Source of the DNA: Myxococcota bacterium
Lineage (GTDB): Bacteria > Myxococcota_A > UBA9160 > UBA6930
Direction of reading: 5' to 3'
Assembly: GCA_965223705.1 (NCBI GenBank)
Contig: OZ245015.1
Span: forward strand, 1,632,001-1,696,000
DNA: 64,000 nucleotides
Shown: piece after piece, positions 1 through 64,000 of the stretch
Numbering within the stretch: position 1 is the first letter of the stretch
Layout of the letters: the number at the start of each line of letters is the position of its first letter
The notes under the pieces: generated by a model
Database searches by the model: none
Seen by the model: only the letters and a program-made list of their open reading frames with translations
Told to the model about the DNA's origin: nothing
Made by a program: the position numbers and the translations under genes

Positions 1-582
1 AAAATCTCCATCTCGGGAGAGCGGCCGTGGGATCACGATGCAGCGCATGCCCGCGGCGACCGCTGCGCGGACACCCCGCTCGGTGTCCTCCACCGCTAGG
101 CAGCGCTCCGGCGGGACGCCGATGCGCTCCGCACCGACGAGGTACGCGTCAGGGTGCGGTTTGTGGCGTTCGTAGTCGCCGTTCGCCACGGTGAATTCGA
201 AGTAGCGCAGGAGATCCGTCTGTCGGTGGATACGATCGAAGTGATCGCGTTGCGAGCTTGTGACGATGCCCATGGGCAAGCGTCCGTGCAGTTCTGTCAG
301 TGTTTCCGGCACACCCGACAAGACGTCCACACCGGCGTCGAGCAGCTCGCCGTAGCGAGCGTCGCGTCGCGCCCTCATCGCGAGGACGTCATCGGTGCAG
401 TACCCGTGGTCCAACGCGAGCTCGAGGACGCTCCGCCCTCGCGTCAGGTTGATGTCGCGGAACTGCGTATCATCGACGCGAATTCCGATCTCCGCCAGGA
501 TCTCGCGGTTCGCGCGCAGAAAAATGGGCTCGGTGTCGACCAAGACACCGTCGTTGTCCCACAAGATCGCCTCGACCGTCAT
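1..582 (-). CDS. HAD-IA family hydrolase (beta-phosphoglucomutase/phosphatase-like), 3' end runs off the window
   Basis: Not in the ORF track. Manual translation gives MTVEAILWDNDGVLVDTE (motif I, DxDG), then HKPHPDAY...AVEDTERG (motifs III/IV). AGGAGG RBS at 595-600. Confidence 0.9.
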   Translation of the reverse strand, partial: MTVEAILWDNDGVLVDTEPIFLRANREILAEIGIRVDDTQFRDINLTRGRSVLELALDHGYCTDDVLAMRARRDARYGELLDAGVDVLSGVPETLTELHGRLPMGIVTSSQRDHFDRIHRQTDLLRYFEFTVANGDYERHKPHPDAYLVGAERIGVPPERCLAVEDTERGVRAAVAAGMRCIVIPRPLSRDGDF

Positions 583-623
583 CGCCGCCGATGTCCTCCT
601 GCGAGGAGTGTCACATGCTCATA

Positions 624-3600
624 TCAGAGGCGCACCCGAAAAAACAGCGAGTAAAGAACGGGAACAACGCCCAGTGTGAGGAGGGTGGCAAACATGAGTC
701 CGAAGATGATGGCGACCGCCATGGGCTCCCACATCGCGCCCCCGCCCAACCAGAGCGGTACGAGACCGCCGATGGTCGTCACGGTCGTCAGCAGGATGGG
801 ACGCAAGCGCTGACGTGCCGCCTCGAGGATGGCGGGGTAGGGCGCGAGCCCGTTCTCTTCGATTTCGAGGCGGATCCGGTCGAGTAGCACGATCGCGTTG
901 TTGATGACGATTCCCGAGAGCGAAATCACACCCAGTAGCGTCATGAAGCCAAAGTAAGAGCGGGCGAAGAGCAGGCCGTAGATCACGCCGATCATGCCGA
1001 GCGGAATCGTCAAGAGGATGATCGCGGGCCGCCGCAGGGAGTTGAACTGCCCGACCAAGAGGAGCGCGATGATCACGCCGGCGATGGGAAGCTTCTCCGC
1101 GATGGAAGCACTGGCTTTTCCGGAGGTCTCCGCTTCGCCGCCGAAGGACCAGAGCGTTCCGGGGCCCCACACCGCTTCCTGTGCTTCCAGCCATGGCTTG
1201 AGTTCCGCATTGACCTGGCTCGCGGTGAATCCCGGCTCGAGGCCGGATTCAACCGTCACGGTGCGAACACGGTTTCGGCGGAGGACCTTTGCCGGTTGCC
1301 ACACGATCTCGATATCGGCGACTTGTTTGAGCGGAACCGAGGCGCCGGTCGAGAGGGTGTACACGTTGATACTCTCGAGACGACCCAGGTCGTCACGTAC
1401 GGAGCCCGCGGAGCGGAGGACAACCGGGACAAGCTCATCGCCGTCGCGGAACTCCGTCGTCGTAAATCCCGACAAGAAGCTCTGCAAGGAAATCGCGATG
1501 TCTTGGCTCGTCACACCGGCCCGCTGCGCCCGGGCTTGGTTGACACGCACGACGAGTTTCTTTGCGCGCGGCCCCCAGTTGTCCGAGATCTGTCGCGCAC
1601 CGGCCGTTGAAGCCAGCCGGTCCTTGGTCGCTTCGACCATCTGGGTGAGTCGTTCGGGATCCCTCGCGCTCAGCCGAACCGCGACGGGCGGCCAGGCTGG
1701 AGGTCCTGATTCGAGCGGGCGCACGGTCGGGTTTACGTCCGGGAAGTTCCGCAAGATGTGCTGCTCGATTTCGGCCGCGAGTGGGTCGACGGCTTCTCGC
1801 GTCGACGCGTTCATGATCAAGATCGCGTACTCGGGACTCGACATCTCGGGGCTGTAGCCGAGCACAAAGCGCGGCGCTCCCTGGCCGATGAAACTCGCCC
1901 AGGTTGTCACCCCCGGTCGATCGTCCGTCGCGAGTACAGAGCCGCGCATCCACGACTCGAGCTCCTCGACCACGGTTTCGGTGCGCTGAATCGGCGAACC
2001 GACCGGAAGCTCCAGCTCGGCGGTGAAGGTCGGGCGGTCGTTCGCGGGGAAGAAGATGTTCGGGAGAAACCGCCCGGCGTAGAGTGCGCTCGCGAAGGTG
2101 AGAGCAACCGCCGTGAGGACCCACGCGCGGTGTTTCAGCGCAAAGCGAAGCAGGCGGTCGTAGAGTTGATAGCCCCGTCCCGAGAAGGGATCCTCCTCGG
2201 CTTGAACCTCGACTCGGAGGTAGCGTACGCAAAGCAGCGGAATCATCGTGAGAGAGAGAATCCACGAGCAGAGAAGGGTGATCGTCACGACCTTGAAGAG
2301 CGCGGCGGTGTACTCGCCGGCATCGGATTCGGCGAGGAAGATCGGGAGAAACGCCGCCGCCGTCGTGAGAGAAGAGGTCAACAGTGGTACACGCAGCTCA
2401 GAGGCCGCCTCGAGTGCTGCCGTCTTCGCGGCGGTGCCGCGTTCCATCCGCACCAGAATCGCTTCGGACATCACGATGGCGTTATCGACCAGCATCCCCA
2501 GCGCGATGATCAGCGACGCGAGCGACATTTGATCGAGGCCGATGCCGAAGAACGACATGACGAGGAGCGCCATGACCATCGCCATCGGGATAAGGCTTGC
2601 GACGACGAGCCCCGTCCGGAAACCCAAGCTCACGAGCATGACGATGGCGACCAAGGCAATCGCCTGCACGAGGTTGCCGACGAACTCCGACACTTTCTTC
2701 TCGACTGCGTCGGCCTGGGCCTGAATCAGGGTGAACTCGAGACCGATCGGGTAGAAGCTCTCGAGGCGTCGAACGGCCCCGCGAACCGCCTCGCCGAGCT
2801 CGATGATGTTCGCGCCGTCGCGCATCGAGATTGCGAGTCCAAGGGATTGCTCGCCGTTGGTACGCATGATGGTTGAGGGCGGATCGATATACCCCTCGCG
2901 CAGTTCGGCGATATCTTGGAGGAAAGAGAGTTCTCCGCTCGGGAGGCGGATGACCGAGTAGCGAATCTCGTCGACACTCTCGAAATTTCCGGTGGGTTCG
3001 AGGGCGATACGCTCGAATTCGGTTCGGACTTCACCGCCCGGAATGATGACGTTCTGCGCTTCTAGCAGGACCTGAAGCTGCGCAGGCGAGAGCCCGAGCT
3101 CCGCGAGTCGCGCGTTGTTGTATTCGAGAAAGATGCGCTTGTCCTGGCGCCCGTAGATCTCGACTTTCGCGACCGAATCGATCAGCAGGAGCTCGTCGCG
3201 CACGAAATCCGCTACATCGTCGAGCTCGGCGTAGCTAAACCCGTCGCCCGTGATTCCAATGACCGTGCCGAAGACGTCGCCGAATTCATCGTTGACGGTC
3301 GGGCCGATCACACCGTCTGGGAGATCGGGCGTCGCCTTCTCGACCTTGCGACGCAACAGGTCCCAGACTTCTTGCAGAGCGTGGCCGGGGACGTCATCGC
3401 GCAGGCTCACGTGGATGATCGACACGCCCGTTTTCGACTGGCTCGATACGAAATCGAGCTCGGGGATTTCCTGGATCGTCTTTTCGAGCTTGTCGGTGAT
3501 GAGGAGTTCGACACGCTCGGGACTCGCGCCGGGGTAGAGCGTCTGCACCACCGCGACGCGGATCGGGAACCCCGGATCTTCGGCGCGCGACATGCCGAGG

Positions 3601-3680
3601 TACGCAGAAATTCCCGCGATGAGGATCGCGACGAGAGCGACCGCGGTGATGCGGTCTTTTTCGAGCGCGAAACGTGTCAT
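624..3680 (-). CDS. RND efflux transporter permease (AcrB/AcrD/AcrF family)
   Basis: 1018 aa with two TM clusters and the motifs GMLVDNAIV, GIVINNAIVL and RLRPILLT. Confidence 0.95.
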   Translation of the reverse strand: MTRFALEKDRITAVALVAILIAGISAYLGMSRAEDPGFPIRVAVVQTLYPGASPERVELLITDKLEKTIQEIPELDFVSSQSKTGVSIIHVSLRDDVPGHALQEVWDLLRRKVEKATPDLPDGVIGPTVNDEFGDVFGTVIGITGDGFSYAELDDVADFVRDELLLIDSVAKVEIYGRQDKRIFLEYNNARLAELGLSPAQLQVLLEAQNVIIPGGEVRTEFERIALEPTGNFESVDEIRYSVIRLPSGELSFLQDIAELREGYIDPPSTIMRTNGEQSLGLAISMRDGANIIELGEAVRGAVRRLESFYPIGLEFTLIQAQADAVEKKVSEFVGNLVQAIALVAIVMLVSLGFRTGLVVASLIPMAMVMALLVMSFFGIGLDQMSLASLIIALGMLVDNAIVMSEAILVRMERGTAAKTAALEAASELRVPLLTSSLTTAAAFLPIFLAESDAGEYTAALFKVVTITLLCSWILSLTMIPLLCVRYLRVEVQAEEDPFSGRGYQLYDRLLRFALKHRAWVLTAVALTFASALYAGRFLPNIFFPANDRPTFTAELELPVGSPIQRTETVVEELESWMRGSVLATDDRPGVTTWASFIGQGAPRFVLGYSPEMSSPEYAILIMNASTREAVDPLAAEIEQHILRNFPDVNPTVRPLESGPPAWPPVAVRLSARDPERLTQMVEATKDRLASTAGARQISDNWGPRAKKLVVRVNQARAQRAGVTSQDIAISLQSFLSGFTTTEFRDGDELVPVVLRSAGSVRDDLGRLESINVYTLSTGASVPLKQVADIEIVWQPAKVLRRNRVRTVTVESGLEPGFTASQVNAELKPWLEAQEAVWGPGTLWSFGGEAETSGKASASIAEKLPIAGVIIALLLVGQFNSLRRPAIILLTIPLGMIGVIYGLLFARSYFGFMTLLGVISLSGIVINNAIVLLDRIRLEIEENGLAPYPAILEAARQRLRPILLTTVTTIGGLVPLWLGGGAMWEPMAVAIIFGLMFATLLTLGVVPVLYSLFFRVRL

Positions 3681-4777
3681 GGTTGCGGGGCCGCGACCTC
3701 GGGCGGCTTCACGGCCATGCCGTCCCGCAGGCGTCGGACGCCCGCCGTGACCACGACATCGCCCGTGCTGACCCCGGTGAGGACTTCGATCCCTTCGCTC
3801 GTCAGCTCGCCGACTGTGACCGGTCTGCGCACGACGCGCGCTTCCTCGCCGGCGGTCTCCACGAGGAAGACAAAGCGACCGTCCCGATCTTCTCCCACGG
3901 CGACGGGTGGCAAGACGAAGCGCGCTTCGCCTCCGTTCGCGACAAAAGAGAAGCTCGCTTCGGCGGCCATGCCCGGCCGGACAGCGCCGTTGACTTCGTT
4001 CAGGAGGAGCGTGACGGGGTAGGTGGTGGACGCTCCCGTCGAGGCGACGCCGACCTCGTTGACCGTCGCCCCAAAGGTCTGCCCCTCGAGCGCGTCGAAC
4101 TGAACCGTCACCGCGTCGCCTGTGTGGATTGCGCCGATCAACGCCTCGGGAATCGTGAGCTCTACTTCGATCTGATCGCCGGAAGTCAGAACGGCCACGG
4201 GCGTGCCCGCCGCAACGTTCTCCCCGACCTCGCCGGGGATGCTCGAGATGGCCCCGGCGACGGCGGCCCGAAGCTTCGTGTAGGACAGCTGTGAGCGAGC
4301 GAGGCGGAGCTGCATCGAAGACGACGAGACCTGGGCTCGCCCCGATTCTGCGGCGGCGCGGGCGGAGTCCAGATCCGCACGGGAAGCGTTGTTGTTTTCG
4401 TAGAGTTCCCGCACGCGCTCGTAGTTCGCGCGCCCGTTGCGATCCTGTGCTCGCGACGACGCAAGCTGGGCTTCCGCTTGCTGGACCTGCAGCGAGAAAT
4501 CGCTCGCGTCGAGCTCCGCGATGAGCTGTGAGGGCTCGACCGTTTGCCCGACGCGTACGTGAATCTGTTCGATCCGGCCGGCGACGCGAAAAGAAAGCTC
4601 CGACTCGACACCGGCCCGGGCGACCCCCGAGAAGGTACGGGTCCGTGTCCCATCCTCTTCACTCACCACAATGGTGCGGACGGGGCGCAGAGGAGCCGGC
4701 GGTTCGGGCGGGTTGCCTCCGCAGGCGACGAGGGCCAGCGTGGCGATCACAATGGAACGGTCCAAGCGCGCGGTCAT
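3677..4777 (-). CDS. RND periplasmic adaptor (MFP), probable lipoprotein
   Basis: Start placed at MTARLDRS because its ATGA overlaps the upstream stop. Lipobox-like LVAC, lipoyl/hairpin motifs (SFRVAGRI, LRAAVAGAI). Confidence 0.9.
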   Translation of the reverse strand: MTARLDRSIVIATLALVACGGNPPEPPAPLRPVRTIVVSEEDGTRTRTFSGVARAGVESELSFRVAGRIEQIHVRVGQTVEPSQLIAELDASDFSLQVQQAEAQLASSRAQDRNGRANYERVRELYENNNASRADLDSARAAAESGRAQVSSSSMQLRLARSQLSYTKLRAAVAGAISSIPGEVGENVAAGTPVAVLTSGDQIEVELTIPEALIGAIHTGDAVTVQFDALEGQTFGATVNEVGVASTGASTTYPVTLLLNEVNGAVRPGMAAEASFSFVANGGEARFVLPPVAVGEDRDGRFVFLVETAGEEARVVRRPVTVGELTSEGIEVLTGVSTGDVVVTAGVRRLRDGMAVKPPEVAAPQP

Positions 4778-7191
4778 GGATGGATCCCTCGGCTGCGGAA
4801 GTAGTCCTGATACTCGCGCAAGAGTTCGCTGCGCTCTTCGTCCGTCATGAAGAGGTCGAACCGTCCGATGGCCCGCTGCGCCTGCATCAGCTCGATCAAG
4901 AAATCGTACTCGGCATTGGCCGCGACTTGGTTCGCCACGAGCGCGGCGTTCTGGGCATCGAGTAGATCGAGGATCTCCGCCGCGCCCCGCGCGTACGCGT
5001 CGCCCACGAGATCGAAATTGGCCTGCGCCGCCTCTGCGGCATCCCGAGCCAGCGCGATTTGAGCGAACGCGCCGCCCGTCGCCAGCAGTGCGGACCGCGT
5101 GCGCTGCTCGATCCGATCCCGCGTCGCCGCCCGCTGCGTCTTGAGTTGTCGTAGCTCGAGATCGCTCCGCCGCAATTCCGCGAAGCGGCGGCCCCCTGCG
5201 AAGAGGGGATAGCTCGCAGTCAGCGCGATCGACCAATCGGAATCATTGCTGTCGGGCGTCAGCGACGCGATCGGCTCGGGAAGGTCTCCCCGCGCTCCAC
5301 CGCGGCCGAGTTCATCGGCGACGCTGGCTTGAAGCCCCACGCTCGGGAGGAGGAAGTCTCGACGGCGGTTCTTGACCACGCGCTCTTGGGCGCTGACCCC
5401 AGCATCGAGCTGGGCGAGCTCGGGCGACTGGCGCAAGCTCAAGCGGGCCAGGAAGTCGCGAAACACGCGATACTTCTCCGGATTGTCGATCGTCGTCGAG
5501 AGCACTGGATCGGTGAACACGAGTCCGAGCGCGTCGACGTCGACGTCGCTTGCCTCGTAGTCCTGCTCGAGCTCGCGACGGAGCAGACGGTTGAGCGCGA
5601 TCTTGGCCTGGGCGGTCGCGACCACCGCATCGATCACCGCCTGGCGATCCGTCGCGATCTGACTCTCCCAGCGGTAGATCTCACTCGCCGCCGCGGTACC
5701 GATACGCCCGCGTACCCGAGCGAGCTCGAGGTTCTGCCGGGTGAGGCGCACGTTCTCGCGCTGAATCCGCTCGAGCGCCCGGGCGCGAAGGACGTCGAGA
5801 AAACCCACAGCGCCGTCGCGCGTGATATTGAGCTCGAGTTCGCGTCGCGCAGCGCGCCGGGCCACCTGTCGCTCTTTCTCGACGTCGAAGCCGGCCCAGG
5901 CGTCGTCGTCGTACAGCAGCTGACGCAGGACGAGCGAACCCGTCGCGGAACGCTCGGAAGCCGTACCGCCGCTGGCCAAGGCTCGGTCCGCGTCGATTTG
6001 CACGGCTTCCGCGCGCACCTCGAGCTCCGGGAGGAGCGCCGACCGTGCTTCCCGCACCCGCTGAAGCCCCGCGCGCACCTCCTCGTGACGCGCGGCCAGG
6101 TCGAGATTGCGGGCCACCGCTTCGCGCATCGATTCTTCGAGGCTGAGGGTCGCCTCTACGGGATCGTCTTCGTATAGGACCTCGGCTTCTGTCAGCGTGT
6201 CCCACCGGGGCGAGAAGCCAATCGCTCGGGCGGTGCGCGCATTGAGCGTAAGTCGCTCACCACGGGGAAATTCGACCGGGAACGTACCCGGATCCTCCCC
6301 GAGGAGAGCGCGCTGCACATTCAAGGCGACGCGACGTGCGAAACGCTGCGGCCGATTGGCGGGTGCGATGCCGAGGAGAATCCCGGCCTCGACTTCCTCT
6401 CGAGATCCGAACGCGAAGCTCGGAAGCTTGCGTTCGATAAGGCCATCGATCAGGCGCTGCTCTTCTTGTCGCGTGAGGTGAACCATCGGCGAGATCACGA
6501 CCCCGTCGACCTCGGGCGGGAGCGCCTCGAGAGACGCCACAGGATCATCGAGACCGACCGGAATCGTCGTCAGCTCGAGGCCGAGCGACCGCGCTCGCTC
6601 CTTCGCCGCCGGTGCGAGCCACGGCAGATCGTCGACCAGCGGAGCTGCGGTGAGAAGACCAATGTTCGTCACCGGCGCATTCAGCGAAAACTCGTCCAGC
6701 GCGTTGCGAAGCAGACCGCGGCTGCCGAGGTAGTTGAGGTTCCGAACCCCCGACGTCCCGTCATCGCGGACCGGGAATCGCTGAAGCTCGGGGTCGATCA
6801 AAAACGGAACGAAGAGCGGTTTGCTCGGACGGAGGTCGAGGGCCGCCTGAGCCCCGATGACTCCGAGCACGATGACGACGTCGATTTCGGCGTCCGAGAG
6901 CACGGCCTCGATCTCGCGTCGGATTCCCCCGAGCGTCCAATCGGCTTCCACCAAGCCGCCTGCCGTAAAGGCCACGTCGAACTCACCGGCCAGCAGCGCC
7001 TCGATTTCGCCGCGAAGCAGCGGGGCGTATTCGCGGAAGAACCCCGGTCCGTCCGCTACCAATGCAATGCGCGCGGGCCGCGCGGAAATAGCCGGAACGG
7101 GCGACGCCAGGGCAAGCAGGAGGATCGAAGCGGCCAGGCGAGCGAAGTGGGGCACGGCGAGAGCGTATGGAAGCCTGGGCCGGTGGGGCAA
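4774..7191 (-). CDS. TolC-family outer membrane factor fused to an N-terminal ABC-type substrate-binding-like domain
   Basis: C-terminal ~450 aa has two OEP repeats (LSLEESMREAVARN; ILDLLDAQ). N-terminal ~340 aa resembles a periplasmic binding protein (LTLNARTARAIG). Confidence 0.85.
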   Translation of the reverse strand: MPHRPRLPYALAVPHFARLAASILLLALASPVPAISARPARIALVADGPGFFREYAPLLRGEIEALLAGEFDVAFTAGGLVEADWTLGGIRREIEAVLSDAEIDVVIVLGVIGAQAALDLRPSKPLFVPFLIDPELQRFPVRDDGTSGVRNLNYLGSRGLLRNALDEFSLNAPVTNIGLLTAAPLVDDLPWLAPAAKERARSLGLELTTIPVGLDDPVASLEALPPEVDGVVISPMVHLTRQEEQRLIDGLIERKLPSFAFGSREEVEAGILLGIAPANRPQRFARRVALNVQRALLGEDPGTFPVEFPRGERLTLNARTARAIGFSPRWDTLTEAEVLYEDDPVEATLSLEESMREAVARNLDLAARHEEVRAGLQRVREARSALLPELEVRAEAVQIDADRALASGGTASERSATGSLVLRQLLYDDDAWAGFDVEKERQVARRAARRELELNITRDGAVGFLDVLRARALERIQRENVRLTRQNLELARVRGRIGTAAASEIYRWESQIATDRQAVIDAVVATAQAKIALNRLLRRELEQDYEASDVDVDALGLVFTDPVLSTTIDNPEKYRVFRDFLARLSLRQSPELAQLDAGVSAQERVVKNRRRDFLLPSVGLQASVADELGRGGARGDLPEPIASLTPDSNDSDWSIALTASYPLFAGGRRFAELRRSDLELRQLKTQRAATRDRIEQRTRSALLATGGAFAQIALARDAAEAAQANFDLVGDAYARGAAEILDLLDAQNAALVANQVAANAEYDFLIELMQAQRAIGRFDLFMTDEERSELLREYQDYFRSRGIHP

Positions 7192-7210
7192 GCGGGTGCT
7201 GGGCGCGCGA

Positions 7211-10200
7211 CTATGCGTCGGCCTCCGGGTCAGAACCGAGCACCGAGTCGAGCTGACGTTCCTTGTCTTCCGCGCTCTTGAGGCTCGCCTCGAGTTCGCG
7301 CCGTTGGTCCTCGTTCAACGAAAGCACCGTCAGCGGGTCGGCTCTCTTCCACAGGGGCACGGCCGAGAAGCCGATGGCGGCGAGAGAGCTCGAGCGCATG
7401 ATCACCGACAAGAGGCCCGTCGCGCCCGCAATGGCGAGCGACTGGAACGATCGGTGAACCCACTCGATGTCCGCGCCTTCTTCCTCGAGCTGTCGGGTGA
7501 GCTCGCTCCGCAGGGTCTCGATCGATTCCAAGAAGGCCGGGTGCACGTAGCGCTTGGCCGCCTTGTCGTGTTCTTCTTCGAACACTTGGCTAGTACCACC
7601 CGACGTCCGTTCCGCTTCAACCAAAGTGAGCCCTCGTGTCTCGAAGCGCCCAGAGTCGCTCGCCGCAGCATGGAGCTCCCGTTTCTCACGAACAACTTCG
7701 TTGACCTGACCCAGCGTCAGATGAGCGTCCGCCGTGGAAATACGCTCTTCCTTTTGCGGAGTCGCGACTTTCGTTTCGACTTTGGGTTCGTCGGGTGAGG
7801 GCTCGGCCGACGCTACTTCTTCGGGCTCCGGCGTAGCGACGACTTGCTTGGCCTCGATTTCCACGCGTACAGCGCGGGAGTCGATCGCCCCCGCGGAATC
7901 CTCGGCGGAGATCATCAGATCGAAAGCCGTGCGACCACTGTTGCCGAGGGCGTTCGGATTGGCCACGAAAACGTCACCCGTCGACGGATCGATCGCGAAC
8001 GCTCCATCGACGTTGCCGCCCACGATGGCGTAGACCACCGAATCTCCCGGATCCGGATCGACGGCAACCACTTGACCCACCCACGATCCGGGCCCGGCTC
8101 CCTCACCGACACCGAACGTGTCCGCGTAGAGGACCGGCGCGTCGTTCTGCGGGTTGACGGTGACGTTCACGGTGGTGGTATTGGAAGGCGCGCCCGAAAG
8201 ATCACGGATCGTGTACGTGAAGGAGTCGGCGATCGTCTCGGACCCGTCGTGGGTGTACGTGACGGTACCGTCGCCGTTGACGAGGACGGTTCCGTTCGCC
8301 GGCGCTCCGATAATCTGGATCGATGCGAGATCGAGGGGGTTGTCGGGATCCGTATCGTTCGCGGCGAGGTCGATATTGACGGCCGCTCCTTCGTTGACGA
8401 GCGCCGCATCATCGACGGCCGTGGGGGCGTCGTTTTGGGGCGTTACGGTGACGTTGACCGTGGCCGTGTTCGAGATAGAACCCGAGAGGTCGCGGATCGT
8501 GTACGTGAAGGAATCGCCGGTGGTCTCGGACCCGTCGTGGGTGTAGGTCACCGTACCATCGCCATTGACGACGATCGATCCGTTCGCGGGCGACCCGAGG
8601 ATTTGGATCGACGTGAGGTCGAGGGGATTGTCGGGATCGGTGTCGTTCGCGGCGAGGTCGATGCCGACGGCCGCGCCTTCGTTGACGACGGCAGCGTCGT
8701 CGACCGCAGTCGGTGGATCGTTCTGAGGCGTCACGGCGACGTTCACCGTGGTGTTCGAGATAGCACCCGAGAGATCGCGGATCGTGTACGTGAAGGAATC
8801 CGCGGTGGTCTCGGACCCGTCGTGGGTATAGGTGACCGTGCCGTCGCCATTCACGAGGACGGTTCCGTTCGCGGGCGCCCCAACGATCTGGATCGATGCG
8901 AGATCGAGTGCGTTGTCGGGATCGGTGTCGTTCGCCACGAGATCGATATTGACGGGGGCGCCTTCGTTGACGACCGCGGCATCGTCTACCGCGGTCGGCG
9001 CATCGTTCTGCGGCGTCACGGTGACGTTGACCGTGGCCGTGTTCGAGACGGCACCGGATAGATCGCGGATCGTGTACGTAAACGAGTCCGCGGTGGTTTC
9101 GGATCCGTCATGGGTATAGGTCACCGTACCGTCGCCATTGACGAGGATGGATCCGTTCGCGGGCGCTCCGACAATCTGGACCGACGTGAGGTCGAGGGGG
9201 TTGTCGGGATCGGTGTCGTTCGTCGCGAGGTCGATGTTGACCGCGGCGCCTTCGTCGACCAAAGCCGCGTCGTCTACCGCCGTCGGGGCGTCGTTCTGCG
9301 GGTTGACGGTGACGTTGACCGTGGCCGTGTTGGAGACCGCGCCCGAGAGGTCGCGGATCGTGTACGTGAAGGAATCGCCGGTGGTCTCCGACCCGTCGTG
9401 GGTGTAGGTGACCGTACCGTCGCCATTGACGAGGATGGATCCGTTCGTGGGTGCTCCGACAATCTGGATCGACGTGAGGTCGAGGGGATTGTCGGGATCG
9501 GTGTCGTTCGCGGCGAGGTCGATATTGACGGCCGCTCCTTCGTTGACGAGCGCCGCATCATCGACGGCCGTGGGGGCGTCGTTCTGGGGCGTTACGGTGA
9601 CGTTGACCGTGGCCGTGTTCGAGATAGCACCCGAGAGATCGCGGATCGTGTACGTGAAGGAATCGCCGGTGGTCTCTGATCCATCGTGGGTATAGGTGAC
9701 CGTCCCGTCGCCGTTCACGAGGATCGATCCGTTCGCAGGCGCGCCAACGATCTGGATCGATGTCAGGTCGAGAGGGTTGTCGGGATCGGTGTCGTTTGCG
9801 GCGAGGTCGATGCCCACCGCGGCGCCTTCGTCGACCACCGCCGCATCATTGACCGCGGTCGGCGCATCGTTCTGAGGTGTCACCGTGATGGTGACCGTGG
9901 CGGTATTGGACACAGCACCCGAGAGGTCGCGGATCGTGTATGTGAAGGAGTCCGCGATGGTCTCGGACCCGTCGTGGGTGTAGGTCACCGTACCATCGCC
10001 ATTGACGACGATCGATCCGTTCGCGGGCGCTCCGACAATCTGGACCGACGTGAGGTCGAGGGGGTTGTCGGGATCGGTGTCGTTCGTCGCGAGGTCGATG
10101 TTGACCGCGGCGCCTTCGTCGACTAACGCCGCGTCGTCTACCGCCGTCGGGGCGTCGTTCTGCGGGTTGACGGTGACGTTGACCGTGGCCGTGTTGGAGA

Positions 10201-13200
10201 CCGCGCCCGAGAGGTCGCGGATCGTGTACGTGAAGGAATCGCCGGTGGTCTCTGATCCATCGTGGGTATAGGTGACCGTCCCGTCGCCGTTCACGAGGAT
10301 GGATCCGTTCGCAGGCGCACCAACGATCTGGATCGATGTCAGGTCGAGAGGGTTGTCGGGATCGGTGTCGTTTGCGGCGAGGTCGATGCCCACGGCGGCG
10401 CCTTCGTCGACCACCGCCGCATCATTGACCGCGGTTGGCGCGTCGTTCTGCGGTGTCACCGTGATGGTGACCGTGGCGGTATTGGACACAGCACCCGAGA
10501 GATCGCGAATCGTGTACGTGAAGGAGTCCGCGATGGTCTCGGACCCGTCGTGGGTGTAGGTCACCGTCCCGTCGCCGTTCACGAGGATGGATCCGTTCGC
10601 GGGCGCTCCGACGATCTGGATCGACGTGAGGTCGAGGGGGTTGTCGGGATCGGTGTCGTTCGCGGCGAGGTCGATGCCCACCGCGGCGCCTTCGTCGACC
10701 ACCGCCGCGTCGTTGACCGCGGTCGGCGCATCGTTCTGCGGGTTGACGGTGATGTTCACTGTGGCCGCGTTGGAGACCGCGCCCGAGAGATCGCGAATCG
10801 TGTACGTGAAGGAGTCCGCGGTGGTCTCGGACCCGTCGTGAGTGTAGGTGAGGGTACCGTCGCCATTGTCGACGAGTGAGCCGTTTGCCGGCGCGCCGGT
10901 GACCGTGATCGACGAGAGATCCAAGCCATCGTCCGGATCGGTATCGTTCCCCGCCACGTCAATCACGACGGAGCTACCCTCGTTGACGATCGCCGCATCC
11001 CCGACAGCGGTAGGAGCATCGTTTACAGCGACGACAGACACGATTGTCACGGCAGTGTTGCTCGTGGTGGTCCCGTCATTGACTTCGAAATCGATGTAGC
11101 GGTTCGTCGTGTTCGGTGCTGCCGAGCTGTTGTCGTAGGTAATCGTCCTGAGCACCTGCTGGTAGTTCGCGAGCGAGTCGGTGCCGCTCAGCAGGAGGAT
11201 GCCTGAAACCGCGTTGTAGCTCGCTACGATGCTCGTCCCAGTCGTGTTCGCCGATAGGATCTCGGCGGAACCGTCTTGAAGGTTCGTGATGGTAGCGGTC
11301 AGCCAAGCCAGGTTTGCGCTGTCGACATCACCGATAAACCCGTCGGAGTCGACGACGAGTACGGGGCCGCCACCTTCGGTGAAGGTCGTCGAGAAGTCCT
11401 CACCTACCTCCGAAGAGTCGTCGAAGTCGAGATCGAGAATGGGCGAATCGTCAACGGCGTTGATCGTGAGATTCACCGTCGCGATGTTCGATGAGCTACC
11501 TGAAACGTCATCGATTCGATAGGCGAAGGTGTCGGACACCGTTTCCGAGCCGTCGTGTGTGTAGGTCAGCGTCCCATCGCCGTTATCGATGAGGGTGCCG
11601 TTCGTCGGCGCCGTGGTGATGACGATGGAACCCAGGTCCAAGGCGCTGTCGGGGTCGCTATCGTTTCCCGCGACATCGATGACAACCGACTGTCCTTCGT
11701 TGACAACAGCGGCATCGGCCCCGGCGGTGGGCGCGTCGTTCACCGGATTGACCGTGATACTGACCGTCGCGACGTTGCTGGTGGCGCCCGAGAGATCCTG
11801 AATCGTGTAGGTAAACGTGTCGGTCGTGGTCTCCGACCCGTCGTGGGTGTAGGTGACGGTGCCGTCACCATTCACAAGGATTGAACCGTTTGCAGGCGCC
11901 CCGACGATCTGAATCGACGTGAGGTCGAGCGGGTTGTCGGGATCGGTGTCGTTCGCAGCGAGGTCGATCCCAACGGAAGCGCCTTCGTTCACGGCCGCCG
12001 CATCGTCGACCGCGGTCGGCGCGTCGTTGAGCCCGACGATACGGATCGTGGTGGTCGCGATATTGCTAAGATGGGAGACGATCGGGCCCCCGTCACTCGC
12101 GACGGTCTGGAGAACGCGATCCGTGAGGTCCGGCGACGCCGACGCGTTGTGGTACGTCACGGTCTCCAACACGGCTTGGTAGTTCGCCAGGGTGTCCGAG
12201 CCCGAAAGAGTCAGGAGTCCCGTTCCAGAATCGTAGGAAGCCGAAATCGCGGTCCCGGTGACGTCGGCAGAGAGGCTCTCCGAGGCGCCGTCGAGCAGGT
12301 TCGTGATCAAGACCGTCATCGACGCGAGGTTGGCGTGGTCGGAATCGCTGATGACGACGTCGCCGTCCGAGATCAATACCGGACCCCCGCCTTCGAAGAA
12401 CGTCGTCTCGAAATCGGAGCCGGGGGTTCCCGAGCTATCGTCGGCATCGAGGTCGATGAACGGGCTGTCATTCTGCGGGGTTACGGAGACGCTCACCGTG
12501 GCGGTGTTGGAGACCGCACCACTCGCGTCTCGAATCCTGTACGTGAACGAATCGGTCGTGGTCTCGGACCCGTCGTGGGTGTAGTCGACGGTGCCGTCAC
12601 CGTTCACGACGAGAGACCCGTTCGAGGGAGCACCGACGATCTCGATGGACGTCGGGTCGACGCCGTCGTCGGGATCCGTGTCGTTCGCAGCGAGGTCGAT
12701 CGTCGTGGTTCCCCCTTCGAGAACCGCCGCCGCGTCGGCCGCCGCGGTCGGAGCGTCGTTCACGTTCGTGAACGTGATCGCCGCCGCCTCTGGTCCGTCC
12801 GACAGGGAGCCATCTGAGACCGTCACCGCGTAGCTCGGTGCCGCTTCGCCGCCGTCGTGCACGAATTGGATGTCGCCATCCAGCACTTGCTGCTGGGTGA
12901 AGGTCGTGATCGCGACGCCCGGGTTCGCCACCGCCTCGAACCGGCCGCCGGAGACGGAGGAGACCGTAAATTCGAGTAGCCCCGCCGCCGTCTCAACATC
13001 GCTCGCCGAGACGTTCGAGGCGGAGAGGACCACCGTTGCCCCTTCGCTGATCACGAGCGCGTTGTTGCCGAGCAGCGGGGCATCGTTCTCCGCAGTGACG
13101 TCGATCCGGAGGGTCTCCGTCAGGGAGTCCGAGCCGCCGTTCGCGGTTCCACCCGAGTCGGTGACGCGGAAAGAGAAGAACGAGAAGCTTCCGCTCTCGT

Positions 13201-16200
13201 TGGGTGCCGGCTGGAACTGCATACCCTGGATCTGCGCGAGCGAGTACGTGCCCGTCGTGACCTGGGTGGTGTCGTCCGCGAGGTAGATGGTCCCGAAATA
13301 GACCGGATCCGGCACGACGGTCACTTCATACGTAAGGGTCTGGCCACTCTCATCCGAGCCGCCTCCCGCACCGTAGGCAAGGGCGCCCAGACCAAGCGAG
13401 GTCAAGCCCGAGTCCTCGGCAACGACGAGGTTGTTGACGGAACCCGCCGTGCGGACCGGGGCGTCGTTCACGGGATCCACCTGGATCACGAGGACGTCGA
13501 CGTCTTCTTCGCTCGAAGCGTCTCCACTCACGCCGGGATCGATTCCCGAGTTACCGAGATCGTTCGTCGCGATCATCAGATTCACGTTGCCGGTAAAGTC
13601 GGCGGTCGTGTCGAAGGTCAACGTGGCAAGGGCGGCATTGAGTTCGGCGATCGTGCCGGTGAACACCATGTTGGCGTCACTCGTTCCGTCCCCCGCCGAG
13701 AAGGAGAGGCCGGTGGTGCTCCCGAGGCTGAGTAGACCTCCCACACCGACGTTCAGCTGAACGCGCAACGTATCGGTCGGCAGCGCGTCGACGTCCCCGA
13801 CCTGCAGCGAGTCGCCCCCGGTGAAGGCGAGGGTTCCATCCTCGAGGACCGACACCGTGCTCGGTGCGGTATTCACCGGAGCGTCGTTGACCGCCGTCAG
13901 CTGGATCTGCTTCGTCGCCGTAGGACCGCTATCGATGCCGTCATCGAACGTGAAGGACACCGTACGAATGAGCTCGCTTGGGGCGTCGGACCCGTTGTAG
14001 AACGTGACGCTGCGGAGCGCCGCCTCGAAATCGGCCACACTCGCCGTCTGCCCCGCGCGTACCGACAGCACCAAGCGGTCACCGAAGTCCGTAGCGACAA
14101 TCGTCGTGGTGTCGGTGAACCCGAGCGTGTCGTCCGCGCTGTAGTTACCCGTGATCTGAACGACCGCAGTGTAGAGGTTGCTCGGGTCGACGCCTTGAGC
14201 GCCGTCGGGATCGACGAGGGTGAGGCCGGAGTCGATCGCGACCGCTGCCTGTTGCTCGGTGTAAGTGGTCGCGCCCGCGGTCGTCGTGATGACATTGACG
14301 TCGTTGTCACTCATGACGGTAACAGACGTCGTGGCGACGGGACTGTCGTCGCTACCGTCGTTCGCCACAAAGGTGATGACGCGCGTTGTCTCGTCCGGGG
14401 TCTCGGACGTGGAATCGTAAGTGACCGTTCGCAGGACCTGCTGGTAGTTCGCAACGGAATCCGATCCCGAAAGGAGCAGCGTTCCCGTACCCGGGTTGTA
14501 GCTCGCGAGAATCGAGGTTCCGGTGGTGTCGGCGGAGAGCAATTCCGCCGAACCGTCGAGCAGGTTCGCGATCGTCACGGCGAGCGAGGTCAGGTTCGAG
14601 CTGTCGACGTCACTGAGTGTTGCATCAGCGTCCACGATAGCCACCGGTCCGTTGCTTTCGGTCCAGCTCGTCGCAAAGTCAACACCCGCCGCTGCGGAAT
14701 CGTCCGCATCCAAGTCGAGGGCCGGCGCATCGTTTACCGGGTTCACCGCGATGGCAACCGTGCCACTCCCGACGTCATCGCCCGCATAGATGGCGGCGAT
14801 CTCATCGGCGGACAGCGCCTGGGTGTAGATCCGTGCGTCGTCCACCATGCCGAGTAGATCGAAGCTGCTGTCGGTAACATCGGCGTGGGTGCCGATGGTC
14901 GATTGCGGGAACCAACCGGTCCAAGTAATCGACGATGCGTAGCTGGCCGTGGCGACGACCTGTCCGTCGATATAGAGCGTCTGCGTGTCGTTGGCATCAT
15001 CGAAGCTGAAGGCCACATGGTGCCATTCACCGGCATTCATCGTCGTGCCACTTCCGATGAACTGGTGGGTCGAACCGTCGTAGAAGAAGGCGCTGACGCC
15101 CTCGCTCCAGTCGTTGATGCGGATGGCTACGTCATTGCCCAGAGAGATCAACTCGCCGCCATTCACTGCGGTGCTAGAAAAGTTGACCCAGGCCGCCAGC
15201 GTGACATCCGCCGGCTGCCCGTACAGGTCGTCGATGCGGACGTATTCTCCCGCCGCATCCAGCTGTAGCACTTCGCCGCGGTCGACATCCGCGGTGGTAT
15301 CGGCTCCGCCAACCAGCACGGCAGGTTGTGCGGTCCCGGCAGACTGGTCGGCAGCGGAACCGCCGGTAAACGTGTAGTGCCCCTGCAAGTCCGCGGCCAG
15401 CGCGGTGGTCATGTTCAGCGTTACCGCGCCGTTGTAGCCGGCATCCGGAGTAAAGGTCATGCCCTCCAGCGCGGCGTTGAGTGCCGACTCGGTGCCATTG
15501 ACGACAAAAGAGCCGGTGCCGTCACTGCCTTCGACGAAGTTCAGACCGGTCGTCTGCGCAAGCGTCAGCACGCCGTTGTCGACCGACAGGTTCACCTGAA
15601 ACTCCGTATTCGCGGTGATTACCGAGTCATCAACGGTCACGGCGTTGCCGTTGCCGCTGCTGAAAGTCAGGATCTGATTCTCGTCCACCGATTGCGGCCC
15701 TGGAAGCGACTGGCTGGCTTCGAGCGCGTTGTCGACCGAGATCGACATTACTTCGCTGTAGGAATGTCCGGCGGCGTCGGTGACCTCGACCGTGACGTCG
15801 TGAGAGGTCGCCGCTTCGTAGTCGAGCTGCGAGGCGTCGGCGACGGTAATCGCGCCCGTACTGCCGTCGATGGCGAAACGGCCATTGGCGTCATCCGTCA
15901 GACTGAATGCGTAGTTGCTGAGAACCTGGCTCGCGTCATATTCGATGATGTAAGGGCGAACGCCGATGCCTTCAGCGTCTGCCCATTGTCCGCTCGCGAC
16001 AAGCATGCGCGCAACATCCTCGTCGCCACCGCCCCCGGCGTCCACGCTCGGCTCGCCCACGAACCAGTTGACGTATTGTCCACTCACCGCGGTGCCGCCC
16101 GAATCGCCACTCCAGAAGGCTTCGTTTTCTTGTGCTCCCGAAAGCCAGCGCCAGTCACCCTCCGTGCTTTGGTCGGCCGCGCCGAGCCAGATATCCGCAC

Positions 16201-19200
16201 CGATCGTTTGCGCGAGGTCGTGAACGACCTCGTTCTCATACGCGGAATCGATAGTGACCAGCTGGCCAGAAATGCCATTCAACGTCGAGGTTGTCGCGAC
16301 ATAGAGTGCCGTCGACCAGTTGGCCTGCGTCGTCGCGACCTGATAGAACTTGCCGGTGGCCGCGTCGTAAGAGAGCGTCGGATCGTTGTTCAGGATCGTA
16401 CTGATCGCTAGCGGGACTTCGATGACCTGAACGTCGGCGATGAGCGGGCCGTAGCTGTTGGCGCCGTCCATCGAGGCGAATGTCAGCTCGGTGGCAGTTG
16501 AATCTGCCGTAAACGTGAAGGAGCGATGCTCCCACAACAGATTGGTGGTCGACCAATCGCCGGGTTGGGAGATCTGGAAATCCTGAGATTCGCCATTCGC
16601 TGCAGCTCTCAGGTCCTTGACGGCATCGCCACCACTCCAGTCCCCGCTGAGAGCAAAGACGACCTGGTACTGTCGGCCGACTTCAGTCGCCAACGTCTGC
16701 TCGATCACCCCGGCGGTCGAACCATTGAGGTCAATTGTATTGCCACCAAGCAGCGAGCTCTCGAGGGTGTTTCCCGCCACTTCGACGTCGCCGGATTGAA
16801 CCGTCCAAGGGCCGATCGTCGAACCCGCACCCAACAACTGGTATGAAGTGCCTTCGGACAAGAACAGCCCATCGCCGACGATATCCTGCGGCGAATCCGG
16901 ATCGCTCGGCACCACGAAGCCGACGGTCGTTCCGTCAACCGCGTTCTCGCTGACATGCAGGTCTTCAACCGGCGTACTGGCGGTGAAGCCAGCGCCGGCG
17001 GCATGACCGATGCTCAGGTTGTTGCCGCTCACAACATCGACGACCTCGCTCGATCCGTTGAAGCCGTCCATCTGCCAGTTGGCGATCAGGCCGCTGGGCA
17101 GGCTGCCGCTGTCGAGTTTCTGCTGGTGATTGAAGGCGATCTCACCGTGCGAACGGACCTCATTCCACACGCGGACGTCGTAGAGCGTGCCCTGGAACGC
17201 TTGGGTCGACTGGAAACTGCCGCCCAGAGCATCCTGTTCGTTGCCGATGATCAGAGTGCCGCCGGGATCGATCGTGTTCCCGATCTCGATGCCGGTACCG
17301 CTTTCGATCAATTCGCCGTTGCTGTAGACGGCCCAGCTCCCTGAGCTGTTTTCCCATGTCACCGCGAGGTGCTGAACACTGCCATCGCGCAAGGTGTTGT
17401 AGTCGATACTGGTCAGGTGAATATCGGTATCGGCTATGTAGAGGTAGGCGTCGTTGCCAGCGAAGACAAACACGAATTCGTTGTCGTTGGTCGCAGTTGC
17501 ATACGAGACCAACGGCGTGAAGGAGCTCGTGTCCGAGGTCGCGAACTGAATCTCGTAGGTCAGCGAAGACAAGCCGCCGAGAAGTATCCCGCCATCGTTC
17601 GCGACCAGGTAGGCATCATTCCCGCCGTCGGTGTTGAGCTCGATGCCGCTCGAGAGATCGGTCGGCGCGTTGTTGTCTTCAACGAGGTCGCGAAGCGAGA
17701 TAGTGAAGGCTTCGTCGTAGGCGTTGCCGTCGACATCGGTGGTACGAATCGTGACGGTGTGCGTCGCATCCGTTTCGTAGTCGAGCAGCGTGCCGTCCGC
17801 TACGCGAATCGTACCGCTGTTTCCGTCGATCTCAAACGCACCGGCCACCGTTTGCGACTGAATGGAGTAAGTGAGCGCTTGAGTTCCATCGAGAACGGCC
17901 TCAGCATCCCATTCGATGATGTAGGCGAAGTTGACATTGTCGCGATTATCCTCCCAGGTTCCGTCGGAGAGCATGTAAGCGGCGTCCTCGCCGAGACCGT
18001 TGTCGTTGGGGGCGGTCGCGGACTTCCAGTTCGAGTAGGTACCGTCGACCGACGAGCCGGTGACTGCACCGAGCCAGAAGTGGTCGCCAGCCGTGGCGCC
18101 CTCGTACCAACGCCACTCGCCCTCGACGTCGATGTCGGCGGCACCCAGCCATGTGTTCGCGCCGCCGATGACCGAGTTGAGTTGGATGTCGTTGACGACT
18201 TCGTTCTCGTGGGCCGAGCGAATCGTCACAAGCTGGCCGCTGACGCCGCCCAGCGTCGTGCCCGTCGCCGCGGACTGGGCGGTCAGCCAGGTCGTCGTGC
18301 TGCCGACCGCCTTGTAGAACTTCGCAGTGTGAGCGTCGTAGTAGAGATCCGGGTCCGCGGCGAGGAGGGCTGCGATTTGGGCGTCGCGCTCCGCATCGGT
18401 GCCCGATACTGTACCGACGACGGTCCCGTTCAGGGCGTTCTCTTCGACCGTCAGGCTCAACTGCGGTGAGCTGGAGGTGAATCCCCCGCCGGCGGCATGC
18501 GCGACCGTCAGGTTGTTGCCGCTGACCGATTCGGTGATCACCCCGTCGCCAGAGAGCTTGTCGAACTGCCAGTTGGCGATCAAGCCGCTTTCGTCGTGGG
18601 GAACGGTGCTGTTGTAGCGGGTGGCGATCTCGGCGGCGGTGCGCACATCATCGAAAAGGCGCACATCGTACAAAGTGCCCTCGAGAAACTCGGTCGAGGA
18701 ATAGCCGCCGCCGACCGTATCCTGATCCTGCCCAACGACGAGTGTCCCCCCGGCCGCAAGGGCCTGTGAGGCTGCCAGCCCCGTTCCGCTGTCGACGGAC
18801 ACCCCATCGACATACACCTCCCAAGCGCCGCCGCTTGCATCCCATGTCACCGACAGGGTGTGCGGCTCGCCGTCGGCGAGGCTGTGATAGTTGAAGGCGG
18901 ATGACTGTACGGTCTGATTGGCGACTTCGATCAGGAGGTTCTGATTGGTGAACACGGACAGGCGAACAGAATCGTCGCCGTCGGCGGCCATGTAGGAAAG
19001 CAGCTCGTGATTGTGGGAGGTGTCGCTATAGCTGAATCGGACCTCATATGTGAACTGGGTGGCCCCTCCCAGAATCGCTCCGCCGTCGTCTGCGATCAGG
19101 TGGGCGTCACTGCCGCCGTCCTCGTTCAGGCTTAGCCCGCCCGTCTCGGTGGCCGTGACCGTCAGATCCGAAGGCGCTGCGGGATCGACGGTGACCGTAA

Positions 19201-21466
19201 CCGACCCGCGATTGTCGCCGTTCGCGAGGCTCGATACTTCCGCCGTGCTCAGCGCAGTTCCGAAGATCTGTACCGAATCGAGAGATCCACCGAAGAAACG
19301 ATCGGCGTTCAGGTCCTGTCGGGCGCCCAGATAGAGCGGCCCCGTCGGATGGACACCGTCGGTCCCTCGCGTTGCGTCCGATGCAACACTCACGCCGTCG
19401 ATGAAGACCTCGATCCCGCTACTACTCACGGTGGCGGAATACGTGTGCCAAAGGCCATCTCCGACGAGGGGGAGTATGTCGACATCAAGCGCAGCGTTAT
19501 CGAGTGAGTCGTTCGCATCCCGGATCACCGTCCGAAGCTTTGCCGGGTGCGTGTCGTGCGAGGCTTCGCTGATGAACACGTTGACGCTGTTCATCGCATC
19601 GATATCACCGTGGCTGTAGAGATACTGAAAAAGGGAGCCGGAGATGTCGTCGAGCTTGAAGTCGAAGGCGATCGTGAACTCGCCCGAGTAATCGACGTTC
19701 GAGATGGAGACATAGTCGTCGGTCCCGTCGAAGGCGAGCGCATCGCCGAAATTCCCAGCGACCGTCGACGCGCCGTTCACGGTTCCGTCGGCGGACCCGA
19801 CTGCGTCGAGGGCGTCGCCGTCGAGCGCCCAGGAGTGCTGCAAGTCCGCTGCTGCGTCTGTGATGAGGTAGTCGAAGGTGTCGACGCCGACGTAGCTCGA
19901 GTCCGGCGTGTACGTGAACGTGCCGTTTCCATTGTCGACGACGGTTCCGTTGGCCGGCTGTGTGAACGAAATAACGCTCGTCGGGTCTCCATCCGCGTCG
20001 GTGTCGTTGGCCGTCGGGTCAAATACCAACGCGGTATCCATGGGTGTGGTGTAGGCGTCATCGACTGCGGTCGGCGCCGTGTTGGCAGGAGGGAGCGTTC
20101 CGAGCTGAGCGATCTCGCTGTCCGAGAGAGTCCGGTTGTAGAATCGCACCTCGTCGAGCTTGCCGTCGTAGTCGCCCGAAACGGGCGACGAGGAGCCGAA
20201 GCGAAGGTTCTCGCCGTTTGAAACCGAGCCGGTCGGACCCGACCACGTGTCGACATCGACTCCGTCGACGTGGAGCGTGAGCGAGCCACCATTGCGTTCC
20301 GCAACGACGTGGTGCCAATTCCCGTCGAGGAAGCCGCTTCCCCAAACAGCCTCGAACAAGGAGCCGTCGCTCACGCCGAAGTTGATGTAGCCGGCATTGT
20401 CGACGTAGACGACGAAGCCGGGGTCGCTACCCGTCGCCAGCTTTCCAAGAATACGCTCGGTGCCGGCGGGCGCACCGGATTGCTGGAACCAGAAGCTGAT
20501 CGAGAAATCGCCGGTGCCGAAGTCGAGGTGGCCGTCTACGGGGTCGGCGACTTCGACGCCGTCGGAGTCGCCCGAAAACTCGAGCGCGCCCGCCATCACG
20601 CCCGCGACGTGGGTGGGGCCCGGCGTACCGTCGTGGGTCCCGTCGGCGCCATAACTCGTGCTGTCGACGGCAGTCGTCCCCGAGCCCTCGTCGAAGGCAT
20701 AATGCGCGACGAGCCCGTCCGAGAGCGCGAGCAAGCCCTGCCACTGCGCGCCTTGTTCGGCCTGGAGCTGAGTCTGGGTCTCGACTTCACCCACGGTGTA
20801 TTCGAGGACCCAGTCGCCTCCGAGCGTTGCCGCTCCGGTGAGGTCGTCGCTCGCCGCGACATCGGCGCCGGTGAGCTTCGCAACTTGATCGATGAGCGAG
20901 TTTCCGTCGCCACCGTCGGCGAGCTCGCAACCGTAGAACAGGAGATCCGCGTCCTCCGCGAGCGAGGTCGACCAGCTGGTGAGCTCGTTCTCGTAAATGG
21001 AAAGCGTGTCGTTCGAGAGCCACGAATTCCCGAGCTGCACCGCCGCATCGCTGCCGTGGGAAATGATGTGCACCGCGTCTACGCGCTGGAAGTCCGCCAA
21101 GACCTCGCTGATCTGCTCGACGCCGTCGCGGTTCGATTCCAGGTAGAAGATCTCGAGTGACCTGCCTTCGGACGAGGTCGCGCGTAGATCCGCCACCAGC
21201 GATTCGTAGTCTTCGACCCCGGTGTCGACAAAGACCAACTCGAGTCGACGCTCTTCGGCCTGCGCATCGCTCGCGCTCTCGGGCTCGGCGGTCTCGAGGT
21301 TCAACGCAACCGGCGGGGTTTCTACCACGTCGGGCGGCGGAGGGACGTCCGCCGCGCCGGTCACCGTCGACAGAAGAATGCGCGGCTCGAGGGCTTCGAG
21401 CCGCGCGGTATCGCAAGCCGGGCGGACCGGTCGCTTGTGTTTTCGCCGCCGACGGGGAGGGGCCAT
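7211..21466 (-). CDS. Giant (~4750 aa) surface adhesin: LEPR-xLL signature, DUF4347, LamG/pentraxin, C-type lectin, DUF642-like, cadherin and tandem Ig-like repeats
   Basis: Single uninterrupted ORF. LEPRILL at 21371-21391, DUF4347-like ELVFVD...HIISHG...LFYGC...GGDWVLE, LamG WHHV motifs, CTL WLGAAD...EGEWRW, cadherin LDYE motifs. ATG at 21466 preferred over GTG at 21484. Confidence 0.92.
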   Translation of the reverse strand: MAPPRRRRKHKRPVRPACDTARLEALEPRILLSTVTGAADVPPPPDVVETPPVALNLETAEPESASDAQAEERRLELVFVDTGVEDYESLVADLRATSSEGRSLEIFYLESNRDGVEQISEVLADFQRVDAVHIISHGSDAAVQLGNSWLSNDTLSIYENELTSWSTSLAEDADLLFYGCELADGGDGNSLIDQVAKLTGADVAASDDLTGAATLGGDWVLEYTVGEVETQTQLQAEQGAQWQGLLALSDGLVAHYAFDEGSGTTAVDSTSYGADGTHDGTPGPTHVAGVMAGALEFSGDSDGVEVADPVDGHLDFGTGDFSISFWFQQSGAPAGTERILGKLATGSDPGFVVYVDNAGYINFGVSDGSLFEAVWGSGFLDGNWHHVVAERNGGSLTLHVDGVDVDTWSGPTGSVSNGENLRFGSSSPVSGDYDGKLDEVRFYNRTLSDSEIAQLGTLPPANTAPTAVDDAYTTPMDTALVFDPTANDTDADGDPTSVISFTQPANGTVVDNGNGTFTYTPDSSYVGVDTFDYLITDAAADLQHSWALDGDALDAVGSADGTVNGASTVAGNFGDALAFDGTDDYVSISNVDYSGEFTIAFDFKLDDISGSLFQYLYSHGDIDAMNSVNVFISEASHDTHPAKLRTVIRDANDSLDNAALDVDILPLVGDGLWHTYSATVSSSGIEVFIDGVSVASDATRGTDGVHPTGPLYLGARQDLNADRFFGGSLDSVQIFGTALSTAEVSSLANGDNRGSVTVTVDPAAPSDLTVTATETGGLSLNEDGGSDAHLIADDGGAILGGATQFTYEVRFSYSDTSHNHELLSYMAADGDDSVRLSVFTNQNLLIEVANQTVQSSAFNYHSLADGEPHTLSVTWDASGGAWEVYVDGVSVDSGTGLAASQALAAGGTLVVGQDQDTVGGGYSSTEFLEGTLYDVRLFDDVRTAAEIATRYNSTVPHDESGLIANWQFDKLSGDGVITESVSGNNLTVAHAAGGGFTSSSPQLSLTVEENALNGTVVGTVSGTDAERDAQIAALLAADPDLYYDAHTAKFYKAVGSTTTWLTAQSAATGTTLGGVSGQLVTIRSAHENEVVNDIQLNSVIGGANTWLGAADIDVEGEWRWYEGATAGDHFWLGAVTGSSVDGTYSNWKSATAPNDNGLGEDAAYMLSDGTWEDNRDNVNFAYIIEWDAEAVLDGTQALTYSIQSQTVAGAFEIDGNSGTIRVADGTLLDYETDATHTVTIRTTDVDGNAYDEAFTISLRDLVEDNNAPTDLSSGIELNTDGGNDAYLVANDGGILLGGLSSLTYEIQFATSDTSSFTPLVSYATATNDNEFVFVFAGNDAYLYIADTDIHLTSIDYNTLRDGSVQHLAVTWENSSGSWAVYSNGELIESGTGIEIGNTIDPGGTLIIGNEQDALGGSFQSTQAFQGTLYDVRVWNEVRSHGEIAFNHQQKLDSGSLPSGLIANWQMDGFNGSSEVVDVVSGNNLSIGHAAGAGFTASTPVEDLHVSENAVDGTTVGFVVPSDPDSPQDIVGDGLFLSEGTSYQLLGAGSTIGPWTVQSGDVEVAGNTLESSLLGGNTIDLNGSTAGVIEQTLATEVGRQYQVVFALSGDWSGGDAVKDLRAAANGESQDFQISQPGDWSTTNLLWEHRSFTFTADSTATELTFASMDGANSYGPLIADVQVIEVPLAISTILNNDPTLSYDAATGKFYQVATTQANWSTALYVATTSTLNGISGQLVTIDSAYENEVVHDLAQTIGADIWLGAADQSTEGDWRWLSGAQENEAFWSGDSGGTAVSGQYVNWFVGEPSVDAGGGGDEDVARMLVASGQWADAEGIGVRPYIIEYDASQVLSNYAFSLTDDANGRFAIDGSTGAITVADASQLDYEAATSHDVTVEVTDAAGHSYSEVMSISVDNALEASQSLPGPQSVDENQILTFSSGNGNAVTVDDSVITANTEFQVNLSVDNGVLTLAQTTGLNFVEGSDGTGSFVVNGTESALNAALEGMTFTPDAGYNGAVTLNMTTALAADLQGHYTFTGGSAADQSAGTAQPAVLVGGADTTADVDRGEVLQLDAAGEYVRIDDLYGQPADVTLAAWVNFSSTAVNGGELISLGNDVAIRINDWSEGVSAFFYDGSTHQFIGSGTTMNAGEWHHVAFSFDDANDTQTLYIDGQVVATASYASSITWTGWFPQSTIGTHADVTDSSFDLLGMVDDARIYTQALSADEIAAIYAGDDVGSGTVAIAVNPVNDAPALDLDADDSAAAGVDFATSWTESNGPVAIVDADATLSDVDSSNLTSLAVTIANLLDGSAELLSADTTGTSILASYNPGTGTLLLSGSDSVANYQQVLRTVTYDSTSETPDETTRVITFVANDGSDDSPVATTSVTVMSDNDVNVITTTAGATTYTEQQAAVAIDSGLTLVDPDGAQGVDPSNLYTAVVQITGNYSADDTLGFTDTTTIVATDFGDRLVLSVRAGQTASVADFEAALRSVTFYNGSDAPSELIRTVSFTFDDGIDSGPTATKQIQLTAVNDAPVNTAPSTVSVLEDGTLAFTGGDSLQVGDVDALPTDTLRVQLNVGVGGLLSLGSTTGLSFSAGDGTSDANMVFTGTIAELNAALATLTFDTTADFTGNVNLMIATNDLGNSGIDPGVSGDASSEEDVDVLVIQVDPVNDAPVRTAGSVNNLVVAEDSGLTSLGLGALAYGAGGGSDESGQTLTYEVTVVPDPVYFGTIYLADDTTQVTTGTYSLAQIQGMQFQPAPNESGSFSFFSFRVTDSGGTANGGSDSLTETLRIDVTAENDAPLLGNNALVISEGATVVLSASNVSASDVETAAGLLEFTVSSVSGGRFEAVANPGVAITTFTQQQVLDGDIQFVHDGGEAAPSYAVTVSDGSLSDGPEAAAITFTNVNDAPTAAADAAAVLEGGTTTIDLAANDTDPDDGVDPTSIEIVGAPSNGSLVVNGDGTVDYTHDGSETTTDSFTYRIRDASGAVSNTATVSVSVTPQNDSPFIDLDADDSSGTPGSDFETTFFEGGGPVLISDGDVVISDSDHANLASMTVLITNLLDGASESLSADVTGTAISASYDSGTGLLTLSGSDTLANYQAVLETVTYHNASASPDLTDRVLQTVASDGGPIVSHLSNIATTTIRIVGLNDAPTAVDDAAAVNEGASVGIDLAANDTDPDNPLDLTSIQIVGAPANGSILVNGDGTVTYTHDGSETTTDTFTYTIQDLSGATSNVATVSITVNPVNDAPTAGADAAVVNEGQSVVIDVAGNDSDPDSALDLGSIVITTAPTNGTLIDNGDGTLTYTHDGSETVSDTFAYRIDDVSGSSSNIATVNLTINAVDDSPILDLDFDDSSEVGEDFSTTFTEGGGPVLVVDSDGFIGDVDSANLAWLTATITNLQDGSAEILSANTTGTSIVASYNAVSGILLLSGTDSLANYQQVLRTITYDNSSAAPNTTNRYIDFEVNDGTTTSNTAVTIVSVVAVNDAPTAVGDAAIVNEGSSVVIDVAGNDTDPDDGLDLSSITVTGAPANGSLVDNGDGTLTYTHDGSETTADSFTYTIRDLSGAVSNAATVNITVNPQNDAPTAVNDAAVVDEGAAVGIDLAANDTDPDNPLDLTSIQIVGAPANGSILVNGDGTVTYTHDGSETIADSFTYTIRDLSGAVSNTATVTITVTPQNDAPTAVNDAAVVDEGAAVGIDLAANDTDPDNPLDLTSIQIVGAPANGSILVNGDGTVTYTHDGSETTGDSFTYTIRDLSGAVSNTATVNVTVNPQNDAPTAVDDAALVDEGAAVNIDLATNDTDPDNPLDLTSVQIVGAPANGSIVVNGDGTVTYTHDGSETIADSFTYTIRDLSGAVSNTATVTITVTPQNDAPTAVNDAAVVDEGAAVGIDLAANDTDPDNPLDLTSIQIVGAPANGSILVNGDGTVTYTHDGSETTGDSFTYTIRDLSGAISNTATVNVTVTPQNDAPTAVDDAALVNEGAAVNIDLAANDTDPDNPLDLTSIQIVGAPTNGSILVNGDGTVTYTHDGSETTGDSFTYTIRDLSGAVSNTATVNVTVNPQNDAPTAVDDAALVDEGAAVNIDLATNDTDPDNPLDLTSVQIVGAPANGSILVNGDGTVTYTHDGSETTADSFTYTIRDLSGAVSNTATVNVTVTPQNDAPTAVDDAAVVNEGAPVNIDLVANDTDPDNALDLASIQIVGAPANGTVLVNGDGTVTYTHDGSETTADSFTYTIRDLSGAISNTTVNVAVTPQNDPPTAVDDAAVVNEGAAVGIDLAANDTDPDNPLDLTSIQILGSPANGSIVVNGDGTVTYTHDGSETTGDSFTYTIRDLSGSISNTATVNVTVTPQNDAPTAVDDAALVNEGAAVNIDLAANDTDPDNPLDLASIQIIGAPANGTVLVNGDGTVTYTHDGSETIADSFTYTIRDLSGAPSNTTTVNVTVNPQNDAPVLYADTFGVGEGAGPGSWVGQVVAVDPDPGDSVVYAIVGGNVDGAFAIDPSTGDVFVANPNALGNSGRTAFDLMISAEDSAGAIDSRAVRVEIEAKQVVATPEPEEVASAEPSPDEPKVETKVATPQKEERISTADAHLTLGQVNEVVREKRELHAAASDSGRFETRGLTLVEAERTSGGTSQVFEEEHDKAAKRYVHPAFLESIETLRSELTRQLEEEGADIEWVHRSFQSLAIAGATGLLSVIMRSSSLAAIGFSAVPLWKRADPLTVLSLNEDQRRELEASLKSAEDKERQLDSVLGSDPEADA
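8152..11030 (-). repeat. Ten contiguous ~288-bp (96-aa) intragenic Ig/cadherin-like tandem repeats
   Basis: Unit NDAPTAVDDAA.V.EG...IDLAANDTDPD...TYTHDGSET..DSFTYTIRDLSG repeats with a 288-bp period (one unit is 285 bp). Three more copies lie between ~11.5 and 12.8 kb. Confidence 0.95.
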
Positions 21467-21649
21467 GGGACGGACTCCAATCACACTGCAAATCGGTGCA
21501 ACGACAGTGAATCTGAATCGAAAATTGAGGTCTAAATCACACGTTTATCATGAGAACTGGACATATCCGCTGGGGTTACAGTGCCCCACAACAGCGCGGA
21601 TTCCTCCACAAAGCCGCGATTTCCCTCATGAATCGACACGAATTCGTCG

Positions 21650-23395
21650 ATGACCGAAGCGATGACGCGCGCGTTCGACACGTGGCTTGCCGCCTTGTGC
21701 TCGGGGAGGTCCGGTGCACAGGCGACGCTGTGGCAGGCGAAGGCCGAGGGCGCTCTCGATCCGCTTGCACACCGGGGGGCGGAAGAGGGCACCCTCGAGC
21801 GGCACCGAATTCCGGCACAGACCGCGGCCGGGGCCGGCCGGCCGGTGATTCAAGCCGGGGACAACGCCGATTTGTTGGCCGCTGCGCACGGCGATTTCGT
21901 CGTGGTCCTCGAGCAATCGTCGACGTCGCCGCGCGAACAAGAAACCGCGCTTCGCGAGCTCGAGTCCGCGGTGCGTTGGTTGGTGTGGTCACGCAATCAC
22001 ACGCAGACGCCAGGCGCCGCCAAGCCCGACGAAGCTGACTTGCCAGAACTCGTCGACTTCGTGGCGCTGGCCCTCGAGCCGCAACCCGCCAAGGCCACAG
22101 CGCTCGCCCTCAGTACCGAGCTGGCGTCACATCTGTCGGCCGACCGCGTGAGTGTCGGGTACCGAGAAGCGCAGACGGTCAGCTTGCGCGCCGTCTCCCA
22201 CAGCCCCGCCGTCGATGCGCGCTCGGATCTCGTCCGCTCGATCGTGCAAGCGATGGAAGAAGCGATCGAGCAAGACGCCGTCATTCAGTGGCCGTCGCCG
22301 GAAGATTCCGGGCTGGCGCTCGGGGCGCATCGAGAACTGGCGAAGCGGCACGGCGCGGCGGCGGCCTGGTCCTATCCCTTGCGCCATGGCGATGAGATCA
22401 TCGGCGCTCTGTGCGTTGAGTTTCGCTCGCGCGGTCACGGTACGGAAGAGCGGCGCGCCTTCCTCGGTCGGCTGACGCCTCTCCTCGCGCCGATCCTCGA
22501 CCTCCGCGAGCGCGACGACGCGGGCGTTTGGAAGCGGGCGCGAATTCTCCTCGAAGAGGATCTCCCGCGCGCCCTCGGTTGGGAGCGCCTGCAGGCACGC
22601 TTCGCCTTCGCCGCGGTGGCCGCACTCCTCTTGCTCCTCGGCGTGATTCCGGGCACCCAGCGCGTGGCAGCGCCGGCAGAGCTCGAAGGGGTCGTCCAGC
22701 GCGCGATCGTGTCGCCGATGCCGGCCTTCGTGGCAGAGAGCCGCCGACGCGCTGGCGACACCGTACGCAGCGGCGAGGTGTTGGGTGTTCTCGACGACGC
22801 CGAGCTCCTTCTAGAACAACGCAAATGGAACGCGAAGCGCGAGCAGCGCTGGAAGGAGCTTCGCGCGGCGATGGCCACCGAGGATCGTGCGAACGTTCGC
22901 ATCCTGCGGGCGCAAGTCGATCAGGCCGACGCGGAGCTCGAGCTCGTCACCGAGCAACTCAAGCGGACCCGACTCGTCGCTCCCTTCGACGGCATCATCA
23001 CCCAGGGCGATCTGTCGCAGTCGCTCGGCTCACCCGTCGATCGCGGCGAAGTCTTGTTCGAAGTCGCGCCTCTCGATGACTTTCGGGTGATCGTCGAAGT
23101 GGACGACCGCGATATTTCTCAGATCGAAATCGGGCAAGCCGGGGCGCTGACCTTGGCATCGCTGCCCGGAGAACCGCGCGCTTTCCGGGTCGAGCGCGTA
23201 ACGCCCATCTCGACGGCGGAAGACGGCAGAAACTATTTCCGCGTGGAAGGGGCGCTGACAGAGGCATCGACGGAGCTTCGACCCGGGATGGACGGCGTCG
23301 CAAAGATCGACGTCGGGCGCCGCAGCTTGCTCTTCCTGCTCACGCATTCGGCCATCGATTGGGTCCAACTCAAGTGGTGGGCTTGGGTGCCCTGA
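21650..23395 (+). CDS. GAF domain + HlyD-family membrane fusion protein
   Basis: GAF-like central region (ADRVSVG...YPLRHGDEIIGAL), one TM segment, HlyD motifs (LVAPFDGII, LRPGMDG). Confidence 0.85.
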   Translation: MTEAMTRAFDTWLAALCSGRSGAQATLWQAKAEGALDPLAHRGAEEGTLERHRIPAQTAAGAGRPVIQAGDNADLLAAAHGDFVVVLEQSSTSPREQETALRELESAVRWLVWSRNHTQTPGAAKPDEADLPELVDFVALALEPQPAKATALALSTELASHLSADRVSVGYREAQTVSLRAVSHSPAVDARSDLVRSIVQAMEEAIEQDAVIQWPSPEDSGLALGAHRELAKRHGAAAAWSYPLRHGDEIIGALCVEFRSRGHGTEERRAFLGRLTPLLAPILDLRERDDAGVWKRARILLEEDLPRALGWERLQARFAFAAVAALLLLLGVIPGTQRVAAPAELEGVVQRAIVSPMPAFVAESRRRAGDTVRSGEVLGVLDDAELLLEQRKWNAKREQRWKELRAAMATEDRANVRILRAQVDQADAELELVTEQLKRTRLVAPFDGIITQGDLSQSLGSPVDRGEVLFEVAPLDDFRVIVEVDDRDISQIEIGQAGALTLASLPGEPRAFRVERVTPISTAEDGRNYFRVEGALTEASTELRPGMDGVAKIDVGRRSLLFLLTHSAIDWVQLKWWAWVP

Positions 23396-25536
23396 TGTCG
23401 GAACGGTTGTTCAGCTCCTATTGGTATCGCGTGGCGGAGCTCCGGCCGCGGCTCCGCGACCACGTCCGGATTCACCGACACGTCTACCGAGGCGAGCGCT
23501 GGTTTGTCTTGGACAACCCGGCGGGCGGGACGCAGTACCGGTTCGGGCGAGCGGCGAACTTCGTGGTAGAGCGCCTCGACGGGTCGCGAACCGTCAACGA
23601 ACTGTGGAATCTGGCGCTCGAGCATCTCGGGGATGAGGCGCCGAACCAGAACGCGATGATCACCTTGCTGGCGGAGCTCGACGCGGCCGATGCGATGGTG
23701 TCGAACGTCACGCCGGATACCAAGGCGATGTTCGAGCGCCATGCGCACCAAGAAAAACGCCGCAAGTCGAGCCGCTTCACGAACCCCTTGTATTTGAAGT
23801 TCCCGCTCTGGGATCCCGACCCGTGGCTCGATCGTTGGTTCCCCCGGGTTCGTTTTCTCTTCACGCGAAAGGTCGCGGCCGCTTGGCTCGTGCTCGTCGC
23901 ATGGGCAGCGTTTGAAGCTCTCCGAAACGCCTCGGAACTGGCCGCCTACGGTCAGCGCGCGCTGGGAGAGCCCAGCACCTGGTTTTTGGTCGTTCTTCTC
24001 TATCCCTTCGTCAAAGCGCTCCACGAGTTGGGCCACGCCTTCGCCGCGAAACACTGGGGAGCCCCGGTTCGAGAGATCGGCGTGATGTTCATCATTGGCA
24101 TGCCCGTCCCGTACGTCGACGCGTCCGCCACTTCGGCCTTTCCGAGCAAGTTCTCCCGCATGGTGGTCGCCGCGGCCGGCATCCTGGTCGAGCTCGCGCT
24201 GGCAAGCCTGGCGTTGCTCGCGTTCTTATCGATCGCGCCGGGCGTCCTGAAGCTCGCCGCGTTCAACGTGCTCGCGATCGGCGGTATTTCGACGGTGCTC
24301 TTCAACGGCAATCCGCTGATTCGTTTCGACGGCTACTACGTCCTGTCGGACGCGATCGAAGTGCCGAACCTCGCCGCCCGCGCGAGTCGTTTCCTCCGCT
24401 ACCTCGGTGAGACGCACATCTTGGGGCTTCCCGAGCGACGCGGTTCCGAGACCGACGCCCGGGTTCGCTGTTGGTTGTTCCTCTACGGCGCATGCGCGTT
24501 CGTCTACCGGATTTTCCTATCGTTGACGATCGCGCTCTTCGTCGCGGGGAAGTTCTTCACACTCGGGATCCTGCTAGCGGTGTGGTCGCTGCTCCTCCAG
24601 TTCGGCTTGCCGGTGCTGCGAGGGCTCGCACGGCTGCGGCTCGATCCTCGCGTCGGTGAGCGCCCGTTGCGCGTCGTCGCCGGTGCGGTCTGCGCGGCCA
24701 CGCTGACGACGCTCCTCGCGTTCGGTTTGCCGCTGCCGCTCTGGACGGTTTCGGACGGCGTCGTCTGGCTGCCCGAGCGATCACAGATTCGGACGGGCGC
24801 CGCCGGCATGGTGACGGCGATTCTCGCGACGCCGGGCGCGCGGGTCGCAGCTGGCGAGCCCCTCCTCGAAGTTCGCGACCCGATCTTGGCGGCGAAGGTC
24901 CGCGTGCTCGAAGCACGGGTGCGCGAAGCGACCGCGCGTATGGAATCCCAGGGCTACGAGGATCGCGTCGCGGGTGAGCTCGCGCGCACGGAATTGGGGT
25001 CGGTGAGAGCGGAGCTCAAGCGCGCCAAGCAGGAGCTGGGGGAAGAGGTCGTACGAGCGGGCGTCGCAGGTCAGTTCGTTTTGCCCCGAGCGGAAGATCT
25101 GGTCGGGCGCTATTTCGAAAAAGGCGCGGTCGTCGGTTACCTCAAGGTGGGAGGCGTGAGCACGCTGCGGGTCGTGGTTCGCCAACGCGACGTCGCCTGG
25201 GTACGCAATCAGACCGAACGGGTGAAGGTACGGCTGCCGGGTCGCGCTCCGGTGGAAGCGATCCTGGGCCGGGAAGTTCCCCAAGCAACCGCTCGCCTTC
25301 CGAGCTTGGCACTCGGCACCGTGGGAGGCGGAACCGTCGCGATCGATCACCGCGACGCCGAAGGCCTCACGGCGACCGAAGCGTTTTTTCAGTTCGACGT
25401 GCTCCTGCCGCCGAATACGGTGCCCCCCGGACTCGGTCTGCGGGCGAACGTTCGTTTCGACCACGGGCTCGAGCCGATCGGCTACCGGATGCTCCGGGCG
25501 ACGCGCCGTCTGTTTCTCCGGCGACTCCATGTCTGA
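23395..25536 (+). CDS. M50 (site-2 protease) family membrane metallopeptidase with N-terminal PqqD-like region and C-terminal HlyD-like domain
   Basis: HELGH (HExxH) and NGNPLIRFDG zinc-site motifs, several TM segments, lipoyl/coiled-coil C-terminus. ATG at 23395 overlaps the upstream TGA. Confidence 0.85.
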   Translation: MSERLFSSYWYRVAELRPRLRDHVRIHRHVYRGERWFVLDNPAGGTQYRFGRAANFVVERLDGSRTVNELWNLALEHLGDEAPNQNAMITLLAELDAADAMVSNVTPDTKAMFERHAHQEKRRKSSRFTNPLYLKFPLWDPDPWLDRWFPRVRFLFTRKVAAAWLVLVAWAAFEALRNASELAAYGQRALGEPSTWFLVVLLYPFVKALHELGHAFAAKHWGAPVREIGVMFIIGMPVPYVDASATSAFPSKFSRMVVAAAGILVELALASLALLAFLSIAPGVLKLAAFNVLAIGGISTVLFNGNPLIRFDGYYVLSDAIEVPNLAARASRFLRYLGETHILGLPERRGSETDARVRCWLFLYGACAFVYRIFLSLTIALFVAGKFFTLGILLAVWSLLLQFGLPVLRGLARLRLDPRVGERPLRVVAGAVCAATLTTLLAFGLPLPLWTVSDGVVWLPERSQIRTGAAGMVTAILATPGARVAAGEPLLEVRDPILAAKVRVLEARVREATARMESQGYEDRVAGELARTELGSVRAELKRAKQELGEEVVRAGVAGQFVLPRAEDLVGRYFEKGAVVGYLKVGGVSTLRVVVRQRDVAWVRNQTERVKVRLPGRAPVEAILGREVPQATARLPSLALGTVGGGTVAIDHRDAEGLTATEAFFQFDVLLPPNTVPPGLGLRANVRFDHGLEPIGYRMLRATRRLFLRRLHV

Positions 25537-27496
25537 AAAGCTGCGTCCGAGCGTGCTCGCGGGGAGCTACCCTGAGAAGCTCGATCCGATGCGGCCGCGC
25601 CTCGAACGCTGGCTCAGCAAGGCGAGTGAGCGCCGCAAGCGACCGAGCCTCGCCAACCTGGAGGCCTTCGCACAACGCATTGTCAGGCGATCGGACGAAC
25701 TCCGATCCGTGTCGGCCGACGAGCTGCGTCAGCGGGCGGACGCGCTCCGTCCGAGCCTGCGGCGGGCGCTCGCGGGACCGCCGCTACTCGAAGCCTTGGC
25801 CATCGTCCGAGAGCAGTCGCGGCGCCACCTGGGGATGGCGCACTTCGAGGTCCAGATCATGGCCGGCTGTGCGCTCCTCCGCGGGATGCTCGTCGAGCTC
25901 GACACGGGAGAAGGCAAGACGCTCTCGGGGACGCTTCCCGCCGCGGTTGCCGCACTGGCGGGCATTCCGGTGCATGTGGTGACGGTGAACGATTACCTGG
26001 TCGAACGGGACGCCGAAGCCATGGCGCCGCTCTTCCAAGCACTCGGCCTTTCGACGGGCCGGGTCATCGAGGACGAGCCCGATCCCGCTGCGCGCCGCGC
26101 CGCGTACGCTTCGGACATCACGTACGTTTCGAACAAGCAGGTCGCTTTCGATTATTTGCGGGACCGCATTTCCCTCGGCGGACGCGGCGGGGAAATCCGC
26201 GGGGAGGTGCAGCGGTTCGCGCACGCGGCGGAGGCACCGCTTCTTCGCGGGCTCTGTTTCGCGATCCTCGACGAGGCCGACAGCGTGCTGGTCGACGAAG
26301 CACGCACGCCTCTCATCTTGTCTCGCACGGTGCCGTCGCCGGGCCTCGCAGAGATCGCGCACGATGCGTTGTCGATCGCTCGGGAGCTCGACGAAAAGGA
26401 AGACCTCCGCTGGCGACACCCCGCGGCACCCATCGAAGTCACGGCTTCGGGACAGGAAAAAATCATCGAGCGCTGCGAGGGCCGCGGCGGAGTGTGGAAC
26501 GCGCCGGCTCGGCGGGCCGAGCTCTTGCGCGTCGCACTAGATGCACTCTACCGCTACAAGCGCGACGAGCACTACATCGTGCGCGACGGGCAGGTGGAAA
26601 TCGTCGACCCCCAGACCGGGCGGTCGATGCCGGATCGCTCGTGGGAGGGCGGCCTCCAACAAATGGTCGAGCTGAAAGAAGGGTGCGAGCTGTCGGGCGA
26701 TCGCGAGACCCTGGCGCGCATGAGCTACCAACAATTCTATCGGCGGTATCTCCGTCTCTCCGGCATGACGGGCACCGGCCGGGAAGTGAGGCGCGAGATC
26801 GAAGCCGTCTACGACATGCCGATGATTCGGATCCCGCCTCGTCGGCCGTCGAAGCGAATCGATCTCGGAGTCCACGTAATGCCGACGGTCGAGTCGAAAT
26901 GGAATGCGGCCGTCGACCGGATCACGGAGCTCCACCGCTCGGGGCGCCCCGTTTTGGTGGGCACGGCGAGCGTCAAGACGAGTGAGCTCTTGAGCGAAAG
27001 GCTCGATCGGGCCGGTCTGACCCACCGCCTTCTCAACGCCCGGCAAGATCACGCCGAGGCGGAGATCATCGGCGAAGCGGGCTTTCCGGGACGCATCACG
27101 CTTGCGACCGCGATGGCCGGGCGGGGCTCCGACATTCGGGTAGAAGGGCGCGAGGAGGAGCTCGGCGGCCTCCATGTGATTTCCGTCGAGCGCGCGGATT
27201 CGGGTCGCGTCGATCGACAGCTCTACGGACGCTGCGGTCGGCAGGGAGACGCGGGATCCTTCGAACAGATCGTGTCCCTCGAGGACGAACTCGTTCGCAA
27301 CGAAGCGACCGGGAGAGTGCGTCGCCTCGTGGTCGCCTTCCTCCGCCGCCTGGGCGGCGGTTCATTCGTGGGGCGGCTTTTGTTCCAGAACCTTCAACGT
27401 CGAGTCGAACGCCGGCATGCGCGCGAGAGGCGCGCCGTCATGCGGCAAGACGAGCAGTTCGCTCGACTGTTGTCGTTCTCCGGCACAGCGGAATAG
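25529..27496 (+). CDS. Short accessory SecA-like ATPase (SecA_DEAD protein)
   Basis: TGEGKT, VVTVNDYLVERD, FDYLRD, DEADSVLVDEARTPL, GMTGT, MAGRGSDI and QLYGRCGRQGDAG motifs. At 655 aa it lacks the wing/scaffold/C-terminal domains of housekeeping SecA. Confidence 0.92.
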   Translation: MSEKLRPSVLAGSYPEKLDPMRPRLERWLSKASERRKRPSLANLEAFAQRIVRRSDELRSVSADELRQRADALRPSLRRALAGPPLLEALAIVREQSRRHLGMAHFEVQIMAGCALLRGMLVELDTGEGKTLSGTLPAAVAALAGIPVHVVTVNDYLVERDAEAMAPLFQALGLSTGRVIEDEPDPAARRAAYASDITYVSNKQVAFDYLRDRISLGGRGGEIRGEVQRFAHAAEAPLLRGLCFAILDEADSVLVDEARTPLILSRTVPSPGLAEIAHDALSIARELDEKEDLRWRHPAAPIEVTASGQEKIIERCEGRGGVWNAPARRAELLRVALDALYRYKRDEHYIVRDGQVEIVDPQTGRSMPDRSWEGGLQQMVELKEGCELSGDRETLARMSYQQFYRRYLRLSGMTGTGREVRREIEAVYDMPMIRIPPRRPSKRIDLGVHVMPTVESKWNAAVDRITELHRSGRPVLVGTASVKTSELLSERLDRAGLTHRLLNARQDHAEAEIIGEAGFPGRITLATAMAGRGSDIRVEGREEELGGLHVISVERADSGRVDRQLYGRCGRQGDAGSFEQIVSLEDELVRNEATGRVRRLVVAFLRRLGGGSFVGRLLFQNLQRRVERRHARERRAVMRQDEQFARLLSFSGTAE

Positions 27497-27502
27497 AGCT
27501 CG

Positions 27503-29005
27503 CTACGGGGCGGCGTCGGTGTCGATCGCGTCAAACCGGGTGACCTGGTTGCGGCCGCCTTCCTTGGATGCGTAAAGCGCCTGGTCGGCCTGATCGATCA
27601 TCCCGGCCAGGTTCATCGCGCCGTCGCGAACACTCGCGACGCCGAAGCTCGCGGTGACGGGAACCATGGCGAAACCCGGTGATTCGATGTGGCGCCGCAC
27701 GCGGTCGGCGAGATCGAAAGCGTCGTCGTAGCCCGTATCGCCGAGCGCGACACAGAATTCCTCACCGCCGTAGCGACAAACCAGGCCGTGGCCGCCGAGA
27801 TGCAGGCGGAGCGTATCCGCGACCGCGCGGATCACTTCGTCTCCTGTCTGGTGTCCGCAGGTGTCGTTGATGCGTTTGAAGTGATCGATATCGACCATGA
27901 CACAACAGAGATCACCGTCCGACTGTCGCATCGACGCGAAGGTGGGCTCGATCGCTTCCATGAAGCTTCTGCGGTTCGCGACGCCCGTCAGCGGGTCGGA
28001 CTGGGCGAGAACGCGAAGTTCCTCGTTCTGCAACCGAACTTCGTCGCGAGATTTCTCGAGCTCCGTCAGCGCGCGCTCGAGTTCTTTTCTCTGTCGCTCT
28101 CGCTCGGTGACATCGTCGAAGGTCACCACCGCACCCGTGGTCTGGCCCCACCCGTCGAAGACGGGCGCGCCGTTGACCTGCAAGATCATTCGATTCCGCT
28201 TGCTTTGATTCAGGGTGAGGGTGGCTTCGGTGAAGGACTGGCCATCCCGGAGTGATTTCACCCAGGGCAAGTCGCCCTGCGCTTCCGCCCCATCGGCGTC
28301 TCGCCAAGGAAGGGAAGCGGCGTTCTTGCCGAGGAGCGCGGAGACGGGGTAGCCCATACGATCCGCGAACCCCTGGTTCGAGAGGACGATGTCTCCGTCT
28401 TTTGAGAGGATCAAGACGCCTTCCGTCATGATGTCGAGCGTGGCTTTGACCCGGGTCGGTATGACAGAAGACGGATCGAGCTGGCGCAACGTCCGTCGCA
28501 TGTAGAACGTGTAGACGACGAACCCGATTCCACACACGGCGATGACGAGGCGCGCCAGCGGTGATGCCGCGACGCGAGCGTACCAGGGGCGATCCTCGTC
28601 GCCGCGAAAACGCAATTCGAGATCGGCGTAGTGATCGCCCGCGCGGAACACCGGAACACGCACGTGCGTCGTGGTCGAGCGATCCGAATGCTCGGGTCTC
28701 CAGAGCTCTCGGTGATTGCCTTGGTGCGCGAGCAGGCGGCCGTCGCGGGTGCGAACGGCGACCGACAAGAGCGCGGAGTCTCGCGCAAGCGATGCCTTCA
28801 TCACCTCCGTCAACCCGCGAATGTTCGTGTCGTGAAGCGATGCGGTCGTCTGGGCGGCCACCACTTCGGCGAGACTCACGCGGGTGGCCACGAGATCGCG
28901 GTCCTCTTTCGGTACGACGCCTACGAGATCGAGTGAGAGGAGGATCGAGCCCGTGAGCAGTACCAACCCGAGACTGATCCGAAAGGTCGGTCCGAGGGAC
29001 TGCAC
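27503..29005 (-). CDS. Membrane-bound PAS-GGDEF diguanylate cyclase
   Basis: Two TM segments, PAS, DPLTG, DIDHFK..ND..GH and RYGGEEF. Confidence 0.92.
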   Translation of the reverse strand: MQSLGPTFRISLGLVLLTGSILLSLDLVGVVPKEDRDLVATRVSLAEVVAAQTTASLHDTNIRGLTEVMKASLARDSALLSVAVRTRDGRLLAHQGNHRELWRPEHSDRSTTTHVRVPVFRAGDHYADLELRFRGDEDRPWYARVAASPLARLVIAVCGIGFVVYTFYMRRTLRQLDPSSVIPTRVKATLDIMTEGVLILSKDGDIVLSNQGFADRMGYPVSALLGKNAASLPWRDADGAEAQGDLPWVKSLRDGQSFTEATLTLNQSKRNRMILQVNGAPVFDGWGQTTGAVVTFDDVTERERQRKELERALTELEKSRDEVRLQNEELRVLAQSDPLTGVANRRSFMEAIEPTFASMRQSDGDLCCVMVDIDHFKRINDTCGHQTGDEVIRAVADTLRLHLGGHGLVCRYGGEEFCVALGDTGYDDAFDLADRVRRHIESPGFAMVPVTASFGVASVRDGAMNLAGMIDQADQALYASKEGGRNQVTRFDAIDTDAAP

Positions 29006-29008
29006 AGC

Positions 29009-29920
29009 CTAGTCCAGGAGTTCGACGCTGCAGTGGAGGCCGGCCGCGACCTGGCCGTCGGGGTTTGGAAGCTCGAGCCGAACCTTGAACGTGCCACTAG
29101 CCGCGTCGACCACCGGATCGACCCGGTCGACCGTAGCCACGACCCGACTTTCGGCTCCGATCTCGGGCGATAGCGCCGCTCTCCGTCCGGGGCGGATTTC
29201 CCCGAAGCGGTTCGCGGGCAACAGCACGTCGACGTGCAGCGGGTCGATCTTCGCGATCGTGAGGATGGTCGCGCCATCGACAACCTCTCCCGGACTCAGG
29301 TTGCGAGCGACGACGAGTCCATCGATCGGCGACCGCAAGCGGCGGCGTTCGAGTGCGGCCTCAGCTTGCTTGAGTTCGAACCACGCGAGCTCTTGCGCTT
29401 CTTCGGCGCGGCGGAGATCGTGGCGCGCGATTCGCGCTTCGGACTGCATCTCGTCCCATTCCTCCGCCGAAAGCGCTCGACTCTCGAACAGCGTTGCGCC
29501 CCGCTCGGCGCGCCGCTCCTGCAACGCGACTTGTTCCTGCTGAGAAAGAAGCGTGCCCTCGGCTGTAGCGCGGGATTCCGCCGCACGGACCGCTGCCTCC
29601 TCGACGCCCGCTTCGAGCCGAACCACCAGCTCGCCGGCGGACACACGGTCGCCGACTTCGGGTGTCACTTCTTCGATGAGACCGACGGTTTGGCTGCCGA
29701 TGTCGACGAGGTCGGAAGGCTGGATCAGGCAGTCCAAAACGGTGGGATCCGCTCCCGACCGCGTAGCTGCGGCACTCGGCGGACGCTGGGTCGCAACCGC
29801 AGGCAGCGGATCGGGCTCGGCGGCATGCGGAACGGCGGCGCCGCCACCCACCGCGAAGGCAAACGCGACGAGCACCCAGACACTCCGATGTGATTGAAAC
29901 CATCCACCCTGACGGGACAC
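29009..29920 (-). CDS. Membrane fusion (periplasmic adaptor) protein
   Basis: Lipoyl halves and hairpin (LRSPIDGLV), VDAASGTFKVRLELPN. GTG start at 29920 has GGAGG 7 nt upstream. Confidence 0.85.
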   Translation of the reverse strand: MSRQGGWFQSHRSVWVLVAFAFAVGGGAAVPHAAEPDPLPAVATQRPPSAAATRSGADPTVLDCLIQPSDLVDIGSQTVGLIEEVTPEVGDRVSAGELVVRLEAGVEEAAVRAAESRATAEGTLLSQQEQVALQERRAERGATLFESRALSAEEWDEMQSEARIARHDLRRAEEAQELAWFELKQAEAALERRRLRSPIDGLVVARNLSPGEVVDGATILTIAKIDPLHVDVLLPANRFGEIRPGRRAALSPEIGAESRVVATVDRVDPVVDAASGTFKVRLELPNPDGQVAAGLHCSVELLD

Positions 29921-29985
29921 GACCGAGCCTCCACGAACCCGTTCTTCTTCGGGATTTCGAGGTGTCAGCCTGAGCCAGTCGTGGG

Positions 29986-32568
29986 GTGATCGTGGTTCAA
30001 AGCACCCATATCGTCTACACCGCAATTTCTGTTTCGCCGATGTGCCAGGGCGAGGGAGAACGCGAGGGGCTCGGATCGGGCCGTCGCTACAAGGGCACGG
30101 AAGCGTTGGAACGAGACGGTAAAACCGAGCAGGGTTTTGGGGCGCAGCGCGGTCTGTCGCTCAAGCTGTCTCTTTGGATGGCCTGCCTCTCGTTCGTGTC
30201 AATTTTTGCGGCAGCTGCTTACTTCGCCTCCGAAGATCGACGCGTCTCGGAGCAAGAGATGACCCGCCGCGGAGAACGGATGGTCAGCTGGCTCGCGCTG
30301 CCCCTGAGCCGCGGTCGGGCCGACCGACGTTCTGCGGGAGTCGCGGCAGCCGTGGACCGGATCTTGGTCGATCCCGATGTCGCCTACGTCGCGGTGTGGG
30401 ACCGGTTTGGAGCTCTGGTCGGCGGCGCTTCGCAACCCGCCGCGCGCGAAGTCATGGCTGCGGCGCTCAAAGAAGAACGAACCTTTTCTTCGACACTGAT
30501 GCAACGGAAGCTCGACGCGACGTTCGATCTCGCGGAAGTGGTCGTCTCCGTCCGCGCAGACGATCGGTTGGTCGCGCGCCAAGCTGCCGGCAGTGTGTTG
30601 GCCAACGATCTGGGGCGCGCTCAGATCGGTTTCTTCGTTCCGGCGAACACGGGCCCGTTGGGAATCGCTCCGCACCACTGGAGTACGCTCCTCGCCATCG
30701 TCGCCTTGACCGCACTGCTGGGATGGTTCGGGAGCCACCTGCTCACCCGCCGGATCCGGCGTCTCGCGTTCGCCATCCGCGCGATCGCGGCGGGGCAATT
30801 CGATCGCAGTGTCGAAGTCGGCGGGCACGACGAGATCGGTCACCTCGGTCGCGGTTTGAATGTCATGGTCGAGCGCTTGAAAGCGTACCGAGCGAAGATC
30901 GAGGAGCATCAAGAGCAGCTCGAGCGCGAAGTTGCGGTGCGCACGGAGCAACTCAAGCAGCGCACCGACGAGGCCCTGGCCCTCGCACAAGAAGCCGAGG
31001 AAGCGAACCGGGCGAAATCGCAGTTTCTCGCGAACATGAGCCACGAGATCCGAACGCCCATGAACGGTGTCCTCGGCATGACCGAGCTCCTGTTGGACAC
31101 CCCGATCAACCAGCAGCAGCGCTCTTACGCCGAGACCGCGCATCGCTCCGCCCACCTGCTCTTGGGCGTGATCCACGACGTGCTCGACTTCTCGAAATCG
31201 GAAGCCGGGCGCCTCGAGCTCGAGGAGCGCGCTTGCGACGTTCGAGAGCTGGTCCGCGAAGTCGTCGACGTGTTCGCAGAAGCCGCGGCACGCAAATCGA
31301 TTCGCCTGGAACTCCACATGGCCGACGATCTCCCCGCCGCCGCCATCGTTGACCCGATCCGCTTGCAGCAGGTGCTGACGAACCTCGTCGGCAATGCGGT
31401 CAAGTTCACGGAAGCCGGGAGCGTCACCGTCGGCGTGTCGCGGCTTCCCCATCCCGATGAGAGCCGCGGGTTCTGCCGGATCGAGTTCGCTGTCGCGGAC
31501 ACGGGGATCGGCATCGCCGAAAGTGCTCAGCCCAACGTGTTTCAGCCGTTTACCCAAGCGGACGGCACGATGGCGCGACGCTTCGGCGGGACCGGGCTTG
31601 GACTGGCGATCTCACGCCAGTTGGTCGAGCTCATGTCCGGGGAAGTCGGTTTCCGGAGTCGCGTGGGAGAAGGCTCTCGCTTCCACTGCATCATTCCCAT
31701 TCAGTGTGCGGAGACGGTCGATACGCGACAAGAGACCGAGGAAGAGATGGATTCGACGGGGGCATCGAGCCGCTTCGGTCTGTCTGTGCTGCTCGCCGAG
31801 GACAACGCGATCAATCAGGAAGTGGCGGTGGCGCTCCTCGAAGCGTTCTCGTGTCGGGTCACGCTGGCGGCGACGGGCTTCGAAGCCATTGAAGCTGCGA
31901 CCGACGGCACCTACGACGTGATCCTGATGGATTGCCAGATGCCCGAGTGCGACGGTTTGGAGGCTTCGAGGAAGATCCGAGCGGCCTCGATCCGAGATCG
32001 CAATGGCGAACCGATCCCCATCGTCGCGGTCACCGCCCACGCCATGCGACATGACCGCGAAGCGTGCTTTGCCGCAGGAATGACCGCCTACTTGAGCAAG
32101 CCCTTCGGACGCGCGGAGTTGGCGGAGGTGTTGCGGCCCATCGCCGATCGGCGGCGGGAGGCGGCGGCGCAACCGGAACCGGAGTCGGCGCGCGAGGCGG
32201 GCCCCGCACCGATTCTCGACGCGCGCCAACTCGAAATGCTGGCGCGGCTCCCGAAGAAAGACCCCGAAAAGTTCTTGCGGCATCTCATAAAGAGCTACCG
32301 CTCGTCGAGTGAAAAGCTGCTGGGACAGATCGATGAGGCCTGGGACGCCCGCGATTTCGAAGGCGTTTTCAGGGCCGCGCATCAGCTCAAATCGAGTAGC
32401 GCACAGCTCGGCCTGAGGGAGACCAGCGAAATGGCTGCCGTCTTGGAGAAAGAAGCCCGCGCCGAGGAGGACGGGCTACTCGAAGAACGCATCGACCACC
32501 TCGCCGCCGCGATTGCGCGAGCCAACGACGCGCTCGCGCGCGTTCGCATTGGAGGCCGCACGGTATGA
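29986..32568 (+). CDS. Hybrid sensor histidine kinase (HAMP-HisKA-HATPase-REC-HPt); true start probably somewhat downstream
   Basis: [48 protein letters not shown] and HPt AHQLKSSS. Confidence 0.95.
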
Positions 32569-34685
32569 GCACGCCGACTCGCCGCCCGTTAGCCCTCGTC
32601 GTCGATGACGATCCGATTCTCCGGACCGTCGGAAGCGAGGCTTTGGAAGCGCTCGGGTTCGCGATCGAGGAAGCCGAGTCGGGCGAGGATGCCCTGCGAG
32701 CCGTCGCCGAACGGACGCCGGACTTCGTACTCCTCGACGTCAATCTACCCGGACGCGACGGCTTCGCCGTGTGCCGCGCGATGCGGCGCAAGTCCGAGCT
32801 CGCGGAAGTCCCGATTGTGGTCGTTACCGGAGCTTCCGAAGCCGAGGTGATCGATCGCGCGTTCGATTCCGGTGCGACGGATTTTGTCCACAAACCCCTC
32901 GATTGGCAGTTGATCCAGCACCGTGTGCGCTTCTTGATGCGCGCGAACAGCGCGTTCAAGGATTTGCGAGACCGACAGCTCGAGCTCGAACGAACCCGCG
33001 AGCTCGGTGGGCTCGGCTCTTGGGAGCTCAACGCCACGACCCAAGAGTTCGGCGTCAGCCCGGAACTCCAACTACTGCTCGGCCTGGACGACACATCTTC
33101 GAGTTGGCAACCGTTCTACGCGGCGATCGAGCGAGAAGATCGCGCCGCGTTCGAAAAGCTCATCCGCACCGTTCGCGAAACCGGACAGCGAGGAACGCTC
33201 GAACATCGCGTGATCGTCGGCGAATCCGAAGTTCGCCACGTCGAGCACACCGTCGAGCTCGCTTCTGCGCCAACGGGCGAGCGGCGCTTCCAGGGCACCG
33301 TGCGAGACGTCACGGAGCGGCGACGCGCCCAGGATCAGGTCGAGTTCCTCGAAGATTTCGATTCCGTTACCACGCTTCCGAACCGGAATCTGCTGCGCCG
33401 TCGCTTGGAGCGGTTAGTGGAGCGGAGCGATCGCGGAAGGGGATCGATCATTGTGCTGTGCGTCGGCCTCGACCGCTTCGAGCGCGTGAACCGCGGCCTC
33501 GGGCTGCAAGCTGGAGACGCACTTCTCCGGGCCGTCGCCACGCGTTTGGTCGAGTCGGTCCGCGTCACGGATTTCATCGGGCGCGCGTCCGGACCTCCCG
33601 AGATCTCGCGGCAGGGCGGCGACGAGTTCACCATCGTCATCGGCGGAGGGGAGCTTTCCGGCGAACTCAACGTCGCCGTCAACCGGATCCTGCGTGTGTT
33701 CCAGAGCCCCTTCGACATCGACGGTCGTCGCGTGCCCGTGAGCGCGAGCATCGGAGTGTCGCGCTATCCCGAAGACGGCGACAGTGTCGATGCGCTCCTC
33801 GGCAGCGCCGCCGCAGCCATGGTGCGCGCCAAGAAAGCCGGAGGAGGGCGTTACCACTTCTTCGACCCCGGCGCCGATCGCGCCGCGAAGAACGAGCTCG
33901 CCGTAGAATCCGACTTCACGCGTGCGATCGAGCGGAACGAGTTGTTTCTCGAGTATCAGCCCGTGTGCGACGCCCGAGACGGCTCGCTCGTATCCGTCGA
34001 AGCGCTCGTGCGCTGGAACCACCCGACCCGCGGCAGGCTCGGACCGATGGATTTCGTGCCCACCGTCGAGTCGAGCGGGCAGGCCACCGCACTCGGAAAC
34101 TGGGTCCTGCGCGAAGGCTGTCGCCAGCTGCGTGAGTGGGACCAACAAGGCCTCGAAGGCCTATCGCTCAACGTCAATGTCTCACCACAACAGTTCGTCG
34201 GCGGCGACCTCGGAACCTTCGTGCAGAAAATCCTCGCCGATACCGGCTTCGATCCGAACCGACTCGAGATCGAGCTCACCGAGACCTCCCTCGTCGGCGA
34301 CGGCGACGAAGTCGAAACCGCGTGCCAGACGCTCCGGACCTTGGGTGTCGGCTTGGCCCTCGACGACTTCGGCACCGGGTTTTCGTCACTCAGTCACCTC
34401 ATCCGCTTCCAGATCGACACACTTAAAATCGACCGCAGCTTCGTCAGTCGACTCGAAGAAGGCGGGACCGCGGCCGCTGTCACCGCGGCGGTGATCGCCA
34501 TGGCGCGGCGCCTCGGTATCACCGTCGTTGCGGAAGGCGTCGAAACCGATGCGCAGGCTCGGTTTCTCAAAGCGGAGCGCTGCGAACGGCTGCAGGGCTA
34601 CTTGCTGAGCCGACCGCTCTTGCCGGAGCAGCTGCTTGACTGGGCGCAGGAGCGGAGCGGGGAGCCTACTCCGAAGGCGGACTAG
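32565..34685 (+). CDS. REC-PAS-GGDEF-EAL c-di-GMP response regulator
   Basis: REC (VVDDD, LLDVNLP), RQGGDEF, EAL and DDFGTG. ATGA-coupled to the kinase. Confidence 0.95.
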
Positions 34686-35229
34686 CGAGCGGAACGCTCT
34701 GGGCCAGCGAATAATCGATCGCGGCTTGGAGCTTGTTCTCGATCTGGAAGTAGCGAAGTAGCTTCGGCCCGGGAAGGACGGACTCGAATCGCGCGAGATA
34801 TCGGCTGCGCAACCCGATCCGATCGCGTCGAATCGCCAGAAACTCCTCGATCATCGCAACCGCGCGTAGGCCTTCCGGATCTTCCTTCTCGAAACCGAAC
34901 GTCTCGACCAGCTTGACCAGCCGATCGTTGATCCCTCGCAGTTCATGGAGTTGCCGGTCGTAGATCGGCCAGAACTCCGCAGCTTCCTTTGAAGACAGGT
35001 GAAGGTTTTCCGCGACGATCGCCCGATGGTTCTCCGCGATCGCCGCGCGCTCGAGCGCCACGCGTCGTTCGATGTCGGCGTCCGGATCCGACATCGCACC
35101 GACCGAACCCTCGATACGCTTGTGCGTGTCAGGGAAGGCTTCGCCTACCGATTGAGCCAACGCCGCGGGTGCGGCGAGAAGTACGGCCAGCCCGAGGCAA
35201 GAAAGTTCGAGTCGCATCGCCCGAAGCAT
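34666..35229 (-). CDS. Hypothetical secreted alpha-helical protein
   Basis: Signal peptide ending ...PAALA/Q and a helical LSSKEAAEFWPIY segment. Confidence 0.7.
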   Translation of the reverse strand: MLRAMRLELSCLGLAVLLAAPAALAQSVGEAFPDTHKRIEGSVGAMSDPDADIERRVALERAAIAENHRAIVAENLHLSSKEAAEFWPIYDRQLHELRGINDRLVKLVETFGFEKEDPEGLRAVAMIEEFLAIRRDRIGLRSRYLARFESVLPGPKLLRYFQIENKLQAAIDYSLAQSVPLASPPSE

Positions 35230-35252
35230 TATTCTTCGGGAGGGAGATCGCC

Positions 35253-35894
35253 ATGGCCCTCAAGCTCACCGAGTTCTTTTTCCGAAAGCCCGGGATGACG
35301 GCAGACGCCTTTCTCGACCACTGGCAGAAGCAGCACACCGGGGTCGTGTCCGCCATCGAGGGCCTCCGCCGCTACGTGCAAAACCCGGCCGCCGGGCTCT
35401 TAGTAGGGAGACCCAACCCCTTCGACGGCATGGTGGAAGTCTGGTTCGACGATTTCGCCGCCATCGAAGCGCTTCAGCAAAGCGACTATTGGGAGACCAT
35501 CGTCGAAGACGAACTTCGCTTCGTCGACCGGCCGACCATGCAATTGTTCTTCTCAGAGGAGCCCCTACCCGAGCGGTATGACCCCGGATACAAACAAGTC
35601 TTCCTGCTCGACCCAGCGGAGGGTATTTCGCTCGGGGCCTTCCGCGGCGAAGCCACGCGCGCGGTCGAGACATCGGCGCTCGATGGCCTGCGCGGCATCC
35701 AGCGCCAGCTGCCCGTATCAATCCCGGGCAACCCGCCAGCCTGCGCCGGCGCCGTCGAGATCTGGCGCTTCGAGAGCCTCACCGCCCTCGAAGCCGGGAT
35801 GAAGAGCCCCGGCGCGCGCGCCTTATGCGAAGCGCGCGAAACCTGGGCGGTCGCTCGAGAACCGCATACGGCCGAGGAGCGGGTGATCCGATAA
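35253..35894 (+). CDS. EthD-family protein
   Basis: RKPGMTADAFLDHW..H...GLRRYVQN...FDGMVEVWF pattern. GGGAG RBS before the ATG at 35253. Confidence 0.8.
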   Translation: MALKLTEFFFRKPGMTADAFLDHWQKQHTGVVSAIEGLRRYVQNPAAGLLVGRPNPFDGMVEVWFDDFAAIEALQQSDYWETIVEDELRFVDRPTMQLFFSEEPLPERYDPGYKQVFLLDPAEGISLGAFRGEATRAVETSALDGLRGIQRQLPVSIPGNPPACAGAVEIWRFESLTALEAGMKSPGARALCEARETWAVAREPHTAEERVIR

Positions 35895-35987
35895 GGGAGA
35901 TCCGCGAGCGGCGCCTATATATAGGGGCAGAAGCGGCGGAAAGGGTTTCTCCGAAGCCCCCGAATTTGCTAGCTTGCTCGCTCCCGC

Positions 35988-36064
35988 GGGGCGGTAGTTC
36001 AATTGGTTAGAGCACTGGCCTGTCACGCCAGAAGTTGCGGGTTCGAGTCCCGTCCGCCCCGCCA
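35988..36064 (+). tRNA. tRNA-Asp(GTC)
   Basis: GGGGCGG/CCGCCCC acceptor stem, anticodon arm CTGGC-CTGTCAC-GCCAG, T-loop TTCGAGT, encoded CCA; 77 nt. Confidence 0.97.
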
Positions 36065-36067
36065 TTT
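36042..36067 (+). repeat. att core, tRNA-proximal copy
   Basis: TTCGAGTCCCGTCCGCCCCGCCATTT, identical to 59120-59145. Confidence 0.95.
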
Positions 36068-36125
36068 CCTTAGCAAATCCGGATAGTTAGAGTCGAACGC
36101 TAGCGCTCGCCGAAGACGCGGGGAC

Positions 36126-39100
36126 TCACATGAAGAGCCGGTAGTCGTAGGCCCTGGTGCCGAACCGCTCGAGCAAAGAACCGATACGCGCGATCTGCCC
36201 GGACGATTCCACGGTTGCGGGTAGCTTCGTATACAGGTCGAAGGTATTCCAGTTCATCTTCGAGAGCCCCAGGATCTCCGAGCACGCGAGGTTGAGGTCG
36301 GACTTGCCGGCATGCCTCTTCAGGACTAACGGGGCGGGGATCCGCCGCTTGCCCTGGTAGTACTTGAAGCGGGGGTTGAGGGCCGTCGCGACCCCATGCA
36401 CCCAGAGGAGAGCTGTGTGCCCGTCGAGTCGGACCACGCTCCCTCGATCGACCGGGAAGTTGTCTTCGTCGAACTGCCCTCCGGGCTTCGCGATCGACGA
36501 TACGTACCGAAGCGCGGGGTCAATGTTGATCTCCAGCATGTCAACTTCGTCGATCCCGCCGAGGCCCTCCATCAAACCGTCGCGCTCGTCGCGCTGGAAA
36601 GGACTCCGCTTGTGGAGCACCACGCGCTCGGGGAGCCGCATCCTCGCCTCGTAGAACAACTGGCGAATGGTCTCCCCGACACGGCGCGCGTCGTCCCGGG
36701 ACAGGAATGGGTTCCCGCCACGGAAGATCGGATCCTCGACCTTGGTGAGCCTATATTGCAACCCCTCTCCGCGGGAGTTGTAGATGTGACTGCAACCCAA
36801 GACGACGTGGCGGCCGCGCTCTGAGTTTTGATCGATGCTGTAGCCGAGCCCCACGAACGCCGTGTTGCTATCGAGGACGTCGAGGACCCAGGGCGTTCGC
36901 ATGCTCTTCACGTAGAGCGCGAGGGATAGCCACCACCAGACCCGACACTGCTGGGGCTCGCGCAGCGTGTGTCCCTCGAGGAACTGCGTCGTGATTCCCC
37001 GCGGAACACAATAGGCCTTCACGAAATCGTGGACGTCGAATCGCTCGCTTTCGGTCCTGAACCGCTTCCACTGGTCAAGGCGATCTGGGACGTACACGAG
37101 CACGACGCTGGGGTCTGACGACGCCTGGATCGCATCCAACGCCTGGGTGATGCTCCGCGCCAGCTCGACAGACCCGGTTCGGGGATGGGTGCCCTGTCCT
37201 GGGACCGAGTACGAGCGCCAGCCCGGCGACCCCGGAGTTGGGAGTTCCAGCGGGAGGCTGAACGCGGCGTCGAAGCCAGGGAAGTCGAGCAGGTAGTCGC
37301 GTTCGTTGCTGAGGGGTGTGTGCCGCCGGTGTGACCGCTGGACGAACTCACTCAGCACCTGCGTCTCCGGTTCCGGGCAGATGACACCCAGCCGAACGCT
37401 CGGGGCGAGGCCGCGCTCCGTGATCGAGTAGTCATACGGCCGATTCTGGGCGACTCCGCGGATCGGGTGGAAATCTCGCACCGCGGTGGTGCCATCCTTG
37501 CTGGCGAAGATGAGCTGGGGCTCCTCCAGCTCGAAGCCGTGGTGCGCGACATGCCGAGCGACACTTTCGGGGATCCGTGCGGCCCCGCCTCCGGAGCGAG
37601 CGAGCAGGGCCGCGAAGATTGGGGTGCGTCGGATCTCGAACGTGAAGGGCGTCTGAGAGCCGGTGGGGTAGTGAAACTTCCTGCGCTTGTCCGAAAACAG
37701 TCGGCGTCGCCACCCCTCTACTGCGCGATTGAACTTGTTGTTGTGCTGCCAGCCGAGCACCGCCATGCGGACTCGGCGCTCCACCTCCTCAGGAGCCTCG
37801 CTCCCGTCCGCGGCTTTCACGGTGACGGAAGGTTTGACGACGAGGTACTGCTTGCCCCCGATGCGCCTCAGGTAGAGCACCGCGGAATTGTGAACCGACC
37901 ACTCGCGCTCGCCCTCCCACCGCTTCTCCTGAGGAGCGGGGTCCCAGAGTCGGGCGCGTCCGTCGGTTTCGAGGCCCGCGGTGCTCGCGATCGACCTCGC
38001 GAGAGCCCGCCTAAGCAACGACACGATGGTGCCGGTCTCCAGCCGAAGGTCGCTCTCTCCGATCGGCGTCCGCTCCACCGAACCCTTGATGAGCCCGTCG
38101 AAGGCCGCGCGAATCGAGTCGACGTCTCCCATACACGCAATTCGCCCTCGGAACGGAATGGCGACCAGGTCGTGGCCCTCTGTCTTCCCTTCTACCCACG
38201 CCCACGCGCGCTCCTCCGGCCATTCCGTCGGTTCGAACTCGTAGACCTCCGACGGGCACCGGATCTCGAAGGCGTTGCTCTTGATCAGTGACCCCGCCCC
38301 CACTGGCTCGGCAGTGAAAGGCTCCCTCTCCTGCGCTTGCTCGATGGCTTCTACCGCCTTAACGCGGATTCCCTCGTTCGCTTCGCCATCCAGGCAGCGA
38401 AGCGCGAGGCGCGAGAGGAGATCGTCGAAGCCCTGCGTAGGAACTAGAAACGCGGAGCGCCCATTTCGACGAGCCGACTCGATCAGCTCCAGGACTCGCG
38501 GCGGGACATCTTCGTCTCCGTAGACGCACCAGTAGATGGCGCCGAGCCCAGGAGCGGAATAGGCCGCTTCGAGGGTGTCCATCACCGAGTCGTCGCGTCC
38601 GCTGTAGCCTGCGACGATGAGGGGCCGGTCCGTGATCCACTCCACGAGCGACGAGCGCAATTTCTCATCCTGGTGTTGAAGTTCTGATGGAGTGTTTCGA
38701 AGGTGGTCGTAGCGATAGTCGCCGTGGAGAGCGACACAAAGCAACTCCCCGGAGCGCACCCGACGCGGCAGTCGCCCGCGTGTGTCGAGCCCGACCTCGA
38801 TGGCAGAGAGGCTGAAGTCCGCGGCGGCTCGCACGGGGAGCTGGTCGAAGTTGGTACTCCACGCCGAGTCAACGATCCCAGCTTCTGCTAGCGCGCAGAG
38901 TGCCTTGTAACCGATGTGCGGGCGCGCCGGCTGTATCACCCTCTGGAACCAAGCGCGTCTGTCCTCGGTGACGGGGAAGCACTGCTCGATGTAGAACCCG
39001 TACTCCTCGGACGACTCCAGCACGGGGAACCCGCCGCGTCGATCCAGCCAGCGCTGGATCTCTTGGCGCACCGCGGGCAGCGAGAGCTCGGAGAACTGCG

Positions 39101-39287
39101 CCTCGAGGCCAGGGTTGTTACTCAGGAAGATTTCTCGCTTCCACTCCCAGACGCAGCGGTCCGCGGACGGAACGCCCGAGGTGATGGAGGTTCCAGCACC
39201 GAGGAAGAACGCGTGAGGCGTGTCGCGGTTTACCGCGACGGAGCGAACGAGCGCGTCGAGCGAGAGCGAGATCGCAGGTTCGTCCAC
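36126..39287 (-). CDS. Fused SIR2-APAZ-short prokaryotic Argonaute (single-chain SPARSA type)
   Basis: SIR2 motifs FFLGAGTS, STNFD, LHGD and GYSGRD. MID motif HDFVKA...TQ...LYVK..PW. The PIWI domain lacks the catalytic Asp residues (FVGLGYS, VLHKRS). GTG at 39287 has an AGGAGG RBS. Confidence 0.9.
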   Translation of the reverse strand: MDEPAISLSLDALVRSVAVNRDTPHAFFLGAGTSITSGVPSADRCVWEWKREIFLSNNPGLEAQFSELSLPAVRQEIQRWLDRRGGFPVLESSEEYGFYIEQCFPVTEDRRAWFQRVIQPARPHIGYKALCALAEAGIVDSAWSTNFDQLPVRAAADFSLSAIEVGLDTRGRLPRRVRSGELLCVALHGDYRYDHLRNTPSELQHQDEKLRSSLVEWITDRPLIVAGYSGRDDSVMDTLEAAYSAPGLGAIYWCVYGDEDVPPRVLELIESARRNGRSAFLVPTQGFDDLLSRLALRCLDGEANEGIRVKAVEAIEQAQEREPFTAEPVGAGSLIKSNAFEIRCPSEVYEFEPTEWPEERAWAWVEGKTEGHDLVAIPFRGRIACMGDVDSIRAAFDGLIKGSVERTPIGESDLRLETGTIVSLLRRALARSIASTAGLETDGRARLWDPAPQEKRWEGEREWSVHNSAVLYLRRIGGKQYLVVKPSVTVKAADGSEAPEEVERRVRMAVLGWQHNNKFNRAVEGWRRRLFSDKRRKFHYPTGSQTPFTFEIRRTPIFAALLARSGGGAARIPESVARHVAHHGFELEEPQLIFASKDGTTAVRDFHPIRGVAQNRPYDYSITERGLAPSVRLGVICPEPETQVLSEFVQRSHRRHTPLSNERDYLLDFPGFDAAFSLPLELPTPGSPGWRSYSVPGQGTHPRTGSVELARSITQALDAIQASSDPSVVLVYVPDRLDQWKRFRTESERFDVHDFVKAYCVPRGITTQFLEGHTLREPQQCRVWWWLSLALYVKSMRTPWVLDVLDSNTAFVGLGYSIDQNSERGRHVVLGCSHIYNSRGEGLQYRLTKVEDPIFRGGNPFLSRDDARRVGETIRQLFYEARMRLPERVVLHKRSPFQRDERDGLMEGLGGIDEVDMLEINIDPALRYVSSIAKPGGQFDEDNFPVDRGSVVRLDGHTALLWVHGVATALNPRFKYYQGKRRIPAPLVLKRHAGKSDLNLACSEILGLSKMNWNTFDLYTKLPATVESSGQIARIGSLLERFGTRAYDYRLFM

Positions 39288-39483
39288 GGATCGAATCCTC
39301 CTGACCACCGGCGACGGGTGCCGGCACGGTTTGGAGTTCTAGGCTCGGAGGACGACCCGAGGGGGGAGTTCAGGCCAAACAGCTAGTCTACCGAACGGGG
39401 TACGCCGACGACATCCAGCCTCCCGCGAGGTGCGTCGCAGGCACCCCCGGTCGTCCCTGTATCGTCCTTCCTAACACGAGCAA

Positions 39484-41034
39484 TTACTCCGCCCCAACGT
39501 CGTCAAGTAGGCGGTGCAGATCGCGCACCTTTTCGGTGAGCGTCTCGATCTGATCGCCGAAGGCCTTGCGCATGATCTCGGCTCTCTTGAGGATCTTCTC
39601 GCTGCCGCTCTTGATCGTTTCCGCTGAGCGGGTCACCTCGTCGAGGCCGCGCGCCTGCTTCTCGATCTCAAGGATGGCGCGCTCGATCGCATCGAAGTCG
39701 GCCGCTTCGGCATCGCTGCGCGCACGTCCGCGTGCGCAGAGCGCCCGCGCTACCGACACGCCAGCGACGAGGACCACGTCGCTTCGGGTATCCTCAGCAT
39801 CCCACACCAGAACGACATCGTTCCCGTAGCGTCCGAGAGGCTCGAGACCTTCAGGAGCACTACACGCCGAGAAGACGAAGAGCCCGACCGTCGCATCGCG
39901 GTTCTTGCGCGCTTCCTCAGCCTCAGCGAGAGCCTTCTGGAGGGTGTACGACGCGTCCTCCTTTGCTTCGGTTACGATCCGCGCCCCGGCCGCAGCGTGC
40001 TCGGGGCCGAGCTCGATAACTGCGTCTCCCTTCTTGCAGTTTTTGATTCGACCGGTGGTGTTGCCGGTGGGCGTGGCGATATCACCTGCTCTCTGGCTGA
40101 GGCTGTTGAGCTGCTCGAACACCGCATGTTCGAAGTCGTCGCCATGGCGCGTCGAGCGCGCGGCCTCCTGCTTTCGCGCGACCATCTCCGCGAGCTTCCC
40201 TAGCACCTCGCCGTGGAAACGCTCGTTCGCCTGCCGCTGGGTATCGATCACCTCGAGAAGCTCACGCTTCATGCGCGCGAGCGCGGAGCCCTCGTCGTCG
40301 AGGGAGAACTCGCTGCTGATTTGGTGCTGCGCCTGCTCGACGCGGCCCACCAGGCGCGAGAGTGCTGAGTCTTCTCGATCGAGCGAGAACTCAGCCATCA
40401 CCTCGCCGATCCGTTTTTCGAGCGCCTCGCTCACCTCGCCGTGGTGCTCAGCTAGCTCCACGACGAGGCGAGAGAGGGCGCCCTCCTTGTTGTCGAGGGA
40501 AAACTCGGAGAGGATCCGCTCGCGCTGCTCGCCCAGCGTCTTCTCCACGGAGACGGCCAGCGATCCGACGAGCCCCTCGGAAGCCTCGGGATCGAGGAGC
40601 TGCATGAGGGGGCTGTGTTCGCCCAAGTGGCCCGCGAGGGTCTGGGCCAGCTCCGATCCTTCGCTGCCGATCTGGCTGCGCAGCAGCCGCTCGAGCTCAC
40701 CGTCCCGCCGGATCAGGCGCTCGACCCGTTCGTTGAATCGGCCGCTTTTAGGATCGAAGTACCCCTTGAGGCAGGTCCCGATCTGCTCTGCGACGGTACG
40801 CTGGTGATGAGACAGCGCCTGGCCAAGGTTCTCGAGTAGGCGATCGCCTTCGGCGCGCACGCGCTCGGCGTCGATTCGGCCTTGCGCCTGGGTAAGCGCG
40901 AGCGCCCCGATCTTCATCGAGGCGATAGCGAAGTCGTGGCGCTCGCGGCCATCCGGATGGGGCTCGAGGGCGGCGCACAGGTCGCGGTCGGAGACGATGA
41001 GCTGGAGCTCGATGCTGTCGATATGGGCGCTCAT
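39484..41034 (-). CDS. Coiled-coil protein with internal repeats and a C-terminal PD-(D/E)xK-like nuclease domain (RmuC/DUF2130-like)
   Basis: HGDDFE...KGDAVI...IVTEAK motif and three EFSLD...ALSRL-type repeats. AAAGGA RBS before the ATG at 41034. Confidence 0.65.
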   Translation of the reverse strand: MSAHIDSIELQLIVSDRDLCAALEPHPDGRERHDFAIASMKIGALALTQAQGRIDAERVRAEGDRLLENLGQALSHHQRTVAEQIGTCLKGYFDPKSGRFNERVERLIRRDGELERLLRSQIGSEGSELAQTLAGHLGEHSPLMQLLDPEASEGLVGSLAVSVEKTLGEQRERILSEFSLDNKEGALSRLVVELAEHHGEVSEALEKRIGEVMAEFSLDREDSALSRLVGRVEQAQHQISSEFSLDDEGSALARMKRELLEVIDTQRQANERFHGEVLGKLAEMVARKQEAARSTRHGDDFEHAVFEQLNSLSQRAGDIATPTGNTTGRIKNCKKGDAVIELGPEHAAAGARIVTEAKEDASYTLQKALAEAEEARKNRDATVGLFVFSACSAPEGLEPLGRYGNDVVLVWDAEDTRSDVVLVAGVSVARALCARGRARSDAEAADFDAIERAILEIEKQARGLDEVTRSAETIKSGSEKILKRAEIMRKAFGDQIETLTEKVRDLHRLLDDVGAE

Positions 41035-41067
41035 GGTGGTGTCCTTTCTCGTTCTCGCCCGAGAATT

Positions 41068-41083
41068 TGCAATGCCTGTGCCA
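41068..41083 (-). promoter_or_regulatory. Sigma54 -24/-12 promoter
   Basis: TGGCAC-AGGCA-TTGCA matches TGGCAC-N5-TTGCW exactly and lies 33 bp upstream of the 41034 ATG. Confidence 0.85.
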
Positions 41084-41471
41084 CCCAACGCGCCTGTCCG
41101 GAGCGTAGAGAAAATCGCTTTTAATATGGTTAGTTATGAGATTGCCGGATCCTCGCGGCCACTCAAACTATCGACCCGGTCACCCGATATCTTGTTGGAT
41201 AAATAAGATTTCTTATGAAATAGATATCGTCGCAGTCGTCGGCGACAGTCACGCGCGTCCCCAGCCAGCTTCGCGCCCCGGCTGCCCAAGCGACGGAGCA
41301 GTCCGAACGAGTCGGAACGACGATCTCGTACTTGGGCCGGGGGCGCGCGTGGCCCGAGGGTCGGTCTGTCGATGCCCTGGTCGTACCTTCGATGAGGCCA
41401 GAGTCGAATGGGGATCTCAATGACCTCGGCTAGCGGAGAAACCGCATAGCGAGGGCGGACATTGGCATCGG

Positions 41472-42368
41472 CTAGATGGCCTTGGTGATACGGAACCCGT
41501 CCGCGAACCGGAGCGCCGTTCCCTCACGCACGTCACGCAGGCGACGAGTCCAGATTTCATCCTCGAGTATCCGGATATCCGTCGTCGAGCCCCGCTCCTC
41601 GCTGAGGCCATAGTCAATCGCGATTCCCCCACGTTCCGTCAGGATATACCGAGCGTGGGCTCGTTCCCCTCGCGGCAGGCGATCCCAGCGCAGAATCTCT
41701 AGCTCGATCGACCCAGGCAGAACCGAAAGAAGGGCCTCTTCGCAGTCTTGCCGGAACTCTTCCTTGAGCCTGCGATCTGCCCTCGTGTGGAACTGGCAGA
41801 CCGTTAGATCTGCAGCCCGTGGCTCTACGATCCCCAGCAGGGCACAGAGAACTGCTACCCGGTCTGGAGCTTGGGGCTCAAAATACGGATCCACGAAATA
41901 GAGCTCGCGGCTGACTCGAAGTAGGCCCCCAGCACACTGAGCGATCGCCCTGGCCTCTCGCGGGACGACTGCGCCACGATCGACCTTCCAACGCCCATCC
42001 TCTGGATGCCAGTCGTCGGTGAGAACGCGACGAGAGCCAGCTGGGTTCGTGCTAGCGATGATCGCTCTGAAGGGCTGGCGCTTGTCCTCAGCAATGGCGT
42101 TACTGATCCACTCCTCTTCTTCGGACCACCGTTGACATGGGCGATCGACGAGCAGCGAACTAATGCGCTTCGCAATTTCTACCGCCCGTATCCGATCGAG
42201 CTCGCTCAGCCTGCTCAGATGCGGCTTGACGCATTCCTTCCAGTCATCGGGGAATCGCGCCACGAAACGACCGGCATCGGGACCAAAGGCGTCCCAGAAG
42301 TACCGGAACTCCTTTGGGTGCGACCAAACGGCCATCAGTTCAGGCTCGACTGCAAACTCGGAGTGCAT
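41472..42368 (-). CDS. Hypothetical protein with a C-terminal PLD-like (HxR) motif
   Basis: 298 aa with FVDPYF and HARYILTERGGIAIDYGL. Starts 3 nt after the ATPase stop. Confidence 0.65.
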   Translation of the reverse strand: MHSEFAVEPELMAVWSHPKEFRYFWDAFGPDAGRFVARFPDDWKECVKPHLSRLSELDRIRAVEIAKRISSLLVDRPCQRWSEEEEWISNAIAEDKRQPFRAIIASTNPAGSRRVLTDDWHPEDGRWKVDRGAVVPREARAIAQCAGGLLRVSRELYFVDPYFEPQAPDRVAVLCALLGIVEPRAADLTVCQFHTRADRRLKEEFRQDCEEALLSVLPGSIELEILRWDRLPRGERAHARYILTERGGIAIDYGLSEERGSTTDIRILEDEIWTRRLRDVREGTALRFADGFRITKAI

Positions 42369-42371
42369 TGC

Positions 42372-43943
42372 TCAGAAGAGTTCCTTAACCCGCTCTTCGA
42401 AGAACCCTTGCGGCCAGCGATCGACGAATTCGCCGCGATCGCTGATGGCCAATGGCGTCACCCGGACCTCTCCCTCCTCCTGCTCTACAAATAAAACGGA
42501 AAGCTGATTCGCAGCCAGGCGGGGCCGACCCGGCTCGACCTCGCCCCGATGCGTCTCTTGGATTCTTCTTAGCAGTCGAAGCATCAAGTGCTCACTGTGC
42601 GTTTCAAGGATGCAAATGCCGCTTCGTGCCGTTGCTCTCCACGCGAACAAGTCCCCGAGCTCCACCTGAACGCTCGGATGAACGTGGAGTTCCGGCTGCT
42701 CTATCGCGATCACACGCGGGGAGGCTTCTCCGTCAGAATCAGTCGCTGCGACAATCACTGGAACAACCTGCGAAATTCCGATTCCAACATCCGTCGGAGC
42801 AACAGGCAACTGCCGCTCGAGATCAACCACAACGACGCGCCTGTGGGTAGGCAACCGATTCAGCGCTTCAGAGATCGCCTCAGCGTCATCGATCAGAGCA
42901 CGTGATCGAAGCGATGCCATAAGGAAGCTCTCGAGAGGGAGCTCTTTATACTCTTCAATTCGAACAGCGCTACCCGAGCCGATCCGATCCAGCCATCGGT
43001 TCACCTGCAAGACAAAAGTGTCGTCGGCTCCGATGAGCCGGTCCCAGGCAGCGAGTCCGGTGGACCACCTTGATATATCCGGCGTTAGCGGTGCTGAGTA
43101 TCCCCTCGGCGGCGTCTCGCGGATCGGCCCCAGGTACCGCAGCGAGGCCAGCTCCGAACGCAACATCCCGCCGAGGCCTGCGAAGAACGCCGTCAAGCGA
43201 TAGATCAGGCTCCCGCCTCTGTACGGCTCAACTACTTCAACTCCGTCGAAGTCCAGCCAAAGAGCATCATCCCAAAGGGGAACCGCAGACGAGTGCATCT
43301 CGGGACATTCGAACCGGTCAAACTCGGCGAGGTCATCATAGAACTCCTGAATGGCCTCATCAGTCTCCTCTGAACGAGAGTTTCCTACGACTCGATTCCA
43401 GTTGTACCGGAGAAGAGGATGCGAGAAGTTCAGGCCGCACAGATCGACCCTTTGTCCGTCTGCTGCGACACGTAGTTCGCCTACTGATTCACCGTTTACC
43501 TCGAGTGCAAATCCGGTGACTGTCGATCGCTCCAACCGGTCGTGCCAACCGATCGTCAGCTCTACACAGAACTCCTGGACCTGCTTGTAGAGCTCATTGT
43601 TGTAGTCTCGAAGCTCGACCCACCGATGAGGCTCGCGGGTTCGTTCAGGAATGTCATTGCCCTGCGGATCGACACAGAAGCGGATCACTACGTCCCGCTC
43701 CTCCTTCTCCCTCAGATGGACAAGACTCTCGAAACCTCCAAGATCCACAAAGGGGCCACCGACCTCAGTTGTGTCTGGATCAGAATTCCGATGCTCTAGA
43801 ATCTCTCGCGCGTAGTGCAGTGAGTGGAGCACCGAGCTCTTGCCGGCGCTGTTGGGGCCGAAGAGAAGCGTTAGCGGCTTGAGGTCGACGCGCGTCCGGC
43901 TCCCTACGCCCTTGAAATTCTCAATCTCAACCGCAACAAGCAT
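42372..43943 (-). CDS. ABC-type/AAA_21 ATPase with DUF3696-like C-terminus
   Basis: IENFK, Walker A GPNSAGKS, VGIGISQ signature, IEQPELHVHP, ETHSEH and WPQGFF. Confidence 0.88.
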   Translation of the reverse strand: MLVAVEIENFKGVGSRTRVDLKPLTLLFGPNSAGKSSVLHSLHYAREILEHRNSDPDTTEVGGPFVDLGGFESLVHLREKEERDVVIRFCVDPQGNDIPERTREPHRWVELRDYNNELYKQVQEFCVELTIGWHDRLERSTVTGFALEVNGESVGELRVAADGQRVDLCGLNFSHPLLRYNWNRVVGNSRSEETDEAIQEFYDDLAEFDRFECPEMHSSAVPLWDDALWLDFDGVEVVEPYRGGSLIYRLTAFFAGLGGMLRSELASLRYLGPIRETPPRGYSAPLTPDISRWSTGLAAWDRLIGADDTFVLQVNRWLDRIGSGSAVRIEEYKELPLESFLMASLRSRALIDDAEAISEALNRLPTHRRVVVVDLERQLPVAPTDVGIGISQVVPVIVAATDSDGEASPRVIAIEQPELHVHPSVQVELGDLFAWRATARSGICILETHSEHLMLRLLRRIQETHRGEVEPGRPRLAANQLSVLFVEQEEGEVRVTPLAISDRGEFVDRWPQGFFEERVKELF

Positions 43944-45127
43944 CAGAGCTTGTCCCGGAAGGCACGTTGAGAGAGACTTTCGAAGAGAGGTTCTTGGGCC
44001 GAATCCCGCAGCTGAGCTTCCAACGCCCGAACGGTTTCGATAGAACGACAGAACTGCTCCTGAACCTCTAACGGCGGAAGAACTATCGGTGTTCCTCGCA
44101 GCGAAGCGAGATCCAGACGCTTTGTGCCGTGAGCTGCAGTAGAGATGCGCGCCAGCAGGAACCCCGACATTGCCCTAAGCGTCCAGAGCAGAAACTCTGG
44201 CATTGCTCGATCGGATGGACGCACCGCCTTTAGATCCTGGTTGATCGTCAGGGGCGCACAAGACAAGGCAACTGGCATCGTATGCGCCAAGATCATCCCC
44301 CGGACAACAATCAGCACTGCACCGGGCGCAACAATTTGCACTCGTCCCTGGGCAACGGCCGCCTCACTGATATGGTCCTGCGCATCCTCCAGGTAGGCGC
44401 ACTTCATATCCTTTGGCGACACCCACGGAATCCGCCCACCCCAGAAACTCGGCTCCTGTTTCGATGGCGTAGCCCCGCTCGATATGCTGGTCTCATCTCC
44501 GATCGTTGAAGCTGGCCAGCCTCGATCGTTAGTCACAGGATCACCGAACAGCTCAGAGTAAATTGCGAGCGGGAGGTCTTCGCTGAGAGCGATGGCTTCG
44601 TGGTGTTTCCGGCGGATCGCATCAGCCTTATCAAGAAGAGACACAATCCGGTCCTGCTCCGGTCTTGGCGGCACTGGGACTTCGGTGCTGGCCACGCTCC
44701 TCGTGTTGAGGGTCATTCGCGTCGAACCTTTTGTCTGAGCTAACGAAGCTCGCTGACCGTCGGCCGAGTTGAGATAGCGGGCCAGGAACTCCGGAGTTAC
44801 GTCTCGAAGGCCCTTGATCGCTATCAGGCCAGCGCAGTTGGCTTGGCCAAGGTCTTCCGGGATCACAGCGGCGGTCCCCGACTTGCCGATCCTCACGACC
44901 ACTACGTCACCCGGGGATAGTTGAGATTTTCGCTCTGAAGCGTGGAATTCCCGCGAGACGAACTCCAAGTCCTCTAGCTCGAGCCCATTGGCCCTCACGT
45001 TCTTCCCCATCAGGAACGGGATCCCTTCGGGAACTCGATGCTCTTTGCTCGGGCCGACATGGCCTACGACCACTCGATCGCAAATATCAGCGATCTGCGC
45101 CGTCCGCCACGATTCGGGGGCCCTCAC
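43943..45127 (-). CDS. hsdS: Type I R-M specificity subunit
   Basis: Two TRDs separated by conserved helical regions ([33 protein letters not shown]). Confidence 0.93.
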
Positions 45128-46704
45128 GATCCAGTCTCGCTGTTCTTCGAGAGGAGTTCCCGGAGGCTATCGAGTTCACGAACGATGCCCGACTCCAGCG
45201 CGCGGATCTTACCGATGATCTGAATCGGAGTTTCGTAGTCCGGCTCTTCATAGACCGTCTCCCTGTATCGCGCGACGGAAAGATCGAAATCGTTCTTAGC
45301 GATCGTCGATCGATCAACAAAGAACGCCTTACCAGTGCGATCCGTATCCTTCTTTGGGTCGCGCTCGATCCAACGCTGGAGGCAATCCGGCAGGTCGTTT
45401 GCGTTGACAGGCTCCCGCTTGTCATCCAAAGAACGGCCATCAGCCTCCAAGTCATAGAAGAAGACATCGGCAGTCTTGCCGCCGCGCGTAAAAACCAAGA
45501 TCGCCGTCGACACACCGGCATAGGGCCTGAAGACGCCGGACGGGAGTGAGACCACCGCCTCGAGCTGATTCTCCTCAACTAGCAGCTTTCGGATTGCAAG
45601 ATGCGCCTTTGAGCTACCGAACAGGACCCCATCCGGCACCACCACGGCTGCGCGCCCACCGGGGTCTTTCAACATGCGGAGCGTAAGCGCCAGAAAGAGG
45701 AGCTCAGTCTTCTTCGTCTTGACCTTGCCAGTAAGGGTCGGATCAACATCCTCCGCGTCGAGGCTGCCCTTGAAGGGTGGGTTGGCCAGAATCACGTCAA
45801 AGTGATCGTCTGCGAGCTCCGGTCGATTCTCGCGGAAACCGCGACTAAGCGTATCCTGGTAGTAGATATGGGGATTCGAGACATCATGGAGCATCAGGTT
45901 CATCGCCGCGATGCGCAGCATGGTTACGTCGAAGTCGAAGCCGTAGAACATCCCCTTCTGGATGTGGTCACGGTAGGGCTCGAGGAGATCGCCCGTGTAC
46001 ACCATCTGAGGTTCGCCGTCGTCACCAAGAACAGACTCCCCCTCCTCATCCTCAGCTGGGAACTGGCCCTCCTCTGACGAGTAGTTTCTCAGTAGGTACT
46101 GCATCGTCTGGACAAGGAAACCGGCTGTTCCCGCCGCGGGATCGCCTACTATCTCGGTAGGCTTCGGATCCACCAGCGACACCATCAAGTCGATGATGTG
46201 TCGGGGGGTCCGAAACTGGCCGTTGATGCCCGCTGTTGTGAGCTTGCTGAGAAGGTACTCGTAGAGGTCGCCCTTTGTGTCGCCCTCCCCTAGCGGCAGC
46301 TCGTCGATCAGCTTGATGGCCGCGTAAAGCAGGCTCGGCTTCGAGATGATGAGCTGGGCGTCCTTCATGTACTCGCCGAGGCGATTCTGTTTCTCCGCGA
46401 CGGCCCGGATGTGCGGGAAGAGCTCGTCGCGGACGACGGCGAGCATGCGCTCGGCGTCCCCGTCGTGCTTGAGCTTTGACCAGCGCAGGCGCTGAGTGTC
46501 CGGGCCGAAGAGATGGCCGGGGAACGGTTCGCCTCGGTTCTTGCGCGTGAAGACTCGCTCGTCGCGCGTCTCCCGGATGTCGAGCAGGCGGGCGAACATC
46601 AGGAAGGAGATCTGCTCAATGACCGTGAGCGGGTTGGTGATGCCCCCCGTCCAGAACTGCTCCCAGAGTTTGTCGATCTGACTGCGTAGCTTGCCGGTGA
46701 TCAT
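45124..46704 (-). CDS. hsdM: Type I R-M N6-adenine methyltransferase
   Basis: [24 protein letters not shown] and VPDGVLFG. Confidence 0.96.
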
Positions 46705-49700
46705 GAGTACATGCCCTCGGGACCGGGTTCGGTCGGGGTGGGTTCGGGGTTCGCGCCGGGCTCCGGGCTCTCGAAGCTGGCGATGAGACCGAGCAGCTGG
46801 TCGATCTGGGCCTCGTCGCCGAAGAGCCCGTCGATTCCGTCGGGGTCGAGCGACGTGAACGGCGGCTCGTAGAGCCGCTCGAGCTCGATCGCCCCCGCGC
46901 TCGCGATAAGGCTCTTGAGCAAGCTCAGGAAGCGCACTTGCCGGGCATTCAGCGCAGGGTGCTGATGGACAAAGGCTTCGAAGCGCTTCTCGACAGCCTC
47001 ACCGTCGAGCCCAATCACGCGGCGAATCGCCAGATCGAGGTGCCCTGCGGTCTTCGGGTAAAGCTGCTCGAGCTTGGCGAGGTCGACGTCGGGGTTCTGG
47101 GTGAGGACGAGGCTCACGAGTTCGTCCAGGTCCTGCCGGCCGACGGGGCGGCCGGCCTTGATCTTCCGCAACGTCTCGTTGCTGGCCAGAAGGTCGCGCA
47201 GTACCTGTTCGACCCGCTTGCGCCAGCCCACCAGGTCGAGGCCCTCTATCTTGACTGTGTGCTCGCCCTCGCGCACGAGCATCGGGTCTTCGGCCACGTC
47301 TACCACGTGGGCATAATCGGCGGGGCTGACCAGGCGCTCGCGGTACTTCATGATGGCCCGCAGCTCGCGCCGGACTTCCTCGAGCGCCGCGAAGTTCGGA
47401 GCGTCCCAGAATTCGACACCTTTCACCTGTGCGATCGCATCTGCCTTGGCCTTGACCTGGGCGAGGTTCATCTTGAGCTGGGAGAGGGCATTCAGAAGGT
47501 CGCCCTTCAGATCCTGAAATTCGCTCGCCTCAGCGATTCGAGCCCGCTGGAGGCGGGTCATCAAGAGATCGAACTCGTGGGCTTCCACATGGCCGCGGAT
47601 GTCCCGCTCCTTCATGAGGGGCGCTACCTCTTGGAGCAGGGCCGCCTTGGTGGCCGGGTCGAACTGCTTCAGGATCTGGGTGTCGCCCACTTTCTTCAGC
47701 GTCCGCCAGGCGTCACGCACGGCGATCGTCCCTGAGTCCTCGAGACTTGCTATGTCCTGCCGTAGCAGTTCAACCACCAACTCGAATGTAGGTAGCTCGG
47801 GTTTACGGAGCGCGGCTTCGGCGAGCTCCACGCGGTTCTCAAACAGCTGATGGAGGAGCGACTTGCGAGGCGAGGGCGTTGGTTCGACGTAGGTCTGGCC
47901 GAAGAACTCGAAGTTGCCCCAGTGATCGAAGACCAGAAACTCCTTCTTGTGCTCGCCGTAGCCAAAGAGATTCTCGCACTTGCGAGTGCCGCGACCGATC
48001 ATCTGCCAGAACTTGACATAGGACTTCACGGGTTTGGCGAACACAAGGTTTACGACCTCCGGGACGTCGATGCCTGTGTCGAGCATGTCGACCGAGATGG
48101 CGATCTGGATGTCGTTGTGCTGGCCCTGTCCCTTGAAATCGTCAATTAGTTGCTCTGCACGCGGATCGTAGTTGTCGATGACCGTGCAGAAGCTGCCTCC
48201 GTAGTGCGGGTAGAGTTCGTCGAAAAGCTCCTTCAGAAGGACGGCGTGGCGGTGGCTGCGCGCGAAGACGATCGACTTCCCTGGCACCTGGCCGCTTACG
48301 TCGCGGATGCCGTTATTGATCAGGTTGCGCAGCATCTCGCGGTTCGTGTCCTTGTTGAAGATGAAGCGGTCGAGTTCGGCGGCCTCGTAGTCAAAGCTCT
48401 CAGCATTCGAAATCTGTTTTTCGAGCTGTGCCCGCTGCGCCTCATTCATCTGTGCCCACTTCATTCCCTTGCGCTGGAAGCCGGTTTGAAATGTGCGAAC
48501 GTGAAGCGGGACGAGGACCCCGTCATCAATGGCGCGGTCCAACGGATACGAGGCCGTCGGGTCTTGGTCCTCGCAGCCGAAGAGATCGTAGGTGTTGCGA
48601 TCGATGAAGCGCACCGGCGTCGCCGTGAGCCCGACTTGGAGCGCGTCGAAGTAGTCGAAGAGATCCTTGTAGCGGTTGTAGATGCTGCGGTGAGATTCGT
48701 CCGCGATCACCAGATCGAAAAAGCCCACGTCGAAGCTCTCGAAGCAACTCTTCATCGCCGGATAGGTGGCGAAGTAGATTTGGTGCTCCCGCTCCTGGGC
48801 AGTTTTGGCCGTCACCGCAACTCGCTTGGCGTTCGGGAGGAGCTGCTTGAAGGCGTTCAATGCCTGCTTGCGGAGCTCGCGCCGGTCGCATAGGAAGAGA
48901 ATGCGTTTAGCGCGATTGGCTCGAAGGAGCACGTCAGCGAGCGAGATGGCCACTCGGGTCTTGCCAGTGCCCGTTGCCTGGACGATCAGCGCCTTCCGGC
49001 GCCCCTGGTCGAAGCGCTCGCCCACACGCTTCACGGCCTCCACCTGGTAGAGGCGGCCGGCGATCTCGTCGCTGATCGGCACTTCCTCGAGTCGGGCCCG
49101 CTCGCCGCGCTGGAAGTGGAGATAGGCGAGGCTGTCCTTTGAGTAGAAGCCGTACAGCTTGCGATCGACCTCGTTCTGGGCGTCATCCCAGAGGTAGAGG
49201 TCGAAGCCGTTGGTGTAGAAGATGACCGGGCGCTGTCCGTACATCCGCTCGAGGCCGTCGGCGTAGAGCCGGGCTTGGTACCGGCCCTGGACGGCCTCGA
49301 TTGAGGTCTTTTTTACCTCAACGACAGCCAGCGGCTTTTCCGCATCGTCCCAGAGCACATAGTCCGCCCGACCCTTGCCGCTCTCCGTCGGCTGGTAGTC
49401 GACCTCGACCTCTTGGCCCACCTGGGCCGTGTTCTTACCCGCTTCCCCAACCACCCATCCAGCGGAAACCAGCATGGTTTCGACGAGGAACTTCCTGGTG
49501 TCGGACTCATTAAAGGAGAGCTCGCTCGCGGCCCGCTGACCGGACTCGACAATGATCTGAAGCTCTTGTGCGGTCTTCTCTGCGTCCTCGGCCTTCGCAC
49601 GCGCAGCGTCCAGCTCCGTCAGGATTCTCTCCATCTGCGCTTCCTGGGCGGCGAGCTTCTCAAGCGCAGCCGTTTTCTCTCGCTTAAGCTCGGCCTTGGT

Positions 49701-50207
49701 CACGCCAGCCGCGCCCCCCGACGGGGGCAGTGTGAACTTCGGGCAATCGCTCTGCGCACCCTTGTCCACCGCCATGTGGAGCCAGCTGCCGAGGTGATAG
49801 ACCTCGCTTAGCGCCCGGCGCGCCATATCGAAGTTGACGGCGCCGCCGTGGGCCGCCTTGTTCCCAAGTTTCCGGACAGCGTGAATCTTGGTCAGCACCA
49901 CCTGGGGCACCGAGTCCTTGAAGGGCTGACCGTCGAGGAGCGTGAAGAAGTCAGCGTCATAGGGCTGAGAGAGACCCAGCACCACGTAGAGGTCGTTCGT
50001 CATCGCCTCTGCGAAAGTGCGGAGCTTGATCAGCGCGCTCGCCGGGTCGGGGTGCAGGTATTGCTCGGCGAAGCCACCGAGATCAGCCAGGTAGGTGCGC
50101 TTGTTGCGGAGGAACTCGAAATTGACGGATTTCACCACGGCGGCTTTCTCCCGGAGATCCGCGAGGTCCCCAAACGGGCCAGCTGTGTGCGTTTCCTCGG
50201 CTGACAT
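46701..50207 (-). CDS. hsdR: Type I restriction subunit (N-terminal DUF4145-like domain, EcoEI-type C-terminus)
   Basis: Nuclease motif ADYVL...[35 protein letters not shown] and [11 protein letters not shown] at 50207 has a GGGAGAG RBS. Confidence 0.95.
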
Positions 50208-50258
50208 TTGCACTCTCCCACAGCGCATGGAGCCATACCCCCGTCGGTCGAGTGTTTG

Positions 50259-50274
50259 AGCAAGGCGCGTGCCA
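50259..50274 (-). promoter_or_regulatory. Sigma54 -24/-12 promoter upstream of hsdR
   Basis: TGGCAC-GCGCC-TTGCT matches the consensus exactly and immediately follows the stop codon of the enhancer-binding-protein gene. Confidence 0.85.
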
Positions 50275-51798
50275 TCATCGCGTCCCGGCTTTCTTGGGGG
50301 CGTTAACGCCGTATTTTCCCATCCAGTTCGTGAGGGTTTGGTAGCTAGGCAGCCCTACCAGCTCGGCCGCCTTCGTCTTATTCCCATCAGCCTCGCCGAG
50401 GGCCCGCTCAAGGTAGTGCTTGGCCAATTCTGCCATCAAATCAGGTAGTTGCAGCTCTTTTCCAAGCGGGCGACCGAGAAGGTCCGTAGTCTTGCCCTGA
50501 ATCGGTTGGAGGAGCTCCTCGCGGACGTCCTCCACCCCAATTTTGGCACCGGGCGTCCAGAGCACGAGCCGATCCATGGTGGCCTGCATCTCGCGGACGT
50601 TCCCAGACCATTCGTGTCGAAGCAGAAGATTTCTTGCTTGAGGAGAAAGGGTCTTCTGCTCAAAAGTGGGTTGGTCGGCAAACTTCTCGTTGGCAGCGGC
50701 AAGAAAGTGGTCGAGGAGTGGAGTTAGGTCGCCCTGACGCTCCCGCAGAGGGGGCAATCGGATGACGCCGGACGCCAGCCGGAAGTAGAGGTCCTCCCGG
50801 AAGGTGCCCCCTGCCACTTCAGCCCTCAGCTTGCGGTTGGTGGCGGCGATGATTCGAACGTCAACCTTCACGGGGTTACTGCCGCCAACTCGCCGGATCT
50901 CCCGTTCCTGGAGTGCACGCAGGATCTTCGCCTGGGCCGCGAGCGGGAGCTCGCCGATCTCGTCCAGAAATAGTGTCCCGCCAGCCGCGGCCTCGAAGTG
51001 ACCAACGTGGCGTTTGTCGGCGCCGGAGAACGCGCCTTTCTCGTGACCGAACAGTAGAGACTCGACTAGGCCCTCTGGCAGCGCCCCACAGTTCACGTCT
51101 TCGAATGGCTTCTCAGAGCGGCGGCTGGCCGCGTGGATTGCCCGAGCGAAAAGTTCCTTGCCCGTGCCCGATTCACCCTCGATGAGGACGGTCGTATCGT
51201 GAGGCGCGACTCGTCGGGCTCGAGCAATCGCGCGGCTGAGCGCCGGACTGCGTCCGACGATCTGGGCGAACTCGGGGGCCTCTGGGGGTAGGCCCGCGGT
51301 CAGGCGTTCGAGTTTCTCGTCCGTGCGGCGAAGGGCGCGCGGAACGTACTCGGCTGCGAGGTCGAACGGGAATGCGACGCCGCGCACGCCACGCTCAACG
51401 CTCGACTGGATCAGCTCCGCAGGGAATCGCGTCTTCGCGAGCAGAATCCAAGCCGCCTGCATCGACGGGGTGCCCGGGCTGATGTGGGCCGCTAAGTCTG
51501 CTTCTTTACCGAACTCCGCGTGTGTGAACTCGATCGCCCGCTCTACGGCCGCGACGATCTCGTGGAAGTCCGTCGGGTCGTCGAGTGTTTCGATTCTCAG
51601 GTGGATCGGAGACCCGCCCCGATCTTCCAGCCATTCTGAGTACTCGCGACTCTCGCCCTCGTCGTAGTTCGACAAGAGGACAACTGCATCGAAGGTTCGA
51701 GCGTCGAGTACGCTCGCCGTCGGGCCCGCGCCCGGCCTCTTGCCCGTGGAGCAGTCGAGATCGGTCCGGCCGAGCCATGCGAGGAGGATCTTCGGCAC
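50275..51798 (-). CDS. RtcR-like sigma54 enhancer-binding protein (putative CARF sensor, AAA+, Fis-type HTH)
   Basis: GESGTGKE, GAFSGA loop, LFLDEIGE, FREDLYFRL, WSGNVRE and C-terminal HTH. The N-terminal DDPTDF...HISPGTP...WILL resembles the RtcR sensor domain. GTG at 51798 is the likely start. Confidence 0.88.
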   Translation of the reverse strand: MPKILLAWLGRTDLDCSTGKRPGAGPTASVLDARTFDAVVLLSNYDEGESREYSEWLEDRGGSPIHLRIETLDDPTDFHEIVAAVERAIEFTHAEFGKEADLAAHISPGTPSMQAAWILLAKTRFPAELIQSSVERGVRGVAFPFDLAAEYVPRALRRTDEKLERLTAGLPPEAPEFAQIVGRSPALSRAIARARRVAPHDTTVLIEGESGTGKELFARAIHAASRRSEKPFEDVNCGALPEGLVESLLFGHEKGAFSGADKRHVGHFEAAAGGTLFLDEIGELPLAAQAKILRALQEREIRRVGGSNPVKVDVRIIAATNRKLRAEVAGGTFREDLYFRLASGVIRLPPLRERQGDLTPLLDHFLAAANEKFADQPTFEQKTLSPQARNLLLRHEWSGNVREMQATMDRLVLWTPGAKIGVEDVREELLQPIQGKTTDLLGRPLGKELQLPDLMAELAKHYLERALGEADGNKTKAAELVGLPSYQTLTNWMGKYGVNAPKKAGTR

Positions 51799-52181
51799 AG
51801 TCGAAGCATAAGAAAATTTGCGCTCGGCTCCACTTTCGTACCTCAACCAGCAGGGCCGGCACGAGCCGGGCTGGCAACACGCAAGAATGGCGCGCTGCGC
51901 TTGGTCAACACGAGCCCGGCCCTCCCGGGAGAGCGACGCGGGTACGCGCCTCTCGGTAGTTCGCGAGACCGCCTCGCCCCGAGCATGGAAGCCGGATCTT
52001 CCCAGCTCCAGCAGCGACGACCTCGTCCCTGGGACTGTACTTGCCGCCTGTTTTCAATCCGTTGCGAACTCTGACGACAATCGCGATTTCCACGACATGA
52101 ATGGTGAGAATCCGGCAAGGGTTTCGCACCGGTGGCGATTCTCTTGGCTGGGAGACGCCGCAGGCGGGACACTCAGGCCGA

Positions 52182-52855
52182 ATGCCGCTCCGAAACATCT
52201 TCGATCAATACGACCAGAACGAAAACCGCCTTACGCACGCGCTGTGCTGTGCTCTTGTTGAGGACGACAGCTCCTTCGCGCGTTTCTGCTGGACTTCGCA
52301 GATCGAAGGGTGTCAACGCGCGTCGATCTCGAAGTCGAAGAGCAGTCAATCCCTGGGGAGGTCGCGCCACCGGGTGACGAAGAAGATCAGCGGCGCGGCC
52401 TACCCGACGCTTGGATCCACTCGAACCATGACTGGGCCGTGCTCGTAGAGAGTAAGGTCACCGCACCCGTCGAGGTCGATCAACTTCGACATCACCACAA
52501 CATGGCTCGCCGTCAGGCTACCAAGAGGGCACCTGGTGCCGCACCTTGGTTTATCGGACTACAGCGTCGCTATCCAAGCCAGCACTCTGTCCCAATCGTC
52601 GACGCACGGTTTGAATTCGATCTGCGAACGCTGGTCCGCGATCATGAGAGTTCCGTCAAGACCCAGCCGATCTTTCTTCAGGCCGCCTACTCGGCAATAC
52701 AGAATCGCGCACCGAACTTTCAGGCTGGGGTCGGACTCAAATTGTCTTATCGATACTGCCCAGCCACATCCTCGCCCGAAGCGTTAGGGCTCGTTGCGGA
52801 TGCTTGGCTCGCATGTAGGCCACTCATCGATCTGCTCCTGAACCCTGAGAAGTAG
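52182..52855 (+). pseudogene. Frameshifted PD-(D/E)xK nuclease-like gene
   Basis: MPLRNIFDQY..ENRLTHAL in one frame continues as EEQ...GLPDAWI...LVESK in another frame. The switch is at ~52270-52320. Confidence 0.65.
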
Positions 52856-52864
52856 GATTTGCGT

Positions 52865-53644
52865 ATGGAAGCGATTGGACTCGATGTTGGCTTCTCTGCT
52901 ACCCGACCCAGTTCTGGGGTCGCGCGATTCTCTTCCGACGGGATCCTGCGAGTAGGTCATGCGACTTCCGACTGGGCAAGCCGCAGCGCAGTCGCCGGTG
53001 AGGAGGCCGTACAGGTTGCAGCGATTGACGCCCCTTACACGAGAATCGCAGAAAGTGAGCCTCGGGCATGCGAGCGAGTCTTTACGCTCGGGCCCTTCGG
53101 CGGCCGATGCAAACCCGGATTGTCCCATGTCCCCGGCACGGGACGCGAACTCCGAAGAGCAGGGTGGGAGACCGCGCAACAGCTCAAGCCACTCGCGCCA
53201 AGCGAGCCTCTTCGTGTTCAGTTTCCACGTATCGAAGACTGCAACGTTGTGGAGGCGTTTCCGAACGCGTATCTCGGAGTGTGCGTGCCGTCCAGTATCT
53301 ATGACACGAAGCCGCCGCTACGACGGGGGAAGAAGTTCGACTGGCTCTACGAACGATGGGTTGACTCGGGACTCTTCCATCGAGCTGCTCGGGAAGCGGG
53401 ATTGCCTGATAGCGTGGCTGAGCTGTGCGATTCGAACACTCAACACGACGAGCGCGCCGCGCTCGTTTGTTTGCTGACCGCGAGTGGTGTTTTCCTCGGT
53501 CGCTACACCGCTGTCGGAGACCCCGCCGGTGGGTACTTCTTTCTACCAGCGTTCGAACTCTGGGCCGACTGGGCGAGAGAAGCGATCGAACGTCAGAGCG
53601 TTCGCGTGCCCGAAATCGAAGTTTGGAAAGACGGCACGCGATAA
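52865..53644 (+). CDS. DUF429-like predicted RNase H-fold nuclease
   Basis: IGLDVGFS, AAIDAP, R.CER and VVEAFP motifs. Confidence 0.75.
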   Translation: MEAIGLDVGFSATRPSSGVARFSSDGILRVGHATSDWASRSAVAGEEAVQVAAIDAPYTRIAESEPRACERVFTLGPFGGRCKPGLSHVPGTGRELRRAGWETAQQLKPLAPSEPLRVQFPRIEDCNVVEAFPNAYLGVCVPSSIYDTKPPLRRGKKFDWLYERWVDSGLFHRAAREAGLPDSVAELCDSNTQHDERAALVCLLTASGVFLGRYTAVGDPAGGYFFLPAFELWADWAREAIERQSVRVPEIEVWKDGTR

Positions 53645-53780
53645 ACGCTGACGAGCGACCGGGAGCGGGCCGCGTGCTGAGGAAGCTACTCAGGTGCCAG
53701 CGAGCGGACGGCTATCGACACGGTCCAAAGCCTAGGAGCACCTGTACACTCGCACCTTCGCAAACGCGTCGATGGAGACG

Positions 53781-54008
53781 TTAGATGACCTCTGGAGACT
53801 TTCCAACGTAGACCGTCCCGGGTTTTATCTCTTGAAAGCAACCAAGCTCATACAGCGCTGAGGATTGGCAACCTCGGACACGAAACTCTTGTTGCCCCGA
53901 ATGCTGCATCTCGCACTTGCGCATAGCCACCTCGACCATGGCGCTCGTCGTGCCCACTTTGCAGACGAGGCCGATAGCCAGGGCTCCTAGCAAGGCGTGC
54001 TTTCCCAT
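53781..54008 (-). CDS. Possible small Cys-containing secreted protein
   Basis: MGKHALLGALAIGLVC signal-like start, 75 aa, no recognisable family. Confidence 0.3.
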   Translation of the reverse strand: MGKHALLGALAIGLVCKVGTTSAMVEVAMRKCEMQHSGQQEFRVRGCQSSALYELGCFQEIKPGTVYVGKSPEVI

Positions 54009-54139
54009 AGCTAGTGATACGACGGCCACGCCAAGGTGGACGACCGATGCATCAAGATGACCGGACCCGGCGTCGACATCGCGACGTGTCGACAAGCCCT
54101 CTCCAATCCACTGTCGCGTTGCGGGCGTAGAGAAGAGGT

Positions 54140-55036
54140 ATGAAACGCCTGGTCGCGGGACTGCTGGGGGTGGTGTTCGCGGTAGCTTCCGCGCCCGTTG
54201 CGTTCGGCTACTGGCCTGAGTGCGCGCGCGCAAGGTTCTCGCAAGGTGGTGAGGCAGACCCGGAGATGCACGCGAGGCTCGTTGAGTGGCTTCGCTCTCC
54301 ATGTTTTCGAGAGTTCCCCGGTGGTGTCCGGATGACCAAGTACCTCATCGGGCGTTTTGAGAACGACCTGTGCGCAGATAGTTGGTGGCTCAACGCGGTA
54401 TCTCTCGCGAAGACCGAACTAGGGTTTTCGTATGTTGAGCAGAAGGTGTGGGGTGATTCGCGTCCTCGGCTTCAACGGCGAGCACTCGATGCTTTGCGAA
54501 GTGCGGAACATCCCGGGAACCTCGAAGTTGCCCGCAAAGGACTAAAGCGGTTCGAGCCGGAATCCGAGCCCTATTTCTATTCGCTTCTGCTGGCCGGAGA
54601 AGCCATGTGGCTTCTCCGGAAGGTCGACAACGCGCTCGTAGAAATCTTGTTGGACCACTCGAATGGTCCCCGAACAGACAGAAACACTCGCCAGGCCCGT
54701 CGCGAGTTGCGCCGCCTCGTGCGAAACATGTTGTTGGACAGGTCTTTAGTTCCCTTCTACGACGAACGCCCCTGGAACAGGGCTACCTTGGATGAGCCGG
54801 ACCCCAAGGACTTCTGGAAGCATCAGCCACCCATCGCCACCATCCGCGGTCGCGAGGGGTTCGTTGCGAGGGGAGGTCCCTGGCCAACGATATGTCAGGG
54901 TCCCTGTCAGAAAGGCTATCGCCAGCCTACGCCAGGAAACTGGCCGCCTTCCCATTCGGCACTTCTCGCAAGGTTGTTTCGACCTTGGGGAACTTTTCGT
55001 CACGACTGTCGGTCAGACTTCGCGCCGCGTCCGTAG
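54140..55036 (+). CDS. Hypothetical secreted protein
   Basis: GAGG RBS and signal peptide MKRLVAGLLGVVFAVASAPVAFG. Confidence 0.6.
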   Translation: MKRLVAGLLGVVFAVASAPVAFGYWPECARARFSQGGEADPEMHARLVEWLRSPCFREFPGGVRMTKYLIGRFENDLCADSWWLNAVSLAKTELGFSYVEQKVWGDSRPRLQRRALDALRSAEHPGNLEVARKGLKRFEPESEPYFYSLLLAGEAMWLLRKVDNALVEILLDHSNGPRTDRNTRQARRELRRLVRNMLLDRSLVPFYDERPWNRATLDEPDPKDFWKHQPPIATIRGREGFVARGGPWPTICQGPCQKGYRQPTPGNWPPSHSALLARLFRPWGTFRHDCRSDFAPRP

Positions 55037-55066
55037 AGACACGAAGGCGGGACGATCGGTCGATTG

Positions 55067-55521
55067 CTAGTCCTGCAAGAACGAGGCAAGGCACGGATGG
55101 CTGGTGAGGGCGGACGCAACTGAGATCGGTGTATAGACCTCGTAGGTCCCCTGCGATGCGGACATTTGAACTCGGAGCTGCTCGTCGCCGAGTTCGTAAA
55201 CCTGGGTGACGAAAGTTCCTGCTTCTTCTGAGCGAAACTCGATCGTAAGGACTGCTCCGTCACGATTGGTCACTTCGAACTCCGAAATTGGGGAACACCG
55301 CCCCTCGAAAACGCCGATCGCTTCTCCCCCCGGAATACTTGGATCATATGTCCGAAGAGGTTGGGGTCGGCGACGATCTCCCACTGCTCGTCGGAATACT
55401 CAACCTGCTCGCTGAGACCCGACAAGGTCAGGGCTCGGTTCGATCTCCAGACGCCTTCCAATTCGGTTTTGGACTGAGAGCACGCGAGGAGGGAGGCCGC
55501 GAGAATTACTAGCCACCGCAT
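55067..55521 (-). pseudogene. Lipoprotein gene split by a frameshift in a G6 tract
   Basis: Lipobox LLAC in ORF 55270-55521. Adding one G at 55326-55331 joins it to the ORF ending at 55067. Confidence 0.55.
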
Positions 55522-55737
55522 TTGGGGTGGATCGACGCACGGGCCCCGCCAGTTGAGCTCGGTAGCCGTCGGACGGCGGTGTCCCAGGGTTCAGGATGAA
55601 ATGAAGCCCACGCGAAGGAACAGCGGAACGAGAGTCGTCGGCCAGACGATCGAATCGCACAGGAGACCTTTTAAAAGGTCTTGAGATATTCTAGAGCTTC
55701 GCCGAATAGATAGGTGCGCAACGAAGAGGAGTGACAA

Positions 55738-56217
55738 ATGGCGAGTGCCAAGCCCTTCGAACTCACGGTCACCAACCTGCCGGAAATCGCAACGCTCAAA
55801 CTCGGTAAGAAGGGGAGCGTCGAGATCGACCTCACTCAGATCCCCACCCACCTCTGGGGCGGGCCCGACGGCTTGCTCATGCGCGGGTTGAAGCGGCAGC
55901 TCATGAACACGATGGGAGCCAAGCCGACGACGCTTCCGGCGGAGGAGATGGTGCAGGCTTGGTACCTCGGCTACCCGCACGCTCGGGCGGCCGGCGTTGG
56001 AACCGAAGAGCCGAAGTCGGCGCGGGATCTCAAGAAGGAAGCGGCGGCGCGTGCGAAGCTGAACAAAGCGGCGGCGCTCGACATCGCTCGGGCGCTCGCA
56101 GTATCACGGACGGGAAACGCGAAGCTGAAGGAGGCCAGCCGCAGCCAGCTGAAACGCACGCTCGGAGACGACTTCGACGCGCTCGAAAAACAAGCCGAGA
56201 AGATGGTGGGAAAATAA
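55738..56217 (+). CDS. Hypothetical basic protein
   Basis: GAGGAG RBS, 159 aa Lys/Ala-rich ORF, hairpin downstream. Confidence 0.7.
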   Translation: MASAKPFELTVTNLPEIATLKLGKKGSVEIDLTQIPTHLWGGPDGLLMRGLKRQLMNTMGAKPTTLPAEEMVQAWYLGYPHARAAGVGTEEPKSARDLKKEAAARAKLNKAAALDIARALAVSRTGNAKLKEASRSQLKRTLGDDFDALEKQAEKMVGK

Positions 56218-56473
56218 GACGGGAGACCGAAGCGGCTTCGGGGTCCTCGCGATAAGTGCGGCGCTTGTATCCTCTATCCTGGGCTTCATGATCGCTCAGA
56301 TCGCTGTGCTCAGGATAAAGGGACTGGCCGGACCAGCAAGCCCTGACCCCACCGCCTCTCAAGAGCGTTACTTCCGGCCGTGTTGGAGAGGCTGCTGACC
56401 TGCCCGCAGTGATCGGGTTTGGGCTGGTCGGCGGCTACCTCGAAGTTCGAGCGATGGAGGTTCAATAGGCGCT

Positions 56474-56977
56474 ATGCAGGACGCCGTAGCGGTCCACGAC
56501 TGGTTGGCCATTGGGATATCAGCCTTCGCCGCGTTGAGTTCGATGGTCGCGGTTGGATTCTCGATCTACACCTGGAGGCAGCAGCGTCCATACGTGGACC
56601 GGCTGCAAGAGATTGAAGAGGCGCGCGAGCGAGATCGGGTTGCGGACCGCGAAGCGATAGTGAAGCAGGCCGAAGCGGCGGCGCAGCGGGCGGTCTTCGA
56701 TGTGTATTCGGAACCAGTGGGCAAGGGTACGGCGCACCTCTGTCTTGAAAACGTCGGCGAAGCCACAGCGCGTGAAGTTCAGATCGCGGGATCAGCGCAC
56801 GCGCAATGGTTGGTCGACAAGGGAACACCCGTTCTCGACATGCTGCGGCCAGGCGAAGCCTGGAAGCTCATGGTCGCGACGTTCAAGGGGATGGAGCGCC
56901 CTGATCGGATCACGGTCTCGTGGCGCGATGAGCGCGAAGGGTTGCAGCACGAGAACTTCAGGTTCCCAGACTTCTAA
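56474..56977 (+). CDS. Hypothetical membrane-anchored protein
   Basis: N-terminal TM, coiled coil, beta-rich C-terminus (LENVGEATAREV). Confidence 0.65.
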   Translation: MQDAVAVHDWLAIGISAFAALSSMVAVGFSIYTWRQQRPYVDRLQEIEEARERDRVADREAIVKQAEAAAQRAVFDVYSEPVGKGTAHLCLENVGEATAREVQIAGSAHAQWLVDKGTPVLDMLRPGEAWKLMVATFKGMERPDRITVSWRDEREGLQHENFRFPDF

Positions 56978-57221
56978 GACCATTCAACTTTTGTTTGCGC
57001 AAATAAGTCGCAGGGCCTCTAGTCGGCCCATCTAACTCCAGCCGCCCTTCGTGGAATCGCTGCCGGACCCAGCCGGCCCTCCTACTTGATAGGGCGCCAC
57101 GGTGAGCATCGCCGGCGGCTAGCCCATCCAGGTCGTCGACCACCGCCATCAGCAGGCCGCGCAACCAAACTACCTCCGCTCAAGCGCGACCACTCCGATG
57201 CCCGACGATGAGATCGACCAG

Positions 57222-57554
57222 CTAGCGGCACATCCTCTTGAATCGATTGCCGATGTCGATACGCGGATTCGATACCTCAGCGAGCCATCGCCGCCGTTCC
57301 CGCGTGTAGTAGAGGTACGTTCGGCTGGCCGCCGGTGAACCCTCCGCCCAATAGATCTCTCTCTCGCCCTCGGCTGTTGCGCGAACCCGCGCCACGAGCA
57401 TGTCGCAGAACAGGCAACGTTCATAGTCAGCGGGGTGCCGCTCCTGGCATTCGGCTGTCTTGCGTAGGTTCGTGCCGCGGTATTCGTCGGTCAGAGCCGG
57501 AGCCGCTACAAGTGCTACTGCAAACGCGATCATCAGGAGCCTCGCCATACTCAA
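57222..57554 (-). CDS. Hypothetical secreted protein with CxxC
   Basis: Signal peptide ending ...AAPALT and a CLFC motif. Confidence 0.5.
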   Translation of the reverse strand: MSMARLLMIAFAVALVAAPALTDEYRGTNLRKTAECQERHPADYERCLFCDMLVARVRATAEGEREIYWAEGSPAASRTYLYYTRERRRWLAEVSNPRIDIGNRFKRMCR

Positions 57555-57621
57555 CAGTACGCCGAAAACACCGACATGGATGAAACACCCGCGAGGCGCA
57601 CTTCAGACGTCGCCGGCGGAC

Positions 57622-58890
57622 TTACCGCGGCCTTAGAAGTTTGACTAGGGCTGGATCCCTCAACCGTCCGTATCGTTCTGTGCTCTTGATGTCTGAATGC
57701 CCCAAGATTCGCTGGATGATGTCGAGCGGCACCCCGCCTTCTCGCAGTCCTGTTGCGTAGGAGTGCTTGGTTCCTTCATAGAGCTTTGCGCTTGTCCCAA
57801 CCTTTAAACACGCGCGGTTCCATTCCCTTTCCATCGCGCTCGTAATCCATCGTCGCTCCGGGTTTCTCGCCGTCGGGTTTGGAAACAGGGCGGGCGATAG
57901 GAGGAACGCGGGCCCGCCTGTTCGCATGGCTTCTACTCGCGCCTCGAGCCGCCAACGGATCCAATCGCGGAGTTCGTTATCAACGGGGATGGCGCGGATC
58001 TTCTTCTGCTTCGTGTGTAGGATGGGAGCCGTCGCGTTCGGCCCCTTGTACGCTTTGTCGACGGTAAGCCAACCCTGGCCGTCATCACCCTCCGTGTAGT
58101 CTCCGATCGCACTCGCCCGTGCTTCGCCGGGGCGGAGACCGTGGCAACACGCAAGGAACGCCCCACGCCGCTCGTGAGGAATGGCTTCCTTGACCGCTTG
58201 CTGATCGGACGAGCTGATGATCTGAGGTGAGTGCTCGGGAATTTCGATCCTCGGGAGCTCTGGAATCTGATCGAACGTGATTTCACCCCGTCGCCGTAAC
58301 CAACCGAGGAACGCGCGCAAAGCGCCGAGCACCTTGTTCCGCGTTGCAGGACTAAGCCCGGTTCCGTTTGCGCCGCCCTTTTGGCCGAGCCACAGGTCGA
58401 AGTCGTCGACCAGCCGCGTAGTGACTCCCGTTATGGGGACGTCTTTGAGAAACCCAGGCCAATATCCCGGGTGCAGGACGTAGCGCTCAAGTTCGCGGAC
58501 GTAGGTGGGGCTCAGGCTCCTGGATTCGACGCGCGCTCGTTGATGTTCGAGCCAATTCTTCGCACGCGTAAGGACGAGCTGATCGTCTCGCGTCTTTGCG
58601 AGCCACGGTGAGAGAGCGCTCCCGAGCGTTTGTCCCGCGGCGATGTTGTTGCGAACCGATGCGAGCACGCGGTCGGCGAGCTCGCGGGTAAACTTAATTC
58701 CGCGCCCTCCGGAAGGGTTTGGCACGGACCAGATAGCGCCCTGCCTACCGAAGCAGACGTAGTAGCCGCCCGTCTTTCGCTGCCGGACCTTTCCGATGCT
58801 ATCCGCCACGTCCCAACACATCCCTCGCGCGAGGTCCGGAAGTCGAGTCCTTTCCGCGTTGTTCGCCGACATCAACTGTGAGTGGCACAA
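57622..58890 (-). CDS. Tyrosine recombinase/integrase
   Basis: GLRPGE, TK, YEGTKHS, LGHSDIKSTERY, core-binding segment (SPATRNKVLGALRAFLGW). Adjacent to the att copy. Start codon uncertain. Confidence 0.93.
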   Translation of the reverse strand: MCHSQLMSANNAERTRLPDLARGMCWDVADSIGKVRQRKTGGYYVCFGRQGAIWSVPNPSGGRGIKFTRELADRVLASVRNNIAAGQTLGSALSPWLAKTRDDQLVLTRAKNWLEHQRARVESRSLSPTYVRELERYVLHPGYWPGFLKDVPITGVTTRLVDDFDLWLGQKGGANGTGLSPATRNKVLGALRAFLGWLRRRGEITFDQIPELPRIEIPEHSPQIISSSDQQAVKEAIPHERRGAFLACCHGLRPGEARASAIGDYTEGDDGQGWLTVDKAYKGPNATAPILHTKQKKIRAIPVDNELRDWIRWRLEARVEAMRTGGPAFLLSPALFPNPTARNPERRWITSAMEREWNRACLKVGTSAKLYEGTKHSYATGLREGGVPLDIIQRILGHSDIKSTERYGRLRDPALVKLLRPR

Positions 58891-59119
58891 CCAGAAAAAA
58901 GGTTTTGAAATATTTTGAAAGATTTTGAGCGATGCTCGGCAGTTGCCTATGCACTGCCTTCGGGAGAAGGTCTTAGACGACGGACGCCGTGTGTGCCGCA
59001 GATCGGACGCAGCTGAGGTGCAGCGCGGGGTTCAGCACAACGTCCGCACAACATTGCCCTGTGCAGGGGCTAAAGCCAAGTGGTTGAAATCCCGGAAGAC
59101 GCGACCGCCATCGTCGTCC

Positions 59120-59145
59120 TTCGAGTCCCGTCCGCCCCGCCATTT
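59120..59145 (+). repeat. att core, integrase-proximal copy (3' fragment of tRNA-Asp)
   Basis: Exact copy of 36042-36067. Confidence 0.95.
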
Positions 59146-59899
59146 TTCTAACGATTTCGAATAGTTAATGCGGCTGATTGTCGTGAGCGCAAAGGCCCCC
59201 GAGTTCAGTGAGGGCCATCGGCGACTCCGAGCTATCAGAACGGAGACCGTCGTTCTAGGTCGCGCGAAGTGATCGTTGGATCCACCATTAGTCGGTTGCG
59301 CACCCAATGAAGGATCTCATCGGCGCACTCAGGTACACCGACACGGGCGATCTGCCCTCTCAGGAAGTCGAGCAGGATCTCGGCGTCCCTGTCTTTCTCC
59401 AGGTCTTGAAGCTGGATCACTTGTAAGGCTGTCGCGTAGATCGGCGCGTTGCACGGCATGACCGGAGCGTAACCACAAAAATGTGTCGCCGCGGAACGGT
59501 GATTGCCTCTGCTCGGAACGGCGACTACCGCAGTCGGCGCTTCAAAAACTGGAACAGTTCCGCAGGCTCGGCATCCGCATCAACCGGGCTCCGGGTCTTT
59601 GTAGAACTCCGCGTACCACTCATGGACACGGCGCGTCCTCGGGTCACCTTCGAGCGGCGGCGGCTCGTCTCGGCAAAGCAACATCAAAGCCATGAAGGGC
59701 CGGGACTCCAGGGCGATGCCTTTCGTGATCAGCTCGCGATCGATCGCCCGCATCCGCCTGTCGAACTCTTTGTCGTCCACCAGTCTGAAAAACCCCTTTG
59801 CCGATTCGGAAGCATAGCGGGTATGATTCAGCCTGCCCCGATTCAAAAAGACGGAACTTTTTTCGCGGAGGAGTGGATATTCCCGGTCCCAAAATTACA

Positions 59900-60112
59900 A
59901 TGGGCGATGTGCCCCGGGGTGGTAAGAGGAAAGGCGCCGGTCGTCCGCCGTTGGGTGACGACAAACTCGTACCGGTCGAGGTCTATGTGACGGTCGAGAC
60001 GCGAGAGATCTTCGACCGCGACGCGGAAGATCTAGGCAGATCGCGCAGCGAGCTCATGCGCGAGGAACTCGAGCGCGCCGCTACCCGGCGAGTCAAGAAG
60101 CGCAGCAAGTGA
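59900..60112 (+). CDS. Small DNA-binding protein (GRP/AT-hook-like motif + ribbon-helix-helix)
   Basis: PRGGKRKGAGRPP followed by VEVYV...GRSRSELMREEL. Confidence 0.7.
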   Translation: MGDVPRGGKRKGAGRPPLGDDKLVPVEVYVTVETREIFDRDAEDLGRSRSELMREELERAATRRVKKRSK

Positions 60113-60291
60113 TTTCCTGTCTCTAAAGCCTTCGCGCCATCTAGCCGCGGTCCCAATCGGCCACCACTCCGCCCAGGTTCGCGTGTGCCGCACAAACCCG
60201 AAAATTGGATCACGATTGATGTTGCCCCCAGCGGGACCATCACCATATCTTTCCGTACTTATGTGCAGAAGGTGCATTCTGTGGGGACGGG

Positions 60292-60939
60292 ATGGGTGAT
60301 CACGACGGTAACGAGACTCGCCAAGAGCTCGAAACCGAGAATCGACGGCTAAGAGAACGCCTAAGAAAGCTCAATTCTCTCGGAAACCAAGAGACGCGTG
60401 ACCGAATTATGGAAGCGCTGATCGAAATCGGTAAAGAGAAGGGCCACGCGATCGAACTTCGCGACGTAGTGGAGCGCGTCTCGATCGGTAACAGCACGTT
60501 CTACAAATACTTCGCGAGCCGCATCGAAGCGGTGCAAACACTCGCGCAGCTAATTGTCGGCGACATCTTCGACCGCTCGGTTCACGTGATGGAAATCGAC
60601 GACGCTCTCGAAGCCCTCGAGGCGTGGATGAAAGTCGGCTTCTACAGCGTGGAGCAGTACGGCGCACTCGCCGTCGAGCTCTGCTATCCGGACAGGCTTC
60701 CCGAGTGGCTGTCTCCGATTGAGACCAATGAAGACGTTTACCGGATGACCGGCGCCCTGATCCGGAAGGCTCAGGAACAGCACTACTGCCGAGAGACGCC
60801 GATTCGGCCGGCGGTCCGAACCTGGTTTGCGATGTGCCACCCGGGACGGATGCACGCGTGTGTACGCGATGGCCTCAGTTGGGAAGAGGCGCGCCGGGAA
60901 ACGTTCGACGTCTTTATGATGGCGTACGGCAAGAGGTAG
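60292..60939 (+). CDS. TetR-family regulator with N-terminal coiled coil
   Basis: TRDRIMEA...LRDVVERVSIGNSTFYKYFASR HTH; N-terminal LETENRRLRERL. Confidence 0.8.
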   Translation: MGDHDGNETRQELETENRRLRERLRKLNSLGNQETRDRIMEALIEIGKEKGHAIELRDVVERVSIGNSTFYKYFASRIEAVQTLAQLIVGDIFDRSVHVMEIDDALEALEAWMKVGFYSVEQYGALAVELCYPDRLPEWLSPIETNEDVYRMTGALIRKAQEQHYCRETPIRPAVRTWFAMCHPGRMHACVRDGLSWEEARRETFDVFMMAYGKR

Positions 60940-60942
60940 ATT

Positions 60943-61590
60943 GTGCCGACAGATGACGAACTCCGATCGCAGAACGAAGAGCTCCGCAGCAAGATCGAAC
61001 AGCTCGAGGCGATTCGGGGTCGCAGTCGAAGGGATCAGATCATCGAGGCGGCGCGTGAAGTCGCCAAGGTGAAGGGCTTCGACGCAGACCTTCGCGAGAT
61101 CCTCCACCTAGCCTCAGTATCGACCACGACTTTCTATCGTTACTTCCAAACCCGCGAGGAAGTCATTGCGGAGTTGGTCCGCAGGCTCAATCAACGCGCC
61201 GTTGCGAAGACCTCCGAGCTTCTCGAAGTCGAGGACGGAAAGAAACGGATACTTGAGTGGATGTGCTTCGCGTTCGGCCAGTACACCGAGTACGGAATCC
61301 TGTCCAATGAGATCGCGATTGGCGAAGTGCCGTCACCCTATACGGAGCTTGTCGACTCGTCGGGGATGTGGCGATTCGTGGGCCGCACGGTTCGGGACTG
61401 CAAGGCACAGGGGCATTGCCGAACCGACGTCGACACGCGCGTGGTCGTCCGCACCTACGTCTGGCTCGTTCAGCCTTTTCGGATGAATTGGTGCCGGCGC
61501 GACGGGATGACGGATGAGGAGATCATGGCCGAGACGATGGAGATTTTCTTCCATGCCTTCGCCGCCGATCCCCCGAAAGTGGCCGCGTAA
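60943..61590 (+). CDS. TetR-family regulator with N-terminal coiled coil (paralogue of the upstream gene)
   Basis: RRDQIIEAA...LREILHLASVSTTTFYRYFQTREE; N-terminal LRSQNEELRSKI. Confidence 0.85.
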   Translation: MPTDDELRSQNEELRSKIEQLEAIRGRSRRDQIIEAAREVAKVKGFDADLREILHLASVSTTTFYRYFQTREEVIAELVRRLNQRAVAKTSELLEVEDGKKRILEWMCFAFGQYTEYGILSNEIAIGEVPSPYTELVDSSGMWRFVGRTVRDCKAQGHCRTDVDTRVVVRTYVWLVQPFRMNWCRRDGMTDEEIMAETMEIFFHAFAADPPKVAA

Positions 61591-61711
61591 ACTCAGCCGG
61601 AACCCCGGAAACGTCGTTGCCGGCGTCTCCGGCTCCGGCCGAACCGGCGTCGCGTCCGGTACTCCTCGCAGGACCTGGCCGAAACGGGCAGAGCGAGCGG
61701 CAAACCGCTGA

Positions 61712-62893
61712 TCAGGAAGGCGCGCCTGTTGATCGACCCGGATCGTTCGTCGGCGGGCGTTCCTGCTCGCCCAGCACCCCGGCATCGCGCAAGGCGCGGA
61801 CGGCGCCGGGCGAGCGCCCGAGCCATTCGCGCAGGATTTCCTCGTTGTGCTCGCCCCGATAGGGCGCCGGTCCTCGCACCTGCGCTTTGGCGTTGCTGAA
61901 GTGGTACGGCGCCTGCGTCGTCTGCCGTGTGCCCCCGGCCCGGTCGTCGATCTCGGCCAGGATCTCTCGCGGGCCCACGCTCGGGTTCGTTTGCAGGGCC
62001 TCTTGCCAGGGGCGGACGCGACCCCAGGCGAGGTTGACCTCGTCGAGTAGCGTCGTCGCAGACTCCCAGGTCGGGAGCGAGGCGAGAAAGGCGGCCATCG
62101 CCTCGCGGCGCGCGGCCTCGTCGCCTGGATCTTCGAGACCGCACCGCTTCGCGAGCGTCCGCCACAGAAAGTGGAATGGTGTGGCAATGATCATGCGACC
62201 GCCCGCAACGTCGTAGATGTCTCCGCTCCCAGCGGGTGGGGTATCACCCGCGAGGATCATCGAGACGAAGTCGTCGTGATAGAACTGGGCGTTCACCATC
62301 GACAGGTCGATGTGTTGTCCGACGCCGGTTTCTCGCGCCAACAGCAATGCGGCCAGCACTCCGATGACCCCGTGCACCGACGCTGTCGAGTCGGCCATCG
62401 AGAGCGGAAAATCGACCGGTTGCCGACCGTGGAGGGATGCAAACCGATCGATCAAGCCGGTTTCGGCGTGGAGAATCGGGGCATACGCTGCGCGGTCGCG
62501 CTCGGGGCCTTCCTGACCGAAACCCGAAATCGAAAGCATCACGAGGCGCGGGTTGCGCGCGTGAAGCGCCTCCCAAGACAGGCCGTGGCGATCCATGACA
62601 CCGGGTCGAAAGTTCTCGACCAGCACGTCCGCAACATCAGCGAGTTCGCGAACCAGCTCGTCGGCGCCGGCCGCGCTGAGGTCGATGCAGACATTGCGCT
62701 TGCCCACGTTGTGTTGCGTGTAGTGGCTCGACAGGCCGCCGATCCGGCTCCCGTACGCGCGGGTCAGGTCACCGCGAGGAGGCTCGACCTTGACGACATC
62801 CGCGCCCAGATCGGAGAGGATGCGGGTCGCAAACGGGCCCGAGAGGGCTCGTGTCAGGTCGAGCACCCTGACGCCGTCTAGCGGGAAACGCAT
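61712..62893 (-). CDS. CaiB/BaiF class III CoA-transferase
   Basis: PLDGVRVLDLT...GP...LGADVVKVE, ENFRPG, SISGFGQ and APYRGEH. Confidence 0.95.
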   Translation of the reverse strand: MRFPLDGVRVLDLTRALSGPFATRILSDLGADVVKVEPPRGDLTRAYGSRIGGLSSHYTQHNVGKRNVCIDLSAAGADELVRELADVADVLVENFRPGVMDRHGLSWEALHARNPRLVMLSISGFGQEGPERDRAAYAPILHAETGLIDRFASLHGRQPVDFPLSMADSTASVHGVIGVLAALLLARETGVGQHIDLSMVNAQFYHDDFVSMILAGDTPPAGSGDIYDVAGGRMIIATPFHFLWRTLAKRCGLEDPGDEAARREAMAAFLASLPTWESATTLLDEVNLAWGRVRPWQEALQTNPSVGPREILAEIDDRAGGTRQTTQAPYHFSNAKAQVRGPAPYRGEHNEEILREWLGRSPGAVRALRDAGVLGEQERPPTNDPGRSTGAPS

Positions 62894-62935
62894 ACGGTCC
62901 TCTCATTTCGCGCCGATCCCACCGGACCGTCCGGG

Positions 62936-64000
62936 CTAATCGAGTGCAAACCCCGCGTACCCCTTCGCGGCGACTTCGTCGCAGCGCTCTCGGAAGAGCG
63001 GGATGCCCCCGACGTAGTTGAGGAAGACGCGCTTCTTGCCGGGGATGTTCGCCCCCATAAACCATGAATCGGTCTCGGTGAGAAGGGTCTGGTCCGCGGC
63101 GTCGAGGGCTTCCTTCGTCCAGGCGTCTTCGGCCTCTTGGGTCGCTTCGATCCGGGTGTAGCCGTGCTCTCGCATGTAGGCCATGCAGTCGGTGATCCAC
63201 TCGACGTTCTGTTCCAGGCAGCGCGGGATGTTGCAGAAGCTCGAGGAGTTGTGGGGGCCGCCGGTGATGAACATGTTCGGGAAGCCGACCGTGTTCATGC
63301 CGAGGTAGGCGCTCGGTGCCTCGTCCCAGCGCTCCTTCAGGCTGGCGCCGCCCTCGCCGCGGATATCGATGCGTTTGAGTGCCCCGGTTACCGCGTCGAA
63401 CCCCGTCGCGAAGATCACGACGTCGAAGGCGAACTCGGCGTCGCTCGTCGCGATCCCCGTTTCGGTGAAGCGTTCGATGGGCGTGGCATTCAGGTCGATG
63501 AGGTGCACGTTCGGGCGGTTGTAGGCTTCGTAGTAGCCGCTTTCCATGGGTTGGCGCTTCGTGCCGAAGGGGTGGCAGGTGGGGGCGAGCAAGTCGGCCA
63601 CCGCGGGATCGTCGACACGCTCGCGGATCTTCTTGCGGATGAACTCCGAGACCACTTCGTTCGCCGCTTTGTCCGTCATGACGTCGGCGAACCCCCCGAG
63701 CCAGAACTTGAAACCCTTCTGGTTCCACGCCTCCTCGAGGTACGCCTCGCGCGCTTCGTCGTCGAGGTCGAACACGCCGCGCTCGTCGAAATCGTGGATG
63801 AACCCGCCGAAGGTGTTGTTGCAGCGCTCGAAGATCTCCGGGTAGCGGGCCTTGATGTCGCGCTGTTCCGCGGGCGTGATCTCGGCGTTCCAGAGCGGCT
63901 TGCAGTAGTTCGGCGTGCGTTGGAACACCGTGAGGTCGCCGACGTTCTTGGCAACCTCCGCGATCATCTGCACCGCTGTGGCCCCTGTGCCGATCACGCC
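62936..64000 (-). CDS. Baeyer-Villiger (cyclohexanone-type) flavin monooxygenase, 5' part outside the window
   Basis: IGTGATAVQ, VFQRTPNY, FGTKR, FATGFDA and SWFMGANIPGK. Confidence 0.93.
   Translation of the reverse strand, partial: GVIGTGATAVQMIAEVAKNVGDLTVFQRTPNYCKPLWNAEITPAEQRDIKARYPEIFERCNNTFGGFIHDFDERGVFDLDDEAREAYLEEAWNQKGFKFWLGGFADVMTDKAANEVVSEFIRKKIRERVDDPAVADLLAPTCHPFGTKRQPMESGYYEAYNRPNVHLIDLNATPIERFTETGIATSDAEFAFDVVIFATGFDAVTGALKRIDIRGEGGASLKERWDEAPSAYLGMNTVGFPNMFITGGPHNSSSFCNIPRCLEQNVEWITDCMAYMREHGYTRIEATQEAEDAWTKEALDAADQTLLTETDSWFMGANIPGKKRVFLNYVGGIPLFRERCDEVAAKGYAGFALD

Follow-up and report, generated by a model that had tools for sequence, protein, structure and literature searches.

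A candidate leader-directed export and maturation locus for a giant LEPR-XLL adhesin, centred on an RRE-M50-adaptor fusion protein

Introduction

In PCAT exporters, the exporter's own protease recognizes and cuts an N-terminal leader at the start of export, a logic that is shared by the module described here. However, the module combines a zinc site-2 protease with an RRE where PCATs have a C39 cysteine protease, and it has no ABC domain; its candidate cargo is thousands of residues long, in contrast to the short peptides of PCATs, and bears an LExLEPRxLLS leader rather than a double-glycine one. The type I secretion systems of giant adhesins (HlyB-HlyD-TolC; LapB-LapC-LapE with LapA; SiiCDF with SiiE) also have HlyD-type adaptors and, probably, TolC in common with it, as well as an adjacent gene for an Ig/cadherin cargo and nearby c-di-GMP genes. 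Unlike them, the module has no ABC transporter and possesses three different adaptors, and its cargo shows an N-terminal leader in place of an uncleaved C-terminal signal and no RTX repeats. The daptide protease MpaP (NF041824) has the same RRE plus M50 architecture, and the daptide leader motif ELExMEAP (bioRxiv 10.1101/2023.03.08.531785) resembles the LExLEPR of the module; here, however, the M50 domain is fused to a periplasmic adaptor and paired with a giant-protein substrate, and no RiPP precursor or tailoring genes were found in the window. Finally, accessory SecA2 and SecA2-SecY2 systems of serine-rich adhesins likewise pair an additional SecA with a giant adhesin, but no SecY, SecY2 or Asp genes were seen in the window region, and the host is a diderm with TolC adaptors.

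A locus of GAF-HlyD, M50-HlyD, a secondary SecA_DEAD protein and HlyD was described by Kamneva, Poudel and Ward in 2015 on purely computational grounds, and that paper already proposed SecA as the ATPase and the M50 protein as the pore (PMC4452313). The present locus is a member of this group, with the same four genes, a SecA without the wing-scaffold domain and no ABC transporter. No cargo was named at that time; the terms "adhesin", "large protein", "DUF4347", "PqqD" and "cadherin" do not occur in the main text and the S2 Table contains no giant-protein cluster (PMC4452313); the RRE, the leader and the larger SecA-less clade were not seen either. New here are the link to the cargo, the reading of the RRE and leader, the SecA-less clade and DUF4347 as a predicted protease. 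Our literature search, conducted mostly outside subscription journals, found no paper linking the module to a LEPR-XLL/DUF4347 cargo or testing the module.

The LEPR-XLL and DUF4347 giants, which are the largest bacterial proteins, carry neither a Sec signal peptide nor a type I signal, and the module is a concrete candidate for their export route. With somewhat more than even confidence, we read the locus as a leader-guided machine that exports and matures the adhesin, built on an RRE-protease-adaptor fusion that replaces the ABC transporter. Such a machine would offer functions for two unexplained domains (LEPR-XLL as an export leader and DUF4347 as a protease) and would imply a SecA that operates without its SecY finger as well as a TolC assembly lacking any known pump. 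Moreover, an 11-residue N-terminal export tag could help to secrete large proteins.

Organization of the locus

The window, that is, the whole stretch of 64,000 nucleotides that was analysed, contains the following features.

7211..21484, minus strand: giant adhesin-like ORF, the candidate cargo, 4,757 aa from GTG
21368..21400, minus strand: LEPR-XLL leader motif, adhesin residues 29-39, downstream of a basic N-terminus
20729..21238, minus strand: DUF4347 domain, adhesin residues 83-252, predicted caspase-clan cysteine protease
21650..23395, plus strand: GAF-MFP (GAF-HlyD) adaptor, 581 aa
23395..25536, plus strand: RRE-M50-MFP fusion (M50-HlyD), 713 aa from ATG, the defining core protein
23467..23685, plus strand: PqqD/RRE-like domain, M50 protein residues 25-97, three strands and three helices
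24022..24330, plus strand: M50 zinc site, H210-E211-x-x-H214 plus D312 (NPxxxxDG motif)
25529..27496, plus strand: short SecA paralogue, 655 aa, with SecA_DEAD, PP-bind and P-loop matches
27503..29005, minus strand: membrane PAS-GGDEF diguanylate cyclase with an intact GGEEF motif
29009..29920, minus strand: third, short MFP with an N-terminal hydrophobic segment (likely signal peptide)
29986..34685, plus strand: hybrid histidine kinase and response regulator-GGDEF-EAL pair
4774..7191, minus strand: TolC-family protein, 805 aa, with a long N-terminal extension, outside 7211-29920
3677..4777 and 624..3680: RND MFP and AcrB, forming an RND operon with the TolC-family gene as its head

Stop and start codons overlap by 1 nt between the GAF-MFP and M50-MFP genes and by 8 nt between the M50-MFP and short SecA genes, showing that the three are translationally coupled. 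The operon and the adhesin gene, for which an alternative ATG at 21466 would give a protein of 4,751 aa, point away from each other, and no promoter-like site was found in the gap of 165-183 bp between them. The third MFP, a conserved member of the module, is convergent to the operon, with the GGDEF gene immediately behind it. The coupled operon, the divergent adhesin and the nearby third MFP had all been described in the original prediction, and every ORF was recovered at its position. The genome possesses two copies of the module, each beside its own LEPR-DUF4347 gene, and also encodes a separate full-length SecA.

Distribution and association with giant adhesins

Profiles were run against 121 genomes of the same phylum and 331 genomes around a Methylococcaceae genome. 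Within the phylum, the module is present in 8 of 121 genomes, DUF4347 in seven and LEPR-XLL (E<0.01) in five, all of them module-positive, and the nine DUF4347 matches all lie on the contig of the M50-MFP gene, at most 13 kb from it. In the second sample, 80 of 331 genomes contain the module, and LEPR-XLL or DUF4347 was found in 76 of these 80 (neither in the other four) versus 12 of the 251 module-negative genomes, although both samples are rich in kin and such association statistics are overstated. A separate scan of genome contigs with a single protein query yielded 10 loci. Module and adhesin are therefore very probably linked in function, and the adhesin, formerly put forward as a substrate candidate, is likely the cargo; the opposite case, an ABC exporter regularly linked to such adhesins, was not encountered in the loci examined.

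An example from the 2015 survey, META1p2399-2402 of M. extorquens AM1 (PMC4452313), adjoins an island (2402-2415) with the 15,831-aa META1_2412. R. pomeroyi DSS-3 is also module-bearing according to the 2015 table (PMC4452313), and exoproteome evidence for it was not found in the literature searched, supplements aside. Both strains are harmless and experimentally tractable.

The adhesin and its leader

The adhesin comprises the leader, DUF4347, LamG/pentraxin, C-type lectin, choice-of-anchor C/DUF642, cadherin and tandem-95 Ig repeats, and contains just two Cys. Its N-terminal 100 aa match LEPR-XLL (NF012209) with 20.5 bits (curated cut-off 17), while no hydrophobic signal peptide was detected in the N-terminus and no RTX nonapeptides in the protein. 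The LExLEPRxLLS motif is common to the cargo N-termini across loci, with E30, E33, R35 and L37 invariant in 25/25 aligned leaders, whereas the C-termini are heterogeneous. A shared C-terminal secretion signal was not found, and a hydrophobic C-terminal tail motif is confined to the window, L011, L111, L113, L157 and the second copy. LEPR-XLL/DUF4347 giants in the genome samples span 2,000 to more than 19,000 residues. A third "LEPR-like" protein of the genome (2,706 aa) was discarded as a false positive, being a TPR protein.

By its sequence motifs and predicted fold, DUF4347 resembles the cysteine proteases of the caspase clan (clan CD-like). Its His143 and Cys186, invariant in 92/92 aligned sequences, lie in strand-His-Gly and strand-Gly-Cys motifs that are 42 residues apart, and this His-Gly/Gly-Cys dyad and a caspase-like fold are common to clan CD proteases (caspase, legumain, CHAT) and Tce1. 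The best fold match was P. aeruginosa Tce1 (9QPE_G, PDB 9QPE; E 7.2e-6, TM 0.57), followed by legumain, caspases and CHAT, all of which are moderate matches (TM 0.4-0.57), and flavodoxin-type folds score about as well as caspases; the ESM Atlas gave no usable match. In contrast to these proteases, DUF4347 is placed at the N-terminus of an adhesin, and its activity here is a prediction.

The RRE-M50-MFP protein and the predicted leader complex

The N-terminus of the M50 protein matches PF05402 (PqqD) with an E-value of 8.7e-5, just under the cut-off (23.2 versus 23.4 bits), and its AF2 model shows the expected RRE fold. The Pfam PqqD profile gave no match to the N-terminal 110 residues of the second-copy M50 protein or of two second-clade M50 proteins, for which the RRE assignment thus comes from alignment alone. 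The best NCBIfam match is the daptide RRE-site-2 protease family NF041824 (E 7.7e-43, residues 30-415), with 147 bits against a curated cut-off of 300. No solved close RRE-M50 relative was found by sequence, and Foldseek with the full model gave, among the matches listed, adaptors only. The zinc ligands of HExxH and NPxxxxDG are invariant in 101/101 homologues and in 20/20 second-clade proteins, and on this ground a role of the M50 protein as an inactive pore was rejected.

In the predicted complex, the adhesin leader threads into the M50 active site. The model, which used custom alignments and a riding zinc, both outside the calibration of the tool, scored 0.65, while the best of three controls scored 0.00; the score mark is reached by 116/157 solved complexes and 2/215 mismatched pairs. 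Runs share at least 76% of contacts, and the pLDDT of the leader partner is at least 51 but low (52-55). Contact residues are more conserved than the remainder (0.81 versus 0.65), part of which is contributed by the catalytic site itself, and the score may partly reflect memorised solved RRE-leader or site-2-protease complexes. Overall, it is quite probable that RRE-M50 binds the leader and, with slightly less confidence, probable that it cleaves it. The M50 protein had been proposed as a channel or processing unit, and the invariant zinc site and leader model speak for the processing unit. Neither the RRE nor the resemblance of DUF4347 to a protease had been noticed at that time; these two domains would give the module its specificity.

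The short SecA

The short SecA comprises NBD1, the PPXD clamp, NBD2 and the start of the scaffold helix, followed by a family-specific tail. It has no SecA_SW match and is devoid of the wing domain and the two-helix finger: its alignment stops at B. subtilis residue 601 with 13 residues remaining (end near 614), while the finger tip is Y743. It scores under every SecA2 model cut-off. Walker A/B, motif VI and the clamp are conserved in 65 short-SecA sequences, and the invariant motifs, together with a conserved C-terminal tail, led to the rejection of a decayed pseudogene.

The paralogue follows the module but not the reverse. Every genome with a short SecA (28/28) has the module, and 34 of 38 SecA matches lie within 6 kb of it, whereas 52 of the 80 module genomes have no profile match. 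Of 61 metagenome loci that extend far enough downstream, which were found by a SecA-clade query, 57 contain it, as opposed to none of 20 fetched second-clade loci; within the SecA clade, L070, L151 and L156 have apparently lost it, according to a quick version of the tree. The median cargo is 8,858 aa with short SecA (n=20) and 3,067 aa without (n=43), a contrast that is confounded with clade, includes open frames possibly truncated at contig ends, and counts the divergent SecA locus L152 as "without".

A two-step route is unlikely. In this scheme, either the short SecA or the housekeeping one would drive the cargo across the inner membrane via SecYEG, with the M50 protein as signal peptidase, and the MFPs, TolC or TpsB would collect the cargo from the periplasm. 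SecY is the usual partner of SecA, the similarly truncated E. coli SecA-N68 still binds SecYEG (PMC5603524), and the housekeeping SecA would serve the SecA-less clade. Furthermore, in some Methylococcaceae-type loci the module is followed by an outer-membrane transporter of the TpsB (ShlB/FhaC) type (2/2 tested ORFs), and a 2026 preprint reported that the LEPRxLL giants of Chlorobium chlorochromatii remain periplasmic when the partner is absent, a finding more easily reconciled with two steps than with a sealed tunnel. However, a hydrophobic core is missing from the leader, and the finger that enters SecY is missing from the short SecA; SecA-N68 is unable to catalyse translocation (PMC5603524), and the model seats the leader on a cytoplasmic RRE whose parent protein is fused to a TolC adaptor.

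A little less likely still is the strict version of the original prediction and the 2015 paper, in which the short SecA stands in for the ABC ATPase as an essential, dedicated motor, the M50 protein is mainly the pore and the adjacent TolC is the exit. Its translational coupling to the M50 gene here, its frequency in the metagenome loci and the invariant Walker A/B and motif VI agree with this version. However, a universal motor is rejected by the 52 module genomes without a match, by the second-clade loci, which have neither the short SecA nor an ABC exporter (0/20), and by the apparent losses; in addition, an invariant zinc site is unlike a mere pore, and the adjacent TolC is not conserved. 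What stands of the motor claim is an intact ATPase and polypeptide clamp, and not a defining role, although the protein may be essential within its own clade. We slightly favour the short SecA as an accessory motor.

Adaptors and the proposed outer-membrane exit

The GAF-MFP consists of a cytoplasmic GAF domain (155-278), a single TM helix (318-336) and a periplasmic HlyD-type adaptor. The adaptor domains of all three module MFPs score under the TIGR01843 cut-off, and no type I HlyD exceeds it in the 95%-complete genome. The absence of an ABC transporter noted before holds more widely: no ABC exporter was found within positions 1-36,000 and none travels with the module across loci, where only solo ABC-ATPase ORFs occurred (2/80 metagenome and 1/40 genome loci). 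The four ABC-membrane proteins of the genome are unlinked to the module, with no C39 domain in the three checked, and no C39 peptidase domain was found in the module.

The TolC-family protein that had been suggested as the exit is indeed nearby (4774-7191), but it heads the RND operon and its place next to the module is not conserved, so it is probably not the dedicated channel. Four of five related module-bearing genomes have no close match to it, and in G123, a related complete chromosome, two OEP genes lie more than 1.2 Mb from the module. A TolC gene lies within about 9 kb of the module in 4/20 fetched SecA-clade loci versus 13/20 of the other clade, and the second copy in this genome has its own. 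Export through MFP-TolC is probable.

It was also considered whether the module serves only processing and regulation, namely leader removal, anchoring and GAF/c-di-GMP signalling, with the adhesin exported by an unlinked system, for instance a canonical type I, a type II or a two-partner one. Proteases of the M50 family are well known as regulators, and in this lineage the genes around the module include GAF, GGDEF, EAL and kinase genes; the channel itself is a proposal from gene content. This is nevertheless improbable, as three HlyD-type adaptors, often with TolC, have no evident purely signalling role, the genome offers no type I HlyD over the cut-off or linked ABC-membrane protein, and the cargo has neither RTX repeats nor a conserved C-terminal signal. 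That the neighbouring proton-driven RND pump (AcrB, MFP and TolC, 624-7191) is the energised exporter is very improbable: it lies on the adhesin's strand about 20 bp downstream, with no terminator-like site found between them, but RND pumps transport small molecules, synteny is lacking in G123 and G097, and among the other loci checked, an AcrB gene was identified close to the module in L038 alone.

Proposed mechanism

In the preferred reading, a leader-directed machine built on the RRE-M50-MFP fusion, the cytoplasmic RRE would first bind the LExLEPRxLLS leader, which in the model is added as a strand to RRE strand 3, so that the residues following the invariant Arg enter the zinc site. The M50 protease would then remove a leader of about 35 residues, as suggested by its invariant catalytic residues and by the daptide protease MpaP. 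Judging from their domain content, the M50-MFP, the GAF-MFP and the short MFP may form a mixed adaptor ring, the membrane helices of which would provide the inner-membrane path while the hairpins dock a TolC, here probably encoded elsewhere in the genome, and the chain would exit unfolded, N-terminus first. The short SecA, having a clamp but no SecY-docking finger, may feed the chain into the adaptor path as an accessory of one clade, tending to go with the longest cargo. For the SecA-less clade, translation itself and the folding of Ig/cadherin repeats outside would be the most economical guesses for the drive. The DUF4347 protease domain would emerge first and might trim or release the adhesin.

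The broader proposal is an undescribed class of secretion system, common in diderms and following RiPP logic, in which an RRE-protease-adaptor clips the LEPR leader and cargo of up to about 19,000 residues passes an ABC-less MFP-TolC tunnel N-terminus first, possibly co-translationally, with a re-docked SecA as booster. We consider the chances of this proposal to be evenly balanced.

Linked c-di-GMP genes

The linked c-di-GMP genes might time the production or display of the adhesin. The kinase and GGDEF-EAL pair likely represents such c-di-GMP control and no parts of the machine; it is syntenic in G123 (L159) and apparently also in L005, and the GGDEF gene at 27503-29005 is syntenic with the module in close relatives.

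Gene organization of the locus

A translationally coupled GAF-HlyD/M50-HlyD/short SecA operon, a giant adhesin and a third MFP had been predicted from the DNA, and this layout is present according to the ORF list and family scans, with overlaps of 1 nt (GAF-HlyD/M50-HlyD) and 8 nt (M50-HlyD/short SecA) at the operon junctions.

Genes of the locus in the window (ORF list and family scans)
4774-7191, -, TolC, first gene of a TolC/RND-MFP/AcrB run
7211-21484, -, adhesin-like ORF, 4,757 aa
21650-23395, +, GAF-HlyD
23395-25536, +, M50-HlyD
25529-27496, +, short SecA
27503-29005, -, GGDEF gene
29009-29920, -, short MFP
Beyond the short MFP, hybrid kinase, then response regulator-GGDEF-EAL gene

The locus belongs to a gene set known from computational work: its four genes have been described, and SecA was proposed to be the ATPase and M50 the pore (Kamneva et al. 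2015, PMC4452313); the main text of that paper contains no cargo or PqqD terms. As well, a lower-GC island at 36126-58890, probably a defence island, carries a SIR2-like protein of 1,060 aa, an AAA/DUF3696 ATPase, a type I restriction-modification set, an RtcR-like sigma-54 activator, several unknown ORFs and a tyrosine integrase.

The window's own genome, which is 95% complete, also encodes a full-length SecA and possesses a second, paralogous module copy (L001, L002; C1:1199727-1220165) comprising MFP, short SecA, RRE-M50-MFP, GAF-MFP, RR-GGDEF-EAL, hybrid kinase, and its own LEPR-DUF4347 adhesin and TolC. The adhesin gene of this copy shows a reading-frame change near residue 1,200, which reflects either an assembly error or a pseudogene. 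No type I HlyD exceeded the cut-off in this genome, and its four ABC-membrane proteins are all unlinked to the module; the three of them that were scanned carry no peptidase domain and are plain exporters.

Co-occurrence of module and cargo

Among 121 genomes of the phylum, the M50-MFP profile matches eight and DUF4347 occurs in seven, all of which are module-positive. Of the nine DUF4347 matches, eight have an M50-MFP gene no more than 6 kb away, and for the ninth the distance is 12.8 kb. LEPR-XLL gives eight matches in five genomes, all module-positive, at E < 0.01; hits with weaker E-values, as high as E = 1, were excluded as noise. In a second sample of 331 genomes around a Methylococcaceae genome, a set of drafts with non-independent kin, the module is present in 80, DUF4347 in 75 (66 shared with the module) and LEPR-XLL in 52 (49 shared). 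Either cargo family occurs in 76/80 module-positive versus 12/251 module-negative genomes, which favours the original prediction of the adhesin as the module's cargo. Among 80 metagenome loci, 77 contain GAF-MFP, and 61 extend at least 600 bp downstream, of which 57 carry the short SecA.

The predicted lack of an ABC transporter also holds: no ABC exporter is found in 40 fetched loci (20 high-scoring and 20 low-scoring, on long contigs, from 149 listed), and ABC matches in the 80 metagenome loci are solo ATPase ORFs at two loci.

Two clades of the module

Short SecA is present in 18/20 high-scoring versus 0/20 low-scoring loci, and TolC in 4/20 versus 13/20. The 68 M50 proteins of a quick tree fall into a SecA-less side of 22 rows and a side of 46 rows with 43 SecA loci (SH-aLRT 99). 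The short-SecA C-terminus profile matches 28/331 genomes, all module-positive, with 34/38 matches no farther than 6 kb from an M50 gene. The conserved core is therefore RRE-M50-MFP with adaptors and cargo, and the short SecA is clade-specific; matched in 28 of the 80 module genomes, it is not the general motor that had been suggested. The median length of paired cargo frames is 8,858 aa in the presence of SecA (n = 20) and 3,067 aa in its absence (n = 43), a difference confounded with clade and counted only for cargo sharing a contig with the module, 34 DUF4347 matches lying outside those listed.

Several accessory genes were observed at other loci. At L140:13903-16005 and L145:13869-15905 the module is followed by a gene for a TpsB (ShlB/FhaC) transporter and by another large ORF, and similar ORFs occur in L143, L144, L146 and L148. 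SapC-family genes and a DUF3467 gene are found repeatedly at module loci (L047, L074, L083, L086, L138; L148:13059-13355), with none in the window. Sulfotransferase and phage tail-collar genes, possibly for cargo modification, lie between M50 and cargo at SecA-less loci (L128:7842-8720; L132:5557-6456 and 7154-8794).

RRE-M50-MFP and the adhesin leader

In an AF2 model (mean pLDDT 87.7), residues 25-97 of the M50-MFP adopt a fold of three strands and three helices. This region matches PqqD weakly (E 8.7e-5), and PF05402 is present in many homologues. H210, E211, H214 and D312 are invariant in 101/101 homologues and 20/20 second-clade (SecA-less) proteins. The best curated match is the daptide protease (E 7.7e-43, below cut-off); the daptide preprint ascribes leader removal to an intramembrane peptidase that is RRE-dependent, and gives ELExMEAP as the leader motif.

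A complex predicted from M50-MFP residues 1-415, zinc and residues 19-49 of the adhesin reached a score of 0.65 (0.61, 0.67, 0.65), against 0.00 for the best control. The score may owe something to resemblance to solved complexes of RREs or site-2 proteases; its mark is reached by 116/157 solved complexes versus 2/215 mismatched pairs. Contact agreement between runs was at least 76% and partner pLDDT at least 51. In the model, leader L29-L32 pairs with RRE strand 46-51 and helix 87-98, R35 is close to D242-S244 and Y315, and the zinc ligands are among the confident contacts. R49 is kept in 100/101 and D242 in 93/101 homologues, and both largely in the second clade. The prediction supports binding of the adhesin leader by RRE-M50, with the leader predicted to reach the zinc site.

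The adhesin and its DUF4347 domain

Adhesin residues 1-100 pass the LEPR-XLL model (20.5 bits, cut-off 17), and the protein has two cysteines, no RTX nonapeptides and no hydrophobic signal segment. Leaders differ between the clades (LEPR[IL]L[LF]S versus LEPR[MV][ML][FY]DG). At 21380-21406 (-), a GC-rich hairpin of 11 pairs and the T-rich run behind it overlap the leader codons, perhaps as a side effect of codon choice; 21300-21800 holds three terminator-like sites versus 0.4 expected. A cargo subgroup (window 7211-7500; L011, L111, L113, L157, L002) shares a hydrophobic C-terminal tail that ends in a Pro-x-Trp ... Asp-Pro-Leu motif and an acidic end, which could be a retention anchor. A same-family genome also has a 16,790-aa LEPR-leader open frame (L116, G062:C177:40000-50958), the contig of which gave no module match.

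DUF4347 His143 and Cys186 are invariant in 92/92 sequences; the strand-HG context of the former and the strand-GC context of the latter are 42 residues apart. Its structure model (pLDDT 92.9) best matches PDB 9QPE_G (E 7.2e-6, TM 0.57), followed by flavodiiron/flavodoxin folds, legumain, caspases and CHAT; a protease fold is predicted. The 9QPE protein is described as a putative cysteine protease by the same His/Cys dyad, so this fold assignment is partly in print (PMC13323088), though no such assignment was found for adhesins.

Short SecA

The alignment of the short SecA with B. subtilis SecA covers residues 16-601 of the latter, and the protein closes 13 residues further on with a conserved family tail. 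All 65 of 65 sequences retain the Walker A lysine, the DEAD residues, clamp R365 (B. subtilis R322), R370 and the arginines of motif VI. The moving parts of SecA have been located in the clamp, the two-helix finger (tip Y743) being treated as a guide into SecY (Dong et al. 2023, PMC9926265), and SecA-N68 is described as a constitutive ATPase that binds peptides but is unable to translocate through SecY (PMC5603524). The short SecA may thus be a working polypeptide clamp that lacks the SecY dock and serves another membrane partner.

TolC

The nearby TolC had been proposed as the module's exit, which its context disfavours. It heads an RND operon (624-7191, -), has an N-terminal extension of ~340 residues without Pfam match, and is matched in one of five related module-bearing genomes (E ≤ 1e-10). 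In a related complete chromosome (G123) both OEP genes lie more than 1.2 Mb from the module, and no TolC-like gene follows the adhesin there or in a further genome (G097). The window TolC is probably the channel of the RND pump.

Comparison with known systems and possible mechanism

By their defining features, the window locus is neither a type I system, a PCAT nor an accessory Sec system. In the sections seen of a recent preprint (bioRxiv 10.64898/2026.03.19.712371), which do not mention M50, two LEPRxLL giants flank a TolC and a SapC gene; they are described as free of known transport signals and as remaining in the periplasm when the partner is absent. In M. extorquens AM1, the module adjoins an island with the 15,831-aa META1_2412 (PMC2680597, PMC4452313), a link drawn in neither paper as far as their text was available.

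Sequence and counts establish how the genes are laid out, that module and cargo families co-occur, that the catalytic sites are intact, that no ABC exporter is linked and that SecA is optional. The module rather probably works most like a leader-cleaving, TolC-dependent exporter. RRE-M50 would cleave the leader, and the adhesin would be exported N-terminus-first through a mixed adaptor tunnel leading to a TolC, with the short SecA as a putative export booster. Export might also be under c-di-GMP control. At DUF4347-cargo loci (window 27503-34685; L005, L006/L159, L107, L109-L112, L011, L061), the module is accompanied by a gene for a membrane PAS-GGDEF or PAS-kinase protein with a common N-terminal membrane domain, and often by kinase and EAL genes, an arrangement reminiscent of c-di-GMP control of Lap adhesins.

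Follow-up and report, generated by a model that had tools for sequence, protein, structure and literature searches.

A CARF-domain activator on a tRNA-Asp island is predicted to drive two sigma-54 promoters ahead of defence genes

Restriction-modification is usually regarded as constitutive, and most of what is known of CARF signalling concerns the control of effector enzymes. What is the role of a CARF-type sigma-54 activator at the head of a row of defence genes? We addressed this question in a stretch of 64,000 nucleotides from a Myxococcota bacterium (the window; contig OZ245015.1, positions 1,632,001 to 1,696,000). Here, just as a first-pass annotation of the DNA had read it, the activator gene is followed by seven co-oriented genes: hsdR, hsdM, hsdS, a DUF3696 ATPase gene, and the genes for a 298-aa protein, a 516-aa protein and a SIR2-Argonaute (Table 1). 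The sequence evidence points to a CARF-gated activator that probably drives two sigma-54 promoters, using an enhancer within its own gene and another upstream of the second promoter. The genes lie on a 23-kb integrated island, the left edge of which is attL at tRNA-Asp. Contigs, of unrecorded kind, from four public DNA runs match 36092-46920 and 46508-50962 base for base; since these runs may be the source sample, they do not constitute independent support.

Table 1. Coordinates of the island features within the window
Feature	Position	Strand	Basis
attL, 3' end of tRNA-Asp (gene 35988-36064)	36042..36064	+	23-bp direct repeat with 59120-59142
Single-chain SIR2-APAZ-short Argonaute (fused SPARSA type), predicted NADase	36126..39287	-	PADLOC pAgo 1324 bits; SIR2_2
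516-aa coiled-coil protein, central restriction-endonuclease-like (PD-(D/E)xK) domain	39484..41034	-	AlphaFold model
Sigma-54 -24/-12 promoter 2, start predicted near 41057	41068..41083	-	Exact consensus; 18.7 bits
Candidate enhancer (UAS) 2, palindromes 41182-41195 and 41203-41216	41182..41216	.	98 bp above promoter 2
298-aa Menshen NsnC-like protein, C-terminal PLD/MIT_C-type HxR motif	41472..42368	-	Motif and Atlas leads
Menshen NsnB-like ABC/OLD-type ATPase with DUF3696	42372..43943	-	PADLOC NsnB E 3.8e-42; AAA_15, AAA_21, DUF3696
hsdS, type I specificity subunit	43943..45127	-	Domain/PADLOC matches
hsdM, type I methyltransferase	45124..46704	-	Domain/PADLOC matches
hsdR, type I restriction subunit, first gene of promoter 1	46701..50228	-	PADLOC REase_I 965 bits
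Sigma-54 -24/-12 promoter 1, start predicted near 50248	50259..50274	-	Exact consensus; site here in 64/82 homologous loci
CARF-AAA+-HTH enhancer-binding protein, 507 aa, RtcR_PspF2 family	50275..51798	-	Pfam, PADLOC, model, motifs
Candidate enhancer (UAS) 1, inside activator CDS	50624..50657	.	349 bp above promoter 1
Decayed operator at activator's own promoter	51808..51842	.	5.1 bits, genome rank 92
Tyrosine integrase of island	57622..58890	-	Phage_integrase E 3.3e-13
attR, repeat of tRNA-Asp 3' end	59120..59142	+	Direct repeat

The activator is a full-length match to the PADLOC profile RtcR_PspF2 (PDLC01995, 627 bits), with residues 19-514 of its 523-aa open reading frame aligned to profile positions 2-480 of 481. 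CARF HMMs match residues 20-150, and residues 1-146 of the structural model superimpose on the CARF domain of Csm6 with Z 17.5 (rmsd 2.2, 140 aligned) and on that of Can2 with Z 14.2-14.3. Judged from the model, the N-terminal domain is a CARF domain, and the sensor postulated by the first-pass annotation is confirmed. No RtcR structure was among the structural matches listed for this domain, the full-length protein returned only AAA+ domains in Foldseek, and the CARF alignment gave no significant match among PDB profiles (Csm6 E 0.14). Alignment of the CARF domain with that of RtcR by hhalign gave a probability of 96.6 and E 5e-10, with about 30% identity to the E. coli protein over 98 columns. 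The Sigma54_activat domain (E 7.5e-69) retains the Walker A, Walker B, arginine-finger and sensor II motifs. Its sigma-54-contacting loop reads GAFSGA instead of GAFTGA, a clade-wide trait (54 of 62 close homologues) that is listed as compatible with activity (PMC4641369), while PspF T86S binds one sigma-54 patch abnormally (PMC3467059). The protein falls below the NCBIfam RNA_repair_RtcR cut-off (348 versus 650 bits), and its gene adjoins hsdRMS: the link is to restriction-modification and defence genes, not to rtcAB, neither gene of which is found in the island. RtcR_PspF2 is not a rare family: of 401 genomes sampled from the window's phylum, the one that holds the window counted in, 19 carry it, as do 20 of 401 from another phylum; a distant DNA search of E. 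coli genomes gave only ordinary enhancer-binding proteins (bEBPs) among the matches listed. The only two matches of a single-protein scan on genome contigs proved to be ordinary bEBPs lacking a CARF domain and were excluded from all counts. Five viral-contig loci and the plasmid match H7 were left out of the locus analysis.

Both sites singled out by the first-pass annotation match TGGCAC-N5-TTGCW exactly on the minus strand, where about 0.02 matches are expected per 64-kb window, and promoter 1 begins at the first base past the activator stop codon. With the 5-base spacing there are 18 matches on contig C1, versus 0-4 at each of 15 other spacings, and rpoN is present in the genome. By these sequence measures, both sigma-54 sites are real. 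The first-pass annotation had suggested checking homologous loci for conserved -24/-12 sites, and promoter 1 is indeed conserved: a site scoring 8 bits or more was found in the interval -60..+100 around the activator stop in 64 of the 82 non-redundant homologous loci and not in the remaining 18, with controls of 0/82 on the reverse strand and 1/82 in a gene-internal window. It is present in named Pseudomonas, Azotobacter, Vibrio and Rhodoferax plasmids. Azotobacter chroococcum NCIMB 8003, whose hsdM seems to be fragmented, and Rhodoferax antarcticus are carriers that can be cultured. A sigma-54 site after the gene is not specific to this family, being found at 8 bits or more behind 4 of 19 other bEBP genes of the genome. 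Promoter 2 is intergenic, because ATG 41034, and not TTG 41088, is most likely the start codon of the 516-aa gene. A scan for terminators gave none on the minus strand between the activator gene and hsdR, so basal read-through into hsdR is possible.

If one protein serves both promoters, where might it bind? Of 80 relatives, 64 have strong copies of a tandem palindrome, RYAAR-N4-YTTRY with a period of 20-21, at the promoter of the activator gene itself. Scored with a matrix trained on the relatives' upstream regions, the window excluded, candidate enhancers 2 and 1 rank first and second on the 4.54-Mb contig with 24.0 and 20.9 bits, followed by 12.5 for the next site. Both ranks were unchanged upon random-seed training on 67 loci under 55% identity, and the motif reaches at most 6.3 bits near the other 16 exact sigma-54 sites of the contig. 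By this scoring the motif is confined to the two promoters, which share a candidate site for binding of the activator. Since ranks one and two fall at both promoters, one activator probably runs exactly two promoters. The upstream copies overlap sigma-70-like -35/-10 boxes, and part of the matrix may therefore reflect sigma-70 binding. No convincing IHF site was found between enhancer 2 and promoter 2, the best match having two mismatches to the consensus. We also considered enhancer 2 as the remnant of a second activator gene, and found no CARF-like frame in 41084-41472.

Enhancer 1 spans the codons of about residues 381-392, in the AAA+ lid. In 68 of 82 relatives the highest-scoring site of the gene occupies the corresponding place (in 14 it does not), and the intragenic copy scores 15.9 bits versus a mean of -1.9 in codon-resampled controls, with p<=0.05 in 68/82. 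At one motif position the arginine codon AGA is used in 36/82, versus 8% of all Arg codons. As far as sequence comparison can tell, the intragenic motif is held by codon choice, beyond the demands of the protein sequence; none of the other 19 bEBP genes in the genome scores above -3.3 at this place. Intragenic enhancer and stop-codon promoter tend to occur together (both in 59 loci, enhancer only in 8, promoter only in 5, neither in 10, related loci not being independent), and in the 59 loci they lie 324-373 bp apart. The activator's own promoter in the window retains a single half-site (51808-51821).

We propose that the activator gene is a portable switch cassette carried on the tRNA-Asp island. 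By analogy with RtcR, which its CARF domain represses and which is constitutive without it (excerpts of PMC9650030), the CARF domain would hold the activator off until it meets a nucleotide- or RNA-end-type ligand. The activator would bind the tandem palindrome in its own AAA+ lid codons and upstream of promoter 2; once liganded, it would oligomerise, loop to the sigma-54 polymerase and fire both promoters. The output of promoter 1 would be five genes, hsdR-hsdM-hsdS and the Menshen-like ATPase/PLD pair, and that of promoter 2 the coiled-coil nuclease, perhaps with read-through into the SIR2-Argonaute.

The five genes assigned to promoter 1 overlap or sit 3 bases apart. hsdR, hsdM and hsdS all have open frames, although the hsdR start codon is uncertain (50228, 50207 or about 50138). 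No conserved internal sigma-70 promoter for hsdMS was detected: in a weak test, a sigma-70-like site before hsdM exceeded both controls in 11 of 31 loci, and the window scored 0.0. NsnC of Menshen combines an inactive PIN with an effector domain. In the 298-aa protein, H238 and R240 are invariant in 12 homologues, Atlas leads point to MIT_C clusters, and the protein fits the description of PB-PLD1 (PMC12065111); searches with the family gave no HMM match and no meaningful PDB or PADLOC profile match.

Behind promoter 2, residues 297-431 of the AlphaFold model of the 516-aa protein, the product of the first gene, match McrC (Z 10.5), PaqCI (Z 9.6) and Can2 (Z 9.4). Its Foldseek matches are weak (E>=0.003), E302, D337, E356 and K358 are invariant, and there was neither a Pfam match, that to the RmuC domain of the ShdA/RmuC coiled-coil nucleases included, nor a profile match to one RmuC protein. 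Homologues of this nuclease lack the enhancer in 10/10 loci without the activator. In 7 of the 82 activator loci the nuclease gene is divergent from the activator, and in five of these seven a sigma-54 site scoring 9 bits or more lies no further than 130 bases from the nuclease start. The Argonaute gene probably starts at GTG 39287, behind AGGAGG, in a frame open to 39308. Both halves of the fusion match the SPARSA structures 8jkz_A and 8in8_C, and its TNFD and LHGD motifs line up with their counterparts in the solved Sir2 subunit. The first-pass annotation had placed this gene in the regulon. About 180-200 bp separate it from the nuclease gene ahead of it, it has its own weak sigma-70-like site, and it was found in 0/82 homologous activator loci, which leaves its membership uncertain. 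No fused homologue was found in 224 other genomes of the class, and a plasmid search gave matches to the PIWI half only.

How strict is the control, and what is the signal? The first-pass annotation had the genes expressed only on alarm, RNA damage being the trigger. Under such gating restriction and methylation would start together on an unmethylated chromosome, and the island would therefore be a suicide or dormancy device. Homology of the activator's CARF domain to that of RtcR, which binds tRNA halves that end in a 2',3'-cyclic phosphate (excerpts of PMC7790460), the tight coupling of the five genes and the lack of sigma-70-like enrichment before hsdM in our weak test are in line with this idea, but we consider it unlikely: the CARF identity is low, E. 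coli RtcR needs RtcAB (excerpts of PMC9650030) and neither RtcA nor RtcB was found in the 95%-complete genome, the Argonaute was found in none of the 82 related loci, and read-through from the activator gene is possible. Rather than silence until alarm, the likeliest behaviour is a low basal level from read-through that induction raises strongly; we infer both the read-through and the extent of the transcripts. A regulon that is real but answers to another signal has somewhat less than an even chance, the ligand being a cyclic oligonucleotide from elsewhere, a phage-made nucleotide, a DNA-breakdown product of restriction or a protein partner. The best structural matches of the sensor, Csm6 and Can2, have cOA-binding CARF domains, DNA restriction is the commonest cargo (hsdR is present in 30 of the 44 loci that extend 5 kb or more downstream), and phage-specific nucleotides are named as an option in passages of Makarova et al., 2014 (PMC4012209). 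However, a common fold does not give the ligand, RtcR is not activated by oligoadenylates (excerpts of PMC9650030), and no Cas10 or SMODS synthase was found in the same genome.

It is quite improbable that the intragenic motif serves chiefly as a roadblock for autorepression or reflects a constraint on the protein, with the defence genes expressed constitutively by read-through or from sigma-70 promoters and the sigma-54 sites of minor importance in this strain. The decayed operator, the GAFSGA loop and the lack of a terminator before hsdR would fit, but against this stand the constraint at the codon level, the co-variation of the motif with the sigma-54 site at near-fixed spacing, the perfect consensus at both promoters and the intergenic position of enhancer 2 at a textbook distance. 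Of the first-pass reading as a whole, the CARF domain and both promoters stand, and none of its refuting conditions that sequence could address was borne out; promoter 1 is conserved, and the two promoters share a candidate site for the activator. Strict gating, the RNA-damage signal and the membership of the Argonaute are uncertain.

A CARF-gated sigma-54 regulon, the reading we prefer and regard as likely, would mean that infection induces restriction and abortive effectors at the level of transcription, and the exact promoter and enhancer sites make this idea directly testable and offer a read-out for finding the ligand. It is tempting to speculate further, in a tentative and on balance doubtful extension, that RtcR_PspF2 genes are widespread, self-contained ligand-gated switches that keep restriction essentially off until the CARF ligand appears. 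The gene would encode an enhancer in its AAA+ lid and end in a sigma-54 promoter, and any cargo behind it would therefore become infection-inducible: type I restriction-modification, BREX, Menshen-like pairs or vWA-kinase modules. Further enhancer copies would recruit the coiled-coil nuclease and SIR2-Argonaute here, and Druantia III elsewhere.

The regulon idea was already in print: control of restriction-modification genes by RtcR_PspF2-type regulators was predicted in 2014 (PMC4012209) and 2024 (PMC11090510). We found no test of the 2014 prediction in the literature, and excerpts of Geobacter RpoN and Burkholderia NtrC papers contain nothing on the family. The regulators of Makarova et al. 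(2014) share the architecture, the family, the restriction-modification link and the predicted role, a sigma-54 activator of downstream genes with a phage-induced ligand. The passages at hand name no promoter or binding site, whereas a promoter and a candidate binding site are located here. Our sequence-based predictions add the promoter at the stop codon, a second promoter under the activator's control, and the tandem motif together with the copy of it inside the gene. In the RtcR-headed CoCoNuT superoperons of Bell et al. (2024), an RtcR homologue likewise leads co-oriented type I restriction-modification and ancillary genes; induction by cyclic-phosphate RNA via a UAS was proposed for them, with layered restriction followed by an abortive response. 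Unlike them, our island has no McrBC/CoCoNuT, and while those authors expected RtcR-independent internal promoters, the internal promoter here carries the activator's candidate enhancer. The fused SPARSA system PgSir2-Ago (Zaremba et al., bioRxiv 10.1101/2021.12.14.472599) has the same single-chain SIR2-APAZ-short Argonaute, which in our case sits behind a nuclease gene with a predicted sigma-54 promoter. Menshen NsnB-NsnC (PMC12065111) shows the same order of a DUF3696 ATPase and a partner with an MIT_C-like PLD motif; in contrast to Menshen, NsnA (ParB-DUF262) was not among the ten island proteins scanned against PADLOC, and hsdS lies upstream instead. The pair is appended to hsdRMS here and directly follows the activator in relatives L098, L107, L049 and L088. 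Finally, RtcR of E. coli and Salmonella likewise combines CARF, AAA+ and HTH domains with a sigma-54 promoter, and is 35% identical to the activator over 391 aligned columns. In contrast to the activator gene, rtcR is divergent from its target rtcBA and has neither the intragenic motif (2.9 bits) nor the stop-codon promoter (4.4 bits), while the predicted targets of the island activator are defence genes.

The first-pass annotation had proposed that an RtcR-like activator and two sigma-54 promoters form an alarm-inducible defence regulon, including a restriction-modification (R-M) system and a SIR2-Argonaute. The underlying sequence feature is real, and both exact promoter sites were borne out. 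Promoter 1 begins with the base directly after the activator stop codon, and promoter 2 is found 34 bases upstream of the probable ATG of a gene for a 516-aa coiled-coil nuclease. On the 4.54-Mb contig of this genome, TGGCAC-N5-TTGCW was found 18 times at the canonical spacing, whereas 15 other spacings gave 0-4 occurrences each, indicating that the organism uses the strict consensus; rpoN was also found in the genome. A third, one-mismatch site (53684-53699, minus strand; 15.3 bits) has a nearby enhancer score of -7.1 bits and is probably outside the regulon. On the second contig (17 kb), which also has an enhancer-binding protein (bEBP) gene, two exact sigma-54 sites stand back to back on opposite strands (G000:C2:11447-11488).

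Features of the island and its candidate regulatory sites (window positions)
Feature	Position	Strand	Remark
Sigma-54 promoter 1	50259-50274	-	exact TGGCAC-N5-TTGCW
Sigma-54 promoter 2	41068-41083	-	exact TGGCAC-N5-TTGCW
Candidate enhancer 1	50624-50657		inside activator gene, 349 bp above promoter 1; rank 2, 20.9 bits
Candidate enhancer 2	41182-41216		98 bp above promoter 2; rank 1 on 4.54 Mb, 24.0 bits
23-bp direct repeats (tRNA-Asp 3' end) bounding island	36042-36064 and 59120-59142		
Integrase of island	57622-58890		

The activator matches the PADLOC model RtcR_PspF2 along its length at 627 bits, and did not reach the NCBIfam RtcR cut-off (348 vs 650). The predicted CARF-like N-terminal domain was confirmed: modelled residues 1-146 resemble the Csm6 CARF (Z 17.5, rmsd 2.2), and identity with the E. 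coli RtcR CARF is 30% over 98 columns. The sigma-54-contacting loop reads GAFSGA, a variant shared by 54 of 62 close homologues.

To assess conservation, 127 activator loci were collected by protein similarity; removal of 23 partial or cut loci left 104, reduced to 82 representatives below 80% identity. Scoring used a matrix derived from the 16 other exact sites of the main contig; the matrix also finds the known E. coli rtcBA promoter (20.8 bits). A site scoring 8 bits or more was detected within -60 to +100 of the activator stop in 64/82 representatives, against 0/82 on the reverse strand and 1/82 inside the gene. The -24/-12 site of promoter 1 is thus conserved; caution is called for by 4 of 19 other bEBP genes of this genome, which likewise have a sigma-54 site near the stop. 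For 44 representatives the sequence extends 5 kb or more beyond the activator on the downstream side; of these, 30 have hsdR, 17 the ATPase and 12 the PLD-like gene. Other first genes behind the activator include those for vWA proteins, BrxB, SNF2 helicases and MoxR. The activator family heads vWA modules in place of R-M in loci L028, L030, L042 and L045 (vWA-PP2C-kinase in the two annotated plasmids among them), a BrxB gene in L076 and a MoxR gene in L141; relatives of it are encoded on five IMG/VR viral contigs (L167-L171).

In 64/80 relatives a tandem palindrome, RYAAR-N4-YTTRY with a period of about 20, stands just before the activator start codon, where its copies overlap sigma-70-like boxes. 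A matrix trained on these regions, with the window left out, was used to scan the main contig, and its two best matches were the candidate enhancers of promoters 2 and 1; the third reached 12.5 bits. Training from random seeds on 67 loci below 55% identity left these top two ranks unchanged, and a genome-composition background kept the order but brought an AT-rich third match close (31.0, 25.3, 24.7). Near the remaining 16 exact sigma-54 sites, enhancer scores reach at most 6.3 bits. In the window, decay has left one half-site of the operator at the promoter of the activator itself.

In 68/82 relatives the copy inside the gene, at the corresponding position, scores higher than any other site of the coding sequence. 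Its mean score was 15.9 bits, compared with -1.9 bits when codons were resampled according to the usage of each gene (p<=0.05 in 68/82). Rare codons are favoured at the site: AGA stands at one position in 36/82, against a share of 8% among Arg codons, and GCA is used in 61/82 versus 17%. Neither E. coli rtcR nor any of the genome's 19 other bEBP genes has the site. Enhancer and promoter co-occur in 59 relatives, with 8 and 5 having one of them and 10 neither, counts in which kin are not independent; their spacing is 324-373 bp.

The nuclease family was found in 7/82 activator loci, always divergent and upstream. In 5 of these a sigma-54 site scoring 9 bits or more lies no further than 130 bases from the nuclease start; the enhancer at these loci is itself the operator used for training, making that comparison circular. 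At 10 nuclease loci with no activator in the 1.5-kb flanks the enhancer is absent (<=-0.6 bits), and 9 of them also have no sigma-54 site, suggesting that the nuclease joins the regulon only when the activator is close by. Of 60 outlying sigma-54-like sites, 7 (the window's included) have an enhancer scoring 10 bits or more, so that candidate second modules are infrequent in the 9-15 kb covered per locus. Two of the seven are unconvincing and four precede genes for DruH, an RmuC protein, a helicase and a dynamin-like protein: respectively a Druantia type III DruH on the Pseudomonas luteola plasmid NZ_CP044084.1 (L046, ~25235, 8.8 kb downstream of the activator), L058:17778-18998, L032:2573-4930 (with a YgjP-like domain) and L115:16586-17239 (a GTPase). 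The SIR2-Argonaute was not found among the 82 activator loci (0/82) and its leader has a weak sigma-70-like site; its proposed membership therefore derives from position.

Both promoters lie in the left part of a 23-kb island. The activator is followed by hsdR, hsdM, hsdS, a Menshen NsnB-like DUF3696 ATPase and a 298-aa partner, five genes overlapping or 3 bases apart; a gap of ~440 bp separates them from the coiled-coil nuclease gene and the fused SIR2-short Argonaute. Residues 297-431 of the coiled-coil protein have a restriction-endonuclease-like fold, with a middling McrC match (Z 10.5) and weak Foldseek rows. The right half (52310-57554) holds ORFs of 181, 260, 298, 159, 167 and 110 aa without Pfam match; the 260-aa ORF (52859-53644, plus strand) has a weak PADLOC PDC-S44 match (E 2.6e-4) and resembles a DUF429-type nuclease. 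Outside the island, a cyclic-di-GMP signalling cluster was assigned by motif (27503-34685), with a GGDEF protein, an efflux-type adaptor, a hybrid histidine kinase and a REC-GGDEF-EAL protein. The 298-aa partner has an invariant HxR motif resembling the MIT_C-type PLD domain of Menshen NsnC (PMC12065111).

Most likely, the activator would occupy both enhancers and be kept off by its CARF, by analogy with RtcR (PMC9650030); ligand binding would then let it fire promoters 1 and 2. No terminator was found between activator and hsdR, and basal read-through could therefore keep the chromosome methylated, in which case induction would be a boost and not an on-switch. Against basal expression, an internal sigma-70 promoter for hsdM was looked for and none was detected. 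RtcR binds cyclic-phosphate tRNA halves (PMC7790460) and requires RtcAB in E. coli (PMC9650030); searches of the present genome, which is 95% complete, detected none of RtcA, RtcB, Cas10 or SMODS.

Comparison among loci supports the regulon reading well; strictly alarm-only expression, an RNA-damage ligand and control of the Argonaute are tentative parts of it. Our literature search, with most subscription papers outside its reach, found no experimental test and no account of these sites. The activator family and the regulon hypothesis are published predictions: Makarova 2014 described a link between RtcR-like proteins and R-M and predicted that genes downstream are activated through sigma-54 (PMC4012209), and Bell 2024 widened the idea to defence superoperons that cyclic-phosphate RNA would induce (PMC11090510). 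The cis-elements located here, and the dual-coding enhancer in particular, seem not to have been published, and they make the published prediction directly testable. Sigma-54 promoters and activator sites within genes are known from Myxococcus (PMC9765219).
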